64,000 nt of DNA from Cyanobacteriota bacterium (GCA_046052125.1 JBJOMY010000001.1:512001-576000), one strand, 5' to 3'; counted from the first letter of the stretch, positions 1 to 64,000 are shown. Made by a program: numbers and translations. The notes: generated by a model not told the origin, from the letters alone.

Positions 1-67
1 GCGCAGCCGCCGCCAGGGCAATCACCAGCAGGCGGCGATTCACACGCTGGTGCAGGGGGCCTTTCAT
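1..67 (-). CDS. 5' fragment of a probable membrane protein (MKGPLHQRVNRRLLVIALAAAA...), runs off the window edge
   Basis: ATG at 67-65 overlaps the TGA of the upstream SBP gene (ATGA coupling); basic residues followed by a hydrophobic stretch. Confidence 0.55.
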   Translation of the reverse strand, partial: MKGPLHQRVNRRLLVIALAAAA

Positions 68-1035
68 GGCACAAGCTCCGGCGCCAGCGTGGGCAAGGGC
101 ACGCCATCGGGCAAGCGATCGGCCTGGCGCATCTGCTGCTCGAGCAAGCGCATCGTGCGCTGCAGCGGACCATCGGCCGCCAACAGGGCAGCCTGCTGCG
201 CCTGGTTGGGGTAGCGAATCAAACGCTGCGAGCGCAGGAACTCCTCGGGGGTGACGCCCTGGCGCTGCGCCATCAACTGCACGGCCTGCTTGGGCTGTTC
301 CTTTGCGAAGGCACGGGCCGCCCACCAGGTGCGCACCAGGGCGGAGACCAAGCGGGGATCGCGGCGATGCAGATCCGGACTCACCGCCAGCACATCCACC
401 ACCTCACCGGGAATCTGGCTGGAGCTGAACAACACCCGCCAGCGCGGATCGCCGATCAGGGCATCGCTATGCGGGGCGTAGGTGACGATCGCGGCCAGCG
501 CGCCCCGTTGCAGCTGAGCCACCAGCGCCTTGGGGCCCTCGTAGCGCAGGTTGAGATCGTCCAAGGTGAGCCCATGGCGCTGGAGGGCACGCAGCAGTAC
601 AAACTCGCCGAGCACGCTGCGCTCCAACCCCACCCGTTGCCCCTTGAGCTCAGCCGGCGATTGCAGGCGGGCGGCTCCAATCAGCTGGTCGGCACCGTTG
701 GATTCGTCCAGCACCAACACGATCAACGGGCAGCGCGCTGGCGCCTCCCGGCAGATGGCGATCGCCTCGGGCAGGGTGGTGGCAATCGCCTCCACATCAC
801 CGCGGCTGAAGGCACGGCGTTGATCCTGCAGCGAGCCGAACTGTTCCACCTGCAGGTTGAACCCAAGCTCACGATCCAGCCCCTTCTTGCTCGCGAAATA
901 GAAGTATTCGTAGGCCGGCCAATCGATGATCGCCAGCCGCACCTGCTGCTGACGCCAGGAGGCCACACAGGCACCCAGGGCCAGGGAACTGCCCAGCACA
1001 GCCACCAGCGCCGCAATCCGCCGCCGTTGTTTCAT
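64..1035 (-). CDS. ABC-type substrate-binding protein, NitT/TauT (SsuA/NMT1-like) family
   Basis: 323 aa; signal/lipobox-like LALGAC; WPAYEYFY, LDESNGADQ, LKGQRVG and IPGEVVDVL motifs. Confidence 0.85.
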   Translation of the reverse strand: MKQRRRIAALVAVLGSSLALGACVASWRQQQVRLAIIDWPAYEYFYFASKKGLDRELGFNLQVEQFGSLQDQRRAFSRGDVEAIATTLPEAIAICREAPARCPLIVLVLDESNGADQLIGAARLQSPAELKGQRVGLERSVLGEFVLLRALQRHGLTLDDLNLRYEGPKALVAQLQRGALAAIVTYAPHSDALIGDPRWRVLFSSSQIPGEVVDVLAVSPDLHRRDPRLVSALVRTWWAARAFAKEQPKQAVQLMAQRQGVTPEEFLRSQRLIRYPNQAQQAALLAADGPLQRTMRLLEQQMRQADRLPDGVPLPTLAPELVP

Positions 1036-2024
1036 TGGGCCGCCTCCGCAAAGCGTGGCGTTACAGCGGGAACCGGTGCGGCAGGGGAGGTGAGCTTGAG
1101 GCGCGCCTGCACCTCCTGAACGGCCTTCAGGTTGCGGGCCAACACCCCACCGGGCTGAAGCATCGCCTCCTGCTGCTTGAGGCTGAAGTACACCAATCCC
1201 TCCTCCGCCCGGCGGTATTCCTCAACGCTGAGTTGCTCTCGCTGCGCGGCGATTGCAAGCGCTTTGGCTGGATCCTGACGGGCCGCCTGATGGGCCGCGG
1301 CCCAGGCACGCACCAACGCGGTCACCGTCGCGCCATTGCGCTTGAGGTAGGCGGGATCGACCGCCAGCACGTCGAACACTTCACCAGGAATGGCGCGGCT
1401 ATCGAACAGGGTGCGCGAAGCCCCATCGCGGGCGGCGTAATCACTGAACGGCGGGAAAAACACCGCCGCCTTCACCTCACCGCTACGCAGAGCACTGGGC
1501 ATCTGCGCCAGGGGAATGTTGCGCAACTGCACATCGGTGAGAGTCAACCCGTGCTGCTCCAGCGCCCGGCTGAGCACGTAGGGCCCCAGGGTGGAGAAGG
1601 TGACCGCCACCGGCTGCCCCTTCAAAGCTTGCAAGGACGGAACAGACTTGATCGCCGCGATCTGATCGCCACCGCGGGATTCATCCAGGATCAGCACAAT
1701 CACCGGACAACGGCTCGGCGCCCTGGCGCAGAGGTCGACCGCCTCCACCGTGGTGAGCTGTGCCAGCGGCACATCTCCGCGCAGGTAGGCATGCACGATC
1801 GCCTGTGGATCAGGAAACTGCAGCGGCTTGATCGTGATGCCCGCGCGCTGATCCAGGCCGAGCTTGTGCGCCAGGTAGATGTACTCGTAACCAGGCCAGT
1901 TGGACACCGGAACATCCACACTCGCCTGCCGCCAGAAGCACCCGCCGAGCGCCCCCAGGGCCGCCGCTATTGCAACGCCGCCGCCAAGGCGGTGCAACAA
2001 CGATCGCCAGGCAGGTGCATCCAT
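1032..2024 (-). CDS. ABC-type substrate-binding protein, NitT/TauT family (paralog of 64-1035)
   Basis: ALGGC lipobox-like; WPGYEYIY, LDESRGGDQ, IPGEVFDVL; 4-nt overlap with the next gene; start placed at ATG 2024. Confidence 0.85.
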   Translation of the reverse strand: MDAPAWRSLLHRLGGGVAIAAALGALGGCFWRQASVDVPVSNWPGYEYIYLAHKLGLDQRAGITIKPLQFPDPQAIVHAYLRGDVPLAQLTTVEAVDLCARAPSRCPVIVLILDESRGGDQIAAIKSVPSLQALKGQPVAVTFSTLGPYVLSRALEQHGLTLTDVQLRNIPLAQMPSALRSGEVKAAVFFPPFSDYAARDGASRTLFDSRAIPGEVFDVLAVDPAYLKRNGATVTALVRAWAAAHQAARQDPAKALAIAAQREQLSVEEYRRAEEGLVYFSLKQQEAMLQPGGVLARNLKAVQEVQARLKLTSPAAPVPAVTPRFAEAAQ

Positions 2025-2127
2025 GCCTAACTCTAGGAAAGGCCACCTGAACGGCAACCATGAAAGCCCCTGGGTGCCCTGTTGATCTGCTCCCTAAGCT
2101 GCGAGCAACAGGCGCGGCCGGGAGAGC

Positions 2128-3843
2128 GTGATCGAGCCGCTGAACGAGCTGCTTGAGCAGGCGGAGCACTTCCAGGAGTGCGGGAGCTGGCGGGTCGACC
2201 ACAACAGCGGCGCCATGCTTTGGTCGCCGCAGACCCATCGGGTCCTGGAGAGCGATCCAGCACTCGGAAGCAGCTTCGAGCTGCTGCTGGAGCGTGTTCA
2301 CCCAGAGGATCGCAACCTCGTGGCCGCCAGCGTGCGCCAATCGTGGCTGAGCGGCCAACCGTTTCAACTGGAGCACCGCCTCCAACTAAGTGATGGGCGT
2401 GTTGTGTCCGTGCTGCATCGCGGTGAAACCAGCTGCGACGATGACGGTCGCGCCCTGTACACCATCGGCACGCTACAAAACCTCAAGCACCAGCGCAATC
2501 TGCAGCTGGAGCTCGAGCACGCTATCCACACCGACAGCATCACCGGCCTCCCGAATCGACAGGCTTCAATTCGCTACCTCGAGCAGCGCATTCGCGAGCT
2601 TCCTTACAACCAACAGATCGCGATCCTCTGCCTGGATCTCGATACCTTTCAGGGCATTAATGACAGTTTTGGCGTTGAGATCGGCAATCAACTGCTCCAT
2701 TGGACCGGCGAGCATCTGCGCCTGTTCCTGCAACCCACTGATTGGCTGGCCCGCCTCGACAGCGACACCTTTCTGGTGGTGCGCAGCGCCAACATCACCA
2801 GCCTGTCCGACGCGCTGAACCTGGGCGCGCAACTGCAGAACTGGCTCCACCAGGTGGTGCCGCGGCTGGAGACACCTCTACCCATTCAGCTGAGCGCCTG
2901 CGTGGGGGTGAGCATCGCGCCCGACCACGGCAGTGAAGCCTCTGGCCTGTTGCAGTGGGCCAACACGGCGTTGATGGAAGCCAAGCGCCAGGGCAAGGGA
3001 TCCCTGAAGGCCTATTCCACAGCAATCAGTCAGGCCATCCGTGACAACCTCGATCTCGAGCAACGGCTGGCCCGGGCGATTGAGCGCCAGGAGCTGCAGC
3101 TTTATTACCAACCGCAATGGGATCGCCATCGGCGCTTGATCGGCGCTGAAGCGCTGCTGCGCTGGCAGCCCCAAGGCCGGGAGCCTGTTTCACCAGGCCG
3201 CTTTATTCCCCTGGCGGAGCAGAGCGGCCTGATTCACACCCTCGGCCGCTGGGTGCTCGAGCAGGCGATCCAACAGCTGAGCCAGTGGTCGCTGGCGGGA
3301 CTGGAGCTGCCCCTGCTGGCGATCAACGTGTCGGGTCACCAACTCGACCCCGACCAGGAGCAGCTCGATCAGGAGCTGCTGCAGCTGTGCGAGCACTGGA
3401 GTGTTCCGCCTCAGCGCCTGGAGGTGGAACTCACGGAAACCGCCCTGATCGGCAATCTCGACGCCGCCGCTCGCACCCTCAACAGCCTCGCCGCCGCCGG
3501 CGTGAGCCTCGCGATCGACGACTTTGGCACCGGCTTTTCCTCCCTGGCCAGCCTGCAACGCCTACCGCTGCATCGCTTGAAAATTGATCGCTGCTTCGTG
3601 AGCGATCTGGCCAGCAATGCCTCCGATCGCAGCATCGTGAAAGCAACGATCCTGATGGCCCATGAATTGGGGCTCACCTGCCTGGCTGAAGGCGTGGAAA
3701 TCGAAGAGCAGGTTCAACATCTGCTGAGCTTGGGCTGCGACAGCTTCCAGGGCTACCTGCTGGGCAAACCGATGGCCGCCGCCACCTTTGAGGCCCTGCT
3801 GAGCAGCCCACAAAGCACTGACAAGCCGAAACAGCCTGCCTAG
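2128..3843 (+). CDS. PAS - degenerate GGDEF - EAL protein (probable c-di-GMP phosphodiesterase)
   Basis: PAS_3-like GSWRVD...VHPEDR; GGDEF site reads RLDSDTF; EAL motifs AEALLRW, ELTE, DDFGTG, AEGVE, FQGY are intact. Confidence 0.9.
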   Translation: MIEPLNELLEQAEHFQECGSWRVDHNSGAMLWSPQTHRVLESDPALGSSFELLLERVHPEDRNLVAASVRQSWLSGQPFQLEHRLQLSDGRVVSVLHRGETSCDDDGRALYTIGTLQNLKHQRNLQLELEHAIHTDSITGLPNRQASIRYLEQRIRELPYNQQIAILCLDLDTFQGINDSFGVEIGNQLLHWTGEHLRLFLQPTDWLARLDSDTFLVVRSANITSLSDALNLGAQLQNWLHQVVPRLETPLPIQLSACVGVSIAPDHGSEASGLLQWANTALMEAKRQGKGSLKAYSTAISQAIRDNLDLEQRLARAIERQELQLYYQPQWDRHRRLIGAEALLRWQPQGREPVSPGRFIPLAEQSGLIHTLGRWVLEQAIQQLSQWSLAGLELPLLAINVSGHQLDPDQEQLDQELLQLCEHWSVPPQRLEVELTETALIGNLDAAARTLNSLAAAGVSLAIDDFGTGFSSLASLQRLPLHRLKIDRCFVSDLASNASDRSIVKATILMAHELGLTCLAEGVEIEEQVQHLLSLGCDSFQGYLLGKPMAAATFEALLSSPQSTDKPKQPA

Positions 3844-3875
3844 CTTGCAGGCAGAACTGTGATGCAGCTGCACCA

Positions 3876-5726
3876 ATGCTGCAGGCCCCCATCCCCGCAG
3901 ACGATGCGGCGCGCGTCCAAGAACTGCGCAGCTACGGGGTACTCGACACTCCGGATGAGCAGGCGTTCGATGACATCGGCGCCCTGGTGCGCGATATCGC
4001 CGGCACCGCGATCGGCATCATCTCCCTGGTGGATGAGAACCGCCAATGGTTCAAGAGCTGTATCGGGCTTGATGCCAAGGAAACGCCCCGCAATATCTCC
4101 TTCTGCGGCCACACGATCCTGCAGCGCACGCCACTGATCATCGAAGACGCGCTGGCCGATCCGCGCTTTTGCGACAACCCTCTGGTGCTGGAGCGGCCGC
4201 ACATCCGCTTCTACGCGGGCTTCCCCCTGATCTCAAGCAACGGCTTAGCGCTGGGCAGCCTGTGTGCGGTGGATCAGCAACCCCGGCGCCTGAGCGACCT
4301 GCAGATCAGCGCCCTGGAACGGCTGGCGCGCCTGGTAGTGCAGCAGATGGAGCTCAAACGCCAGAGCCGCCTACTGGAACACTCGCAGCAGGCCCGCCAG
4401 GAGCAGCGGCCCGCGGGCAGCACAGCCCTGGATCGCAGCGGCCTGTTCACCAGCAAAGAGCAGTTGCTCAGCATGGTGGAGCTGATGCTCTGCCAGAACA
4501 GCCAAGCCGGCTTCGGCATCCTGCGGGTGGAGTTCAAGGAGTTGCGCCGCATTGCCAACGCCCTCGGTGAAGCGGTGGCCAGCGCCCTGCGCCGTGAGCA
4601 GATGGAGAGGCTCAGCCAGCTGCTGAGCGATCAAGCCAGCTGCTGCGAACTCAACGATCAGGAGTGGCTGGTGCTGTTGCCCTTCATCAGCACGGAAGGG
4701 CAACTGTGCGACCAAGCCGCGGCCATCACGGATCAACTGCAACAACCAGTCGCGGTAGCCAAGCAACTGCTCAACGCGCAGGTCGCCGTTGGCGCTGCGT
4801 TATTCCAGGGCAACTACAGCAACGCCGACGACCTACTGAGCGATGCCGCCATCGCCCTGCGCAACGCCGCCCGCCGGCCCGGCAGCCACTACAGCTGCAT
4901 TGATCTCACCAGCCGCATGGAGGCGCAACAGGATCTCCAGCTGGAATCGGAACTGCGCCATGGCCTGAGCCGCGGCCAGCTCGAACCCCACTTCCAGCCA
5001 CTCTTCCATCTGCAAAGCCTCGCGATCACCGGCGTGGAGGCGCTGGCCCGCTGGCGCCACAGCGATGGGGATCTCCTGCTGCCGAGCGTGTTCCTGGCGG
5101 CGGCGGAACGGGCCGAGCTGCTGGGCGCCCTCGATCTGCAGATGATCCGCCAAGCGATCCAGGCCAGCCACGCGATGGCCCGGGTACACCCCGAGCGACC
5201 GATGCTGCTCAGCCTCAATCTCTCCGCAGCGGTGTTGGAGAGCGAGCAGCACCTCGAGGAGCTGTTTGCACTAATCGATGAACAACCACTCCCTCAGCAC
5301 TGGCAGTTGCAGCTGGAGTTGTTGGAGATGAACCTGCAGCAACCGGAAGCGGAGATCGCCCGCCAACTGAGCCAGCTGCATCAGCGCGGAGTGCTCCTAG
5401 CGATCGACGACTTCGGCACCGGTTACTCCTCCTTAAGCCGCCTGAACCGCTTCCCCTTCCACAGCCTCAAGGTGGACATGAGCTTCGTGAAGCTGCTCGA
5501 TGCCCCTGAGCAACCCAGCAACCGCATCCTGGAGGTGATCCAGGCCATGGCGGAGGCCCTCGAACTGCACACCACCGCTGAAGGGGTGGAAACAGAAGCC
5601 CAGCGCCAATGGCTGCAGCGCCAGGGCTTCCATTGGGGCCAGGGTTATCTACTGGCCAAGCCGATGCCCCTGCAGGACATGCTCAACCTGCTGCTCACCC
5701 ACCAGAGCCAAGCAGTGCGGCCCTGA
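3876..5726 (+). CDS. GAF - degenerate GGDEF - EAL protein (probable c-di-GMP phosphodiesterase)
   Basis: GAF motifs SFCGHTI, DPRFCDNP, RFYAGFPL; GGDEF site eroded (LNDQEW); VEALARW, DDFGTGYSS, AEGVET, GQGY. Confidence 0.88.
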   Translation: MLQAPIPADDAARVQELRSYGVLDTPDEQAFDDIGALVRDIAGTAIGIISLVDENRQWFKSCIGLDAKETPRNISFCGHTILQRTPLIIEDALADPRFCDNPLVLERPHIRFYAGFPLISSNGLALGSLCAVDQQPRRLSDLQISALERLARLVVQQMELKRQSRLLEHSQQARQEQRPAGSTALDRSGLFTSKEQLLSMVELMLCQNSQAGFGILRVEFKELRRIANALGEAVASALRREQMERLSQLLSDQASCCELNDQEWLVLLPFISTEGQLCDQAAAITDQLQQPVAVAKQLLNAQVAVGAALFQGNYSNADDLLSDAAIALRNAARRPGSHYSCIDLTSRMEAQQDLQLESELRHGLSRGQLEPHFQPLFHLQSLAITGVEALARWRHSDGDLLLPSVFLAAAERAELLGALDLQMIRQAIQASHAMARVHPERPMLLSLNLSAAVLESEQHLEELFALIDEQPLPQHWQLQLELLEMNLQQPEAEIARQLSQLHQRGVLLAIDDFGTGYSSLSRLNRFPFHSLKVDMSFVKLLDAPEQPSNRILEVIQAMAEALELHTTAEGVETEAQRQWLQRQGFHWGQGYLLAKPMPLQDMLNLLLTHQSQAVRP

Positions 5727-5976
5727 CCTGCTCGCCAGTCCACCCCTCCACCCGGATCCACTTCGAGCGGCCGGTGGCACCACGCACCAGCTCGATGCTG
5801 CTCTGGGGCACCTTCAACAAACGGGCCAGAAGCTTGAGCAACGCCGCATTGGCCGCTCCATCCACCGGCGGCGCCTTCAGCTGAATCGCGATGGCCTCGC
5901 CGCGCACCCCCTGAACCCCCTCACGGCTGGCACGGGGCTGCACCCGGATCGCCACCAGCTGGTCGGGAAGCTCCAT
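5695..5976 (-). CDS. DUF167 / YggU (UPF0235) family protein
   Basis: VQPRASR...[12 protein letters not shown]...GATGRSK signature; ATG at 5976. Confidence 0.85.
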
Positions 5977-6022
5977 GGGGGAACAAAGTAGAAGCAACGC
6001 AATTCCAGGGCTGGTCGAGGTG

Positions 6023-7123
6023 ATGGCAGGGAGCAGGGCAGGGCAGACCCTCACCATCCGCAGGCCTGACGACTGGCACGTGCATCTCCGCGACGGGGCG
6101 CTGCTCCAGGCGGTGGTGGGGCACACCGCCCGCCAGTTCGCGCGGGCGATCGTGATGCCCAACCTCAAGCCACCGATCACCACGGTTGCTCAGGCGAGTG
6201 CCTACCGCGAACGCATCCTGGCGGCCCTCGAGCGCAGCGCCGGCAGCGACGCCGCCTCCGGCTTCACCCCGCTGATGACCGCCTATCTCACCGAAACGAT
6301 CGAGCCCGCTGAACTGGAGCGGGGATTCCAGGCGGGCGTGTTCACCGCCGCCAAGCTCTATCCGGCCGGGGCCACCACCAACTCCGATGCCGGCGTGAGG
6401 GATCTCGCCCACATCGGCCCTGTGCTCACCTGCATGGAGCGCATCGGTATGCCGCTGCTGATCCACGGCGAGGTGACCGACCCGGCCGTGGACATCTTCG
6501 ATCGTGAGGCGGTGTTCATCGAGCGGCAGCTCAAACCGCTGCTGGAGCGCCATCCCAACTTGAAGGTGGTGCTCGAGCACATCACCACGGCCGATGCGGT
6601 GCGGTTCGTGGAACAGGGCCCCGCCAACCTCGCGGCCACGATCACCCCACACCACCTACACATCAACCGCAACGCCCTCTTTCAAGGGGGATTACGGCCC
6701 GACATGTATTGCCTGCCGGTGGCGAAACGGGAACAGCACCGGCTGGCGCTGCGTGCCGCCGCTACATCGGGCAACGCCAAGTTCTTTCTCGGCACCGACT
6801 CAGCGCCGCATCTGCGCCAGGCCAAAGAAAGCAGTTGTGGCTGCGCCGGGATCTACTGCGCGCCTTATGCGCTCGAGAGCTACGCCGAGGTGTTCGACGA
6901 CCACAACACGCTCGATCAACTGGAAGCCTTCGCCAGCCTCAATGGCCCTCGCTTTTACGGGCTACCGCTGAACAACGGCACGATCACCCTGGAGCGCTGT
7001 GATCACGCAGCCGATGGCCCCGGATTGCCGGCCATGCTGGAACTCGCCAATGGCACCGATCAACCCAGCTGCCTGGTTCCCTTCCACGCCGGCGAACAAC
7101 TGCGCTGGCGCGTCAAGCCGTAA
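6023..7123 (+). CDS. pyrC: dihydroorotase
   Basis: [28 protein letters not shown] and FLGTDSAPH motifs of E. coli-type DHOase. Confidence 0.97.
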
Positions 7124-7215
7124 TTCCTTCAGGTTCTCTTCAGGATTCTGTGCTGAAAAGCACTTGAAGGGCGGGGGGGGCATGTCCTTAGCTTCGGCCC
7201 AACCCGGCAGCGAGT

Positions 7216-7530
7216 ATGGCCCTGTTCTCCTGGATCACCAGCGTAGACAGCGATGCCCTGCTCGAGGCGCTGGCCGAACCGCTGCAGCAGCTCGGGTTGG
7301 TGGTGGACGCTTCCGTGAGCAACGCCACGCAGGTGCTCGCCTCCGACAGGCCGAACTGCGGGCTGCCCATGGCCCAGCGCGTCACGGTGCTCGCGTCTTG
7401 GAACTGCAGCCGCAGCCGCGAAGCCCAGCTGGAGGTGCGCAGCTCGGAACCCCAACTGCGCCAGGGAACCCGTTGCCAGCAGATCGCCGAACAACTGCAG
7501 CAAGTCCAGGCCAGCCGCATGAGCTACTAA
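7216..7530 (+). CDS. hypothetical protein (104 aa)
   Basis: Fills the gap with host-like codon usage; ends with EVRSSEP...TRC. Confidence 0.65.
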   Translation: MALFSWITSVDSDALLEALAEPLQQLGLVVDASVSNATQVLASDRPNCGLPMAQRVTVLASWNCSRSREAQLEVRSSEPQLRQGTRCQQIAEQLQQVQASRMSY

Positions 7531-7563
7531 GCGGCAAGCGCTATTAAGCCGATCCGCCATTCG

Positions 7564-7606
7564 GTAACCGCTGCTACATAGAGGGGCCCCCACCGCTCCA
7601 TAGGTT
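7564..7606 (+). promoter_or_regulatory. NtcA-activated (class II) promoter: GTA-N8-TAC plus -10 box
   Basis: GTAACCGCTGCTAC at 7564-7577, 23-nt spacer, TAGGTT (TAN3T) at 7601-7606. Confidence 0.7.
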
Positions 7607-7637
7607 CCGCCCAGTGGATGACTGGAGGCCGAGCTCC

Positions 7638-7811
7638 ATGCAAACCCAGGTTCTATTCCAAGCCAACGACGGCAGCTGGAGCACCAGTAAGACCTACCCC
7701 AATCCCTTGCTGGCCTACATCGCCGCCCGCAAACTGAGCCGCCAGGAGCAACGCCCCTGCCGCACGGTGTGCACCAGTGGTCAGCTGCTCGAAGAGATTC
7801 AGCCCTCCTGA
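7638..7811 (+). CDS. small hypothetical protein (57 aa, MQTQVLFQ...CRTVC...)
   Basis: GGAGG Shine-Dalgarno at 7624-7628 before ATG 7638; lies downstream of the NtcA-type promoter. Confidence 0.7.
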   Translation: MQTQVLFQANDGSWSTSKTYPNPLLAYIAARKLSRQEQRPCRTVCTSGQLLEEIQPS

Positions 7812-7906
7812 ACAACGCTCCCGTAAAGAGCTCGCAACGTTTCGCTGACAGCTTCAAATAAGGCATCTACGGTCCTGCCGGATTCCCCCTAGCGAGCCCG
7901 ACCGTT

Positions 7907-8995
7907 ATGTCTCTCGTTCAAGCACCTGCCCTGGGTATCGAGCGTTTTGCACCCGGCCTCAACAAAGAAAGCCGGCCCCACGCCTCCACCGATGACCAGA
8001 ACGCCATCATCCGTGCGGTGTATCAGCAGGTGCTGGGCGGTCAATATCTGATGAACAACGAGCGCCTGGATGGCGCCGAATCGCTGTTCCGCAATGGCTA
8101 TCTGAACGTGCGCGAGTTTGTGCGCACCGTGGCCCGCAGCGCCCTGTATCGCTCGCGCTTCTTCGAGAACTGCAATCCCTATCGCTTCATCGAGCTCAAC
8201 TTCAAGCATCTGCTTGGCCGCGCTCCCCAGAACAAGGAGGAGATGCTGCACCACTTCACGATCCTGCAGGAGCAGGGATACGACGCCGAGATCGATTCCT
8301 ATCTCGACAGCGCCGAATACAACCGCAACTTCGGCAACGACAACGTGCCCCACATGCACGGCTGGAACTACTCGGCTGGCCATGAAGGCCGCCAGTTCTC
8401 CTGGCTGATGCAGCTGGCCCGCGGCGCCTCGGCCTCCGTGAAAGGCGATGGCAGCGGCACCCAGTTCAAGCTGGGCCGGGCCCTGCATCAGAACCGCCCG
8501 ATCGCCGTGGCTGGTGCTGGCAGCGCCGTGCGGGTGAGCGGCTCCGCCGCCAGCTGGGCCCAGGCCCCTACAGCCGCGCAATACGCCCACATCAGCACCG
8601 ATGGGCCGTTCCGCGCCGATGTGTCGTCGAGTGGTGAGCTGCCCAGCGGCGATCTGCCCAGCGATCGGCGCATCGATGGCACCCCGGCCTTTGGCTTCCG
8701 CAGCCAGGAGCTGCTGGTGTCGAGCCCCAGCGCCGGCGCCGCCAGCGAGGGCAGCCGTGTGGTGACGATCACCGCCACCGGCATCGCCAACAACCGCTTC
8801 CTGCGCCACGGCGCCTACACCACGCGCGTGCCCTTCAGCCGCATGAATGAGGCCCTGCAACGGGTGATCCGTCAGGGCGGCCGTGTGGTGAGTGTGGTGG
8901 TGAACGACGGCCCCACCCACAACCAGGCGGTGAACACAGCCCACGCTGAAGAGGGCGCCAAGCCCAAAGCCAAAGGCCGCAGCAAGAAGGGCTGA
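7907..8995 (+). CDS. phycobilisome rod linker polypeptide (linker domain plus C-terminal CpcD-like domain)
   Basis: IRAVYQQVLG, VREFVR, FIELNFKHLLGRAP; C-terminal VPFSRMNEALQRVIRQGGRVVSV. Confidence 0.92.
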   Translation: MSLVQAPALGIERFAPGLNKESRPHASTDDQNAIIRAVYQQVLGGQYLMNNERLDGAESLFRNGYLNVREFVRTVARSALYRSRFFENCNPYRFIELNFKHLLGRAPQNKEEMLHHFTILQEQGYDAEIDSYLDSAEYNRNFGNDNVPHMHGWNYSAGHEGRQFSWLMQLARGASASVKGDGSGTQFKLGRALHQNRPIAVAGAGSAVRVSGSAASWAQAPTAAQYAHISTDGPFRADVSSSGELPSGDLPSDRRIDGTPAFGFRSQELLVSSPSAGAASEGSRVVTITATGIANNRFLRHGAYTTRVPFSRMNEALQRVIRQGGRVVSVVVNDGPTHNQAVNTAHAEEGAKPKAKGRSKKG

Positions 8996-9055
8996 TCCCT
9001 GCCTTGCCAAATCCGGCCACAGGACAGAACCTGTGGCCGCACCGAGGGCCCAGCC

Positions 9056-10405
9056 ATGCGCCAGCAACCCCGAGGCACTTGCCTGGCTTGCGGCATCTGG
9101 GCCCTCCTTGCTGCCTCAACGCTGGCGGGTGCGTGCCCACGGGTCAGCGCCCAGAGCACAGACGCGCTCGAGAGCCCATCCACCCCGAAGCCAACGCCTG
9201 AGCAGCTGAGCCTGGCCAACGGCTGGCCTGATCTCCAGGAGCTGCTTCACCTCCCGGCCTGGATGCAGATAGAGCTCAGCGTGACCGCTGAGCCGCTGTT
9301 CAATCCCATGGGCGGAGAGCGTTCCGCAGGCAGCTGGATTCAGCAAGGCACCCTCAGCCTGGAGCTGAGCAGCGGCCTGAACCGCCCCAGTGCCAACTGG
9401 AGAGAGCTCGATCACTGGCAGCTGAACGCCACGGTGAATCACGACGCCGGCGATGCCTACTACAGCAGCGCCATCGGCGCCCTGTTCCCGTTGCAACAGG
9501 CGGCCTATCCGCCCGGTTTCTATCTCTCCGAGCTGTCGATCGAACGCGCCGGGGGTGATGGCTGGCTGAGCCTGAAGGCCGGAATCCTGCCGATCAACCC
9601 GGATTTCGTTGAGGTGCCGGTGCTCGGCAACTACGTGCACTCAGCCTTCAACAACACCCTCAACATCACCGTCGCGGGCCTGCCGATCAACCCCTACAGC
9701 GCCATCGGCGCTGTCGTCGAGGCCCAGGCGAGCCAGGACCTCAGCCTGCGCTACGGGCTGTTTGATCTCAACACCACCGACACCATCTCCAGGTGGCTGG
9801 GCCTCAGGGACGGCGCCCTTGGCCCCAACTCCGGCACCGCTCAATTTCTGCAGCTGGATCTGCAGCCGGCCTCGATGAGCGCCGCACCATTGCAGGCCTG
9901 CCGCACCAAGCAGGGTGTGGTGCGCTGGAGCAACAAACGGGGCCCCTGCCCGACGCCGGTGACGGTGGTGAACCAACTGCATGACGGCCTGCTGAGCGTG
10001 GGGGGATTCCTCACCAGCGAGAACGGCAATGGCGTGTACGGCAGCCTCACGCTGCCCAGCGGACTGCCCCTGGGCCTCACGGATCGGCTCTGGATCGGAG
10101 CCTCCTACTCGCCGGATGCCTCCGAGGTGATCGCCCCCAGCTTTGTGGGCGGCGGCGTGGTGATCCAGGGGCTCCTACCCGACAGGCCACTGGATGTGGC
10201 GGTGTTCGGCATTGGGCGAGGCGGCCTGAGCAACCAGTTCAACAGCAGTGCCTACGAAGGGATGCTGGAGCTGGGATACCGGATCCAACTCAATCATCGG
10301 CTCAGCCTGCAACCCACCCTGCAGTGGATCTTCAACCCCAGCGGATCCGCCGAGCCCCTGCCAGGGATCCTGGCCGCGGGGATGCAACTCAGCGCCAGTT
10401 TCTAA
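9056..10405 (+). CDS. carbohydrate-selective porin, OprB family
   Basis: Signal peptide; C-terminal ELGYRIQL...LQPTLQWIFNPSG...ASF beta-barrel ending. Confidence 0.8.
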   Translation: MRQQPRGTCLACGIWALLAASTLAGACPRVSAQSTDALESPSTPKPTPEQLSLANGWPDLQELLHLPAWMQIELSVTAEPLFNPMGGERSAGSWIQQGTLSLELSSGLNRPSANWRELDHWQLNATVNHDAGDAYYSSAIGALFPLQQAAYPPGFYLSELSIERAGGDGWLSLKAGILPINPDFVEVPVLGNYVHSAFNNTLNITVAGLPINPYSAIGAVVEAQASQDLSLRYGLFDLNTTDTISRWLGLRDGALGPNSGTAQFLQLDLQPASMSAAPLQACRTKQGVVRWSNKRGPCPTPVTVVNQLHDGLLSVGGFLTSENGNGVYGSLTLPSGLPLGLTDRLWIGASYSPDASEVIAPSFVGGGVVIQGLLPDRPLDVAVFGIGRGGLSNQFNSSAYEGMLELGYRIQLNHRLSLQPTLQWIFNPSGSAEPLPGILAAGMQLSASF

Positions 10406-11802
10406 CTGCTGAGACGACCCGAAGCCATCGCCTCCAGTAAGCGCAGATGATCGCGCTCCACCTGGTCGGCATAGGCCAGTGCATCGGCACTGAAGGCGCG
10501 ATCGATCGGCTTCTGGCCGTCTAACGCCTCGGCAAGGGCAAAGCGATCCCCCGAGCGGGCATGGCCCCGCGCCAGCACCGAGGCACACAAGCGGCCATAG
10601 GCCTTGAGCGCATCGGGCTTCATTGCCTCCACCGGTAGCGATGCCTTCCAATCGCGCAGCTGCCGCCAGTAGGCGTGATGGCCGCCGGGGGCGGTGGTCC
10701 AGCCGAGGAAGGGATCGCTCACGCACTGGAGCAGGCGCTGCCCCTCCACCACCCGCTGGCCCTGGTGCTCGCCCTGGCTGTTCTCAAGCCGTCCGAGGGG
10801 CTCCGCCAGGGCCGAGGGCAGCGCCTGTTTGCTCTGGAGCAGCAGCAAATCATCGGGGTGAGGCCCCTGAAGCAGGGTGATGCTGCAGCGGGTACCCACC
10901 GAACCCACCCCCACAGCCTTGAAGGCAGTGTCCACGATCCGGTAGGCGCTCGCCAGATGACGCCGCTGCGATTGCACGCTCTCGAGATAACCCTTGAGCA
11001 AGGCCGAGAGGGCCAGGTCGTGATCGGGCTGAGCGAAGACACTCGGATCCACCTGCCGGTGGCGCCAGAGCAGCGGCGGTTCATGGCGCAGCTGCCAGTG
11101 CCCATCGGCATGCAGCTCGGCGTAGCGGGCCACCGCCTGACGGCCGCTGCGGCGGCGCGCATGGGCTGCTGCATCGAGCAGATGCTGGCGAAAGGAGCCC
11201 TTGCCCTCCTCCTCCACAAACCGCTCCACATCCAGGAGGGTGGTCCAAAGCTCCAGGGTGGGGAGATCAGAGAAGGCCGCGATCGCCTTGCGGTAGCGGC
11301 TGGACACCTTGCGGGCGAGGCGAGCCTGCTCCTCGGCATCAAGCCCCAGCTGGCGGGCCACCAACACCAGGCTCACCAGCAGGCGTTTGAGATCCCACTC
11401 CCACGGGCCGGGGAATGTCTCATCGAAGTCGTTGATGTCGAACACCAACGTGCGCTCCGGTGAGGCGTAGAAGCCGAAGTTGAGCAGATGGGCGTCGCCG
11501 CAGAGCTGCACCTGCAAGGAGCTCTGGGGAACCCGGCCCAAATCCGAGGCCATCAACGCCGCACTGCCGCGAAACCAGGCGAAGGGGCTCTGGGCCATGC
11601 GCCGATGACGCTCCGCCACTAACCAGGGCAGACGCTGGGCGTTCTGCTGCTCGAGGAGCGCGATCGGATCGGCCCGATCCACTGGCGCCTGCCAGGGATC
11701 AAGACAGGCATCGAGTCCAGCCATCCGGCGCACAGGGGTGCTCTCAACCCATGGCATAGCGACCAGAGTGGAGAGGTGCTCGATCCACGGCGTCTTGTTC
11801 AT
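10402..11802 (-). CDS. DUF2252 family protein (kinase-like fold); start uncertain
   Basis: SPFAWFRGSA, CGDAHLLNFG, FDINDFDE, GVGSVG, LARGHARSGD motifs. Confidence 0.88.
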   Translation of the reverse strand: MNKTPWIEHLSTLVAMPWVESTPVRRMAGLDACLDPWQAPVDRADPIALLEQQNAQRLPWLVAERHRRMAQSPFAWFRGSAALMASDLGRVPQSSLQVQLCGDAHLLNFGFYASPERTLVFDINDFDETFPGPWEWDLKRLLVSLVLVARQLGLDAEEQARLARKVSSRYRKAIAAFSDLPTLELWTTLLDVERFVEEEGKGSFRQHLLDAAAHARRRSGRQAVARYAELHADGHWQLRHEPPLLWRHRQVDPSVFAQPDHDLALSALLKGYLESVQSQRRHLASAYRIVDTAFKAVGVGSVGTRCSITLLQGPHPDDLLLLQSKQALPSALAEPLGRLENSQGEHQGQRVVEGQRLLQCVSDPFLGWTTAPGGHHAYWRQLRDWKASLPVEAMKPDALKAYGRLCASVLARGHARSGDRFALAEALDGQKPIDRAFSADALAYADQVERDHLRLLEAMASGRLSS

Positions 11803-13300
11803 GGCCCTGTCGTTTCAGGAGCTGCAAGCTCAGCTGCAACCGGGATGGGGGTGCGAGCACAGCGGTGATGGCGGGCAGTTCGATGTGCTGGTGGTGCCAT
11901 CGCTATCGATGGACCGCGCCTTGATGGCGCTGGTCACCGGCGCCCACCATTACGAAGAGCGCCAGCTGTTTTCGTTGATCCGCCTGCGGGATCCGGGTGT
12001 GCGGGCCATCTACGTAACCAGCAAGTTGTTGCCGGAGCTGGTGGTGGATGCGGTGCTCGAGCTAATGCCAGGCGTTCCCACCTCCCACGCCCGCCGGCGG
12101 CTGCACCTGTTCGACACCGACGACGCCTCCAACCGCCCGCTCACCGAAAAACTCTTGGAACGGCCGGCCCTGCTCGGCCGCATCCGCGAGCTACTGCGCC
12201 CGGGCCGCAGCTTCATCAGCTGCTTTGTGGTGACGGAGCTGGAAAAACGGCTCTCCGAAGTGCTGCAGGTGCCCCTGCTCGGCACCGATCCTGCCCTCAG
12301 CTATTGGGGCAGCAAAGCGGGGAGCCGTGAGCTGTTCGCGCGCTGCGGTGTGCCCCATCCGGCCGGCAGCGGCCTGGTGCACAACCTCGCCGACCTGGCG
12401 GAGGTGAGCGCAGAGCTGTGGGAATCCCAGCCGGAGCTGAAACGCTGTGTGGTGAAGCTCAACGAGGGCATCAGCGGTGAAGGCAACGCCACCCTGGAGC
12501 TCGAGCCGCTGGAGTTAGCGAGCCGCAGCGGGCGGGAGCGGCGCCAGCTGCTCGCCGAGGCGCTGGAGCAGCTGCCGATGCCGGCCCAGGGCTGGCGGGA
12601 ACTGATGGCGCAACAGGGAGCTCTTGTGGAGTGTTGGCTGGAGGGCGGCGAGAGCCTCAGCTCACCAAGCGTGCAGGGCACGATTCATCCAGGCGGCCGG
12701 GTGGAATTGCTCTCCACCCACGAGCAGATCCTCGGGGGTGCCGGCGGACAGACCTACCTCGGCTGTCGCTTTCCAGCCGACGATGCCTACCGGCTCGAGC
12801 TGATGCGCCACGGCCAGGCGGTGGGAGAAGCCCTGGCCCGTGAAGGGGCGCTGGAGCGCTACGCAGTGGACTTCATCGCCCGGCAGATCGGCGGCACTTG
12901 GGATTTACAGGCGATTGAAGTGAACCTGCGCCAGGGCGGCACCACCCACCCCACCATGGCCCTGCGCGCGATCACCACCGGACAGCTCGACCCAGACACC
13001 GGCCTGTTCATGGCCCCCACCGGCCAGGCGGTGTACTACACCGCCACCGACAACCTCACCCACCCGAACCTGCGCGGCCTGCTCCCCGCCGATCTGATCG
13101 ACATCGTGGCCGAGGCCGATCTGCACTACGACCCGGCGCGGCTGCGGGGCAGCGTGTTTCACCTGTTGGGATGCCTCTCGGAATTCGGCAAGCTGGGCAT
13201 GACCTGCGTGGGCCGCAGCGCCAGCGAAGCCGAAGCGGTGTATCGCGGCACGGCCGATGGCTTGATCGCCAGGGCCAGCGAGCTGCAGGCTCAGCTCTGA
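11801..13300 (+). CDS. peptide ligase PGM1-related ATP-grasp protein
   Basis: HYEERQLF, VKLNEGISGEGN, SPSVQ, STHEQILGG, IEVNLRQGGTTHP. Confidence 0.82.
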   Translation: MALSFQELQAQLQPGWGCEHSGDGGQFDVLVVPSLSMDRALMALVTGAHHYEERQLFSLIRLRDPGVRAIYVTSKLLPELVVDAVLELMPGVPTSHARRRLHLFDTDDASNRPLTEKLLERPALLGRIRELLRPGRSFISCFVVTELEKRLSEVLQVPLLGTDPALSYWGSKAGSRELFARCGVPHPAGSGLVHNLADLAEVSAELWESQPELKRCVVKLNEGISGEGNATLELEPLELASRSGRERRQLLAEALEQLPMPAQGWRELMAQQGALVECWLEGGESLSSPSVQGTIHPGGRVELLSTHEQILGGAGGQTYLGCRFPADDAYRLELMRHGQAVGEALAREGALERYAVDFIARQIGGTWDLQAIEVNLRQGGTTHPTMALRAITTGQLDPDTGLFMAPTGQAVYYTATDNLTHPNLRGLLPADLIDIVAEADLHYDPARLRGSVFHLLGCLSEFGKLGMTCVGRSASEAEAVYRGTADGLIARASELQAQL

Positions 13301-13770
13301 GCGCCCGCCATCGCAGCGGGAATCACCAGCACCGGCACCTTGGCATTGACAAGCACCCGCTGGGTTTCACTGCCGATCAACAGCCCCGCCAGCCCGCGCC
13401 GCCCATGGGAAGCCATGGCGATCAGATCGCAACCGAGGCGCTCGGCCGCCTCGAGGATCGCTTCATGCACCAGGGGGCTAACGCAGGTGTCGCCGCTGGC
13501 CTCCACGCCCCGGGCCTTGGCCTGCTCCAGGGCCTGATCGAGCACGGATTGGGCGAAGGCCTCATTCGCCTGGCGGAACTGCTCGCTCAGGGCAGGATCG
13601 AGCACCAGCCCTTCGCCATAGATGGCCACATCGGGGCGGCCGTAGTAGCTGGGCTGCACGTGAAACACCCTCAGCTGGGCGCCGCACTGTTGGGCGAGAT
13701 CCAGGGCCGCGTTCAGCGCCGCAGCCGAGAGATCGGAGCCATCGATGGGCACCAACACACGACGAACCAT
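13291..13770 (-). CDS. universal stress protein (UspA family)
   Basis: VLVPIDGS...DLIAMASHGRRG...IGSETQRVL...PVLVI. Confidence 0.93.
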   Translation of the reverse strand: MVRRVLVPIDGSDLSAAALNAALDLAQQCGAQLRVFHVQPSYYGRPDVAIYGEGLVLDPALSEQFRQANEAFAQSVLDQALEQAKARGVEASGDTCVSPLVHEAILEAAERLGCDLIAMASHGRRGLAGLLIGSETQRVLVNAKVPVLVIPAAMAGAQS

Positions 13771-13806
13771 GGCAGCCCTACCCAGCAGCTATTCGAACGC
13801 TAGGAA

Positions 13807-14463
13807 CTACGCAGCGATCCAACCAGCCAGATGGGAGGCCGCCTGGGAGCGCACCAGCGCCCGGGCCGCCGGCAGGGCCGGCTCGAGCCGCTCGGAGCTG
13901 AAGTGCGGCAGGTTGCGACTGCGCAGCCAGGCACCCCAGCGGAATTCATGGAAGGGAATCAGCGGGGCCGCCTGCACCAGGCCTTCGCGCTTGAGCTTCC
14001 ACACCAGGCTGCGGTAGGGGTCGTCCTGGGTACCGCTCAGGCTGGTGGGCAGGGCCGTGGGCGGCAACGGCCCGAGGCCACGGCCGTCGTAGAGATACAA
14101 CCAGCCCCGCTGGTGCAGCTGCTCCAACACCGCATGGCGCTCCGACACCTCGAGCTGAAGCACCACATAGCCGAAGGCGGTGGCGTTGGGATCAAGATCG
14201 AACAACCCCCGCAGGCGGTGATGGCGATCCACCATCCACAGCTCCCCGGAGGCGCTGCGGACCAGGGGCGTGGGTTTGCGCTTCAGGTAGCGGCGCCGCT
14301 CCTTCGGGTCGTCCTTGGCGAAGTCGAGCTGGCGGCTGCGGATCTCGGCCATGCCCACACACAGTTGGGTGGGCTGGAGCGCCTGCAGCGGCACCTCCAG
14401 CAGGTCAACCCCGTCGCCGGATGGAGCCGGCAACGGCTGATAGGGGGGCAACCGCAACGCCAT
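13807..14463 (-). CDS. ParB-like (ParBc_2-type) protein
   Basis: LQPTQLCVG, VDRHHRL, DDPYRSL and PFHEFRW motifs. Confidence 0.8.
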   Translation of the reverse strand: MALRLPPYQPLPAPSGDGVDLLEVPLQALQPTQLCVGMAEIRSRQLDFAKDDPKERRRYLKRKPTPLVRSASGELWMVDRHHRLRGLFDLDPNATAFGYVVLQLEVSERHAVLEQLHQRGWLYLYDGRGLGPLPPTALPTSLSGTQDDPYRSLVWKLKREGLVQAAPLIPFHEFRWGAWLRSRNLPHFSSERLEPALPAARALVRSQAASHLAGWIAA

Positions 14464-14493
14464 GGAGCGACCCTAAGCCGAATTTCCGCAGCG

Positions 14494-14940
14494 GTGATCA
14501 GTGCCTGGCTAGGCGTGCTGCTCTGGCTCGGGTTGAGCGGGCCAGCCCTGGCGGTTCAGGCCTGCGCGCCGATCGATGCGCCGGCGGTGGCGGAGCTGTT
14601 TGATCACTGGAATGGCGCACTGCGCAGCGGCGACCCGGCCCAGGTGAGCGCGCTCTACAGCGCGGATGCCCTGCTGCTGCCCACCCTCTCGGCCGAAGCG
14701 CGCACCACGCCGGATGGCATCCGCAACTATTTCGAGGGCTTCCTGGCAGGCGGGCCCCAGGGGCGCATCGAGCGCCGAAGCATCCAGCTGGGCTGCAATG
14801 AGGCGATGGATGCCGGCACCTACAGCTTCCGCTTTGCCGATGGGCATGTGGTGCAAGCCCGCTACACCTTTGTGTATGTGTTCAGCGATGGGCGCTGGCA
14901 GATTCAGCACCACCACTCGTCTCTGGTGCCCGCGGATTAA
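14494..14940 (+). CDS. SgcJ/EcaC family NTF2-like exported protein
   Basis: Signal peptide (GPALA); LFDHWN, LLPTLS, ARYTFVY, IQHHHSS; GTG start uncertain. Confidence 0.8.
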   Translation: MISAWLGVLLWLGLSGPALAVQACAPIDAPAVAELFDHWNGALRSGDPAQVSALYSADALLLPTLSAEARTTPDGIRNYFEGFLAGGPQGRIERRSIQLGCNEAMDAGTYSFRFADGHVVQARYTFVYVFSDGRWQIQHHHSSLVPAD

Positions 14941-15371
14941 GCGCTCTTCGTGAGATAGCTGTTGAAACCACCGCGCGGAGCGACCACCACGGGGTGAGGG
15001 GGCTGTTGACCCCGGCAGGCCTCCTGGTGCTCACGCACGGTGCAAGCAAACATCTCCAGAAACAGATCACGATCCGCCAGGGATCCGGTGAGGCCACAGC
15101 TGAGGTAGAGCTGGCGCAGGGGCGTCCAGGGGCGGGATGCCACGAGGGCATGCAGCTTCTGCAGCCTGAAACGGCGCAAGGCCTTCAGCGGCGGTTCACC
15201 GCAATGGGCATGGCAAAGGTTCTGCAGCGTGCGCACGCTCACGTGGCAATGGCGAGCCAGATCCGCCATGCGCAGGGGACCGGCGTAATGCTCAGCGATA
15301 TAAGCGGCCAGCGCCGTCATCACGCCCGCGTCAGCTGGAGACTCAGCAACTGGCCTTGGGGATGACTGCAC
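14937..15371 (-). CDS. AraC-type HTH-only regulator
   Basis: YIAEHY...LARHCHVSVRTLQ...PLKALRRFRL; no sensor domain. Confidence 0.7.
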   Translation of the reverse strand: MQSSPRPVAESPADAGVMTALAAYIAEHYAGPLRMADLARHCHVSVRTLQNLCHAHCGEPPLKALRRFRLQKLHALVASRPWTPLRQLYLSCGLTGSLADRDLFLEMFACTVREHQEACRGQQPPHPVVVAPRGGFNSYLTKSA

Positions 15372-15505
15372 GTGCAGCGTTGTCTTTCAGCTGTGGGCAG
15401 AACCCTATGGGGATCAATCCGCGTTCCATGCCATGTGCGACACAGGATTGAGCCTTATACCGATCTCGCATAAAACCACTATCTGATCGCTAATCAGAAG
15501 GGCGC

Positions 15506-16063
15506 CTAAAAACGAATCCCGCTGAAGATCGGCATCGTGGCGTAACCCAGGGAGGCCGGCACCGGATTCGGTCCAGCCGGAAGGGCCTGCACAGCAAACA
15601 TGTAGGTGTCGGCCTGGAAGGGGTTGTTCCAGGGCTTGAGGGCCACCGTGATCGTTTGGCCCGGCTGGGGCGGTTCCGGGAACTGCACCGTGACCCGCCG
15701 CGCCTGATCATCGAACTGGGCCTGAACCGGTATCCGCGCCCCCTCCCGGCGGGGTAGCCCCACAAAGGCCTCGGTGCGCTCCGGCGCGAACTGGAAGCTG
15801 CGATCCACGCCGCGGGTTTGTTGAATCGTGAGGCCGCCGAGGCCAGCACCGGCCCGCTCAGGGAGGGTCACCGTGAAGTAGTAGGTGGCGGCCGTTTGCC
15901 CGATGTACCAGTAGTAATTGGTGAAGCCCACCTTCCAGGGCGGGCTGGTGAACCAGGTCTGGTTGTTCACCTCCACGGCCTGCACTGGTGCGGCCATCAC
16001 CTGAAGCGCGGCAAGCGCCGGCATGGCCCAACCCAGTCCGGAGGCTCTTGAGAGGTTCAGCAT
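15506..16063 (-). CDS. DUF2808 family exported protein
   Basis: WFTSPPWKV, YYFTVTLP, FPEPPQPGQTITVAL...NP; start at 16063 or 16024. Confidence 0.75.
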   Translation of the reverse strand: MLNLSRASGLGWAMPALAALQVMAAPVQAVEVNNQTWFTSPPWKVGFTNYYWYIGQTAATYYFTVTLPERAGAGLGGLTIQQTRGVDRSFQFAPERTEAFVGLPRREGARIPVQAQFDDQARRVTVQFPEPPQPGQTITVALKPWNNPFQADTYMFAVQALPAGPNPVPASLGYATMPIFSGIRF

Positions 16064-16139
16064 CGTGGAACAGCCTGTTGGGCGAAAGCTAGCGGCGGTT
16101 CCAGCGGTTGATAGGGTCAGACAGCTTGCTGTCAGATCG

Positions 16140-16313
16140 ATGAACCGAGCCGACCTCGACGCCATCGAGCTGATGTTGCGGGATCTGAACACCCGCCACG
16201 ACGAGATCCGTCACCGCGCCGCCTTCCGCGGCTGCACCCGCGAACTGCTCACCCTGCAGCAGGAACTGGTGCGCTACCTGATGGCCAAACGCGAAGGCCT
16301 CAACGGCCGCTGA
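16140..16313 (+). CDS. small hypothetical helical protein (57 aa)
   Basis: MNRADLDAIELMLRDLNTRHDEIRHRAAFRGC...; host-like codons; fits the gap. Confidence 0.65.
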   Translation: MNRADLDAIELMLRDLNTRHDEIRHRAAFRGCTRELLTLQQELVRYLMAKREGLNGR

Positions 16314-16316
16314 GCC

Positions 16317-17609
16317 TCAGGCCGCCTGTGCAAACGGCTCTGGGTTCTGGTCCCGGCGGTGCTGCACCGGCAGGGGCGGTCCCTGTTCTTCACCGACCAA
16401 CGCAGCGGTGGCCTCCAGGGCTGCACGCCAGCGCCGGGCCGCATGCAAGCTCATGTCCCGCGGAACACTCACCCGATCCCGCCAGTAGCGCAGCCCCGCC
16501 GCTGTGCCCGCAGGGGGCGTCAGCAGGGCTTCAGCCCCGTACCGCAGCAGGTTGGTGAGCGCGGTTCGCAAGGCACGTTCAAGCGCCTGGCCCACCTCCG
16601 GACTGTGCTGCTCGCCCAGAGGATTCACCGCCAAAAGCTTTTGGCGATGGCGAAGCACCCGAGCGAGGGCTTCCGAAACGGCCGACTCGGGGGCGGCCTG
16701 GCGAGTTTCCACTACGGCGGGGTGGTCAACAGGCCAGGGGCCCTGATCGACCCAGCGAGCCAGCTGCTGCTGCTCGGCGCTACCGCTGGCTAAGCAACAC
16801 CCCATCTGCGGCGGCAGATCGTGGGCATGGGTGTGGATGTCACTCTGGGTTCCCAGATAGGTGGAACGCTGCTCCAACGCCGCAAACCAGCGATCGATGG
16901 CTGGGTGGTGCTGGCGGAGCCCATAGCCCTTGTAGTAGGCGAGCGATGCGTTCATGCGCTCCAAATAGGGCACAAAGATCACATCGGCGGTGCCGAAGGC
17001 CGAGCGGAAAAAGGGGCCCGGCGTGGCCTCCAGGGCCTGCTCCACCAGCGAGGCCATCCGCGCAAAGTGCTGCTCGGCTGCAGCCGTGTGGGCTCCCTCG
17101 CCCTCGCAGTAACAGAGCCATTGGCACCAGGCCCGGAACAGGCGCCGCTCCAGCTGCCGCAGCGCAAATACATCGGGATCCTGGAGCCCCTCGCCGAGCG
17201 GTCCGAAGCTCTCCTCGAGGGCCTGCAGGATCAGGTCGCTTTCGGTGATCAGATGGCCATCGAGCTCGAGCGCCGGCAGCATTCCGGAGGGCACCAGCTG
17301 CTTGAACCAGCGCTCCTTCTCGCCGTAGCAGAACATCGTGACCTTGCGGACCCGGTAGGGGATCCGCTTCTCCTCGAGCCAAAGCCACACCTTCTGGCAG
17401 TAGGGGCACCAGGCGTGATGGTCGCGGTAGAGGGTGACGCGCACCTCGCTTTCCGGCCGGCCGAACAGGCGCAGCCGCGCCTGGGCATTGGTGGGGCCCT
17501 CCACCCGCTGAAGCTGCAACTCGCTTTCGCTGCAGGCCGGGAGGCGCCGCTCCAGCTCAGCCCAACTCAGGGGCTCAGCCACAGCAATCGGTTCGGCGGT
17601 GAGATCCAT
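16317..17609 (-). CDS. glutathione S-transferase family protein (CPYC active site)
   Basis: YRDHHAWCPYCQKVWLWLEEK, GMLPALELDG, TESD. Confidence 0.9.
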   Translation of the reverse strand: MDLTAEPIAVAEPLSWAELERRLPACSESELQLQRVEGPTNAQARLRLFGRPESEVRVTLYRDHHAWCPYCQKVWLWLEEKRIPYRVRKVTMFCYGEKERWFKQLVPSGMLPALELDGHLITESDLILQALEESFGPLGEGLQDPDVFALRQLERRLFRAWCQWLCYCEGEGAHTAAAEQHFARMASLVEQALEATPGPFFRSAFGTADVIFVPYLERMNASLAYYKGYGLRQHHPAIDRWFAALEQRSTYLGTQSDIHTHAHDLPPQMGCCLASGSAEQQQLARWVDQGPWPVDHPAVVETRQAAPESAVSEALARVLRHRQKLLAVNPLGEQHSPEVGQALERALRTALTNLLRYGAEALLTPPAGTAAGLRYWRDRVSVPRDMSLHAARRWRAALEATAALVGEEQGPPLPVQHRRDQNPEPFAQAA

Positions 17610-17682
17610 GCAACCAGCATGGCCGAGCCGGCCCAGCAGCTGCGGTTCGAACGCCGGGCATAACGCCATCGCGTTGTCAGGA

Positions 17683-17710
17683 GATCTGCAGATTGCGACA
17701 TCTGCAGATC
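17683..17710. promoter_or_regulatory. inverted-repeat operator candidate between the divergent GST and arsR genes
   Basis: GATCTGCAGAT-N6-ATCTGCAGATC perfect 11-bp inverted repeat; each arm contains the palindrome ATCTGCAGAT. Confidence 0.55.
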
Positions 17711-17758
17711 GCAGATCCGCTTTACGCTGAAGTTCACCCAGCAAACGAAGGTCTGGCG

Positions 17759-18064
17759 ATGGAGCACCTGGCTGACTACTTCAAGGTGTTTTCCGAACCC
17801 AATCGCCTGGCGGTACTGGAAGCGCTGCGGGCCGGCCCCCTCAACGTGACCGCCGTGGTGGAGAAAACCAAGCTCAGCCAGGCCTTGGTGTCCAAGCACC
17901 TCAAGCTGCTCACGATCGCCGGGGTGGTGCAGCGCAGACCCGAGGGATCGCTGGTGTTTTACGACGTGAATGACAAGGCAGTGTTCAAGCTGCTGGCTCA
18001 GGCGGAAAAGCTGCTGCTCGCCTCACGCCGCCAACAACTTGACGCCCTGGCCGCGATCCTCTGA
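17759..18064 (+). CDS. ArsR/SmtB family transcriptional regulator
   Basis: FKVFSEPNRLAVL...SQALVSKHLKLL...VQRRPEG..VFY. Confidence 0.9.
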   Translation: MEHLADYFKVFSEPNRLAVLEALRAGPLNVTAVVEKTKLSQALVSKHLKLLTIAGVVQRRPEGSLVFYDVNDKAVFKLLAQAEKLLLASRRQQLDALAAIL

Positions 18065-18185
18065 GGGCGAGCGCGATTGCGCCTCGGCTCAAGGCGGATC
18101 GTCGCGGCGAAGGTTTTCCGTTATGCGTCAGTCGTCATACTTCTACCCTTAAAGGGCAATCGCTGGGCATCCGCCGCGTTCTGGC

Positions 18186-19547
18186 ATGAGCGAGCATTTC
18201 GATCTGGTGGTGATCGGCGCCGGTTCCGGTGGGCTGGCAGCCGCCAAGCGGGCCGCCTCCTACGGAGCCCGGGTGGCGATTGTGGAAGGGGATCGGGTGG
18301 GCGGCACCTGCGTGATTCGCGGTTGCGTGCCCAAAAAACTGATGGTCTACGGCTCCGCCATGCGCCATCACCTTCACGACGCCGCCAGTTACGGCTGGAG
18401 CATGGGCGCTACGAGCCACAACAGCGCTGAGCTGCTGCAGCGGGTGCGCGCTGAAGTGGATCGGCTCAACCAATTACACATCGGCTTTCTGGAGAAAGCA
18501 GGGGTTGAGCTGGTGCAGGGCTGGGGTCGATTCGCCGATGCCCGCAGCGTCAGCGTGGTGGACCAGAGCGGCAGCGAGCAGCGGCGCCTCAACGCCGATC
18601 GCATCCTCATCGCCGTGGGCGGTCGCCCCAATCGCCCCACCATTCCGGGCGCCGAGCTGGGCTGGGTGAGCGACGACCTGTTCAATCTGGAGCGCTTCCC
18701 CGAACGGGTGGTGGTGGTGGGCGCCGGCTTCATTGCCTGCGAATTCGCCTGCATCCTCAATGGCCTGGGCGTATCGGTGACCCAGCTGGTGCGGGGCGAC
18801 CACCTGCTGCGGGGCTTCGATCTGGAGGCCGGCCGCGCCGTGGCAGAAGCGATGCAAGCCGATGGCATCGACATCCGCTTCACCCACAGCCCTGCCGCCA
18901 TTGAAGGCAGCCCCGGCGATCTCACGGTGATCAGCCAGAGCGGCGAACGGCTGCCCTGCAACGGCGTGCTGCTGGCCACCGGCCGGCGCCCCTTCCTCGA
19001 GGGCCTGAATCTGGAAGCAGCCGGCGTAGCGATCGAGGGGCATCGCATCCCTGTGGATGCCGAGCAGCGCACCAACGTGGCCAACGTCTACGCCGTGGGA
19101 GACGTGACCGATCGGGTCAACCTCACCCCCGTCGCCATCGATGAGGGCCGCGCACTGGCCGACACGATCTGGGGCGGCAAACCCCGCCAGGTGGATCACA
19201 ACCTGGTGGCCAGCGCCGTGTTCTCCCAGCCTGAACTCTCCAGCGTGGGCCTCACGGAAGAGCAGGCGATCGAGCGTTACGGCGCCGAGGGCGTGAAGGT
19301 GCATCGGGCACGGTTCCGGCCGATGAGCCAGGCGCTGCCGGCCCGTGATCCGAAGGTGCTGCTCAAGCTGGTGGTGGAGACCGCCAGCGGCAAGGTGCTG
19401 GGGTGCCACATGGTGGGAGAGCACGCCGCGGAGATCATTCAGATGGCAGCGATCGCCATCGGCATGGGTGCCACCAAGACCGACTTCGATCGCACCATGG
19501 CCCTGCACCCCACCGTGGCCGAAGAGTTCGTCACGATGCCGAACTAA
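18186..19547 (+). CDS. gor: glutathione-disulfide reductase
   Basis: GAGSGG, GGTCVIRGCVPKK redox motif, LTPVAI, HPTVAEEFVTM. Confidence 0.95.
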   Translation: MSEHFDLVVIGAGSGGLAAAKRAASYGARVAIVEGDRVGGTCVIRGCVPKKLMVYGSAMRHHLHDAASYGWSMGATSHNSAELLQRVRAEVDRLNQLHIGFLEKAGVELVQGWGRFADARSVSVVDQSGSEQRRLNADRILIAVGGRPNRPTIPGAELGWVSDDLFNLERFPERVVVVGAGFIACEFACILNGLGVSVTQLVRGDHLLRGFDLEAGRAVAEAMQADGIDIRFTHSPAAIEGSPGDLTVISQSGERLPCNGVLLATGRRPFLEGLNLEAAGVAIEGHRIPVDAEQRTNVANVYAVGDVTDRVNLTPVAIDEGRALADTIWGGKPRQVDHNLVASAVFSQPELSSVGLTEEQAIERYGAEGVKVHRARFRPMSQALPARDPKVLLKLVVETASGKVLGCHMVGEHAAEIIQMAAIAIGMGATKTDFDRTMALHPTVAEEFVTMPN

Positions 19548-19559
19548 CCCCGCGCCGCC

Positions 19560-20297
19560 GTGATCACTGCCCAACCGCGCACGATCCTGATCAGCGGTGC
19601 CAGCCGCGGCATCGGCCGTGCCATCGCCGAACGCCTCCTCGCCGATGGCCATCGACTCAGCCTGGGCTTGCGCGATCCAGCCGCTTTAGGCGGCAGCAGC
19701 TTGGATCCAGCGATCGCTGGCGTGGATGGCACAGGTCAGCCGCGGGTGCAGCTGCACCCCTACAAGGCTGAGGATCCAGCGACAGCTGAAGCCTGGGTGG
19801 CGAGCAGCGTGAGCCGTTTCGGCGCGATCGACACGGTGGTGCACTGCGCCGGTGTGTTCTCAAGGGCGCCACTGCTGTTTGCTTCAGGGCAGGAGCAAGA
19901 CATTCAGCAGCTCTGGGATGTGAATGTGATGGGGCCGTGGTGGCTCACCCGAGCGGCCTGGCCCCATCTCAGCGGCCACGGCGCCGGGCGGATCGTGGTG
20001 TTGGTGTCGATGAGCGGCAAACGCTCCAAGGGGCGGCTGGCGGGCTACACCGCCAGCAAATTTGCCCTGATGGGGCTCTGCCAAACCATGCGCAACGAGG
20101 GCTGGGACCAAGGGATCCGCGTCACCGCGATCTGCCCTAGCTGGGTCAACACCGACATGGCCGCCGCCGTGAACGCCATGCCCAAAGAGGCGATGAGCCA
20201 ACCCGCCGACATCGCCGCAATGACCGCGCAACTGCTGGAGCTACCCAACAACTGCGTGCCGTTTGAGCTGGCGGTGAGCTGCAACCTCGAGGTGTAG
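19560..20297 (+). CDS. short-chain dehydrogenase/reductase
   Basis: SGASRGIG and YTASK. Confidence 0.92.
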   Translation: MITAQPRTILISGASRGIGRAIAERLLADGHRLSLGLRDPAALGGSSLDPAIAGVDGTGQPRVQLHPYKAEDPATAEAWVASSVSRFGAIDTVVHCAGVFSRAPLLFASGQEQDIQQLWDVNVMGPWWLTRAAWPHLSGHGAGRIVVLVSMSGKRSKGRLAGYTASKFALMGLCQTMRNEGWDQGIRVTAICPSWVNTDMAAAVNAMPKEAMSQPADIAAMTAQLLELPNNCVPFELAVSCNLEV

Positions 20298-20320
20298 TCG
20301 GCTCACCGCGCGAGATCCGC

Positions 20321-20998
20321 TCAGCCGTTGGGCTGCAGATCCTCGAAGCGGAACACCTGGCGACCAGCCGGGGTGTCGCCGAAGGCCTCGGTTTCCACCA
20401 CGCGCTCGCTCAGCACCCAGGGGCCTTCACCAGCCAGGGGCACAAAGGTGTCGGTGAAGGTGCTCTTGCCGCCGCGGGATGCACCGGTGGCGGGATCGGT
20501 GTACTGGCTGGTGTAGCTGTGGCTGAGGTAACCGCTACCGGTGTCGGTGGTGCTCTCGGTGAAGATTGTCACCACGGTGCCGTGGATGTGGCGATGCACC
20601 ATCGTCACCACATCGCCCTTGATCCGGTAGCGATCGCCGGCGTTCTTACCGCCCACGATCACCTCGGTACCCACGGAATCGGTGTCACCGGCGGTGAAGG
20701 TGTTCTCGCCGTGGGTTTGCTCAAAGCTGCGGCGCACCCGGTGGATGCACACCTCCCACAGCTGGGAGGCCACAGCCTTGTGGATCTCTTCGTTATCGAT
20801 GTCCTCCACCTGGGCCTTGAGGTCAGCGCCCACGCTGAAGCTGCCTTCCGCCCGCTGATCACCTTGCTCCCAGACGCAGCGGCCGCGGTAACCGGCGAAG
20901 CCGGGCGCCCAGGTGTAGCGGTTCTCGTAGGCAGCGCGGAAAGCAGCAGTGCAGTCGCTGCCGGCAGCGATCACGGCAGGGCTGGGGGCAACGGTCAC
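20321..20998 (-). CDS. DUF3386 family protein
   Basis: FRAAYENRYTW.PGFAGY, IHRVRRSFEQTHG. Confidence 0.82.
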   Translation of the reverse strand: MTVAPSPAVIAAGSDCTAAFRAAYENRYTWAPGFAGYRGRCVWEQGDQRAEGSFSVGADLKAQVEDIDNEEIHKAVASQLWEVCIHRVRRSFEQTHGENTFTAGDTDSVGTEVIVGGKNAGDRYRIKGDVVTMVHRHIHGTVVTIFTESTTDTGSGYLSHSYTSQYTDPATGASRGGKSTFTDTFVPLAGEGPWVLSERVVETEAFGDTPAGRQVFRFEDLQPNG

Positions 20999-21057
20999 GG
21001 CGAGCACTAACGCAGAAGGCTCAGGCTACGGGGTTGAGCTGGGTGCAGGGGCTGCCC

Positions 21058-24351
<3,294 letters not shown>

Positions 24352-24433
24352 GGGCAGTTGTCCGGCGGCCAAACCCGCCTAGCCTCTCACGGGGGATGGC
24401 TAGTGTTGATCCCAAGTCAGAGGTGACGTCTTC

Positions 24434-25069
24434 ATGAGCGAACTCCAGCGCCTGAAGGGGCTGCTGCCCCCCGAGATGCAGAGCTGGGTGTTTGTGGAAG
24501 CCGCCGCTTCAGCTGATCCGCCGCTGATCACGATCGAAGAGATCGGCCGCGATGAGGTGGAGATCCAGCTTGATCTGCAGAAGTGGGATGCGCTGGCGAT
24601 CGATCACCGCAACCTGCTCTTCTGGCACGAAGTGGGCCGCATCCAGAACGACGCGGTGCCTCGCGACGGCTGGGAAATGGCAGCCCTGGCGATCGGCCTG
24701 GGCGGCGCCATCGGTGAGCTCTGGGTGCAGGACGGCCTGCTGCTGCTGATGGCGCTCGGCCTTTCCGGTTTCGCCGGCTACCGCCTCTATCTCAAGAACA
24801 ACTCCGAGAAGCGCCTGCAGGACGCGATCGCCGCCGACGAGCGCGCCATCGACCTGGCCTGCCGCTTCGGCTACAGCCTGCCCAATGCCTACAAGAGCCT
24901 GGGCGGCGCCCTGAAGGAACTGGTGGAGCAGACCCGCAAGAAGAAAAAGCGCGGCTTCTACGAAGACCGGCTGGAGGCGCTGCGCAAGAGTGCAGGGAAG
25001 GCCCGCGCCGAGATGGCGCAACAACAGGGCTCCCGTCAATCCGTGAGCAGCGAGAACGTGTATGGCTGA
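24434..25069 (+). CDS. DUF3318 family protein
   Basis: ELQRLKGLLPPE, RNLLFWHEVGRIQ, GWEMAALAIGLGG; usual position between carB and rsfS. Confidence 0.8.
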   Translation: MSELQRLKGLLPPEMQSWVFVEAAASADPPLITIEEIGRDEVEIQLDLQKWDALAIDHRNLLFWHEVGRIQNDAVPRDGWEMAALAIGLGGAIGELWVQDGLLLLMALGLSGFAGYRLYLKNNSEKRLQDAIAADERAIDLACRFGYSLPNAYKSLGGALKELVEQTRKKKKRGFYEDRLEALRKSAGKARAEMAQQQGSRQSVSSENVYG

Positions 25070-25514
25070 GGCCGTTAACCCCTCAGAGGCCGCCAGCCCC
25101 ACCAAACCCAGTCCCGACCCCAGCCGCCCCCGGCTCAACCTCGACGACAGCAAGCAGCTGGCGCTGTTGGCCGCTGAAGCCTGCGACGACCGCAAGGCCG
25201 GCGACATCGTGCTGCTGCGGGTGGAGGAGATTTCCTCGATCGCCGACTGGTTCGTGATCGCCACCGGCTTCTCCGATGTGCAGGTGCGCGCCATCGCCCG
25301 TTCAGTGGAAGACAAGATCGAGGAGGAGAGCGGCGGCCGCCTGCCCCTTCGCAAAGAGGGCCAGAAGGAAGGGCGCTGGATCCTGCTGGATTACGGCGAG
25401 GTGATCGTGCACGCCCTCACCCCCGATGAGCGCAGCTACTACGACCTCGAATCCTTCTGGGGCCACGGCGAGAAGGAGACCTATCTAGGGTCGGAACAAG
25501 CACCGCCGGCCTGA
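25062..25514 (+). CDS. rsfS: ribosome silencing factor RsfS (Iojap)
   Basis: DDRKAGDI, DWFVIATG, WILLDYGEVIVH, RSYYDLESFW. Confidence 0.95.
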   Translation: MAEAVNPSEAASPTKPSPDPSRPRLNLDDSKQLALLAAEACDDRKAGDIVLLRVEEISSIADWFVIATGFSDVQVRAIARSVEDKIEEESGGRLPLRKEGQKEGRWILLDYGEVIVHALTPDERSYYDLESFWGHGEKETYLGSEQAPPA

Positions 25515-25526
25515 GGCCGGGCCCCG

Positions 25527-26045
25527 ATGGCCGGCACCGACCCCACCCCGGATCTCAGCCAGGTGGTGTGTCCGGTGCCGCGTGAGCAGCGGCCGCTCGA
25601 GCAATACAAGGAGCTGCAAGCCAGCTGGTTTTTCGTGTGGCCGCACAACGGCACCCGTGGCTTGGCCAACCCGCTGATCCGCGCCTGGCTGATCGTTTTG
25701 CCGCTCACGATGCTCGTAGCCAGCGGCAGTGTTCCCCTGCGCCACAACCTGCCGCGGCTGGTGATCGCCGGTGCGGTGGCCGGGCTGGTGCTGCCGCTGC
25801 TTCTGCTGGTGCGGCAGTGGCTGGGCTGGACCAACCTGCAGCGCCGCCTGATGGCGACGGCGGTGGAATACGAGGAATCGGGCTGGTACGACGGCCAGGT
25901 GTGGGAAAAACCGGTGGCCTGGCGTCAGCAAGACCTGCTGGTGGCCAACCACGAGGTGAAGCCCGTGCTCTGGCGGTTGCAGCAGGCGATGGCCATCATT
26001 GCGGCGTTGATGCTGGTGGGATCCAGCCTCTGTCAGGCTCTCTGA
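25527..26045 (+). CDS. CGLD27 / Ycf36 (DUF1230) family protein
   Basis: CPVPREQRP, LGW, YEESGWYDGQVWEKP. Confidence 0.88.
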   Translation: MAGTDPTPDLSQVVCPVPREQRPLEQYKELQASWFFVWPHNGTRGLANPLIRAWLIVLPLTMLVASGSVPLRHNLPRLVIAGAVAGLVLPLLLLVRQWLGWTNLQRRLMATAVEYEESGWYDGQVWEKPVAWRQQDLLVANHEVKPVLWRLQQAMAIIAALMLVGSSLCQAL

Positions 26046-26066
26046 GCGATCGGGCTTGAGCCCTGC

Positions 26067-27047
26067 ATGAGCTTCTCGAGCAGCTTCGGAACCAGCGGAC
26101 GCCCGAGCGTGCCGCCCCTCGAGGTGCGGCTCACCCGTAATGGCATCCATGAGTCGCTGCATCGGGTGCATGCGGTGGTGTGCGACCAGCGCGGGCGCGT
26201 GTTGATGCGAGCCGGCGACCCGCAGCAGCTGAGTTTCATCCGCTCGGCCCTCAAACCCTTCCAGGCCCAGGTGTTCGTGAGCAGCGGCGCTGCCGACCAG
26301 GGCAACCACGATGAGCGCGCCCTGGCGATCGCCTGTGCCTCCCACGCCGGCGATGCCGAACAGGCCCGTGAGGCGTTCAAGATCCTCTGGAAATCAGATC
26401 TCGAAACCGAGCAGCTTCAGTGCCCAGTGCCCTCCGGGAGGACCAGCCCGCTGGAGCACAACTGCTCAGGCAAACACGCCGCCTTCCTGGCCACCTGCAA
26501 ACGGATGCAATGGCCCTTGGAAAGCTATCTGCAGCTCGATCACCCGCTACAGCAACAGGTGCTCAAGCGAGTGGGTGAGTTGCTGGGCATGCCCGCCGCC
26601 GAACTCCTCGCCGCCCGCGACGACTGCGGCGCTCCCACCCTGCAACTGCAGCTAGCCCAGATGGCGCTGTTGTTCGCCCACCTGGGGGCCAGCGAGCAGC
26701 CTGAGCTCGAGCGCCTGAGCCGGGCGATGCTCGCCCACCCCGATCTGGTGGCTGGCGAAGGCCGCTTCGACACGGTGGTGATGCAAAGCGGCCACGGCCA
26801 GGTGCTGAGCAAAGGCGGCGCCGAAGGCATCCAATGCCTCAGCCGCGTGGGTGAGGGTTTGGGTCTGGCTATCAAGGTGGAAGACGGCGCCAGTCGTGCC
26901 AAACACGCGGTAGCCCTGCACTTGATGCAGCAGCTGGAGTGGCTCACCCCCACCACACTCGACGCCCTGAACGAGCAATTCCTCCACCCCAACGAGGGCG
27001 TGAAGCTCGAGGTGAGCGGCGAACTGAAGTTCGACAACGGCCGCTGA
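26067..27047 (+). CDS. L-asparaginase II (Rhizobium-type) family protein
   Basis: ESLH, RSALKPFQ, ASHAG, HNCSGKH, DDCGAP, KGGAEG. Confidence 0.88.
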   Translation: MSFSSSFGTSGRPSVPPLEVRLTRNGIHESLHRVHAVVCDQRGRVLMRAGDPQQLSFIRSALKPFQAQVFVSSGAADQGNHDERALAIACASHAGDAEQAREAFKILWKSDLETEQLQCPVPSGRTSPLEHNCSGKHAAFLATCKRMQWPLESYLQLDHPLQQQVLKRVGELLGMPAAELLAARDDCGAPTLQLQLAQMALLFAHLGASEQPELERLSRAMLAHPDLVAGEGRFDTVVMQSGHGQVLSKGGAEGIQCLSRVGEGLGLAIKVEDGASRAKHAVALHLMQQLEWLTPTTLDALNEQFLHPNEGVKLEVSGELKFDNGR

Positions 27048-27263
27048 GGGCTCAGGTGCCGATCTCTGCGGTGCCGCCTCACGGAACCGAGTGACCGTGC
27101 TGGATAGGGCGAACGATGCGCGCCGTGGGCGGCAGCAAACCTCTTCCAGAAGGTTGTCGGGATGTGAGACCACTTTTGGCGCGATGTGGTCCCACATCTG
27201 GAGACGGACTGGAACAGCGCTCATGGGCCGCGCTCACCGCTGGTGGGCACAGCGACGAACCCC

Positions 27264-27944
27264 TCAGGCGCTCAGGGCGTCGCGCTCGAACTGATCGGCT
27301 GCCGCCTCGGTGGGGGCCACGGCGAACAGGGCTGAAGCAATCTCGGGGCTGATCGTGAACGTATCGAGGCCCTCGGCAGCCAAGCGGGCCAGGTCGTCGG
27401 TTGAGCGGAGGCTGGCGACCAGCAAACGCAGGGCGGGGGCCGAGGGTGCGGCTGAGTGGGCGGGGCTTAAGGCCTCCACGATCCGCTGCATACGGACGAG
27501 TTCCGCGTGGCCGTCGCGGCCGAGATCACCGATGCGGCCGAGATAAGGGGCGATGTAGTCGGCACCGAGGGCTGCCGCCAGCAGCACCTGAGCCGGCTCG
27601 TAGCAGGCGGTGAAGGTCACCGAGCAGCCCTCGGCGATCAGGCTGCGGGCAGCGGTGGCGCCGGCGCGGGTGATCGGCAGCTTCACCCAGATCCTCCCAG
27701 GAGCCAACTGCGCCAGTGCCCGGCCGCATCCGAGAAGATCATCCCCCCAGGCCTGGAGATGCAACTCCTGCACACCGTGCTCGATCGCCACAGCGGTCAG
27801 CGCCGCCAAGTGCTCAAGGTTGCAAGCCTGACCAGCGCGACGCAGGAGTGTGGGGTTGGTGGTGACCCCGCGGAACAGGCCCGAGGGCAGCCATTCGGCC
27901 CAGGCGACCGGATCAGCGCTATCGAGGAGGAGACGCAACGCCAT
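27264..27944 (-). CDS. transaldolase / fructose-6-phosphate aldolase family protein
   Basis: LLDSAD, GVTTNPTL, WVKLP Schiff-base Lys, YIAPYLGR, LLVAS. Confidence 0.88.
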   Translation of the reverse strand: MALRLLLDSADPVAWAEWLPSGLFRGVTTNPTLLRRAGQACNLEHLAALTAVAIEHGVQELHLQAWGDDLLGCGRALAQLAPGRIWVKLPITRAGATAARSLIAEGCSVTFTACYEPAQVLLAAALGADYIAPYLGRIGDLGRDGHAELVRMQRIVEALSPAHSAAPSAPALRLLVASLRSTDDLARLAAEGLDTFTISPEIASALFAVAPTEAAADQFERDALSA

Positions 27945-28017
27945 CACAGGAGGAAGGCCGCGCTGCGACCCAGGTCATCGGACCAGCCCATGCTGCCGTG
28001 TATGATTTAGAGGACGC

Positions 28018-28094
<77 letters not shown>

Positions 28095-28100
28095 AACCAG

Positions 28101-28136
28101 AAACCCCGGCCATCGCAAGATCGGTCGGGGTTTTTT
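28101..28136 (+). terminator. intrinsic terminator after the tRNA
   Basis: AAACCCCGGCC...GGTCGGGG followed by T6. Confidence 0.8.
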
Positions 28137-28254
28137 GATGTCAACAAACAGCCGCGCCTGGCCCGAGCCTGTGATCCCTCGGCCCAGACAATCGCGCGAG
28201 GATTGCAACAGCAACCTCCTTGATTCTTTTCCGCCAGTCGTTCAGCAGCACCCG

Positions 28255-28467
28255 ATGACGAGCGCACTCTCAACACCCGACGCAGCCGCAGTCGAACCCA
28301 CCAGCCCAACCCGGGCCAGCACGATCCAAGCGGCCGCCAACACGCACCCGCTCCTCCTGGCGGCGGTGTTGGTGTGGATGAGCATTGAGCTGATCGGCGA
28401 TGGACTGTTGGCCACCCGCAGCCTGCTGGAGAGCGTGATCAGCGAGCGCAACGTCACCCCCTCCTGA
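28255..28467 (+). CDS. small membrane hypothetical protein (70 aa)
   Basis: One hydrophobic segment; TGA overlaps the ATG of the GMC gene. Confidence 0.5.
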   Translation: MTSALSTPDAAAVEPTSPTRASTIQAAANTHPLLLAAVLVWMSIELIGDGLLATRSLLESVISERNVTPS

Positions 28468-30098
28468 TGGCCGACGCGATTGTGGTGGGGTCGGGGGCCA
28501 GTGGCGGTGTGGCCGCGCTGGCCCTGGCGCAAGCGGGGCTCCAGGTGCTGGTGCTCGAGGCCGGTCCAGAGCTCAGCGCCGCCCGCGCCTTCGGGAGTGA
28601 GCCAGCCAACAGCCTCAAGCGCCTAGCCAACGTGAGCAGCGGCCGCCAGCGCCTGGCGGCGCAGCACCCGGGCTACTGGAAAGCCAACCCCGATCTCTAC
28701 GTCGACGAGTGGCAGAACCCCTACAGCACCCCTGAGGGGCAGCCCTTTCTCTGGACCCGTGGGCGCCAGGTTGGCGGCAAGAGCCTCACCTGGGGTGGCA
28801 TCACCCTGCGGCTTTCGGACGCTGAATTTGATGCCGCCTCCCGCGACGGCCATGGGCGCAGCTGGCCGATCCGCCACGCCGATCTGGCCCCCTTCTACGA
28901 ACGGCTCGAGCGGCTACTCCAGATCCACGGCCAGCGCGACGGCCTCCCCCAGCTGCCCAACCCTGAAGGCGCCCCGAACCCAGCCTTACCGCTCACCCCG
29001 GCGGAGGAGCACCTGCAGCGCTGCATCCGCCGCGATCTCGATCTCCCCCTGATCCCCTCCCGCGGTTTTGCGCTGCACCGCAGCGCCGATGGCCCCTGGC
29101 CACGCTCTTGCTCCCAGGGGGGTGCGCTCAAGGCCGCCCTGGCCACGGGCCGCGTGCAGCTGCAAAGCGAGGCGGTGGTGAGCCATGTGCAGGTGGATCC
29201 CCGCAGCGGCCGCGCCACGGGCGTGGAGTGGATCAATGCCCGCAGCGGCCGCCGTGAACACAGCCAGGCCGCGCTGGTGGTGCTCTGCGCCTCCACGATT
29301 GAGAGCCTGCGGCTGCTGCTTCACTCGCAGAAGGTGGGTGGCCTCGAAGAGGTGAGCGGCCTGCTGGGGCAGGGGCTGATGGATCACGTGTCAGCCAGCT
29401 GTTTCTTCGCACTGCCTGAGCAACCGGCCCCTGGGGCCACCGAACTCTCGGGAGCGGGAAGCTGCTTCATCCCCAACACCGTGAACCTGGGCGGCGGCGA
29501 TCCAGCCCAGAAGTTCCTGCGTGGTTATGGGCTGTGGTGCGGCATTCAGCGCTTTGACCCACCCCAGCTGCTCAAACGGGAACGGGGTGCTGCGGTGGGG
29601 TTCCTGATTGGCCATGGGGAGGTGCTCAGCCGGCCGGAGAACCGCGTGAGCCTGGATTCACAGCACCAGGATGCCTGGGGGCTGCCGATTGCCCACATCG
29701 ATTGCCGCTGGAGCACAAACGAGCAGGCGATGGTGCGCCACATGCAGGCGCGGATGCAGGCGGTGGTGGCGAGCGGCGGCGGACGCATCGCCCCACTGGC
29801 GGATCTGTTTGTGATGCCGCTGATCGAGCCGTTGGTGCAGGGCAGCCTGGCGATGGCCCCTGGAGCCGCACCGCCTGGGTATTACATCCACGAGCTGGGC
29901 GGAGCGCCGATGGCGGCCAGCGAGGCCGAGGGGGTGCTGAACCCCTGGAACCAGCTCTGGCGCACCCCCAACCTGCTGGTGTGCGACGGCAGCGCCTGGC
30001 CCAGCGCCGGTTGGCAAAGCCCAACGCTCACCACCATGGCGTTGAGCTGGCGGGCGTGCTCCCATGCGGCGGAAGCGATGCAGCGCGGTGAGCTTTAA
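28467..30098 (+). CDS. GMC family oxidoreductase
   Basis: VVGSGASGG FAD motif, GGKSLTWGG, LMDH, HELGGAPM, SPTLTTMAL. Confidence 0.92.
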   Translation: MADAIVVGSGASGGVAALALAQAGLQVLVLEAGPELSAARAFGSEPANSLKRLANVSSGRQRLAAQHPGYWKANPDLYVDEWQNPYSTPEGQPFLWTRGRQVGGKSLTWGGITLRLSDAEFDAASRDGHGRSWPIRHADLAPFYERLERLLQIHGQRDGLPQLPNPEGAPNPALPLTPAEEHLQRCIRRDLDLPLIPSRGFALHRSADGPWPRSCSQGGALKAALATGRVQLQSEAVVSHVQVDPRSGRATGVEWINARSGRREHSQAALVVLCASTIESLRLLLHSQKVGGLEEVSGLLGQGLMDHVSASCFFALPEQPAPGATELSGAGSCFIPNTVNLGGGDPAQKFLRGYGLWCGIQRFDPPQLLKRERGAAVGFLIGHGEVLSRPENRVSLDSQHQDAWGLPIAHIDCRWSTNEQAMVRHMQARMQAVVASGGGRIAPLADLFVMPLIEPLVQGSLAMAPGAAPPGYYIHELGGAPMAASEAEGVLNPWNQLWRTPNLLVCDGSAWPSAGWQSPTLTTMALSWRACSHAAEAMQRGEL

Positions 30099-30203
30099 CT
30101 GACACAGCACCAACTTTGGTGTCATCCACCACATCGGCTGGGCCGCGAGCCCCGCACACTATGCAGGCGACCTTTCAACGGGTCGGGCAAGGGAGAAACA
30201 CAG

Positions 30204-30230
30204 GCGGGAGCTCGGCACTCCCGCTTTTTT
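30204..30230 (+). terminator. intrinsic terminator (possibly the 3' end of an sRNA)
   Basis: GCGGGAG-loop-CTCCCGC followed by T6. Confidence 0.75.
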
Positions 30231-30267
30231 GTGTGTACGCAACAGCTGGATTCATCCGGCCTGGGCC

Positions 30268-30591
30268 TCACTCGCCAGGCTTCATGAACAGGCCATTGAG
30301 GTAGTGCTGGGCCACGCAGCGATCGCCACAGCCGTTCTGAAATAGGAAACCAGCCAGGGCCGAGGTGATCACGCGGTACTGGTCCCACTCGGGGCGGCTG
30401 CTGAGGAAGGCACGCATGCCATCGAAGAGGGCTTCAGGCACCTCGGCCTCGAGGCTGATGCGTGAGGCGCTGGCGGCGTCTTGCTGTTCGAGGCAGCGGC
30501 TGAGGTGATCGCGGGCATCACGGGCGACTGCAGCGGCTTGCTCCAGCTCTGCACCACTGTGATCCACCTGCACCTGCTGCTCGAACTCCAA
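30268..30591 (-). CDS. DUF2811 family protein
   Basis: SLEAEVPEALFDGM..F....P.WDQYRVITSALAGFLFQNG; TTG start preceded by AGGAG. Confidence 0.78.
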   Translation of the reverse strand: MEFEQQVQVDHSGAELEQAAAVARDARDHLSRCLEQQDAASASRISLEAEVPEALFDGMRAFLSSRPEWDQYRVITSALAGFLFQNGCGDRCVAQHYLNGLFMKPGE

Positions 30592-30956
30592 GCGATCTCC
30601 TGCGTCGGGACTGCCATCAATCCACAGCAGGGCCACCGGCGTCAAAGCCGGCGCATCAGGCCAAAACCATCGCGAGACACAGCGAGATCGCCCATGGCTG
30701 CAGTGCATCGACGGGGCTTGCGCGCTGCGGTAGTGGGCCGCCTAGCCGTAACCGCAACGCTGTCAAGCAGGGGTTGAACGAAATGGCGCAATCCACAGAA
30801 ACAGCGCCGTCAGGCATCAGGGGGGCGCAGGGCTGTGGAAAACCCAGCAACCAGCTGTGGAAACAACGCTGATCTTGGGGAAACCCGCTATTGATCAGCA
30901 GGGCTTATGCGCGCGGGTCTCGTGCGACCCGGCCGCAACCGAGACGCGTGAGTAGC

Positions 30957-32159
30957 TCAAACCCCCTGGTTCTCTTCCGGTTTCTGCCGGGGTTTGTAAA
31001 GCGTGCGCGGTCCGAGCGGATGGTCGGCGTGGGGATAAGGCGCATGGGTATGCCCGTGGTCATGGCTGTGGTCGTGGTCGTGGCTGTGACCGTGCGCATG
31101 GTCGTGGTCGTGGTCGTGGGCATAGTCGTGACCGTGCGCATGGCCCAGGGGGATCGGGATGCCGTCGGGCTGACAAGCACCCGTGCATTCGTGCTCGCAG
31201 AGCGTGCAGGCCTCCACCAGCCCCTCCACATGGTGGTGATGGCTCTGCTGGGGCGCCCCCACCTCGGTTTCAAAGCCGAGCACCTGGGCGCGGTACTTAC
31301 AGAGGGAGCAGTTCATCTGCGTCTCACCGCGCACCACCTCCTGCACGCGCTCCAGGAAGGTGTTGATCACCAGCGGGTGATCGCCCAGGTAGCTGGCCTC
31401 CACAAACTCCAGCTCGGGGTGATCCGATGCCACCAGCTGGGTGTGCTGGCGGATGCGACTCACCAGCACCCCAGAGAAGAGGAAATAGGGAAACACCACG
31501 ATCCGGCGGAAACCGAGCTTCACCGCGTGGCGCAGGCCGGGCTCCACCAAGGGGAAGGTGACGCCGGAATACACGGTTTCACCCCACCCGAACCCGAAGC
31601 CCTCCACCAACATCCGCGCCACCTTCGACACGTTGGAGTTGGCGTCGGGGTCGGAGGAACCGCGGCCCACCACCACCAGCAGGGTGTCGCTGAGCGGCAC
31701 CGGTGTCTCACCGCGAGCGGCTGCGGCCGTATCCGAATCATCGAGCGCCTCGCGAATCCGGGCACCGGCGGCCTGGATCATGCTCAGATCGACCCCCAGC
31801 TCGCGGCCGTAATCGATCCGCAGGCCGGTTTCAGCGCTGAAGGTGTTCAGCACTGAAGGAATGTCGTTCTTGGCATGGCCGGCGGCGAACAGCATCCCGG
31901 GCACCGCCAACACCCGCTGTACGCCCTGGGCGCGCAGGCTCTCCAGGCCATCGCGCAGGATCGGCCGCGCAAACTCGAGATAGCCGTACTCCACCGGCAC
32001 ACCGGGTAGCTGCGCCCGCAGGCCCTCCGCCAGCTGGGCAAACTCATTCACTGCCTGCCGGTTGCGGCTGCCATGGCCGCAGATCAACACCCCGATCGGG
32101 CCACCCTCGACGCCATGCAGGGTGGCGTTGCAATCAAGCTGCGGCGCGGGGTTGCTCAT
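30957..32159 (-). CDS. cbiX: sirohydrochlorin cobaltochelatase CbiX with His-rich tail
   Basis: GHGSR, YLEFARP, AAGHAKNDIP, GRGSSDPDAN, MNCSLCKY, CTLC...C...C and HDHDH tail. Confidence 0.9.
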   Translation of the reverse strand: MSNPAPQLDCNATLHGVEGGPIGVLICGHGSRNRQAVNEFAQLAEGLRAQLPGVPVEYGYLEFARPILRDGLESLRAQGVQRVLAVPGMLFAAGHAKNDIPSVLNTFSAETGLRIDYGRELGVDLSMIQAAGARIREALDDSDTAAAARGETPVPLSDTLLVVVGRGSSDPDANSNVSKVARMLVEGFGFGWGETVYSGVTFPLVEPGLRHAVKLGFRRIVVFPYFLFSGVLVSRIRQHTQLVASDHPELEFVEASYLGDHPLVINTFLERVQEVVRGETQMNCSLCKYRAQVLGFETEVGAPQQSHHHHVEGLVEACTLCEHECTGACQPDGIPIPLGHAHGHDYAHDHDHDHAHGHSHDHDHSHDHGHTHAPYPHADHPLGPRTLYKPRQKPEENQGV

Positions 32160-32224
32160 GGGAGGTGATTCCTGAACTGACCCTATTGCCAAGACCTAGG
32201 GTGCCTCCAGAGAACAACTCACGC

Positions 32225-32887
32225 GTGCAGAAGAGCGAAAACAACCGAGCTGGCGAACTGAAGGAGCTGGGCTGGAGCGCTGAAGACGTGCGCCGCTACG
32301 AAGAGCTGTGGGAGTACCGGCAGCGCTGGGGCGCGATCAACCTGGAGCGCGACGACCGTCAGTTCCTGCGCAAGGCCGAAGCCGCCCTGCCCAAGATCGT
32401 GGCCAAGGGATCCGAAAAGAAGCGCACCCAGGACAAATCCCACTACCGCTGGCTGGCGTTTTATCTCGACGCCATGCAGACCGTGCCGCTTCAGGAGGGT
32501 GAAGTGGCGGCCTGGCCGATCGTGCTGCAGGAAGAACTGCGCACGATCGACTACTACCAACCGGTGCTCGGCCTGCCCGACACGCTCAAGGCCAAGGAGC
32601 TTCTGCCGATCCGGGAACAGCTCGTGGCACAGGCATCCGCCACCGGCCGCAGCGCCAGCTTCGACTTTGTGGCGCCCCTCGAGGAGCTCAAGAAAACGGA
32701 GAAAACCAGCTGGAAGCCCCTGCGCGGGGAGGGCAACACCGACACGAGTTTCCCGGTTCTGTCCTCAGATGCATCCGAAGCCTTCCGCTCCGAAGCCCGC
32801 GCCACACTCAGCAGCGCGATCCGCGAGCTGTTCCCGTCCCTGAAGGACACCGACAAGCCCGAGCCTCCCGCCGACTGGATGCCCTAA
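32225..32887 (+). CDS. hypothetical protein
   Basis: Strong host-like codon bias; ELWEYRQRWGAINLE; GTG start uncertain. Confidence 0.75.
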   Translation: MQKSENNRAGELKELGWSAEDVRRYEELWEYRQRWGAINLERDDRQFLRKAEAALPKIVAKGSEKKRTQDKSHYRWLAFYLDAMQTVPLQEGEVAAWPIVLQEELRTIDYYQPVLGLPDTLKAKELLPIREQLVAQASATGRSASFDFVAPLEELKKTEKTSWKPLRGEGNTDTSFPVLSSDASEAFRSEARATLSSAIRELFPSLKDTDKPEPPADWMP

Positions 32888-32982
32888 CGCAGCAGCCGCA
32901 GCCAGGCCCACCAGATCAACGCCACCGGCACCATCGCCAACAGCAACACCTGCACGCTCTGCAGCTGCTCAGGGTTCAACAC
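32884..32982 (-). CDS. 32-aa membrane micropeptide (not in the ORF track)
   Basis: GTG directly after the TGA of 32983-33210; MLNPEQLQSVQVLLLAMVPVALIWWAWLRLLR; stop overlaps the convergent gene's stop. Confidence 0.5.
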   Translation of the reverse strand: MLNPEQLQSVQVLLLAMVPVALIWWAWLRLLR

Positions 32983-33210
32983 TCAGGGCACCGGGCAGGG
33001 CTGTGAGTTGATCAGGATCAAGCCCAGCAAGCCGCACTGCAAGCGGGTGAGGTCGTCGAGGGCATGTTCAACATCCATGGCAAAGCCGGGGTTGTCGGCG
33101 GGCTGCGCCGTGGGAGGCGCCATCTCCAGAGGGGGCGGCAGCGCTTCTGAGCGCGCAGCAGGCGTTGCCGCCAGCAAAGCGAGGCACAGAACCAGAGAAA
33201 AACGGCGCAT
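32983..33210 (-). CDS. small exported hypothetical protein
   Basis: MRRFSLVLCLALLAATPAARS signal peptide; two Cys in the mature part. Confidence 0.6.
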   Translation of the reverse strand: MRRFSLVLCLALLAATPAARSEALPPPLEMAPPTAQPADNPGFAMDVEHALDDLTRLQCGLLGLILINSQPCPVP

Positions 33211-33260
33211 GTCGGCACACATCCACTGCTCTCGCTCTAGCCATAGCTAGAAGCAACAGG

Positions 33261-33881
33261 ATGAGTGAATCCACGCAACCGGACCGGCAACGGCAAGCGC
33301 TCCTCGAGCTGCTGCGGCAAGAGCCGCGGGGTGCCGCTGATCGACAGCGCCAGAAGGTGTTGCAGCTGATCGAAAGCCTGGAGCAGTCGCAACCGGCCAA
33401 CCTGATAACGGCCGGTGCGCTGCAACAGCTGGAAGGCGTCTGGGAGCTGCGTTGGAGCAGCAGCCGCCAGCCCTATCTGGCCGTAGGCCCTTGGCTGGAC
33501 AACCTGCAACTGCTCGCACCCTCGCAAGGGCGGGGCATGAATCTGCTGCGGCTGCCAGGGCCGCTCGCCTCCTTAGCGGGCATTGCCGTGGAGGCCGCAA
33601 TCGAGGTAGATCGTTGCAACGCGAGGCCTGATCAACCCCCAGAGAGCCAACGGGTGCAGGTGCGCTTTCAACGGGGTGGCTGGTTGGGGCCAGCTGTGGG
33701 GGGTCGCCGGCTGCACTGGCTGCGAAGCGTGAGCCAATCGTTCCCGGCCTGGCTCGACATCACCGTGCTCGATCACGAGCTGCGCATCTGCCGGGGCAAT
33801 GCGGGCACGGTGTTTGCCTTGTTGCGGCGCAACGATCTACAGCTCAACGAGCTGCTCCTCAACGTGCAGTCACTTGACTGA
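33261..33881 (+). CDS. PAP/fibrillin family protein
   Basis: LEGVWELRWSS, WLDITVLDHELRICRGNAG.VF.L. Confidence 0.85.
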   Translation: MSESTQPDRQRQALLELLRQEPRGAADRQRQKVLQLIESLEQSQPANLITAGALQQLEGVWELRWSSSRQPYLAVGPWLDNLQLLAPSQGRGMNLLRLPGPLASLAGIAVEAAIEVDRCNARPDQPPESQRVQVRFQRGGWLGPAVGGRRLHWLRSVSQSFPAWLDITVLDHELRICRGNAGTVFALLRRNDLQLNELLLNVQSLD

Positions 33882-34027
33882 GGTTGAAACAAGCAAATCA
33901 ATCATCAGCAGTAACAACGTACCGCCAACATCAGCCAACCCACAGAGAACAGCAAGAGACCCAGTCCGCATCACTTCCACAAATCACATCTCGCTCGTTC
34001 AAGCTGCCAGATAAGCTGCCGAGGCAG

Positions 34028-34912
34028 GTGCACTTCAGCGTGGTTGAGCTTCAGGTTCTCGAAGCCCTTGATGGGATCCAGTGGCTCGGAACAGGGGAGC
34101 AAGTGGCCAGCAAATACGCGCTGAGTCAATCAGGGGTCAGCCGAAACTGCAGCAAGGCACTTCGGGTGTTTGAGCTCGAGATGCAGAAGCAGAACGGCGA
34201 GTGGGAAATCCTGGGTGATCAAACCTTTCTGCGCCTGGAGCGGCAGGTGCATCAGCTAGCTCGCCGGAAGGGGCGCCGTCCGCTACGCCTGGAGGCCACC
34301 TATTGGAGTGCGCCAACGCTGTGCACGAACCTGCCTCCTCACTGGATGTTGGGTCGCTCCGACATCGTGGGGATCAAGCGGAATTTCCAACTGCTCGAGG
34401 ACTGCGTGGTGGACGCCTGGCTCGCCGGGCTGCCGGATCTACCTGGCGACGATCACCCTGATCTCACCGCCATGGTGATCACATCGATGCCGGTGTTTTT
34501 CACCTGTGCACCGAATCACCCCCTGCTGCAGCGCCACGACCTGAGCTTCAACGACATCGCCGAATTTCCAACCCTGGCGCTGCCATCTGGCTCCTATCCC
34601 CTGGTGGAAGCCGCTCTGCGCGAGATCGGCCTCTGGGATGACGGCGTTCGCATGACGCGCTACCGGCGCGAACGCTGGGAGGGACGAACGGAAACGGAAC
34701 TGGTGATCGGCTATGGAACGCCCTTGAGCCTGCAGATCAGTGGTGGAGCGCTCTGCCGGCTTCCTCTGGAGCTGCCATTTCGTTCGGGAGATGCGCTGGT
34801 GATCCGCCGCGCCCTCGCCAACGATCCAGCCGTGGCCGCACTGTTCGAGGCTCTGAGCGAGAAGGCGAGGGAGCTGTCCGCCGCAATTCCCGAGATCGAG
34901 GTGCTCCGCTGA
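34028..34912 (+). CDS. LysR-type transcriptional regulator (divergent)
   Basis: N-terminal HTH (SQSGVSR); substrate-binding half with HPLL...IAEFPTLALP; start uncertain (33884-34040). Confidence 0.75.
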   Translation: MHFSVVELQVLEALDGIQWLGTGEQVASKYALSQSGVSRNCSKALRVFELEMQKQNGEWEILGDQTFLRLERQVHQLARRKGRRPLRLEATYWSAPTLCTNLPPHWMLGRSDIVGIKRNFQLLEDCVVDAWLAGLPDLPGDDHPDLTAMVITSMPVFFTCAPNHPLLQRHDLSFNDIAEFPTLALPSGSYPLVEAALREIGLWDDGVRMTRYRRERWEGRTETELVIGYGTPLSLQISGGALCRLPLELPFRSGDALVIRRALANDPAVAALFEALSEKARELSAAIPEIEVLR

Positions 34913-35028
34913 GCGAGCAAACAGCCGAGGCCAAGCAGCTATGCAACTTTCGACTAGAGCGCCAGAGAGCGTTACCCCAGGGAGCAACACGACCATCCCT
35001 CGACATAGCGAACCAGATAATTCCGGCG

Positions 35029-35568
35029 TTGCATCGCGAGTGGTCACGCTTGGTTTCGGCGGAGTCGCTCGCAGCCCTCGATCATCTGCAATGGCTGCGA
35101 ACCGGTTCCCGTGCCGGTGAGGCGCTGAACTGCAGCCAGTCGCGGATCTGCCGGGCAGCGAAACGCTGCGAAGAGGTTCTCCAGATCCGGCTCACCAAGG
35201 TGGATTCGGAATGGATCACCACGGGAGACACCACACTCCTGGCGGCCGAACGGCATGTGCATCAGCACTACCGCTGGAGCAAGGCTCAGCCGCTACGACT
35301 GGATGGCCATCAAGCCCTGCTCCACGAGCTGAACGCGCTCAAGCCCTTGGGCTGGAGCTGCGGCAATCTCGACAACACCTGCGATCAGCGACTCAGCTAT
35401 TTGATGGAGCAGCGCATTCTTGATGCCTGACTTGGGGTCGATGCAAACAGTGAGTACCAACTGACCATTCAGAGCGACTTTGCGCGCCATCACCGCGCCC
35501 AGTCACTGGCCAATCACCTGAGCGAGCATCTGGGCCGCGCCGTGACCATCATCGAAGCGATCAACTGA
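35029..35568 (+). pseudogene. LysR-like paralog interrupted by an in-frame TGA
   Basis: Aligns with the N-half of 34028-34912; ILDA*L matches VVDAWL; frame stays open for 45 more codons to TGA 35566-35568. Confidence 0.65.
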
Positions 35569-35881
35569 GCGAGCAGGCGGATCGTCATCACCCAGCACTG
35601 AGGCGCCAGGCAACGGACCGCAAGCCAGAAGCCACTCCCCAAGAGGGACCCCAAAGAACCAAAACGCAAATTCTTTCGTTTTTCTTTCGTTTACCGAGCG
35701 GCGCCTTGCGCAGTTGAGGCCCCGACAGGCCGCTCGCGATCGCGTGTATCGCACAACACGCTCAAAACACGCCGAGTGAATTGCTATGCATGGAAACCAT
35801 GCGCTGTCAAGGATCAGTTTGCGGATGCATACGCCGTAAAGTCGTACAAACCGGTTTACCGGCGTAGGTTTTCCATTAGTT

Positions 35882-36133
35882 ATGCAGGCTTCTCGCACGA
35901 CGGGACAGCCGTCGCTCACCATTGCGCAGCTTGAAGCAAGCTATCCGGCCTATTGCAAGGCTCTGCGCATGTTGATTCGCGATGGCATTTCACTCGCAAA
36001 AATCAAGCGAACCGTCTGCTGGGATCGACTCGAACTCCTGCACAACACGCTGCCCCGCCAATACCGCGATCCGCTCGTTCATTACACGATGGTGAAGCGC
36101 GACGTGGAATCCAATCAGGCCGCTGCGGCTTAA
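35882..36133 (+). CDS. DUF3136 family protein
   Basis: LTIAQLEASYPAYCKALR...RTVCWDRLELLH..LP..Y..P. Confidence 0.8.
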   Translation: MQASRTTGQPSLTIAQLEASYPAYCKALRMLIRDGISLAKIKRTVCWDRLELLHNTLPRQYRDPLVHYTMVKRDVESNQAAAA

Positions 36134-36151
36134 TCACGCCGAATCAACACG

Positions 36152-36922
36152 ATGAGCAACCCAGACACCGCACCGCAATCCTTAAACATCCTCATCGCCG
36201 ATGATGAGGCGAACATTCGCCGGATCCTCGAAACGCGGCTTTCGATGGCAGGGCACTCCGTGACTGCCGCTGCCGATGGGGAAGAGGCGCTGGAGCGATT
36301 TCGTGGTCTTGAGCCCGATCTGGTGGTGCTCGACGTGATGATGCCCAAGCTCGATGGCTTTGCCGTGCTCGAGCGGATTCGCGCCCAATCGGAAGTGCCC
36401 GTCATCCTGCTCACGGCTTTGGGCGATGTGGCCGATCGCATCACCGGTTTGCAACTCGGTGCCGACGACTACATGGTGAAACCCTTCAGCCCGAAGGAGC
36501 TGGAGGCGCGCATCCGCTGCGTGATGCGGCGGGCTGCACAAACCAACGCCCAGGGCGGCGCTAGCGGTGGCAGCAGCAGCAACATCGTTGTGGTGGGCGA
36601 TCTGCAGATCGATTTCAATCGCCGGCAGGCCCATCGCGGTGATGAACGCATTCGTCTCACCGGCATGGAGTTCAACCTGCTGGAGCTGTTGATCAGCCGT
36701 TCCGGCGAGGCGATCAGCCGGCTCGACATGCTCGAGCAGGTGTGGGGCTACCGACCCGGCAAAGCCTCAGACAGCCGCGTGGTGGATGTGCATGTGTCAC
36801 GTCTGCGGGCCAAGCTCGAGCACGACCCCGAAAATCCCGAACTGATCCTCACTGCGCGGGGCATGGGCTACATGTTCCAGCGCCTGCAGCAGCGGATCGA
36901 ATCAGCTGCCGCATCCAACTAG
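36152..36922 (+). CDS. OmpR-family response regulator, RpaB/Ycf27-like paralog
   Basis: IRRILETRLSM, DVMMPKLDG, ALGDVADRITGL, LTGMEF, ELILTARG.GY.FQR. Confidence 0.9.
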   Translation: MSNPDTAPQSLNILIADDEANIRRILETRLSMAGHSVTAAADGEEALERFRGLEPDLVVLDVMMPKLDGFAVLERIRAQSEVPVILLTALGDVADRITGLQLGADDYMVKPFSPKELEARIRCVMRRAAQTNAQGGASGGSSSNIVVVGDLQIDFNRRQAHRGDERIRLTGMEFNLLELLISRSGEAISRLDMLEQVWGYRPGKASDSRVVDVHVSRLRAKLEHDPENPELILTARGMGYMFQRLQQRIESAAASN

Positions 36923-36923
36923 C

Positions 36924-37133
36924 TCACGCCAGCGACCACTCCAGCTGCTGTGCCGTTTCATTGAGGGCCAACTCCAACACCGCATCGGGCAAGCGTGGCA
37001 GCAGGCAACCAACGGCTGCGGCGCTGCGGTTGAGCAGCTCGGTGGGCAGCAGTTCGGGTGCAAGGCGTTGAGCCAGGGCCACTTGTTCGAGGCAGATCTG
37101 GGTTAAGAGGCGGATATCAATCAATTCAGCCAT
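36924..37133 (-). CDS. small hypothetical protein (69 aa)
   Basis: ATG-initiated ORF converging exactly on the regulator's stop. Confidence 0.45.
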   Translation of the reverse strand: MAELIDIRLLTQICLEQVALAQRLAPELLPTELLNRSAAAVGCLLPRLPDAVLELALNETAQQLEWSLA

Positions 37134-37230
37134 TCAGTCTCCGTGACGATGAACACGCTAGGAAGCTGGATTGCCGGCGTAAACGACTCTGGAAGCCTCA
37201 GATTGCAGCTGTTGTGCTGCGGATCTGCTG

Positions 37231-37623
37231 TCAGTTGTGCAATTGAAATGCGGAGCTATGCACCACCCCTGCACCGCTGGCACCCGGCACCGTGACCACC
37301 ATGAGCGACTGTTTGCCTCGCTGGTAGTCGTAGCGGCAAAAGCCCATGCCCGTACCCGAGCAGGAGCTGAGGCTGGCCAGTTGATTGCCCGCAAGCTCCC
37401 TCTCAAAGGGCAACGGCTGGCGATCGGGCTTAGGCCGCCAACCCGCGGCGAGCAGACGCGCATCCAGCTGGGTGACAGGCTCCTGCACCTCGAGCAACGG
37501 TGGGCTGGAAGGAGCGTCTGGACCCGAGCGCACAGCCTGGCTCAAGAGCACCGTCGCCAGGCCAACCGCCAGAGCCGGCCAGAGCCGTTGTGGCCACCTG
37601 CATGGAGCAGCGCTGGAAGCCAT
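37231..37623 (-). CDS. exported hypothetical protein
   Basis: Hydrophobic N-terminus; LLAAGWRP, CSGTGMGFCRYDY Cys pair. Confidence 0.65.
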   Translation of the reverse strand: MASSAAPCRWPQRLWPALAVGLATVLLSQAVRSGPDAPSSPPLLEVQEPVTQLDARLLAAGWRPKPDRQPLPFERELAGNQLASLSSCSGTGMGFCRYDYQRGKQSLMVVTVPGASGAGVVHSSAFQLHN

Positions 37624-37720
37624 GGCTGACGGTGAGTGGCGAACCCTCTCGATTAGAGCAATGGCTGGAGCGCAACCAGCCTGCTGCTCAGATTGATTTC
37701 ATGCCATTGAGACCGCTCAC

Positions 37721-38146
37721 TCACTTGCGCTTGTTTCCGTCCTCGTCGTCGTAACCCTTGAGGCTGCGAAACATCAACCCGGCGCCGGCCGCGATCATGA
37801 TGATTTCAACAGTCAGCTGCCAAAGGCTCACCGTGGCCATGCGCATCTGCAGGCTGTTGAGCACACCCACCAACAACGCAGCTGTCGATCCCCAGATCAA
37901 CAACTGACTGAGCCGGCGATAGCCATCCAAAAACAACAGCACCACCCCGATGCCCAGGGGGATCATCAACAACCCCATCCCCGGCGTACCGAAGGGCAGC
38001 GTGTAGCTGCCGTAGGGGTAGCGGGGCGCAGTTCGAACACCGGAGCTGAGAAACACCTGATTCATCAAGGCAAAGGCTCCACCACTGGCAAGCGCGCCGC
38101 CCAGCACGAATTGCACAAAGTCGCCCGAAGGATTGGAATGAGCCAT
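37721..38146 (-). CDS. hypothetical membrane protein (about 4 TM)
   Basis: Hydrophobic helices; GLLMIPLGIGV, AAGAGLMFRSL. Confidence 0.7.
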   Translation of the reverse strand: MAHSNPSGDFVQFVLGGALASGGAFALMNQVFLSSGVRTAPRYPYGSYTLPFGTPGMGLLMIPLGIGVVLLFLDGYRRLSQLLIWGSTAALLVGVLNSLQMRMATVSLWQLTVEIIMIAAGAGLMFRSLKGYDDEDGNKRK

Positions 38147-38230
38147 CGCTGTTCTCCGATCGCTCTAGTGTCCGCCGACCTCAAGGGGTTGCCATCCCTC
38201 ATCCTGGGGATGGGATAGCGGAGCCTCCAG

Positions 38231-38692
38231 ATGCAGCACCTGCTCCTCCTGGCCTTCCTCCTGCCGTTCCCTTTGTTTCGATCCTCAGGGGAGCGCACCA
38301 ATCAGGCGGCATGGGAGCAGCTGCTCGCCGAATTCAACCGGCGTGGTGTGGCCGTGAGCAGTGATCACCCGCGCTGCAAAGAGCCCAATCTCTATGGCCT
38401 CTACGTGCGAGGCAGCCAGACCGTGGTGGTGTGCAACCGCGGCGACCGCAGCAGCACCCTGCGCCATGAAGGCTGGCACCTTGTGCAAAGCCTCTGCCTA
38501 CAAGATCGCGCCTGGCTGCAAACCGAGGCGATCGAACGCGGCCTCAGCAGCAGCGATCGCGCCGAACTGCAAGCCCTGGTGCAACCGGAGCGCTGGCAAC
38601 GTGAAGCCGAAGCGCGCGTGATGGCGAAGCGCAGCGTGAACGACTACATCCAGGCGATGAACGAGGCCTGCTCAGCTACTCGCCATCGCTGA
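38231..38692 (+). CDS. exported zincin-like protein (HExxH)
   Basis: LYGLY...VVVC...TLRHEGWHLVQ...EAEAR. Confidence 0.7.
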   Translation: MQHLLLLAFLLPFPLFRSSGERTNQAAWEQLLAEFNRRGVAVSSDHPRCKEPNLYGLYVRGSQTVVVCNRGDRSSTLRHEGWHLVQSLCLQDRAWLQTEAIERGLSSSDRAELQALVQPERWQREAEARVMAKRSVNDYIQAMNEACSATRHR

Positions 38693-39380
38693 GGAAGGTG
38701 AGCGAACTCGTGGGCACCCACAGCTCGCGGCCCGCCTGGTTGGGGTAGCTCACCCGGCACCAATTGGTCGAGCCGCTGAAGCGACAGCTGAGCTTGTGCA
38801 GCACCTCACCCGACACCCCCATCCCCGCCAGGGGCGCAGCGAAATCCGGCCGCGCATAGAGGGGCACGGTGGGCTTGCCATGGCCGTTGAGCTTCACCGG
38901 GCTGTGGGGCGCATCGTGCGCCGATCCCGCGGCGGGCTTGCTGCCTGCCGTGCTCACGGACGACACGCTGATGCGGTTCTTAAAGCCGCCCTGCTCTTCG
39001 AGGGTGAAGCTGTGGTGGCCACTCATCAACCAGAGCCTTCCCTGTTCATCGCGCATCGGGCGACGATCAGTGGTGGGAGGGCCAGCGGGCACAAAGCGAA
39101 AGATGGCGCTGCCGCTGAAGCTGATCTCAAATCCGCCCTTGCCCCAGGGGGTGATCACACAGCTCTGGTGGCTGGTGTTCATCCAGCAGTCGAGCCGCTC
39201 TCCAGCGCCGACTGGCAGCCAGGGCAAGCCAGAGAGCGCGGCAGCTAAGCCCAGGAGCGATAAACGACGACGTGTCAAAAGAGGCGGCGGCTGCGTGCTC
39301 TCATCCTGCCGAGGGTTTGGGCGATCGTCCGGCGTTACGAACAAAACGGCTCGCTCGCATCCCGCTCGGCCCCAGGGCAT
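38676..39380 (-). CDS. exported protein with Tat-like signal and C-terminal SH3b-like domain; start uncertain
   Basis: TRRRLSLLG twin-Arg motif; C-terminal LYARP...WCRVSY...WVP. Confidence 0.6.
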   Translation of the reverse strand: MPWGRAGCERAVLFVTPDDRPNPRQDESTQPPPLLTRRRLSLLGLAAALSGLPWLPVGAGERLDCWMNTSHQSCVITPWGKGGFEISFSGSAIFRFVPAGPPTTDRRPMRDEQGRLWLMSGHHSFTLEEQGGFKNRISVSSVSTAGSKPAAGSAHDAPHSPVKLNGHGKPTVPLYARPDFAAPLAGMGVSGEVLHKLSCRFSGSTNWCRVSYPNQAGRELWVPTSSLTFLSDGE

Positions 39381-39406
39381 CCTGTGGACTCACCAACGCA
39401 CCTGGT

Positions 39407-40057
39407 GTGTTGCCGGCTGTCCTCAAGCCCGTCCTGCCCCGCTTGTCTCAGGCACTGCGCATGGCCGAACGCTTCGGTGAGCGTTGCGGAGCGCCCGTGC
39501 TGATGGCAGGCCTGATTGTGGGCATCGGCGTAGTGGAGCTGGGCTGCGGCCCGCTGGGGCAAACCAGCCGCTTCAGCCTGGAATTGCTGATCCTCTTGGT
39601 GCTGCAATTGGTGGGGCCGGGGGTGGTGGCCTTGATCGCCATGGCGCTACTCATGCCCCGATGGCTGGAGGCATGCCAACACCTTGAACGACGACACGAC
39701 CCATCGGCAGCGGCCAGCGGCTTGGTGGGTGCTGTGCTGCTGTTGCTGTTTCTCACCGCGGCATTGATCGGCGGGGTGCTCGCCAGCCCCCGCGCCGATC
39801 TGGTGGCTGAATTCACGGATGTGATGAGTGGGGTGTTGCTGCCGGATCTGCTACGCGCCACCCTGCGCTCGGCTGTGTTCCTGGCCGTGCTCTGCAGCTG
39901 GTGCCAATGGCAAGGCAGACGGCTACTCAAGCGGGGGCTTTCGGCCACCCTGGTGAGCAGTGATCTGATGATTGAGGGCTTGATGCTGCTGTTGGGGCTG
40001 AAGCTGGTATGGGTGCTGGCCATTGATCCCCTGCGCGTGAGCCTGTCCGCCCAATGA
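39407..40057 (+). CDS. MlaE-like ABC permease (divergent); start uncertain
   Basis: Multi-TM with LVGPGVVAL; ATGA overlap with the MlaD gene. Confidence 0.55.
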   Translation: MLPAVLKPVLPRLSQALRMAERFGERCGAPVLMAGLIVGIGVVELGCGPLGQTSRFSLELLILLVLQLVGPGVVALIAMALLMPRWLEACQHLERRHDPSAAASGLVGAVLLLLFLTAALIGGVLASPRADLVAEFTDVMSGVLLPDLLRATLRSAVFLAVLCSWCQWQGRRLLKRGLSATLVSSDLMIEGLMLLLGLKLVWVLAIDPLRVSLSAQ

Positions 40058-40854
40058 CCAGCCCCGAGCAAGGCAGCGTGCAACGCGATCGATGGCTCTT
40101 CGTGGGCTCGGGCCTGGTGCTGATCAGCGCGGTGTTGGTGGGCCTTGCCCGCGAACAACACTGGGGCCAGCCCATGGTGGGCTTCCGGCTGATAAGCCAA
40201 GACGCCAGCGGCCTGCGCTCCGGCCAGGAGGTGCGCATCTCCGGCATGCCGGTGGGCCGGGTGGGGCGGTTGCAATTGCAACCCAACGCCGACGTGAGCG
40301 TTGAGCTGCAGGTAGCGCAGCGCTATGCCGCCTTGATCGGCCCCATGAGTGTGGCCCGGCAAGGGCAGGAGGGCTTTGTGGGTGATCACTATTTGGAGAT
40401 CAGCGCCGATCCCCAACCCGCCGGCCAGTCAAGCCCCACCCGCGGCAGGCAGCTGCGCTACGAGCAGGCCATGGAGCTGAGGCCACTCCTGGAGCAGCTG
40501 CAGGCCAGCCTGATCAACACCAACAAACTCACCGGCAACGACCTACCGCACACCCTGCGCGAAGCACGGCGCAGCCTCAGCGAAGTGAACAACCTCGCAG
40601 ACACCCTGCAGCGCGAAAGTGCCGCCACGGGTCCAGATCTGCGCGAGACCCTGCGCCAATTGAGCCGCACCGGTAGCAATGCCGAGCAAACGTCGACCCA
40701 GGCGCGGCAACTGCTCCAGGCCAGCCAGCCGGCGCTGCTTCGCACTCTGGAAGACGTTCAGCAACTGACGCGCACCAGCCAACGGCTGTTGCAGGGCCTG
40801 ATGGGGCTGACAGGCATGGACGAGGACGCCAACCGTCCGCAGCAACAGCCCTGA
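40054..40854 (+). CDS. MlaD/MCE family protein
   Basis: DASGLRSGQEVRISGMPVGRV, GFVGDHYLEI, helical C-terminus. Confidence 0.88.
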   Translation: MTSPEQGSVQRDRWLFVGSGLVLISAVLVGLAREQHWGQPMVGFRLISQDASGLRSGQEVRISGMPVGRVGRLQLQPNADVSVELQVAQRYAALIGPMSVARQGQEGFVGDHYLEISADPQPAGQSSPTRGRQLRYEQAMELRPLLEQLQASLINTNKLTGNDLPHTLREARRSLSEVNNLADTLQRESAATGPDLRETLRQLSRTGSNAEQTSTQARQLLQASQPALLRTLEDVQQLTRTSQRLLQGLMGLTGMDEDANRPQQQP

Positions 40855-40869
40855 AGCCCCGCGCGCGAG

Positions 40870-41378
40870 ATGGACATCACCCCCCACATCTCCGATCTGG
40901 CCGCCAGCCGCGAGCAGGTGCACGACCTGATGGCCGAGACCACCACTGTGACCTGCTTTGGCAGCCGGGCGCTGCTGTCGCTGTTTGTTTGCGCGGCTCC
41001 GTTTCCGCAGAGCGTGGTGGCGGCAGTCACCACCGAGGCCGAAGGGCTAGATCGGGTGAAGCAGCATCGGCCGGCCTTCCTCTTCGCCACCGAGCAGCTG
41101 GAAAGCGGCAACGGACTCTCCCTCGTTCGCCAGGCCCACCGAGAGCTCCCGGAACTGCGCACGCTGCTGATCCTGCAAAGCGCATCGCCGCAACTGCTGC
41201 AGGAAGCGCTGGAGGCTGGCTGCAATGGCGTGGTGGTGGAGAGCCATCTAGCTCAGGGAGCGATGGTGGATGCGATTCGCGCCGTGGTGGGTGGCGGGAT
41301 CTACGCCGATCGTCTCGGCGTGGAGGCGTTACGCGCCACCCGTCGCGGCGAAGCGCCAGAGCCCCTCGAAGCCCTCTC
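40870..41378 (+). pseudogene. NarL/LuxR-type response regulator truncated by IS3 (HTH missing)
   Basis: Atypical receiver followed by AIRAVVGGGIY...EALS linker, then the IS inverted repeat. Confidence 0.72.
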
Positions 41379-41393
41379 TGAGGTGGGTGCCTT

Positions 41394-42330
41394 TTATTGG
41401 ACGGTTCTGGCCCCTGAAATCGTTAACTCCAGACGGAAGGAACAGGGTTCAATTTCAGTGTAGACCTCATGGGGAGTTCTGCCTCCCAGAGAGCTGTGTG
41501 GCCTTACATGGCAATACCTCCAGAGGAATCGGGCCAGACTGATCTCAGCCTTCCAGCCATCGCTATAGGCACGTAGATAGACCTCCTCGTATTTGACCGT
41601 GCGCCACAGCCTCTCCACCAAGATGTTGTCGTAGCAGCGCTTTCTGCCTGACCAGCTGATCTTGATCTTCTCGGACTGCAGCCTGGCCACAAAGTCAGAA
41701 GAGGTGAACTGGCAGCCCTGGTCGGAGTGGAAGATCTCTGGTTTGCGGCCACCCTCCAGCGCCATTTCCAGAGCCTTAAGGCAGAACTCTGTGTCAAGGC
41801 TGTACCGCTTCGCGGAAGCCAAGGGCTACGAGAGCTTCCAGCTGAGCACGTTCCTGGAGAAGAGATCCACGATCGCCACCAGATAGAGGAAACCCTTCTG
41901 CAGCGGGATGTAGGTGATGTCGGTGGCCCAGACCTGATCCACAACCGTGACCAGCCGGAGATCCACCAGACAGGGATAGCGCTCCGATGGATCACCTGGA
42001 ATGGTGGTGCGGGGTTTCTGATAGATCGCCCGTAAACCCATGCGGCGCATAAGGTTTCGTACCCGATCGCGGCTGATCGGTATCCGTTCTCGGGCCAGGT
42101 ACTCCACCATCCGGCGGCTACCGCTGCAGGGATCCTCCAGGTAGAGCGCATCGATCCTGGCCATGATCCGCAGCGTCGATTCACGCACCGATATCGGCCG
42201 GTAATAGAGCGTCGATCTGGGCAGGCCCAACAACGCGCATTGCCTGCTGACGCTGAGCTCAGGGTGGTCGTGATCGACCAACTTGCGCAGTTCACGGGCA
42301 TCAGAGCAGCTGAGATTTTTTTTTGAGCCA
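41394..42330 (-). pseudogene. IS3 transposase OrfB (DDE) with an in-frame 24-nt insertion carrying a TAG
   Basis: WATDITYI, HSDQGCQF, DNILVERLWRTVKYE; both ORF pieces are in the same frame, split by TAG at 41826-41828. Confidence 0.85.
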
Positions 42331-42588
42331 CTCCAGCTCCATCTGCAGCTTTCCGATCTGCTGGAACAGCTCGGCCTCTTTTGCCTGGCCTTCCTCCTTG
42401 TCCTTGCTCTTCTTGCCTCGGGTGAATAGCTCACTGGCGCCATCGAGAAGCTGCCGCTTCCACTGGCTCACTTGGATTGGGTGGATGGCGTGGTCAGCGG
42501 CGATCTCCTGAATCGTCTTGCGGCAACTGATCGCCTCCATGGCGACACGGGCCTTGAACTCAGGACTGTGGGTGCGGCGCTTGCTCAT
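42301..42588 (-). CDS. IS3 transposase OrfA
   Basis: MSKRRTHSPEFKARVAMEA...QVSQWKRQLL...LEWLKKK. Confidence 0.9.
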   Translation of the reverse strand: MSKRRTHSPEFKARVAMEAISCRKTIQEIAADHAIHPIQVSQWKRQLLDGASELFTRGKKSKDKEEGQAKEAELFQQIGKLQMELEWLKKKSQLL

Positions 42589-42763
42589 TGGTGGGAGCCC
42601 CGATCAGGGGCGGTACCCCGCCTCAGAGGTTAACGATGGGGCCTGTCCAGAAAAACCAGTCCACCTCAGAGAACCAACAGCTCACACCTGGAACGTTCGG
42701 CCCCAGGTGCCAACGCCAGCAGCTTCGACTAACGACTGCCATTGGAATGTTGATTAACCCATG

Positions 42764-42790
42764 ACCCTCGGGCTCAGCTCGGGGGTTTTT
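42764..42790 (+). terminator. intrinsic terminator-like hairpin
   Basis: ACCCTCGGGC-TCA-GCTCGGGGGT followed by T-run. Confidence 0.55.
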
Positions 42791-42909
42791 GGTGTACGCG
42801 CTGATTGACTGGAAGGATCATGGGTTGCTCTCGCTGAACCCATCAGACCCGCCAGGATCACGGGGCCGGCACAACGTTCGCCGTTGCGCTCGGCCACGCG
42901 AGCCAGTGG

Positions 42910-43644
42910 TTATTGGAAGAGAGCATTCAGCAGGTTGCCCAGAGCATTGCCTACAGCGGCGTCGCGATTGCTGGTGCTATTGCGGTTGGAGTTCTCCTGG
43001 GTAGCCACCAGCTTGTAGTCGCCAAAGCGGAAGATGCCGGTGTTGCCGTGATCGATGAAGGTCACGGGCCAGGTGCCACCAAAACCATCGCGGATCTGGA
43101 ACTGCCCGCCCAGCTGCTGGAACACGTAGTTGGTTCCGTTTTGCAGCTGCACCTCATAGCGGCTTTGTCCGCCCTGCATCACCTGCTTGAGCAAACAGGG
43201 GCCGTCGTAGACGCGTTGGCTAGCGCGGCTGAGGCTGCACAGCCCCGTATCGCGTGCCACCTGGGCTTGGCCAGGGCGAAGGTTGCCGCCACTGCCGGCG
43301 CCGAAGAGTTGCTGGGTGAGGCCGGGTGCCACGCGGCTCTGGCTCCAGCCGTCGTTCCAGCAGGTACGCCGGGCCACGCTGCAAGCCTGGCCGGTGCTGA
43401 GGCGGAAATCGCGGCTGTCGCTATTGCTCAGCTGCTTACTCAGATGATTCCCAGCCTTCTTGCCGTAGACGTCGGTGGTGATGCCGATCGAGGGGCCGAA
43501 GCTGTCGTAGCAGGTTTGGCCGACGGAATCGCACACCACGCCCGCACGGGGGTACATCAGCCCTGCGGGTTGCGCCATGGCAACTTGCGTGAGGGCAAGC
43601 GGCAGTGCTGCTGCAACCGTTGCCGCCAGAGGGGAGAGCCGCAT
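42910..43644 (-). CDS. YcgJ-like (Fels-1 prophage protein-like) exported protein
   Basis: Signal peptide; PRAGVVCD...CYDSFGPSIGIT...FRLSTGQACS...C. Confidence 0.6.
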   Translation of the reverse strand: MRLSPLAATVAAALPLALTQVAMAQPAGLMYPRAGVVCDSVGQTCYDSFGPSIGITTDVYGKKAGNHLSKQLSNSDSRDFRLSTGQACSVARRTCWNDGWSQSRVAPGLTQQLFGAGSGGNLRPGQAQVARDTGLCSLSRASQRVYDGPCLLKQVMQGGQSRYEVQLQNGTNYVFQQLGGQFQIRDGFGGTWPVTFIDHGNTGIFRFGDYKLVATQENSNRNSTSNRDAAVGNALGNLLNALFQ

Positions 43645-44101
43645 CCAGATCAAGGGTCAGATTGTTAGAGAAGCCTAAGGATGAGAGTCAGCCCCGCAGG
43701 GGTTTGTGACCTCTCTTAGCTTTGCTGACAACATGAATGCAGCCGGGGGATGTCATGGCTTGCACGGTTGATTGGGTCGTAGAATAACAATAGTTGGCCA
43801 TGACAATGTTTCACTAATGTCGTGTTCGAGTATGGCGAAGACTGGGCCGGTGAATCCATTTGCGACCTCCTGGTTGTGAGCGGAACGAATCCCACAAGTC
43901 AATAACAGCTTATTGGAAACTTGAGAGATAGATTTTAGGCGGGCTTGTTGGGATGATGTTGAGATGAGCCGAAGGTGCTGTTTTGACTAGGTGTGTTCGC
44001 AGTCGAAGACGCTCGCTAAATAGGACGCGGAGTAAGCACAGGTTTCGCATTGCTTTTCTCGCAGCATCATATGCATATCTTAAATATTATCGAAGGTTGA
44101 C

Positions 44102-44563
44102 TTAGCTTGAGGATGACTGGCGCTCTTTTTCCATTAAAGAGAGGCACTTTGTTGCCAGTTCCAGTGTTAGCCGCAACTGATCAGAGTTGGCGTCGGTAGA
44201 TTCGGGAGAGTCTCCAGGGACAGGCCGCTTAAAAAGAACAAACTCATGAGGGCCAGCCCGATCAATGCCAATGAGCTCCCAGCCATCATGTCCTTGTGTA
44301 TTGAGGAAATGTTGAAGCTGAAAGGCGGGATCATTTTGTTGTGCGGCAATCTGTGCAGCACGGATCTCGGCTTCGGTTGGCTGGTAGAAGTTTGGAAATT
44401 CTTCCTTGAGATACGAGTCGCTGAATGGCTTCTGAGATCTTTGTGGCTGCTCACGTGTGTCCGTTTGGTCCGTAGCGCCAGCAGCCGGGGTGGGTTGAGG
44501 TTCTACAGGATCAATGTTGAGTCTTACAACTTGATATTCCCAGCGAGGCGAGTGCTTGGTCAT
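44102..44563 (-). CDS. DUF4177-like protein
   Basis: RWEYQVV...LNTQGHDGWELIG...LFKRP, with an insertion. Confidence 0.6.
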   Translation of the reverse strand: MTKHSPRWEYQVVRLNIDPVEPQPTPAAGATDQTDTREQPQRSQKPFSDSYLKEEFPNFYQPTEAEIRAAQIAAQQNDPAFQLQHFLNTQGHDGWELIGIDRAGPHEFVLFKRPVPGDSPESTDANSDQLRLTLELATKCLSLMEKERQSSSS

Positions 44564-44698
44564 CGCTTAGCTTCGTATATTTCGGGAATACTAGCAACAC
44601 CGAAAACAGCGCATTGGGCCATCGATTGTCAACAAATACCAAGGCTAGGCGCTAGCCGTGGGCTGTGGCGCTAGAATTGTGATAAGATTGCAGTAGAC

Positions 44699-45460
44699 AT
44701 GAAACTCGTTCGTCTCCTTTTGGGATCCTTCCTTGCTGCGGGAACCCAGCTTCACTCCCCTTCTTGGGCATCAGACGCTGCAGATGTGAAACAGATTTTG
44801 TCAAATATTCCCGTCTTTGTTCCTGTGACTCCAGATGGGAAAATCAAGCAGCTCAAACGAGAGGTTAATAAGAAAGGCGTCGATGTCGTGTTTGCTGCCA
44901 TGTCGCCTACCGCAGCATCACTACTCGTTGATCAAGTTATCCGTCCTGCTGAAGGAAAGGGCGCAAACGACATCACATTGACTGTGATGCCAATTACGCA
45001 GTTTAGGGAGTCTTTTGCTGCCATCAAGGCTGAGGCTATTGGTCCAGTCGAAATGGCCTACGTTCCAGATCCGATGCAGGAAGGCCCGGCGGTCAGCCTG
45101 ATGACTTCACAGGGTGTGAAAAGAGATGTCGCGGTGAATATCGCGCGCTCTCAACCCATCTTCTTCTGCCCGGAGCCACTCCTCACCGTGACGCAGAAGG
45201 TTGCCAATCAAGACCGCACATTTTCACCTTGCGGACAAGATTATGTGCAGATGTCTCTTCTAGTGCTTGGCTCTAATATCAAAGGGAGCAGGCCGGGCCT
45301 GCAAGCTGTCCCGCTTGCTGCACTTGAGGAATCCCTTTTATCTCAACCGGCTGAAAAGATCAAGAGCGTCCTTTTGCTCCCCTCTGCGGCGACCGAACAA
45401 GCCCTTCAGAACAACAGCAAGGGCAACGGTGGCGACGGCCGAGGCTCGACCAAAAAATAA
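44699..45460 (+). CDS. Tic22-like periplasmic protein
   Basis: Signal peptide; LSNIPVFVPVTPDG; YVPD...AVSLMTSQG...PIFF; LQAVPL..L...L. Confidence 0.62.
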   Translation: MKLVRLLLGSFLAAGTQLHSPSWASDAADVKQILSNIPVFVPVTPDGKIKQLKREVNKKGVDVVFAAMSPTAASLLVDQVIRPAEGKGANDITLTVMPITQFRESFAAIKAEAIGPVEMAYVPDPMQEGPAVSLMTSQGVKRDVAVNIARSQPIFFCPEPLLTVTQKVANQDRTFSPCGQDYVQMSLLVLGSNIKGSRPGLQAVPLAALEESLLSQPAEKIKSVLLLPSAATEQALQNNSKGNGGDGRGSTKK

Positions 45461-45531
45461 TAATTCCTCAATGGCATCTCTTGCCAAAAACGGAGTGCCT
45501 GCTTCAATGGACCTAGCTTGCATCCGCCTCA

Positions 45532-45936
45532 ATGTTCCTTAATCGCGAAAAGCGGCTGGCTAGACGCCAGTTCAGGGATTTTGTCCGTTGGCTCGCGGAT
45601 CAAACACAAGAACGGCGGGCCTTTCTGATGGCGCTTTGCTATCGCGAGAGCCAAGTGAGGGATCTCGTAAGTTTTTTTGGCGCCCTCAGCAAGGAGCAGC
45701 AATATGATTCGTTGATTCGGCTTGGCCTCACGCATGAACAAGCTGAGCAAGCCATTGTCAACGGTGAACTTGTTGCAGCAGACCGGCGTCGCTCGGAACA
45801 ACAGTCTTCCCCCACGGAAGATGCATCACAGCTTGATATGTTAAATCACAGCTCTCTGGATGTACCTCCTGAGCTACTGGAACCGCCTAGGCCGTTAAAA
45901 AAGAGAATTGAAATGAGATCTTCTGTAAATCTCTAA
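45532..45936 (+). CDS. hypothetical protein (134 aa)
   Basis: ATG ORF filling the gap between the Tic22-like gene and a convergent gene. Confidence 0.55.
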   Translation: MFLNREKRLARRQFRDFVRWLADQTQERRAFLMALCYRESQVRDLVSFFGALSKEQQYDSLIRLGLTHEQAEQAIVNGELVAADRRRSEQQSSPTEDASQLDMLNHSSLDVPPELLEPPRPLKKRIEMRSSVNL

Positions 45937-45961
45937 AGGCTGATGGATTCAGCTTGTGAGA

Positions 45962-46258
45962 TTAGGAATGATAGGGCTTAACCCCTTTCTCAATGATTTG
46001 AGCTTTAATGGTCTCGTAATAAGTCTGCTGGGCAGCCTGAATTTGGCGCAGACGATATTGAAGCTCCTCGGCCTCATGGTTGAAGCGTAGCAAGTCCTTC
46101 AAAAGAGCTTTAACTTCATCAGGAAGACTTTCGGTGTCGTAGCTAACATCATCAACAGTGATGAGGTTTGCTGGGGCATCAAGTTGAGGTTGGTCAAAAG
46201 ATTGATCAAGCGAAGACTCGGTACGTTTTTTTCGTACCGGTTTAGTTTGCTCTGGCAT
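45962..46258 (-). CDS. small coiled-coil protein, DUF6447-like
   Basis: ITVDDVSYDTESLPDEVKALL followed by a heptad helix; paralog of 48111-48398; starts 13 nt after tpsB. Confidence 0.65.
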   Translation of the reverse strand: MPEQTKPVRKKRTESSLDQSFDQPQLDAPANLITVDDVSYDTESLPDEVKALLKDLLRFNHEAEELQYRLRQIQAAQQTYYETIKAQIIEKGVKPYHS

Positions 46259-46271
46259 TTGGCGAAAAGAG

Positions 46272-48077
46272 TTAGAAACTTAAGGTAACTCTAAAGAATC
46301 CGTTACCGTTGGAGAAGCCTGTAGAAGCGGCTTGTGTATCACTACTGAATGGTACACCATAGCCAGCGTCGGCGCTTAACCATCCACTGCTAGATGAGAA
46401 GAGCCTGAGGCCCAATCCGGCAGTTGCAACCGATTGAACCCCTGAGAAGCCTGGTTCAGTCTGCTTCAGAGAAACAGACCCTCCATCGACGAAGGCGTAG
46501 GGTTGCAAATAGATATTCTTGATTATATTTGGAAGCATGTACGACAATTCAAGGCTACCTATCACGCCCTGATCGCCAAGAATGGTCACCGATCGATAGC
46601 CCTTACCAAAACTATTGCCACCAAAACCAATCTGCTCCGCAGAGGGTGTTGGCCCCTTAGCAGCTTGGGCCATACCTCGTAGCGACACCTGGAGCATGTT
46701 GTCAGATGTGAGGCTTCGTTGGTATGCCAGGTTAAACTGAGCTGTTGTGAAGTCTAATTGACCGTAGTATGGCTCTGAAGATAAATCTGCAATTTGGATA
46801 TTGTTTACACTTCCCAGCATAGACAGACCTTGGCTGAGCTGAATACTCCCTTGGGATGACCAGTTCTTAGCAACTTTATTAGCTTCTAGCCTAATACGGA
46901 ATGTTCTAAGATTAGTTTCCGTGGAACTCACCTTGACATCGGGAGCCAGGGTGGCATTGGTGCTGTTGAGAAGATCAAGTTGAGCAGTCGTATAAATACT
47001 GGATAAACGATTGAGTTTTAAGGGATATCGGAATGCCCAAGACCCGAAATAACTTTCACCGCCTGTGGTCAGGTCTAAGCCTTGAACCCCTGTGCTGAGT
47101 GGGAAGGAATTGGTCTCGGTGAAGGAAAAACTACCCGAGGTGGTTAGGCCAGATGTACCAAGGGGCAGTGAAGCCGAATAAAACAGAGAAGAAAGACCAT
47201 TATTGACTGGCCATGTATATGAGCCAGACGCTGACATGCCAACAGGTATAGCAAGGACTGGGGTGTCGTAGATGCTTGCTGTGCCACGCACATTTCCAAG
47301 CTGCGACGGCACCCAGTTATCCACACCAAGGGAGGCCTGAAGCTTGTCAGGAATGATCTGCAGAGTGAGAATGCTAGATCCTGTTTCTGATCCAGGACTC
47401 AATACAGAGCCAAGTTTGATACCACCGTTGGCTTCTGCGAGCAGTAGCTGGCGCTCAAGGCGTTGAATCGTTAATGGTCCCCTTGACTGGCCCACGACGG
47501 GTTGCAGGAAAGAAAGGAGCCAGCGCTCCAATGGCCCACCAGGCTGAGTGGCTGTGGTTGATTCAGTGTCGGAGCTACTTTGTGGCTTTTGTTTCTGTTG
47601 AAGCTGGATCGTTTCGATATATCCCTCAAGGATCTGTATCTTGAGCTCACCAGTGGAAATATTCTGCTTGGGAAGCAGGGCAACACTGATGAAATACCCC
47701 TTGGAGCGATAGAGTGCGGTAACCTCCTGGGTGAACTGTTCAATCTCCGCGAACGAAAGCTGCTTATCAATAACTTCAGATGCTAACTTTTGAAGCTCAT
47801 CATTGGACACCTTGGTGTTCCCAAGGAAGATCACCTTCTTGATCAGTACACGCACACCATCATCGGCGCCGGATGTTGGCGGAGCAGATTCAACCTCGGG
47901 AGCAGGCCGTGTTGGAGACAGCTGCGGCTGATTTGGAATAGGCGGTAGATATTCACGCTGCAACACACCAGGATTGAGAACCCCAGGATTGATCTGCGCC
48001 AGGGCAGCGTTGACTGAAAGTGCCAGCACTGAAGCAACAGTGCTGGTGTACAAGAGCTTGTTGGTCACAACCAGCAA
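46272..48077 (-). CDS. TpsB/ShlB/FhaC family outer-membrane transporter
   Basis: POTRA (GNTKVS...YRSKGY...LPKQNI..G.L.I.ILEGYI), LSPGSETGSS.L, FGG..GKGY loop motif, GLGLR, terminal Phe. Confidence 0.92.
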   Translation of the reverse strand: MLVVTNKLLYTSTVASVLALSVNAALAQINPGVLNPGVLQREYLPPIPNQPQLSPTRPAPEVESAPPTSGADDGVRVLIKKVIFLGNTKVSNDELQKLASEVIDKQLSFAEIEQFTQEVTALYRSKGYFISVALLPKQNISTGELKIQILEGYIETIQLQQKQKPQSSSDTESTTATQPGGPLERWLLSFLQPVVGQSRGPLTIQRLERQLLLAEANGGIKLGSVLSPGSETGSSILTLQIIPDKLQASLGVDNWVPSQLGNVRGTASIYDTPVLAIPVGMSASGSYTWPVNNGLSSLFYSASLPLGTSGLTTSGSFSFTETNSFPLSTGVQGLDLTTGGESYFGSWAFRYPLKLNRLSSIYTTAQLDLLNSTNATLAPDVKVSSTETNLRTFRIRLEANKVAKNWSSQGSIQLSQGLSMLGSVNNIQIADLSSEPYYGQLDFTTAQFNLAYQRSLTSDNMLQVSLRGMAQAAKGPTPSAEQIGFGGNSFGKGYRSVTILGDQGVIGSLELSYMLPNIIKNIYLQPYAFVDGGSVSLKQTEPGFSGVQSVATAGLGLRLFSSSSGWLSADAGYGVPFSSDTQAASTGFSNGNGFFRVTLSF

Positions 48078-48110
48078 AAATGCGAATCGTTAAATCAGAG
48101 AAGAGAAACT

Positions 48111-48398
48111 TTAATCCTGATACTCGTTCGATTCCTCAATCCGATATGGCTCGATATTATTGTCTTTAATTTCTTTTTCGATGGTGGCGATGTAAGCCTG
48201 CTGGCTGAGTTGGGCTTGCCTGAGCTTGAACTGCAGCTCATTCACCTCACGCGCAATTCGCATGAGATCGTCGACAAGAATTTTGATAGAGTCGGGTGCC
48301 TCCAACATGTTGTAGGAGCGACCGTCAAGCGTCAGAAGGGGCGGTGTCTGATCTTGGGACTGCTCTTGGGACTGCTCTTGGCTTAGCTCTTGATCCAT
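48111..48398 (-). CDS. small coiled-coil protein, DUF6447-like
   Basis: LTLDGRSYNMLEAPDSIKILV...ELQFKLRQAQ..QQAY; N-terminal SQEQ repeat. Confidence 0.65.
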   Translation of the reverse strand: MDQELSQEQSQEQSQDQTPPLLTLDGRSYNMLEAPDSIKILVDDLMRIAREVNELQFKLRQAQLSQQAYIATIEKEIKDNNIEPYRIEESNEYQD

Positions 48399-48657
48399 GG
48401 CAGAAAAATCTTTTGCAAATAATACCAGTTGACTTTTCATGACGCAACGATTTGAATACCGTCTTGATTCCCTCGCAATCGTCAGTAGCCCTGCCAATAA
48501 CTCAGTCGCAGACCTTAATAATCTTGATGGGGATGAGGCGGCGCTCAGGGCTCGTTGACGACGGATGAAGCGTTGTGCCTGTCCTGGTTATTGCATAATG
48601 CGATGAGTCTTAGGAATATCTGTTATCGGCATGAGTCCAGGTCTGGATTCATGCTGT

Positions 48658-51600
48658 TTACCGGTTCTCGTTGATTTTATCGGCTGTGGCGATACGACCG
48701 AGGCGTGACTTGATTAAACTTGAAATCTTTTCTCTGCCTACAAAGTTATCGAGAACAGCTCTGAGGAAACCCGGAATAACATCTTTCTCTGGCCTCTCGA
48801 CAGATTCGCCAATGGCATCCAGGTCCTGGAGTGGAGTAATGGCTTGCGTTTGCTGATCCCTCGGGGTGCCATCACCTGTGCTTCTAATGTCACCATCAGG
48901 CTCGACGAGAATCACCTCGCTGCTTTTGATAGTGGTTTCAGGTCGAGTCGAAGTTGTGCTGAGTGCTGCATCCGATTCCGATGAATCGCTGGGTTCGGGT
49001 TGTTGGGGCAATCCGGTTTCGTCATTTGATGCAGCCTCTAGAGATTGTGTATTCGTCTGTGATTCCCTGCTCTCGTTTGGTCCCTGCAGCTGGATGCTGC
49101 CATCTGCCGCTATTTCTGCATTGACGTTGAGAGACGGGTAAGCGATCTCTGCAGCGATGCCAATTTGTGATGGATCATACGTGTACTCGCTAATGTTCGG
49201 AACGATCACAAGGGCAATCGTTGACAAGCCCTGCCCAGCAACATCGTTGTCTATGGGTGTGAATGCGGGATTGGTTAGATTGGTGAAAGCGATCGACCCT
49301 TCACCGGTTGAGATCTCAATGGAAATTGGGGTGTTGTAAGTGCTCTGAACGCCGCTGGATAACGTGACGAAGGACTCGATGGACATATCCTGATCGGCTA
49401 TCAAGACCGGCTTACCGCCGGTGTCTGAGACAGGGAGAGGCAGGATAGACGCAGTGGCGCTTGCTTGATCCGTGATCAGGTAATTGAGATAATCAGTACC
49501 TCCATAAGTGGATGTGAGCGTCACTGATTTTGCTGTACCTACGTCCGAATCGCTGAAGGTCCCGGTTGCATCTAACGTGACGTCATCACCAGCGATCATG
49601 CCGCCCGAAACGAGCACTGCATTGGTCACCCCAGCTGTGCTGACGGTGGCATCAGTGGTGCCGTCATAGGTTTTGTCGGCAGCGGTGATGCCGCTGATGG
49701 TGAGCGCTTTCGCCGTGATGGTGGCCGTTAATCCAGTGGTCGGAGCGAGGCTGTAATTGGAGCCAAGACCACCATTGTTGCCATCGGCCAACACATAGGT
49801 GGCTGTTGCTGTTCTTGCACCAACATTTTTGCTATCAAACACACCAGTAGTGCTTGCGAGGTTCACTGTTTGATTGCCCTCAAATCCAGTGAGCGTCCCT
49901 GGCGTGATTGTCGCCGTTGTGGTGCCGTTGTATTCCCTGCCTGCTGCGGTGCTGTTCGTGATCGTCAGCGCCTTCGGTGTGATCGTGGCGTCGTTCAGGC
50001 TGAGGCTTGTTGTATTGAGCTGATAGTCGCTCAGTGCTCCACTGCCACCAGTGATGCTGGCCAGCGCGATACTGGTGAGATTCAGCTGGCTGGCACCCAC
50101 CACGTTGGCATTGTTGTAGGCCGCGCCATAGCTGAGAGTTGCTGAATCACCGCTCACTAAGCCGGAAAGCTGCCAATTAGGCACAAAGCCGGTGCCAGCT
50201 GTTGTGCCGTCGTAGATCTTGCTTGCGCTGGTGTTGTTCAGGGAGGCTGTAACGGGAGCCGCTGTGATCGTCACGGCTGCATTGGTGGCATTCAGCGTGG
50301 GCAACACATAGTTCGTAGCTAAACCGCCGCCGCTGCCATCGGCCAGGGTGATGGCGTTGATGAACTTGCCGGTGGTGGCCACATGAGAATTCGACGCCGT
50401 AGCTCCGCTGTAAGTCAGGGTTTCACCGCTCACGCCGGTTGCAATGGTGACGGCTCCGGCGAGATCCGTGCTGCCGTTGTAGACCTTAGTGGCGGAGAGT
50501 GTGACGGTTTTGGGTGCGATGGTGGCCGCTAACCCCGTGGATTGAGCGAGGCTGTAATTGGAGGCCAATCCACCATTGCTGCCATCGGTCAACACATAGG
50601 TGGCTGTTGCTGTTCTTGCTCCGGCATCTTTGCTATCAAACACACCAGTGGCGGTCGCCAGCGCGACTGTTTCGCTGCCGACAAATCCAGTGATCGTGCC
50701 CGGGGTGATCACCGCCGTTGTGGTGCCGTCGTATTCCCTGCCTGCTGCGGCGCTGTTTGTAATGGTCAGCGCCTTGGGTGTGATCGAGGCTGACAATGCA
50801 TTGATGGACGGATTCGTAGCTAGCTGATAATTGCTGGCACTTGTTCCAGTTAAGGTGAAACCGCTGGCCGTCACCGTTTGCGGTTGAACGCTGCCGCCTG
50901 CGCCGCGCGACACATTCTCACTTGCAAATTGGGCCGAGTAGATTGCAATCGCGAGCTGATCATTTGAGATCCGGCCTGTGAACGTTGCTCCTGATGTATC
51001 GAGTGTGGCCGTATTTGTCCGGTTGTAAACCTTGTCTTGAGCAACCAGCCCACCGATAGCGCTGATGGTGGCGGGTGTGATCGAAGCGCTAAGGCTGAGG
51101 CTGGATGTATTGAGCTGATAGTCGCTCAGTGATCCGCTGCCACCACTGATGCTAGCCAGAGCAAGGCTGCTGAGATTCAGCTGACTGGCACCCACAACAT
51201 TGGCATTGTTATAGGCCGCGCTGTAGTTGATAGTCGCTGAATCACCGGAGGCAAACCCGAGGAGCTGCCAGCTGGGCGTAAAACCAGTGGCTGCTGTAGT
51301 GCCGTCGTAGATTTTGGTCGCGCTGGCGTTCGTGAGTGCGGCGGTAATGGGTGCCGCTGTGATCGTCACGGCGGCATTGGTTGCATTCAGCGTTGGCAAC
51401 ACATAGTTCGTAGCCAACTCACCGCCACTGCCATTAGCCAGGGTGATGGCGCTGATGAACTTGCCGGCAGTGGCTACATGAGAATCCGACGCTGTTGCAC
51501 CGCTGTAGCTAAGGGTTTCACCATTCACCCCGGTTGTGATCGTCACGTCTCCGGTGAGATCCGTGCTGCCGTCGTAGACCTTGCTGGCGGAGAGTGTGAC

Positions 51601-54600
51601 GGTTCTGGCTGTAATGCTGGCCGTTGTTGTGGGCTGACTGCTGATGGCGTAGTTGCCAACATCAGCGCCGCCATAGCTGGATGTGAGGTTGACGTTTAGG
51701 GGCGTGGAGGCAACATTTTTACTGGCGAAGGAACCAGTGGCACTCACCGTGACCACATCACCATTCACCATCCCGCCAGCGACTAGCACTGCATTGGTCA
51801 CCCCAGCTGTGCTGACGGTGGCATTGGCGGTGCCGTCATAGGTTTTGTCGGCAGCGGTGATGCCGCTGATGGTGAGCGCTTTCGCCGTGATGGTGGCCGT
51901 TAATCCAGTGGTCGGAGCGAGGCTGTAATTGGAGGCCAATTCACCATTAGTGCCGTTGGCCAACACATAGGTGGCTGTCGCTGTTCTTGCGCCAATATTT
52001 TTGCTGTCAAACACACCAGTGGCGCTTGCGAGGGTCACTGTTTGATTGCCCTCAAATCCAGTGATCGTGCCCGGGGTGATCACCGCCGTTGTGGTGCCGT
52101 TGTATTCCCTGCCTGCTGCGGCGCTGTTCGTGATCGTCAGTGCCTTGGGTGTGATCGAGGCTGACAATGCATTGATGGACAGGTTCTGAGCCAGCTGGTA
52201 GTTACTGGCACTTGCTCCAGTTAAGGAGAAACCGCTGGCTGTCACCGTTTGCGGTTGAACGCTGTCGCCTGCGCCGCGCGACACATTCTCACTTGCAAAT
52301 TGGGCGGCATAGCTGTTGATCGCGAGCTGATCATTTGAGATCCGGCCTGTGAACGTTGCTCCTGATGTATCGAGTGTGGCCGTATTTGTCCGGTTGTAAA
52401 CCTTGTCTTGAGCAACCAGCCCACCGATAGCGCTGATGGTGGCGGGTGTGATCGAAGCGCTAAGGCTGAGGCTGGATGTATTGAGCTGATAGTCGCTCAG
52501 TGATCCGCTGCCACCACTGATGCTAGCCAGAGCAAGGCTGCTGAGATTCAGCTGGTTAGCACCCACCACATTGGCATTGTTATAGGCCGCGCTATAGCTG
52601 AGTGTTGCTGAATCACCGGAGGCAAACCCGAGGAGCTGCCAACTGGGCGTAAAACCATTGGCTGCTGTAGTGCCGTCGTAGATCTTAGTTGCGCTGCTGT
52701 TCGTAAGTGTCGCTGTAATGGGTGCCGCTGTGATCGTCACGGCGGCATTGGTTGCATTCAGCGTTGGCAACACATAGTTCGTAGCCAACTCACCGCCACT
52801 GCCATTAGCCAGGGTGATGGCGCTGATGAACTTGCCGGCGGTGGCCACATGAGAATCCGACGCCGTAGCTCCGCTGTAGCTGAGCGTTTCACCGATCACG
52901 CCGGTTGTGATGGTCACGGCTCCAGTGAGATCTGTGCTGCCGTTGTAGGTCTTGCTGGCTGAGAGTGTGACAGTTCTGGCTGTGATGCTGGCCGTTGTTG
53001 TGGGCTGACTGGTGATGGTGTAGTTGCCAAGATCAGCGCCGCCATAGCTGGATGTGAGGTTGACGGTGATGGGTGTGGAGGCAACATCTTTACTGGCGAA
53101 GGAACCAGTGGCACTCACCGTGACCACATCACCATTCACCATCCCGCCAGCGACTAGCACTGCATTGGTCACCCCAGCTGTGCTAACGATGGCATCAGTG
53201 GTGCCGTCATAGGTTTTGTTGGCAGCGGTGATGCCGCTGATGGTGAGCGCTTTCGCCGTGATGGTTGCCGTTAATCCAGTGGTCGGAGCGAGGCTGTAAT
53301 TGGAGGCCAATTCACCATTAGTGCCGTTGGCCAACACATAGGTGGCTGTTGCTGTTCTTGCACCAACATTTTTGCTGTCAAACACACCAGTGGCGCTTGC
53401 GAGGGTCACTGTTTGATTGCCCTCAAATCCAGTGATCGTGCCCGGGGTGATCACCGCCGTTGTGGTGCCGTCGTATTCCCTGCCTGCTGCGGTGCTGTTT
53501 GTAATGGTCAGTGCCTTGGGAGTGATCGTGGCGTTGTTCAGGCTGAGGCTTGTTGTATTGAGTTGATAGTCGCTCAGTGCTCCACTGCCACCAGTAATGC
53601 TGGCGAGGGAAAGGTTGCTGACATTCAGCTGACTGGCACCCACCACGTTGGCATTGTTGTAGGCAGCTGTATAGCTGAGAGTTGCTGAATCACCGCTCAC
53701 TAAGCCAGAGATCTGCCAACTGGGCACAAAGTCGGTGGCTGATGTTGACCCGTCGTAGATCTTGGTTGCGCTGCTGTTCGTAAGTGTCGCTGTAATGGGT
53801 GCCGCTGTGATCGTCACGGCGGCATTGGTGGCATCCAGCGCCGGCAACACATAGTTCGTAGCTAAACCGCCGCCGCTGCCATTGGCCAGGCTGATGGCGC
53901 TGATGAACTTGCCGGTGGTGGCCACATGAGAATTCGACGCCGTAGCTCCGCTGTAAGTCAGGGTTTCACCGCTCACGCCGGTTGTGATGGTCACGGCTCC
54001 AGTGAGATCCGTACTGCCGTTGTAGGTCTTGCTGGCGGAGAGTGTGACGGTTCGGGGTGCGATGGTCGCCGTTAATCCTGTGGTCGGAGCGAGGCTGTAG
54101 TTGGAGGCCAGTCCACCATTGTTGCCGTCGGCTAACGCATACGTGGCTGTAGCTGTTCTTGCTCCAGCGTCTCTGCCATCAAACACACCAGTGGCGCTCG
54201 CCAGCGTGACTGTTTCGTTGCCAACAAAGTCGGATAGGGTTCCTGGCGTGATTGTCGCCGTTGTGGTGCCGTCGTAGGCCCTGCCTGCGGCCGTGGTGCC
54301 GCTGATTGAAAGCGCCTTGGGTGTGATAGAGGCGTTGAGGTTCAGGCTGGATGTCGTGAGCTGATAGTCGCTGAGTGCTCCATTGCCACCAGTGATGCTG
54401 GAGAGGGAAAGGCCGGTGAGATTCAGCTGGTTAGCGCCCACCACGTTGGCATTGTTGTAGGCCGCGCTGTAACTGAGGGCTGCAGTATCACCAGTTAGCA
54501 ATCCAGAGAATTGCCAACTGGGCACGAAGCTAGTGGCTGTTGTTGTGCCGTCGTAGATCTTGCTTGCGCTGCTGTTCGTGAGCGCCGCTGTAACGGGTGC

Positions 54601-57600
54601 CGCTGTGATCGTCACGGCGGCATTGGTGGAATTCAGCGTTGGCAACACATAGTTCGCAGCTAATCCGCCACCGCTGCCATCGGCCAGGGTGATGGCGCTG
54701 ATGAACTTGCCGGCAGTGGCTACATGAGAATCCGACGCTGTTGCACCGCTGTAGCTAAGGGTTTCACCATTCACCCCGGTTGTGATCGTCACGTCTCCGG
54801 TGAGATCCGTGCTGCCGTCGTAGACCTTGCTGGCGGAGAGTGTGACGGTTCTGGCTGTAATGCTGGCCGTTGTTGTGGGCTGACTGGTGATGGTGTAGTT
54901 GCCAAGATCAGCGCCGCCATAGCTGGATGTGAGGTTGACGTTTAGGGGCGTGGAGGCAACATCTTTACTGGCGAAGGAACCAGTGGCACTCACCGTGATG
55001 TCATCACCGGCAATCATGCCGCCAGAAACGAGCACAGCATTGGTGACACCAGCTGTGCTGACTGCGGCGTTGGTGTTGCCGTCATAGGTTTTGTCGGCAG
55101 CGGTGATCCCGCTGATCGTCAGCGGCTTTGGTGTGATGTTGGCTGACAATGCATTGACGGACAGATTCTGAGCCAGCTGGTAATTGCTGGCACTTGCTCC
55201 AGTTAAGGTGAAACCGCTGGCTGTAACCGTTTGCGGTTGAACGCTGCCGCCTGTGCCGCGCGACACATTCTCGCTTGCAAATTGGGCGGCATAGCTGTTG
55301 ATCGCGAGCTGATCATTTGAGATCCGGCCTGTGAACGTTGCTCCTGATGTATCGAGTGTGGCCGTATTTGTCTGGTTGTAAACCTTGTTTTGAGCAACCA
55401 GTCCACCGATGGCGCTGATGGTTGCGGGTGTGATCGAAGCGCTAAGGCTGAGGTTGGATGTATTGAGCTGATAGTCGCTCAGTGTTCCGCTGCCGCCAGT
55501 GATGGTGGCGAGGGCAAGGCTGGTGAGATTCAGCTGGTTAGCACCCACCACGTTGGCATTGTTGTAGGCCGCGCTGTAGCTGATGGTTGCTGAATCACCG
55601 GCTGCAAATCCAGAAAGCTGCCAACTGGGCGTAAAACCGCTGGCTGATGTTGTGCCGTCGTAGATCTTGCTTGCGCTGGTGTTGTTCAGGGAGGCTGTAA
55701 TGGGTGCCGCTGTGATCGTCACGGCGGCATTGGTGGCATCCAGCGCCGGCAACACATAGTTCGTAGCTAAACCGCCGCCGCTGCCATTGGCCAGGCTGAT
55801 GGCGCTGATGAACTTGCCGGTGGTGGCCACATGAGAATCCGACGCCGTAGCTCCGCTGTAAGTCAGGGTTTCACCGCTCACGCCGGTTGCAATGCTCACG
55901 GCTCCAGTGAGATCCGTGCTGCCGTTGTAGACCTTGCTGGCGGAGAGACTGACGGTTTTAGCTGTAATAGTGGCCGCCAACCCCGTGGATGGAGCGAGGC
56001 TGTAATTGGATGCCAATCCACCATTGGTGCCGTTGGCTAACACGTAGGTGGCTGTAGCTGTTCTAGCTCCGGCATCCTTGCTATCAAACACACCAGTGGC
56101 GCTTGCCAGCGCGACTGTTTCGTTGCCGACAAAGCCGGATAGGGTTCCTGGCGTGATTGTTGCCGTTGTGGTGCCGTCGTAGGCCCTGCCTGCGGCCGTG
56201 GTGCCGCTGATTGAAAGTGCCTTGGGTGTGATTGAGGCGTTTAGGTTCAGGCTGGATGTACTGAGCTGATAGTCGCTACTGAACGCGCCACTAGTAGCAC
56301 TGATGCTAGCCAGGGCAAGGTTGGTGAGATTTAGTTGGCTAGCACCCAGCACGTTGGCATTGTTGTAGGCAGCGCTATAGCTGAGAGTTGCGGTATCACC
56401 GTTTAGCAATCCAGAGAGCTGCCAACTGGGCACAAAGTCGGTGGCTGATGTTGAGCCGTCGTAGATCTTGCTTACGCTGGTGTTATTCAGGGAGGCTGTA
56501 ACGGGTGCCGCTGTGATCGTCACGGGAGCGTTGGTTGCATTCAGCGTTGGCAACACATAGTTCGCAGCTAAGCCACCGCCGCCGCCGTTGGCCAGGGTGA
56601 TGGCGCTGATGGTTTTGCCAGCGGTGGTCACATGAGAATCCGACGCCGTTGCACCGCTGTAGGTGAGCGTTTCAGTAGCCACACCGGTTGTAATCGTCAC
56701 GTCTCCGGTGAGATCCGTGTTGCCGTCGTACACCTTGCTGGCGGAGAGTGTGACCGTTCTGGCTGTGATGCTGGCGGTTGTCGTTGACTGCCCTGTAATG
56801 CTGTAGTTGGCTGCGTCATCGCCACCAGTGCTGGAGGTGAGGTTGACGGTTTGACCGGACGCTACGTTTTTGCTGGTGAATGAGCCAGTGGCATTCACTG
56901 TGACCACATCGCCTGTCACGATCCCGTTAGCAGCAACCCCAGCTGTGCTGACAGTTGCTGTGGTGTTGCCGTCATAAACCTTATCGGCAGCGGTGATCCC
57001 GCTGATCGTCAGCGCCTTGGGCGTGATGGCGAACCGATTGTTCGGATCATTCACAAGCACTTTTCCAAGGTCGTTCGTGAGGCCGCTCACATAGACAAGC
57101 GGTGAGGTGCCAACAACCGCGTTATTGGATGTTGACTTGGCTCCGTTGAACTGCCAGGTAGCTGTTCCAGTGATGGTTCCAAGTGCTGCGCCTGATACAA
57201 GCTGGTAGTTACTATTCCGGTAGGTCAGTGTGTTCTCACTGATCACGGGAAGATTGCCGTAGACCGTCGACGTTAATGGTGCAACCACAAAGACAACATC
57301 TTGGCGGTAAATTGCAGTGAGGCCAGTTCCAACCGGTGCGGTGTAGTTCTTGGTGACTTCGTCGCTGTTGAAGCGAAGGTTGACGAGCGATGTTGTCGAG
57401 CCGACAAGAGCATCCAGGTAGCTACTGCCTTGATTCGCGTAACGACCGGAATACAGCAAACCAGTACCTCCGCTGCCAACGTTTGCGGATCCGCCTGCTG
57501 CAACAATGATGTCTCCACTCACTGCAACGCCTGCACTCGCGGTGACACCTGCATTCAAGAGCAATGCAGGTGCGGTCAGAGAGTTGGAAGTGCTGGTGGT

Positions 57601-60600
57601 CTTCACCGGGGCAGACAACGTGAGATCACCTGTATCGGTGGTCACAGTGATGCGTTCAGTTGATGTGATCCCACTCAGTGACCCAACGGTGCCAACGGTC
57701 AGAGCGCCCTCATTTTTGAAGGTAATCTGACGACCTGTTGAAATAGCAATCTTGTCTACATCATTCAAACCAGAGGGCATGACTGGTCCATCTGAGATGA
57801 CCATTAACTCACTCGCAGTAATTTTGCCAGAACCAGACAGGCCCGTTGTCGATTGAGTTGGGTTGTTCGTCGTTATAGAGATGCGTCCTGTTGCCGTTAT
57901 TGGGCTGTTAAGGGTCAAACTTGCCGTATTGAGCGTGAGGTTGCTGCCGGTAAGGCCGCTGCCAGCAATTGTTAAAGCACCTGTGGTGTTAATCGTTGTT
58001 GATCCGGTGCCGCCAAGCGTGTTGCCGATGGTGAGAGCGCTATCGCCACGATTCCAAACCAGATTCGCATTGTTCGTGATGCTGCCCGTTACGCCTGCAC
58101 TGCTGCTTTCCCCAACGCCGAGCTGCAGAGTTCCCGCATTGATCGTCGTATTGGTGATGGTATTGGCTTCTAGCAGGGTTGTGGTTCCTGTGCCATTCTG
58201 CGTCAACGACGAGGCAGTGATTGCTTTTTGAAAGGTCATATCACCAGAGCCAATGATATTGACGGTGCTCATGGGAGGAGTGCCATTCGTTGTAATTGCT
58301 TTACTTATTGTCGCTGCAACATTGCTTGGGTTATTGAACGCGACTGAGCCTGTTCCATTCGCGAAATATATTTGGCTCTCAAATGTCGGGTCCTTGTCCA
58401 GGTTGATCTGCAGTCCACCACTGTAGATATTGGTAGCACCGGTGTAGCTGGGCTTCTCAAGAATTGTTGTTCCGCTGCCCCGCTGATTAACTACTCCAAT
58501 CCCGATGATCTCGTTGGTGATGGTGAGGTTGTTGCTGCTGTTCAGGTTGAGGTTGTTGAGGGCACTAGTCATGTTGACTATGCCTGTTCCGAGCGCATTC
58601 GCAGCGGTTATCTCTATGTTCCCAGTTTTAATAGTAGTGCCGCCGCTATATGTATTTGATCCAGTAAGAGTGACTTGGCCGCTAATATCGATAACGACGG
58701 ATCCAGTACCGCTGATGTTCTGATCAAAAGTAAGGGGGCCAGCGCGATTTATAGTCAATGTACCGTTGTTGATAACGGCTCCGCTGCCGATGGCTCCCCA
58801 GGTAAAAGAAGCGTTGGATCCTACTTGCAGTGTTCCGGCTTGGATCGTTGTTGTCCCGGTATTGGTATTGCTGCCGGTGAGTGTAAGTGTCCCAGCGCCT
58901 AGCTTTGTAATACTTCCATCACCCGTTAGAGTGGCTCCCCACGTAACAGTCCTCCCGTCCGGGATGTCGATCTTGTAGGCGTTTGATCCTGTTGACGTGT
59001 TGAACCTAGATGAATTGTCAGTTGAGTTTGCATAAAGCAGCGTACCGCCACGGAAGCTGATCGTTCCGCTTGAGCTAAGGGCATTGGAACTATATACGCC
59101 AATTATTCCTGAATTGAGAACTGTGCCCCCTGTATACGTGTTGTTGCCACTTAGCGTCTGCGTGCCTGTGCCGCTCATGGTCACGGCCCCGCTGCCTGAA
59201 ATGACCCCGGAGTAATGCGTGCTAGACGTGAGCGCCCCACCCAGGTTGGTGCCGCCCACATTGAAGGTGAGCCCTCCTGCGCTGATGGAGATCGCACCCG
59301 ATCCGGTTACTGCACCCGTTGTGGTTTTCAGTTCTAGGCCGCCCGCGCCCGAGCGGGTGATGTTATTGGTGAGGATGATGTTCCGGTAGGCATCTAGGGT
59401 GAGTTTGTTGGCGGTACTGCTGCTGAAATTCGTTGCAACGGTGATATCACCGGCTTGTGTTCCGGCTGAGCCGGCTCCACCGGTTCTCACCGTGACGTTC
59501 GAGCTATTCAGTGCCGTCGTGAGGGTGTAATCATCGACCACTGCCGAATCAGCAGTGGCTGTGAACGATCCATCCACTCCTGCCTGCGTTGCTGACTTGA
59601 TGGTGATGTTGTAGGGGTCCAGCAACCACAGGCCCGTTTCACCCGCTGCTGCTGTTGTATCCACGCGGATGTCATCCACCTTCAGGTCGTAGCCGGAGGT
59701 TTCGATGCGGCCGCCGTTACCGCCCGCCGTCCCGCCTCTGGCAAGCAGCGTGCCCGACACCGTTGTGACGCTCTGCGGGTTCTGGATATCACTCCAGGCC
59801 ACCACGGTGCCGCCATCGCCGCGTTGCAGGGCCGATGCATCGAGGAGTGCCCCTTGGGCAATGGTGGTGGTGATGGCCTGACGTACGGCTGGGTTGCTGT
59901 TTTGCCAGCTGCCGCCGATCTGGATCAAACCACCTGCTGTTGCACCTGTGGCATCCACCACAGCCGTTGAGCCCAGATTGATGGCATTACCCACAACCGT
60001 GATGGCACCGCCCTTGAGGCCATCGTTGGCACGGATGACCCCTTGAATGTCAACGCTGCTGCCAGCCAGCTCAACGCTTTGCGCTGCGCTGAGCGTGGCG
60101 GCTTTGCCAACTTCAATGTTGCCGCCGCTGATCAGGCTGAGGTTTTGGCCTGATTGCAGCACTTCATGCACAACAATCGATCCGGTGTGTGCTGCATCGC
60201 CAATGGTGAGTTGGCTAACGGGGGCCGCCTTGATGGCTTCAAGTGTGGTGCCGCTGAGGGTGAGCGCTGGTGAGGAAGCAGCCGCGCTGGGCTGGGGAGC
60301 GCCCACTTGAATGGCCAGGTTGGGTGCGCTTGTGGTGATTTGCAGCTGGCTGGATTGGCCCAGATCAAGGGCCACTTGGATGGGTTTGGCAATCTCGATC
60401 TCCGCTGCCGAGAGCCGGATCGATGGAGCGGCGAGGAAGAGGTTGCCTTGGAAATTGAGCTTTTGGGCAACGCTGATATCACCCCTGATCTCAATGCGCG
60501 TGGGGGCTAACACCTCAAGGCTGTTCAGCCCTGTAAAGCCACTGAGGGTGATGTTGCCTGTGTTCGCGAAGTTGCAGGATGTGGAGCAGGCCTCGATCAC

Positions 60601-62658
60601 GAGGTTCTGGCCAGCAAAGTTGAGAGCACTGGCCTGATCGATCGTGAGATCAAGCCCGTCGAGATACAACCGCTTGATGGGTGTGATTGATGCCGTTGGC
60701 GCAGCGGGGGTGCTGATCTGCGCTGCGCTGGCCTGGGTCGCAACCTGCAGCTCTGTGGCCTGCTCCACCTGGGCGATGGTCTCGGCTTCTTTGTCGTCGT
60801 CTGCGGCTGTGGTGGATGGCGCTGCAGCCTCTGGCTCTGGAGCGGGGGCCGCCTGGCTGAGCGGCTCTGTAGGGCTTGGTGAGCTGGTGGTTTGAGCCGT
60901 GTTGGCCTGGTTGGCTGCCACCACCAAGCTTCCAGAGCTGGGCTGATCGGTGGAGATGGCCTCTGCGCCTTGGATCTCGCCTTTGGCTTCCACCGTGACG
61001 GTGGAGCCTTCGTTCACCGCTTGTTGGAGCGATTCAGCGCTGATCGTGCTGGTTGCTTCTGTTGGCGCTGCTGTTGCGCTCTCCTCTGTTGTTGAGGCGA
61101 TGTCTGTGCTGCTTGCTTCGGGGGTGGGTTCTTCAGGAGGGGTGTCTTCCGTTGCGGCTTCTTCTGTGGAGGTGATCGTTACCTCCTCGGGATCCAGCAA
61201 CCACTGGCCCGCTTGCCCTTTTGGTGCCGCGGTGCTGACGCGCCCTGTGACGTTGAGCAGTTTGGCGGAACTGGTTTCAACAAAACCACCATTGCCGCCA
61301 TTGGCGCCACCGCGTGCAGTGATGGTGCCGTGCATGTCGGTGCGTTCGTCACTCCAGACGATCACGCGACCGCCATCACCGTTGTCGATGGCATCGGCAC
61401 TGATCGAGCTGGCTTGATCGATCAGGACGGACTTGGCATTGAGAAGTTGAGGATTTACTCCTCGTTGATCACCACCGATTCTGATCCGGCCACCACCACG
61501 GGTGCCGCTCACGCTGAGAACCGCACCGACCAGTTCGATCTGATCACCGAGAACGTCAATCGTTCCGTCGTAGAAGCGGTTGACCTCGTCGTTGGCTTGG
61601 CCCTGGGCAAAGAGACTGCTGGGGGCCAGGCTCACGCCTTGTAGATGAACAGAAGCGTCAGCAGCGCTGACGGCGTGGTCGCGGAAGGCCGTTTTCGACG
61701 ACTCTGGCGCCTCAATGAGATGTTGCGCTTCCAGGGTGCCCTGGAGCTTCACCTGTTTGCCGGCAACCGTGATGGCTCCGGCGGGTGCACTGATCGCTTC
61801 TCCATCCAGCAACTCCTCCACGGAGTTGGCCTGAACAAGACCGCCGACGTTGACGACGGAGGTGAGTGCTCCACCGAGGTGTGACGCACCGATCCAGATG
61901 GCTCCGCCTGGAGCCTGGATCGTGCCTTGCTGATTGATCAGCGAATTGAGAACTTCATCACTCACCGCCAGAGTGATCAAGCCATCGCCATTCACATCCA
62001 GCGTGGCGCTCTGGCCGCTGGCCAGCACCACCGTGCCCATGCGGGCACTGATCAGGCCCTCGTTGCTGATGTTGGCGCCCACCAGGGCTGCCAGGCCACC
62101 TTCTGCAACGCTGATGCTGCCTTGGTTGAGGATTTGGCCTTCTGCGGGCCCGCTGGTGGGTTTCCACAGGCGCAGAGGGCCGCCCGAGAGGAACTGCTCA
62201 GGGTTGGCATCCAGCGTGGAGGCCATGAAGCTGGCCGTGTTCACGCTGCCGGAGGGTCCGATCAACAGGCCCTGCGGGTTCAGCAGGATCACCCCGCCGT
62301 TGGCCTTCAGCAGGCCATCAATTTTTGACGGCCCTAGGCCGCCAACCACCCGGCCCAGAAACAGCGACTTGGCGTCCGGCTGCTGGATGAGCACCCGCTC
62401 GTTGGCGCGGATGTTGAAGCTGTTGAAATCGACCGCCCCACGCCGCTGCTGCTGGCGGATCTGGAGGGTGGCCGGATCAGGGTTCGAGAACTCGATGCCA
62501 CCACCGCGCACGCGTGCGCCATCGGGCAGGGCGAAGCACGGCGCAGCCGAAAACGCTGCAATGGCCGCCATCGCACCCGTTTGCACCACAAGCGCAGCCG
62601 CGTCGCGGCCAGTGGGTCGGGCCTTTCCGGCCAGATCGCTTGCAGTGCCAGATGCCAC
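48658..62658 (-). CDS. giant TpsA / filamentous haemagglutinin-family exoprotein (4666 aa) with YDG repeats
   Basis: Signal ending PCFA|LP, TPS domain (FNSFNI...NPQG), two WLLDP modules, GxGTLTLTGxNT beta-strand repeats, 28 YDG-type modules; GTG start uncertain. Confidence 0.93.
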   Translation of the reverse strand: MASGTASDLAGKARPTGRDAAALVVQTGAMAAIAAFSAAPCFALPDGARVRGGGIEFSNPDPATLQIRQQQRRGAVDFNSFNIRANERVLIQQPDAKSLFLGRVVGGLGPSKIDGLLKANGGVILLNPQGLLIGPSGSVNTASFMASTLDANPEQFLSGGPLRLWKPTSGPAEGQILNQGSISVAEGGLAALVGANISNEGLISARMGTVVLASGQSATLDVNGDGLITLAVSDEVLNSLINQQGTIQAPGGAIWIGASHLGGALTSVVNVGGLVQANSVEELLDGEAISAPAGAITVAGKQVKLQGTLEAQHLIEAPESSKTAFRDHAVSAADASVHLQGVSLAPSSLFAQGQANDEVNRFYDGTIDVLGDQIELVGAVLSVSGTRGGGRIRIGGDQRGVNPQLLNAKSVLIDQASSISADAIDNGDGGRVIVWSDERTDMHGTITARGGANGGNGGFVETSSAKLLNVTGRVSTAAPKGQAGQWLLDPEEVTITSTEEAATEDTPPEEPTPEASSTDIASTTEESATAAPTEATSTISAESLQQAVNEGSTVTVEAKGEIQGAEAISTDQPSSGSLVVAANQANTAQTTSSPSPTEPLSQAAPAPEPEAAAPSTTAADDDKEAETIAQVEQATELQVATQASAAQISTPAAPTASITPIKRLYLDGLDLTIDQASALNFAGQNLVIEACSTSCNFANTGNITLSGFTGLNSLEVLAPTRIEIRGDISVAQKLNFQGNLFLAAPSIRLSAAEIEIAKPIQVALDLGQSSQLQITTSAPNLAIQVGAPQPSAAASSPALTLSGTTLEAIKAAPVSQLTIGDAAHTGSIVVHEVLQSGQNLSLISGGNIEVGKAATLSAAQSVELAGSSVDIQGVIRANDGLKGGAITVVGNAINLGSTAVVDATGATAGGLIQIGGSWQNSNPAVRQAITTTIAQGALLDASALQRGDGGTVVAWSDIQNPQSVTTVSGTLLARGGTAGGNGGRIETSGYDLKVDDIRVDTTAAAGETGLWLLDPYNITIKSATQAGVDGSFTATADSAVVDDYTLTTALNSSNVTVRTGGAGSAGTQAGDITVATNFSSSTANKLTLDAYRNIILTNNITRSGAGGLELKTTTGAVTGSGAISISAGGLTFNVGGTNLGGALTSSTHYSGVISGSGAVTMSGTGTQTLSGNNTYTGGTVLNSGIIGVYSSNALSSSGTISFRGGTLLYANSTDNSSRFNTSTGSNAYKIDIPDGRTVTWGATLTGDGSITKLGAGTLTLTGSNTNTGTTTIQAGTLQVGSNASFTWGAIGSGAVINNGTLTINRAGPLTFDQNISGTGSVVIDISGQVTLTGSNTYSGGTTIKTGNIEITAANALGTGIVNMTSALNNLNLNSSNNLTITNEIIGIGVVNQRGSGTTILEKPSYTGATNIYSGGLQINLDKDPTFESQIYFANGTGSVAFNNPSNVAATISKAITTNGTPPMSTVNIIGSGDMTFQKAITASSLTQNGTGTTTLLEANTITNTTINAGTLQLGVGESSSAGVTGSITNNANLVWNRGDSALTIGNTLGGTGSTTINTTGALTIAGSGLTGSNLTLNTASLTLNSPITATGRISITTNNPTQSTTGLSGSGKITASELMVISDGPVMPSGLNDVDKIAISTGRQITFKNEGALTVGTVGSLSGITSTERITVTTDTGDLTLSAPVKTTSTSNSLTAPALLLNAGVTASAGVAVSGDIIVAAGGSANVGSGGTGLLYSGRYANQGSSYLDALVGSTTSLVNLRFNSDEVTKNYTAPVGTGLTAIYRQDVVFVVAPLTSTVYGNLPVISENTLTYRNSNYQLVSGAALGTITGTATWQFNGAKSTSNNAVVGTSPLVYVSGLTNDLGKVLVNDPNNRFAITPKALTISGITAADKVYDGNTTATVSTAGVAANGIVTGDVVTVNATGSFTSKNVASGQTVNLTSSTGGDDAANYSITGQSTTTASITARTVTLSASKVYDGNTDLTGDVTITTGVATETLTYSGATASDSHVTTAGKTISAITLANGGGGGLAANYVLPTLNATNAPVTITAAPVTASLNNTSVSKIYDGSTSATDFVPSWQLSGLLNGDTATLSYSAAYNNANVLGASQLNLTNLALASISATSGAFSSDYQLSTSSLNLNASITPKALSISGTTAAGRAYDGTTTATITPGTLSGFVGNETVALASATGVFDSKDAGARTATATYVLANGTNGGLASNYSLAPSTGLAATITAKTVSLSASKVYNGSTDLTGAVSIATGVSGETLTYSGATASDSHVATTGKFISAISLANGSGGGLATNYVLPALDATNAAVTITAAPITASLNNTSASKIYDGTTSASGFTPSWQLSGFAAGDSATISYSAAYNNANVVGANQLNLTSLALATITGGSGTLSDYQLNTSNLSLSASITPATISAIGGLVAQNKVYNQTNTATLDTSGATFTGRISNDQLAINSYAAQFASENVSRGTGGSVQPQTVTASGFTLTGASASNYQLAQNLSVNALSANITPKPLTISGITAADKTYDGNTNAAVSTAGVTNAVLVSGGMIAGDDITVSATGSFASKDVASTPLNVNLTSSYGGADLGNYTITSQPTTTASITARTVTLSASKVYDGSTDLTGDVTITTGVNGETLSYSGATASDSHVATAGKFISAITLADGSGGGLAANYVLPTLNSTNAAVTITAAPVTAALTNSSASKIYDGTTTATSFVPSWQFSGLLTGDTAALSYSAAYNNANVVGANQLNLTGLSLSSITGGNGALSDYQLTTSSLNLNASITPKALSISGTTAAGRAYDGTTTATITPGTLSDFVGNETVTLASATGVFDGRDAGARTATATYALADGNNGGLASNYSLAPTTGLTATIAPRTVTLSASKTYNGSTDLTGAVTITTGVSGETLTYSGATASNSHVATTGKFISAISLANGSGGGLATNYVLPALDATNAAVTITAAPITATLTNSSATKIYDGSTSATDFVPSWQISGLVSGDSATLSYTAAYNNANVVGASQLNVSNLSLASITGGSGALSDYQLNTTSLSLNNATITPKALTITNSTAAGREYDGTTTAVITPGTITGFEGNQTVTLASATGVFDSKNVGARTATATYVLANGTNGELASNYSLAPTTGLTATITAKALTISGITAANKTYDGTTDAIVSTAGVTNAVLVAGGMVNGDVVTVSATGSFASKDVASTPITVNLTSSYGGADLGNYTITSQPTTTASITARTVTLSASKTYNGSTDLTGAVTITTGVIGETLSYSGATASDSHVATAGKFISAITLANGSGGELATNYVLPTLNATNAAVTITAAPITATLTNSSATKIYDGTTAANGFTPSWQLLGFASGDSATLSYSAAYNNANVVGANQLNLSSLALASISGGSGSLSDYQLNTSSLSLSASITPATISAIGGLVAQDKVYNRTNTATLDTSGATFTGRISNDQLAINSYAAQFASENVSRGAGDSVQPQTVTASGFSLTGASASNYQLAQNLSINALSASITPKALTITNSAAAGREYNGTTTAVITPGTITGFEGNQTVTLASATGVFDSKNIGARTATATYVLANGTNGELASNYSLAPTTGLTATITAKALTISGITAADKTYDGTANATVSTAGVTNAVLVAGGMVNGDVVTVSATGSFASKNVASTPLNVNLTSSYGGADVGNYAISSQPTTTASITARTVTLSASKVYDGSTDLTGDVTITTGVNGETLSYSGATASDSHVATAGKFISAITLANGSGGELATNYVLPTLNATNAAVTITAAPITAALTNASATKIYDGTTAATGFTPSWQLLGFASGDSATINYSAAYNNANVVGASQLNLSSLALASISGGSGSLSDYQLNTSSLSLSASITPATISAIGGLVAQDKVYNRTNTATLDTSGATFTGRISNDQLAIAIYSAQFASENVSRGAGGSVQPQTVTASGFTLTGTSASNYQLATNPSINALSASITPKALTITNSAAAGREYDGTTTAVITPGTITGFVGSETVALATATGVFDSKDAGARTATATYVLTDGSNGGLASNYSLAQSTGLAATIAPKTVTLSATKVYNGSTDLAGAVTIATGVSGETLTYSGATASNSHVATTGKFINAITLADGSGGGLATNYVLPTLNATNAAVTITAAPVTASLNNTSASKIYDGTTAGTGFVPNWQLSGLVSGDSATLSYGAAYNNANVVGASQLNLTSIALASITGGSGALSDYQLNTTSLSLNDATITPKALTITNSTAAGREYNGTTTATITPGTLTGFEGNQTVNLASTTGVFDSKNVGARTATATYVLADGNNGGLGSNYSLAPTTGLTATITAKALTISGITAADKTYDGTTDATVSTAGVTNAVLVSGGMIAGDDVTLDATGTFSDSDVGTAKSVTLTSTYGGTDYLNYLITDQASATASILPLPVSDTGGKPVLIADQDMSIESFVTLSSGVQSTYNTPISIEISTGEGSIAFTNLTNPAFTPIDNDVAGQGLSTIALVIVPNISEYTYDPSQIGIAAEIAYPSLNVNAEIAADGSIQLQGPNESRESQTNTQSLEAASNDETGLPQQPEPSDSSESDAALSTTSTRPETTIKSSEVILVEPDGDIRSTGDGTPRDQQTQAITPLQDLDAIGESVERPEKDVIPGFLRAVLDNFVGREKISSLIKSRLGRIATADKINENR
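49441..57027 (-). repeat. array of 28 YDG-type modules in five sequence classes
   Basis: Near-identical DNA blocks, e.g. offsets of 1371 (50871/52242), 3246 (51478/54724) and 3543 (49870/53413) nt. Confidence 0.92.
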
Positions 62659-62694
62659 TGAATTAGCCAGAATGCGATTTCAGCATACCTGGTA

Positions 62695-62710
62695 TGTATC
62701 ATCAGTTACA
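62695..62710. promoter_or_regulatory. NtcA box upstream of the giant tpsA
   Basis: TGTA-TCATCAGT-TACA (minus strand TGTAACTGATGATACA), 36 nt before the GTG start. Confidence 0.62.
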
Positions 62711-62897
62711 ACAGCTGCGCACCATTTTTGGGCCGGTTTTCTCGAGCCCACCCTGTGACTGCACGAAACGTGATCCAATGACAATTCGCGCCATAGAGGC
62801 AAGAATTTACGTATGTACTGATTAAGTCTGCAGTTTCATTAGGATTGCTCTTGCGGACCCTTCTACGCCGTGCTTGCAAGCTCTTCCAAGCAATCGA

Positions 62898-63713
62898 TTA
62901 TGGCGCCTGTGATCCTGCAAGCACGCCCTGAACGAAGTGCTTATTGCGCTTTGCAGAGTCCATTCCTGTGAGTAGCGTTGGGTGAGCAAGAACTTCAATG
63001 CTGCTCACGGCTGCATCGCTTTCCTTCTTCAGGGCATTGATCATTTTCCATAATGGAACGGCCACAACTGTGATTGATTGCTGATCAGCGCGTTCTTTCA
63101 GGATTGCCAACAGGGTAGACACGCTGAAACTGCACGGAATAAACTTTTTGCCGCTGGAGCGACGATGCACTGTCGTGCCTTTGTCCTCAGCGTAAATGGC
63201 AGGTACTGGGCAGAAGACTGGAACGTCGCTTCCGATTTCTTCAGCGGCTTCCTTGCTGCTTAGGCCCTGCTGTTGAAGCAAGCGTATCGCAGCGTCTCGT
63301 TCGGCGCTGTCTGGGATGATGCTTGCTCCAAGTGATGGAAGCTGCGCGCGATAGCTCTTCCATCTCTGCAAGAAGTAGTTCAGAGTCGTGGGCGTGAAGC
63401 GGAGTTTTCCTTCAGCCGATGGATCCGTCGATGCACGAATCGCTTCCCTCACCTCGTCCAAGCCTGTGGTAGAGACCGCTGCATAGATCTTCGGTGCAGA
63501 CGATTTGTTGGCTGGGGTAATGATGACTGGGGCACCTGTCTGATCGATCGCCGTGAGCACGAAAATTCTGTCGAGCTTCTCGTCCATGACCTCCGGTGTG
63601 GCTGCTATAGACCTCAGTGGTGCATGCGTGGCTCCCAAAACCAAGAGCAAAACTGAGCCAGCGAATTGCCTCAGCGATCTGAGTGAGGGAGCCGTTGATT
63701 GTGATCGTTGCAT
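62898..63713 (-). CDS. Tic22-like periplasmic protein (second paralog)
   Basis: Signal peptide; KLDRIFVLTAIDQTGAPVI; IIPD...AIRLLQQQG...VPVF; ITVVAVPL..MI..L. Confidence 0.68.
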   Translation of the reverse strand: MQRSQSTAPSLRSLRQFAGSVLLLVLGATHAPLRSIAATPEVMDEKLDRIFVLTAIDQTGAPVIITPANKSSAPKIYAAVSTTGLDEVREAIRASTDPSAEGKLRFTPTTLNYFLQRWKSYRAQLPSLGASIIPDSAERDAAIRLLQQQGLSSKEAAEEIGSDVPVFCPVPAIYAEDKGTTVHRRSSGKKFIPCSFSVSTLLAILKERADQQSITVVAVPLWKMINALKKESDAAVSSIEVLAHPTLLTGMDSAKRNKHFVQGVLAGSQAP

Positions 63714-63718
63714 GGCCG

Positions 63719-64000
63719 TTAATCCCCCTTGGTGCCCTTATCGGCTCTGGCGATGCGCCCGAGCTGTGTCTTGAAGAAGCGTGAAACCTGCATTCGGGTT
63801 GTCAAGCTATTGCGCATCGCCCTGAGGAAGCTGGGAACCACATTCTGATCAGGGCGTTCATTGGAGTTGCGAATGGCATCCTGTTCCTGCAGCGGGGTTA
63901 CATCCCGACCCGGCTCATTGTTGGGTGTGCCATCACCTGTGCTCTTGATCTCACCGTCTGGCTCAACAAGAATCACTTGGCTGCTGTCGATGGCGGGTTC
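63719..64000 (-). CDS. 3' end of a second TpsA-like protein (continues beyond the window)
   Basis: Frame open to the window edge; VILVEPDGEIKSTGDGTP...TPLQ..DAI..S.ERP...V.P.FLRA...LGRIA.ADK aligns with the C-terminus of the 4666-aa protein. Confidence 0.8.
   Translation of the reverse strand, partial: EPAIDSSQVILVEPDGEIKSTGDGTPNNEPGRDVTPLQEQDAIRNSNERPDQNVVPSFLRAMRNSLTTRMQVSRFFKTQLGRIARADKGTKGD

Follow-up and report, generated by a model that had tools for sequence, protein, structure and literature searches.

Diverged Tic22-like and DUF6447-like gene copies beside giant type V secretion genes in a freshwater picocyanobacterium

In a freshwater picocyanobacterium, the secretion genes of giant surface proteins lie on an island together with additional, diverged gene copies for the periplasmic chaperone Tic22 and for DUF6447, a small core protein. 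This arrangement suggests a dedicated set of helpers for very large proteins and bears on the question of how passengers of 5,000 to 10,000 residues are moved across the periplasm without ATP. Two of the island proteins, T22a and T22b, are predicted to have the Tic22 fold and, together with relatives from other genomes, form a clade (T22L) whose genes are repeatedly found beside giant type V secreted proteins. That T22L proteins are Tic22-derived periplasmic helpers of giant type V passengers is a reading for which we judge the chances to be evenly balanced.

A type Vb island with additional conserved genes

The window, the whole stretch of 64,000 nucleotides that we analyzed, comes from genome G000; other G numbers denote genomes of a 201-genome family sample. 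Its island contains the following features:

44102..44563, minus strand: DUF4177-like/Sp36-like ORF (153 aa) that adjoins T22a
44699..45460, plus strand: T22a, predicted Tic22 fold, T22L clade (253 aa; family profile and fold)
45532..45936, plus strand: orf134, conserved (134 aa), between T22a and cc1
45962..46258, minus strand: cc1, putative diverged DUF6447 paralogue (98 aa; sub-cut-off Pfam match and hhalign)
46272..48077, minus strand: TpsB, Omp85-family transporter (601 aa; POTRA_2 and ShlB)
48111..48497, minus strand: cc2, putative DUF6447 paralogue, diverged (listed length 128 aa; sub-cut-off Pfam match)
48658..62658, minus strand: TpsA-2 (4666 aa), with TPS domain, 25 YDG repeats, PATR repeats and a C-terminal tail
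48661..48939, minus strand: conserved C-terminal tail of TpsA-2, motif TPL...ERP..V.P.FLR (alignment A4)
62898..63713, minus strand: T22b, predicted Tic22 fold, T22L clade (271 aa; family profile and fold)
63719..64000, minus strand: C-terminal tail of TpsA-1, an open 3' end; the gene continues past the window to G000:C1:604578

The minus-strand order is tpsA1, T22b, tpsA2, cc2, tpsB and cc1, facing T22a and orf134 on the plus strand, which agrees ORF by ORF, in position and strand, with an earlier note made from the sequence. TpsA-2 has the TPS domain (PF05860, 86.1 bits, cut-off 33.5; TIGR01901, 57.8 bits, cut-off 29.1), and TpsB combines POTRA_2 (74.6 bits, E 5.6e-21, cut-off 24) with the ShlB barrel (74.5 bits, E 1.3e-20, cut-off 22.7). 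The tpsB gene shares its strand with tpsA2 and follows it at a distance of 581 bases, a gap that holds cc2. A TPS-domain TpsA encoded together with a TpsB of this architecture identifies a type Vb system. Because ShlB has a single match in G000, this TpsB is the genome's only one. The upstream protein that the earlier note had recognized by its TpsA-like tail turned out to be a second TpsA of 9,619 aa (TpsA-1). Its N-terminus is 88.6% identical to that of TpsA-2, the tails share about 52–54.5% identity (54.5% over 88 aa), and T22b starts 5 bases past its stop codon.

The island shares with FhaB/FhaC, ShlA/ShlB and CdiA/CdiB the TPS domain, here on both TpsAs, the POTRA domains and ShlB barrel, and their arrangement in one operon. 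Unlike those systems, it has two giant TpsAs (9,619 and 4,666 aa) sharing one TpsB, a conserved C-terminal tail on both TpsAs, and four extra conserved genes (T22a, T22b, cc1 and cc2) plus orf134. The premise of the earlier note that TPS loci contain only TpsA and TpsB was a simplification, as HMW1C/EtpC glycosyltransferases and CdiI are encoded as accessory genes in known TPS loci. To our knowledge, the periplasmic helpers of TPS systems (DegP and Par27) are not Tic22-like, and neither is encoded within the locus.

The G+C content of the island is 0.49–0.60, compared to 0.60–0.68 over the first 42 kb of the window, and a transposase fragment lies on its left side. Matches of the 153-aa ORF adjoining T22a fall below the cut-offs (Sp36_fam, 28.1 bits, cut-off 50; DUF4177, 17.8 bits, cut-off 25). 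A homologue with 39% identity adjoins the T22L gene of G139, and the N-terminal WEY..V motif of the ORF is, by eye, also present beside T22L in G127. No family in Pfam or NCBIfam scans matched orf134, which has eight homologous clusters (46–93% identity, mostly 132–134 aa). The true start of cc2 may be further in than the 128-aa listing.

Contigs from metatranscriptome libraries of four studies (95–99% alike) cover T22a, orf134, cc1 and tpsB, with DNA carry-over as a possible source. Those that bridge T22a, orf134 and cc1 indicate presence only. Cover was absent at 48422–48622 in three of the four runs, a gap that proves nothing. The scan of positions 44000–49000 found promoter-like sites at chance level (4 versus 4.1 expected) and 11 terminator-like sites (4.8 expected), none of them clearly at a gene end. 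Clusters of T22b-like, orf134-like and cc-like proteins had equal longest contigs (8835, 15497 and 8825 bases), a hint of sharing that we did not count as evidence.

Tic22 fold and the T22L clade

T22a and T22b are Tic22-fold proteins, as judged from family profiles and predicted structures. Neither matches Pfam Tic22 (PF04278; gathering score 23 bits) at E ≤ 1, nothing was returned for them in Pfam or NCBIfam scans, and single-sequence phmmer searches of the PDB gave noise only (E ≥ 0.6). Profiles and folds were needed to reveal the link. The T22a family profile (A1) matches Anabaena Tic22 (4ev1_A) with an E of 3.1e-13, positions 29–245 aligning to residues 2–224, and also matches 8xks_I, 8xqw_Q and 4e6z_A; four of the 21 members of alignment A1 match Pfam Tic22. 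The T22b family profile (A2) has 4ev1_A as its sole match (E 1e-4). T22b also matches a Pfam-positive Tic22 paralogue on G000 contig C7 (E 1.4e-14) and the other Tic22 genes of the genome.

The AlphaFold models agree with the profiles and bear out the description of both ORFs as Tic22-like in the earlier note. The T22a model (pLDDT 89.2) matches 4ev1 with an E of 1.7e-12 and TM of 0.66/0.73, and the T22b model (pLDDT 73.4) matches it with an E of 2.0e-12. For both models, all four PDB matches at E ≤ 0.001 are Tic22 structures (TM 0.56–0.78, normalized by target), and the next-best matches have E values of 1.6e-2 and 6.3e-2. The fold and the near-full-length profile homology are thus shared with Tic22 of Anabaena (4ev1), Plasmodium (4e6z) and Chlamydomonas (8xks_I/8xqw_Q). 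T22a and T22b have N-terminal export signals read by eye (the hydrophobic stretch of T22a ends SWA/SD) and, like Tic22, would be exported to the periplasm. Excerpts from a study of Anabaena report outer-membrane defects in a tic22 mutant and describe Tic22 as a periplasmic shuttle (PMC9705863).

Sequence comparisons place T22L as a distinct clade of Tic22 paralogues. Two cysteines (Cys157 and Cys178 in T22a numbering) are present in 11/11 T22L rows of the alignment and in 0/47 canonical Tic22 rows, which have Phe/Val and Phe/Leu at these positions. The tree of the 58 rows, a quick one with long branches, splits off the 11 T22L rows at a branch supported by SH-aLRT 99. Scores with the A1 profile are also bimodal across the 201 family genomes, with T22L at 155 bits or more and canonical Tic22 at 25–50 bits. 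Canonical Tic22 is a core single-copy gene, whereas T22L genes are extra copies beside giant genes in seven of the 201 genomes (nine loci, three of them in G000). Across the phylum (401 genomes), scores of at least 155 bits were confined to G000 and G156. T22a and T22b are below Pfam detection; the third T22L paralogue of G000, on contig C7, scores just above the 23-bit Tic22 cut-off (23.9 bits). The pattern search of genome contigs built from A2 gave 73 matches with no true relative among them, and a tblastn search of 50,697 phage records with T22a and cc2 as queries was negative.

Genes linked to T22L

The neighbourhoods of T22L genes support the conclusion that they are repeatedly encoded beside giant type V secreted proteins. 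In the window, T22b sits between the two tpsA genes and T22a is 0.8 kb from tpsB. On G000 contig C7 and in G156, a T22L gene and a cc gene flank a giant glycine-rich protein. The G156 giant (10,682 aa) has an Autotransporter beta-domain (PF03797, E 1.8e-39) in its last 712 aa, and it is on this protein that the type Va assignment rests, as the contig of the C7 orthologue ends before the C-terminus. The T22L-cc pair flips its orientation relative to the giant between the two loci; it still adjoins the giant, and the other flank differs. Genome records L176 and L178 show the arrangements of C7 and G156 again. Their giants are 92% and 88% identical, and because the records are close relatives they were not counted as independent; the four cc-T22L-autotransporter loci therefore represent two lineages. 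A cc gene lies at the very end of a 2.7-kb contig, L177.

Other T22L neighbourhoods vary in what they reveal. In G070 and G127, the contig start truncates a repeat protein whose C-terminus precedes the T22L gene. No Pfam family matched these upstream proteins, and their type V link comes from composition and a single weak match (38% over 91 aa, E 1.5e-4). The G049 gene has a dehydrogenase and peroxidases as neighbours and no giant gene in its vicinity, and the contigs of G139 and G134 end too soon to be informative on neighbours. An integrase adjoins the T22L gene of G139 and an ArdC-like gene that of G070, so simple travel on mobile DNA could explain part of the linkage.

Two T22L types can be distinguished by the company they keep: the T22b type goes with tailed TpsAs and the T22a type with a cc gene. 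In 4/4 loci, namely the window and three metagenome contigs (3/3), the end of a tail-bearing gene immediately precedes the T22b-type gene; one of the contigs carries a relative of only 49% identity, and the four loci belong to two lineages. Alignment A4 of the four tails has 18 invariant columns, though the repeat regions differ. Among the 201 family genomes, the TpsA tail and the T22b type are both found in G000 only. The TpsA-2 tail had no family match. Complex prediction scored T22b with the tail at 0.58, against 0.00 for the best of three controls, which is weak support given that, by the calibration of the tool, passes at or below 0.60 are mostly wrong, except for guesses that had been likely from the outset. 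In that calibration, the pass mark was reached by 116/157 solved complexes and 2/215 mismatched pairs, and the passes at or below 0.60 comprised 18 of the 157 solved complexes and both mismatches. At least 64% of the contacts agreed between T22b-tail runs, with a partner pLDDT of at least 57. Taken with the gene linkage, this suggests that the T22b type probably binds the conserved TpsA tail of about 90 residues.

The cc genes are supported by sequence similarity as diverged paralogues of the core DUF6447 gene. The matches of cc1 (18.8 bits), cc2 (19.6 bits) and the G156 cc protein (23.5 bits) to PF20045 are all below the 27-bit cut-off. The two island proteins, 42% identical to each other (E 2e-18), had been called DUF6447-like in the earlier note, and profile comparison upholds the name: the cc profile aligns over 74 columns with the true DUF6447 protein of G000 (140 bits; hhalign probability 94.5%, E 7.4e-8). 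The cc proteins have in common with DUF6447 the motif L-T-x-D/E-G-x-x-Y-x(4)-L-P and, after it, a helical C-terminal half. Furthermore, they have an Atlas feature score of 0.95 to a 'DUF6447 family protein' cluster, 22% of whose members carry the family, and by our own count PF20045 occurs in 39/115 cc-profile matches.

The distribution of the two groups differs. True DUF6447 is a core gene (184/201 family genomes and 130/131 high-quality ones), whereas the cc subfamily is strong in 2/201 only, with T22L beside or near it. G000 has three strong cc genes and three T22L copies, each cc being beside or near a T22L gene. In the family sample, the cc profile gave four strong loci (at least 139 bits), and its remaining matches, in 95 genomes, scored 32 bits or less. 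These weak matches were rejected as cc genes; where checked (G000 and G156), they are core DUF6447. By eye, the cc proteins have no hydrophobic N-terminus or signal peptide, which makes a direct encounter with a periplasmic chaperone improbable and argues against a simple periplasmic T22L-cc complex.

Candidate roles of T22L and cc

In the reading that we favour, the genes from tpsA1 through T22b, tpsA2, cc2 and tpsB to cc1 form one long type Vb operon, with T22a and orf134 as a convergent pair, and two giant YDG-repeat fibre proteins share one TpsB. T22a and T22b, exported by Sec, would act as periplasmic holdases that keep long and slowly exported passengers unfolded and protected. The passengers would be destined for an Omp85-family porter, which would be TpsB in this locus and BamA for the giant autotransporters elsewhere. 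The T22b type would be tied to tailed TpsAs, probably by binding the tail, and the T22a type would accompany cc. The cc proteins would be cytoplasmic, and we can guess that they act there on a step tied to this export route, for example in precursor handling or expression control. A broader and rather unlikely version holds that T22L and cc are a specialized copy of a two-part route operating in all picocyanobacteria. In that route, a factor of the DUF6447 type in the cytoplasm and a holdase of the Tic22 type in the periplasm would serve the same outer-membrane-bound clients; duplication would have tuned it for megadalton type V passengers, with T22b clamping the TpsA tail.

Several other explanations could account for parts of the evidence. 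The earlier note envisaged dedicated Tic22 paralogues that bring giant passengers to TpsB, and the fold, the distinct clade and the giant type V neighbours all favour the paralogue half of this proposal. In its strict form, T22a and T22b would bind TpsB through its POTRA domains and pass TpsA on to it, as components of a distinct type Vb system. Such a counterpart of the Toc75-Tic22 pair would fit the POTRA_2 domain of TpsB, the Tic22 fold of both proteins and their gene positions, and excerpts from a study of Toc75 describe a specific interaction of its POTRA domains with Tic22 isoforms (PMC4811774). However, close T22a-type relatives, with cc, flank type Va autotransporters at loci without tpsB. 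Furthermore, TpsB is present in 60 of the 201 family genomes and T22L in six of these; T22L is dispensable for TPS systems in general because the other 54 lack it. None of 29 other TpsB loci (tblastn, 1.5-kb flanks) has T22L or cc, and outside the island (G049, G070, G134, G139 and G156) tpsB and T22L are on different contigs or some 440 kb apart. These distributions make a TpsB-specific role doubtful. T22b could alternatively be a periplasmic stopper or anchor that clamps the TpsA tail, the last part to leave the periplasm, thereby keeping the fibre attached across the TpsB pore or setting the moment of its release. The logic would be comparable to that of the FhaB prodomain, which is retained in the periplasm. 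The 4/4 adjacency, the invariant tail columns, the joint confinement of tail and T22b type to G000 and the co-folding score are what this idea would predict. Yet the score falls in the range where the tool errs more often than not, the pair is known from two diverged lineages only, and T22a-type genes adjoin proteins without the tail; we give it only a small share of the probability. Far less probable still is a role for T22b in immunity, in which it would neutralize a toxic C-terminal domain from a position equivalent to that of cdiI after cdiA. T22b does follow tpsA1 directly and has a weak predicted contact with the tail, but the tail is short, conserved between the two TpsAs of one cell and matches no family, whereas the toxin tips of CDI systems vary. 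Immunity proteins are also mostly cytoplasmic, unlike a Tic22-fold protein with an export signal.

T22L and cc may also be spare copies of two core genes, of envelope or housekeeping function, that hitch-hike on variable islands and have no specific type V role; they might, for instance, offset general outer-membrane stress. In picocyanobacteria, giant surface-protein genes are a usual cargo of islands, and the low G+C of this one, its transposase fragment, the integrase and ArdC-like neighbours in G139 and G070 and the solitary T22L of G049 would all be expected of such cargo. This explanation seems improbable to us, as the T22L-cc pair stays beside the giant despite inversion and a different other flank, the tail-T22b adjacency is kept down to 49% identity, and both the clade structure and the invariant cysteines point to a specialized function that has been maintained.

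A helper role for T22L would have consequences for the study of Tic22 itself. Cyanobacterial Tic22 is a general, near-essential periplasmic shuttle, so its clients and their hand-over to Omp85 proteins are hard to dissect. A dispensable, client-linked paralogue would make it possible to study cleanly, by genetics and biochemistry, how the Tic22 fold recognizes cargo and Omp85 porters, a partnership that plastids reuse for protein import. Such a paralogue would further exemplify type V loci that contain a gene of periplasmic chaperone fold. Type Va systems are otherwise served by general chaperones (SurA, Skp and DegP); the G156 giant likewise ends in an Autotransporter beta-domain, and at the T22L-cc loci a chaperone-fold gene adjoins the autotransporter gene. 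No such locus is described in the titles and opening abstract lines of the papers that we found on Tic22 and autotransporters in cyanobacteria, namely two reviews and an evolutionary study of the TAM.

Our literature search found no paper mentioning DUF6447, and its co-duplication with Tic22 is a first functional lead for this picocyanobacterial core gene. Were the two-part route to hold, DUF6447 would gain a function and Tic22 a set of defined natural clients, and the Tic22-Omp85 partnership inherited by plastids would become open to study on a dispensable bacterial substrate. DUF6447-bearing viral clusters are also present in the Atlas (score 0.89), an observation that we record as a lead.

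Layout of the low-G+C island

From ~44 kb to the end of the window (G000:C1:512001–576000) the G+C content is 0.49–0.60, versus 0.60–0.68 in the first 42 kb. The gene order that an earlier note had described here was recovered, with every ORF exactly where that note had placed it, and the island continues beyond the window, past the giant gene tpsA1, in the source genome (G000; 2.64 Mb in 10 contigs).

41826–42443 (−): transposase fragment (HTH_21 plus truncated rve), left edge of the island
42910–43653 (−): YcgJ-domain gene, left edge of the island
44102–44563 (−): DUF4177-like/Sp36-like ORF
44699–45460 (+): T22a, Tic22-like, 253 aa
45532–45936 (+): orf134, 134 aa
45962–46258 (−): cc1, small DUF6447-related gene
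46272–48077 (−): TpsB, 601 aa; Pfam POTRA_2 E 5.6e-21, ShlB E 1.3e-20
48111–48497 (−): cc2, small DUF6447-related gene
48658–62658 (−): TpsA-2, 4,666 aa; TPS domain PF05860 at residues 66–281 (E 4.9e-24), TIGR01901 E 7.4e-16
62898–63713 (−): T22b, Tic22-like, 271 aa
63719–64000 (−): 3' end of the gene for TpsA-1 (9,619 aa), which leaves the window at 64000 and extends 28.9 kb further
L008:12263–12622 (+): MliC-type lysozyme inhibitor, past TpsA-1
L008:15233–18331 (−): classical autotransporter, 1,032 aa, past TpsA-1; Autotransporter E 4.9e-40, one PATR repeat
L008:18741–19436 (−): PliI-type lysozyme inhibitor, past TpsA-1

TpsA-1 and TpsA-2 are 88.6% identical over their N-terminal 491 residues and 54.5% identical over the final 88; the repeats of TpsA-2 include 25 YDG and 4 PATR stretches. 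ShlB has a single match in the genome which, together with the near-identical TPS domains, suggests that both giant TpsAs presumably use one common TpsB. The short intergenic gaps (tpsA1–T22b, 5 bases; cc2–tpsB, 33; tpsB–cc1, 13) suggest a single operon tpsA1–T22b–tpsA2–cc2–tpsB–cc1. T22a and orf134 lie on the plus strand, convergent with this putative operon. Orf134, with 8 homologous clusters, is a real and conserved gene; it matches no known family. Rfam gives just one match in the window, to a tRNA gene at 28018–28091 (+).

The products of cc1 and cc2 share 42% identity. Their DUF6447 scores are under the Pfam cut-off, yet the cc profile aligns with the true DUF6447 protein of the same genome at an hhalign probability of 94.5%, which bears out their earlier description as DUF6447-like. 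The true gene scores 140 bits, is located ~39 kb before the window (G000:C1:473060–473272, locus L140:1405–1722, plus strand) and has an ABC-transporter gene on one side and a cysteine-synthase-like gene on the other. It is a core gene, present in 184 of 201 genomes of the family and in 130 of the 131 high-quality ones; a full-text literature search returned no mention of DUF6447. Searches of a large protein collection with the cc profile yielded 115 clusters, 39 of them carrying PF20045 (manual count). A hydrophobic N-terminal segment was found by eye in none of 17 aligned cc proteins, and they are therefore most likely cytoplasmic. G000 carries three cc genes and three genes of the Tic22-related clade that holds T22a and T22b (T22L). 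Given the kinship of T22L to Tic22 and of cc to DUF6447, the island holds additional, diverged versions of both these core genes.

Tic22 identity and the T22L clade

Pfam, NCBIfam and single-sequence PDB searches did not detect Tic22 in T22a or T22b, which are 21% identical to each other. Within the source genome, T22b matches its contig C7 paralogue at E 1.4e-14, T22a at E 7.4e-6 and, on contig C3, the canonical Tic22 at E 5.6e-5. Pfam recognises Tic22 in the C7 gene (23.9 bits) as well as in the C3 gene. A family profile of T22a (A1), built with 20 relatives drawn from 1.84 billion representative proteins, matched Anabaena Tic22 (4ev1) over almost its full length (E 3.1e-13) and three more Tic22 chains in the PDB, and the T22b family profile matched 4ev1 alone (E 1e-4). 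AlphaFold models of T22a and T22b (pLDDT 89.2 and 73.4, respectively) each gave four Tic22 structures as the only significant fold matches in the PDB, with 4ev1 at E 1.7e-12 and 2.0e-12 and the next structure at E >0.01. Paralogue matches, family profiles and predicted folds thus concur and confirm that both proteins are Tic22-like.

The A1 profile split its scores cleanly among the 201 same-family genomes. Seven had matches of at least 155 bits (three loci in G000 and one each in G049, G070, G127, G134, G139 and G156), and the remaining matches, at 25–50 bits, were the canonical gene. Across the phylum (401 genomes), the 155-bit level was reached in G000 and G156 alone; 44 others had a single-copy match of 76–100 bits. 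We placed 58 of 67 hmmsearch matches in a quick tree after removing eight envelopes shorter than 200 residues and one match of 22.5 bits. All 11 T22L rows fell on one side of a branch (SH-aLRT 99) in three subgroups: the T22b type, T22a with the C7 and G156 genes (SH-aLRT 95), and a third group, though with such long branches the order inside the clade is provisional. Cys157 and Cys178 (T22a numbering) are shared by all 11 T22L rows and by none of the 47 canonical rows, which show Phe/Val and Phe/Leu instead; the obvious reading of this sequence pattern is a putative periplasmic disulfide.

In three genomes from other cyanobacterial families (loci L120, L122 and L129), a second Tic22-profile match lies ~1 kb or less from the first (e.g., L122_+2466, 72.7 bits). 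This suggests that tandem Tic22 duplicates exist outside picocyanobacteria.

Genomic neighbours of T22L genes

The earlier note had tied the Tic22-like proteins to TpsB; the genomic distribution speaks against a role specific to TpsB. Of the 201 genomes, 60 encode TpsB, and 54 of those 60 lack T22L. A tblastn search of 29 further TpsB loci, with flanks of 1.5 kb, detected neither T22L nor cc. Five genomes besides G000 have both, with TpsB and T22L on separate contigs or ~440 kb apart. Other loci point to a link between T22L and giant type V proteins. On contig C7 of G000, a T22a-type gene and a cc gene adjoin a glycine-rich ORF of >2,431 aa (the contig ends inside it), and in G156 a T22L-cc pair flanks its orthologue:

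L045:9776 via L080 to L081:17727 (−): glycine-rich classical autotransporter of G156, 10,682 aa; C-terminal Autotransporter beta-domain E 1.8e-39, QSIGGGGG-type repeats, 29% Gly
L081:16220–17494 (−): YadA-anchor (type Vc) protein, 424 aa, after the giant autotransporter

The two genomes differ in the orientation of the pair to the giant gene, which is inverted, and in the other flank of the pair, but the adjacency is kept. Two further genome records, L176 and L178, repeat the same two arrangements with giants 92% and 88% identical and, as close relatives, are not independent cases; L179, the same locus as G156, was left uncounted.

In G070 and G127 the contig begins inside a repeat-rich ORF, and the T22L gene comes after the C-terminal end of that ORF. 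Neither ORF matches a Pfam family, and one has a weak match to the repeats of TpsA-1 (38% over 91 aa, E 1.5e-4). The G049 copy is surrounded by a dehydrogenase and peroxidases, the G139 copy has a DUF4177-like gene on one side and an integrase on the other, and the G134 copy is 124 bases from a contig end. In sum, four of the nine sampled loci adjoin proven type V genes, two adjoin contig-cut repeat proteins, one clearly has no adjacent giant gene and two have no usable context. Two of the four are in the window island and the other two are mutually orthologous. The interpretation of the earlier note is partly supported and is better put in terms of giant type V passengers than of TpsB; it draws on few independent lineages, and T22L beside such genes is a worthwhile experimental lead. 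Full-text searches outside subscription journals, judged by titles and the beginnings of abstracts, brought up reviews and studies of chloroplast import or of evolution, with no description of Tic22 paralogues in type V loci; an earlier one is possible.

A DUF4177-like/Sp36-like small protein adjoins the T22L gene in three genomes: G000 (44102–44563 of the window, minus strand), G139 and G127 (L042:9315–9944, plus strand; L041:3919–4281, minus strand). In G139 it comes after minE and may therefore point to a common site of insertion rather than a partner protein.

The TpsA tail and possible roles of T22L

TpsA-1 and TpsA-2 have in common a C-terminal tail of ~90 residues with the motif TPL...ERP..V.P.FLR. 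Among the 201 genomes, both the tail and the T22b type occur only in G000. In metagenome contigs with a T22b-type gene, the tail ends directly upstream in three of three, one relative being just 49% identical, and the two contigs of sufficient length have a TpsA N-terminus downstream. Co-folding of T22b (residues 38–271) with the tail scored 0.58 (best control, 0.00), which is weak support: the pass mark is reached by 116 out of 157 solved complexes and by 2 out of 215 mismatched pairs, and scores of 0.60 or less include just 18 of the solved complexes but both passing mismatched pairs. Runs shared at least 64% of contacts, with a partner pLDDT of at least 57.

Passengers of type V systems traverse the periplasm in an unfolded state, without the use of ATP. 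Tic22 serves as a shuttle in the periplasm or the intermembrane space. Loss of tic22 function in an Anabaena mutant goes with outer-membrane defects (PMC9705863), and Tic22 isoforms are bound by the POTRA domains of Toc75 (PMC4811774). We give even chances to T22L proteins being holdases of Tic22 fold that are dedicated to very long type V passengers as their clients. Such a holdase would pass the passenger to its Omp85-family protein (TpsB in the window island, BamA for autotransporters), the T22b type would probably hold the conserved TpsA tail, and the cc proteins would have some action on the cytoplasmic side. A rival model, that of the earlier note, docks T22L on POTRA domains. T22L might otherwise be a periplasmic stopper, play an immunity-like role or merely hitch-hike on islands.

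Near-identical DNA came mostly from freshwater metagenome runs. Metatranscriptome libraries from four studies yielded contigs, 95–99% alike, that span T22a, orf134, cc1 and tpsB, and some bridge T22a, orf134 and cc1; as such libraries may contain DNA, they indicate the presence of the T22a-to-tpsB region rather than proven transcription. One RNA-library contig (run X16) is missing a single base at 45881, within the final 18 codons of orf134, and another at 45942, shortly beyond its stop, so the orf134 C-terminus may be weakly constrained in a relative.
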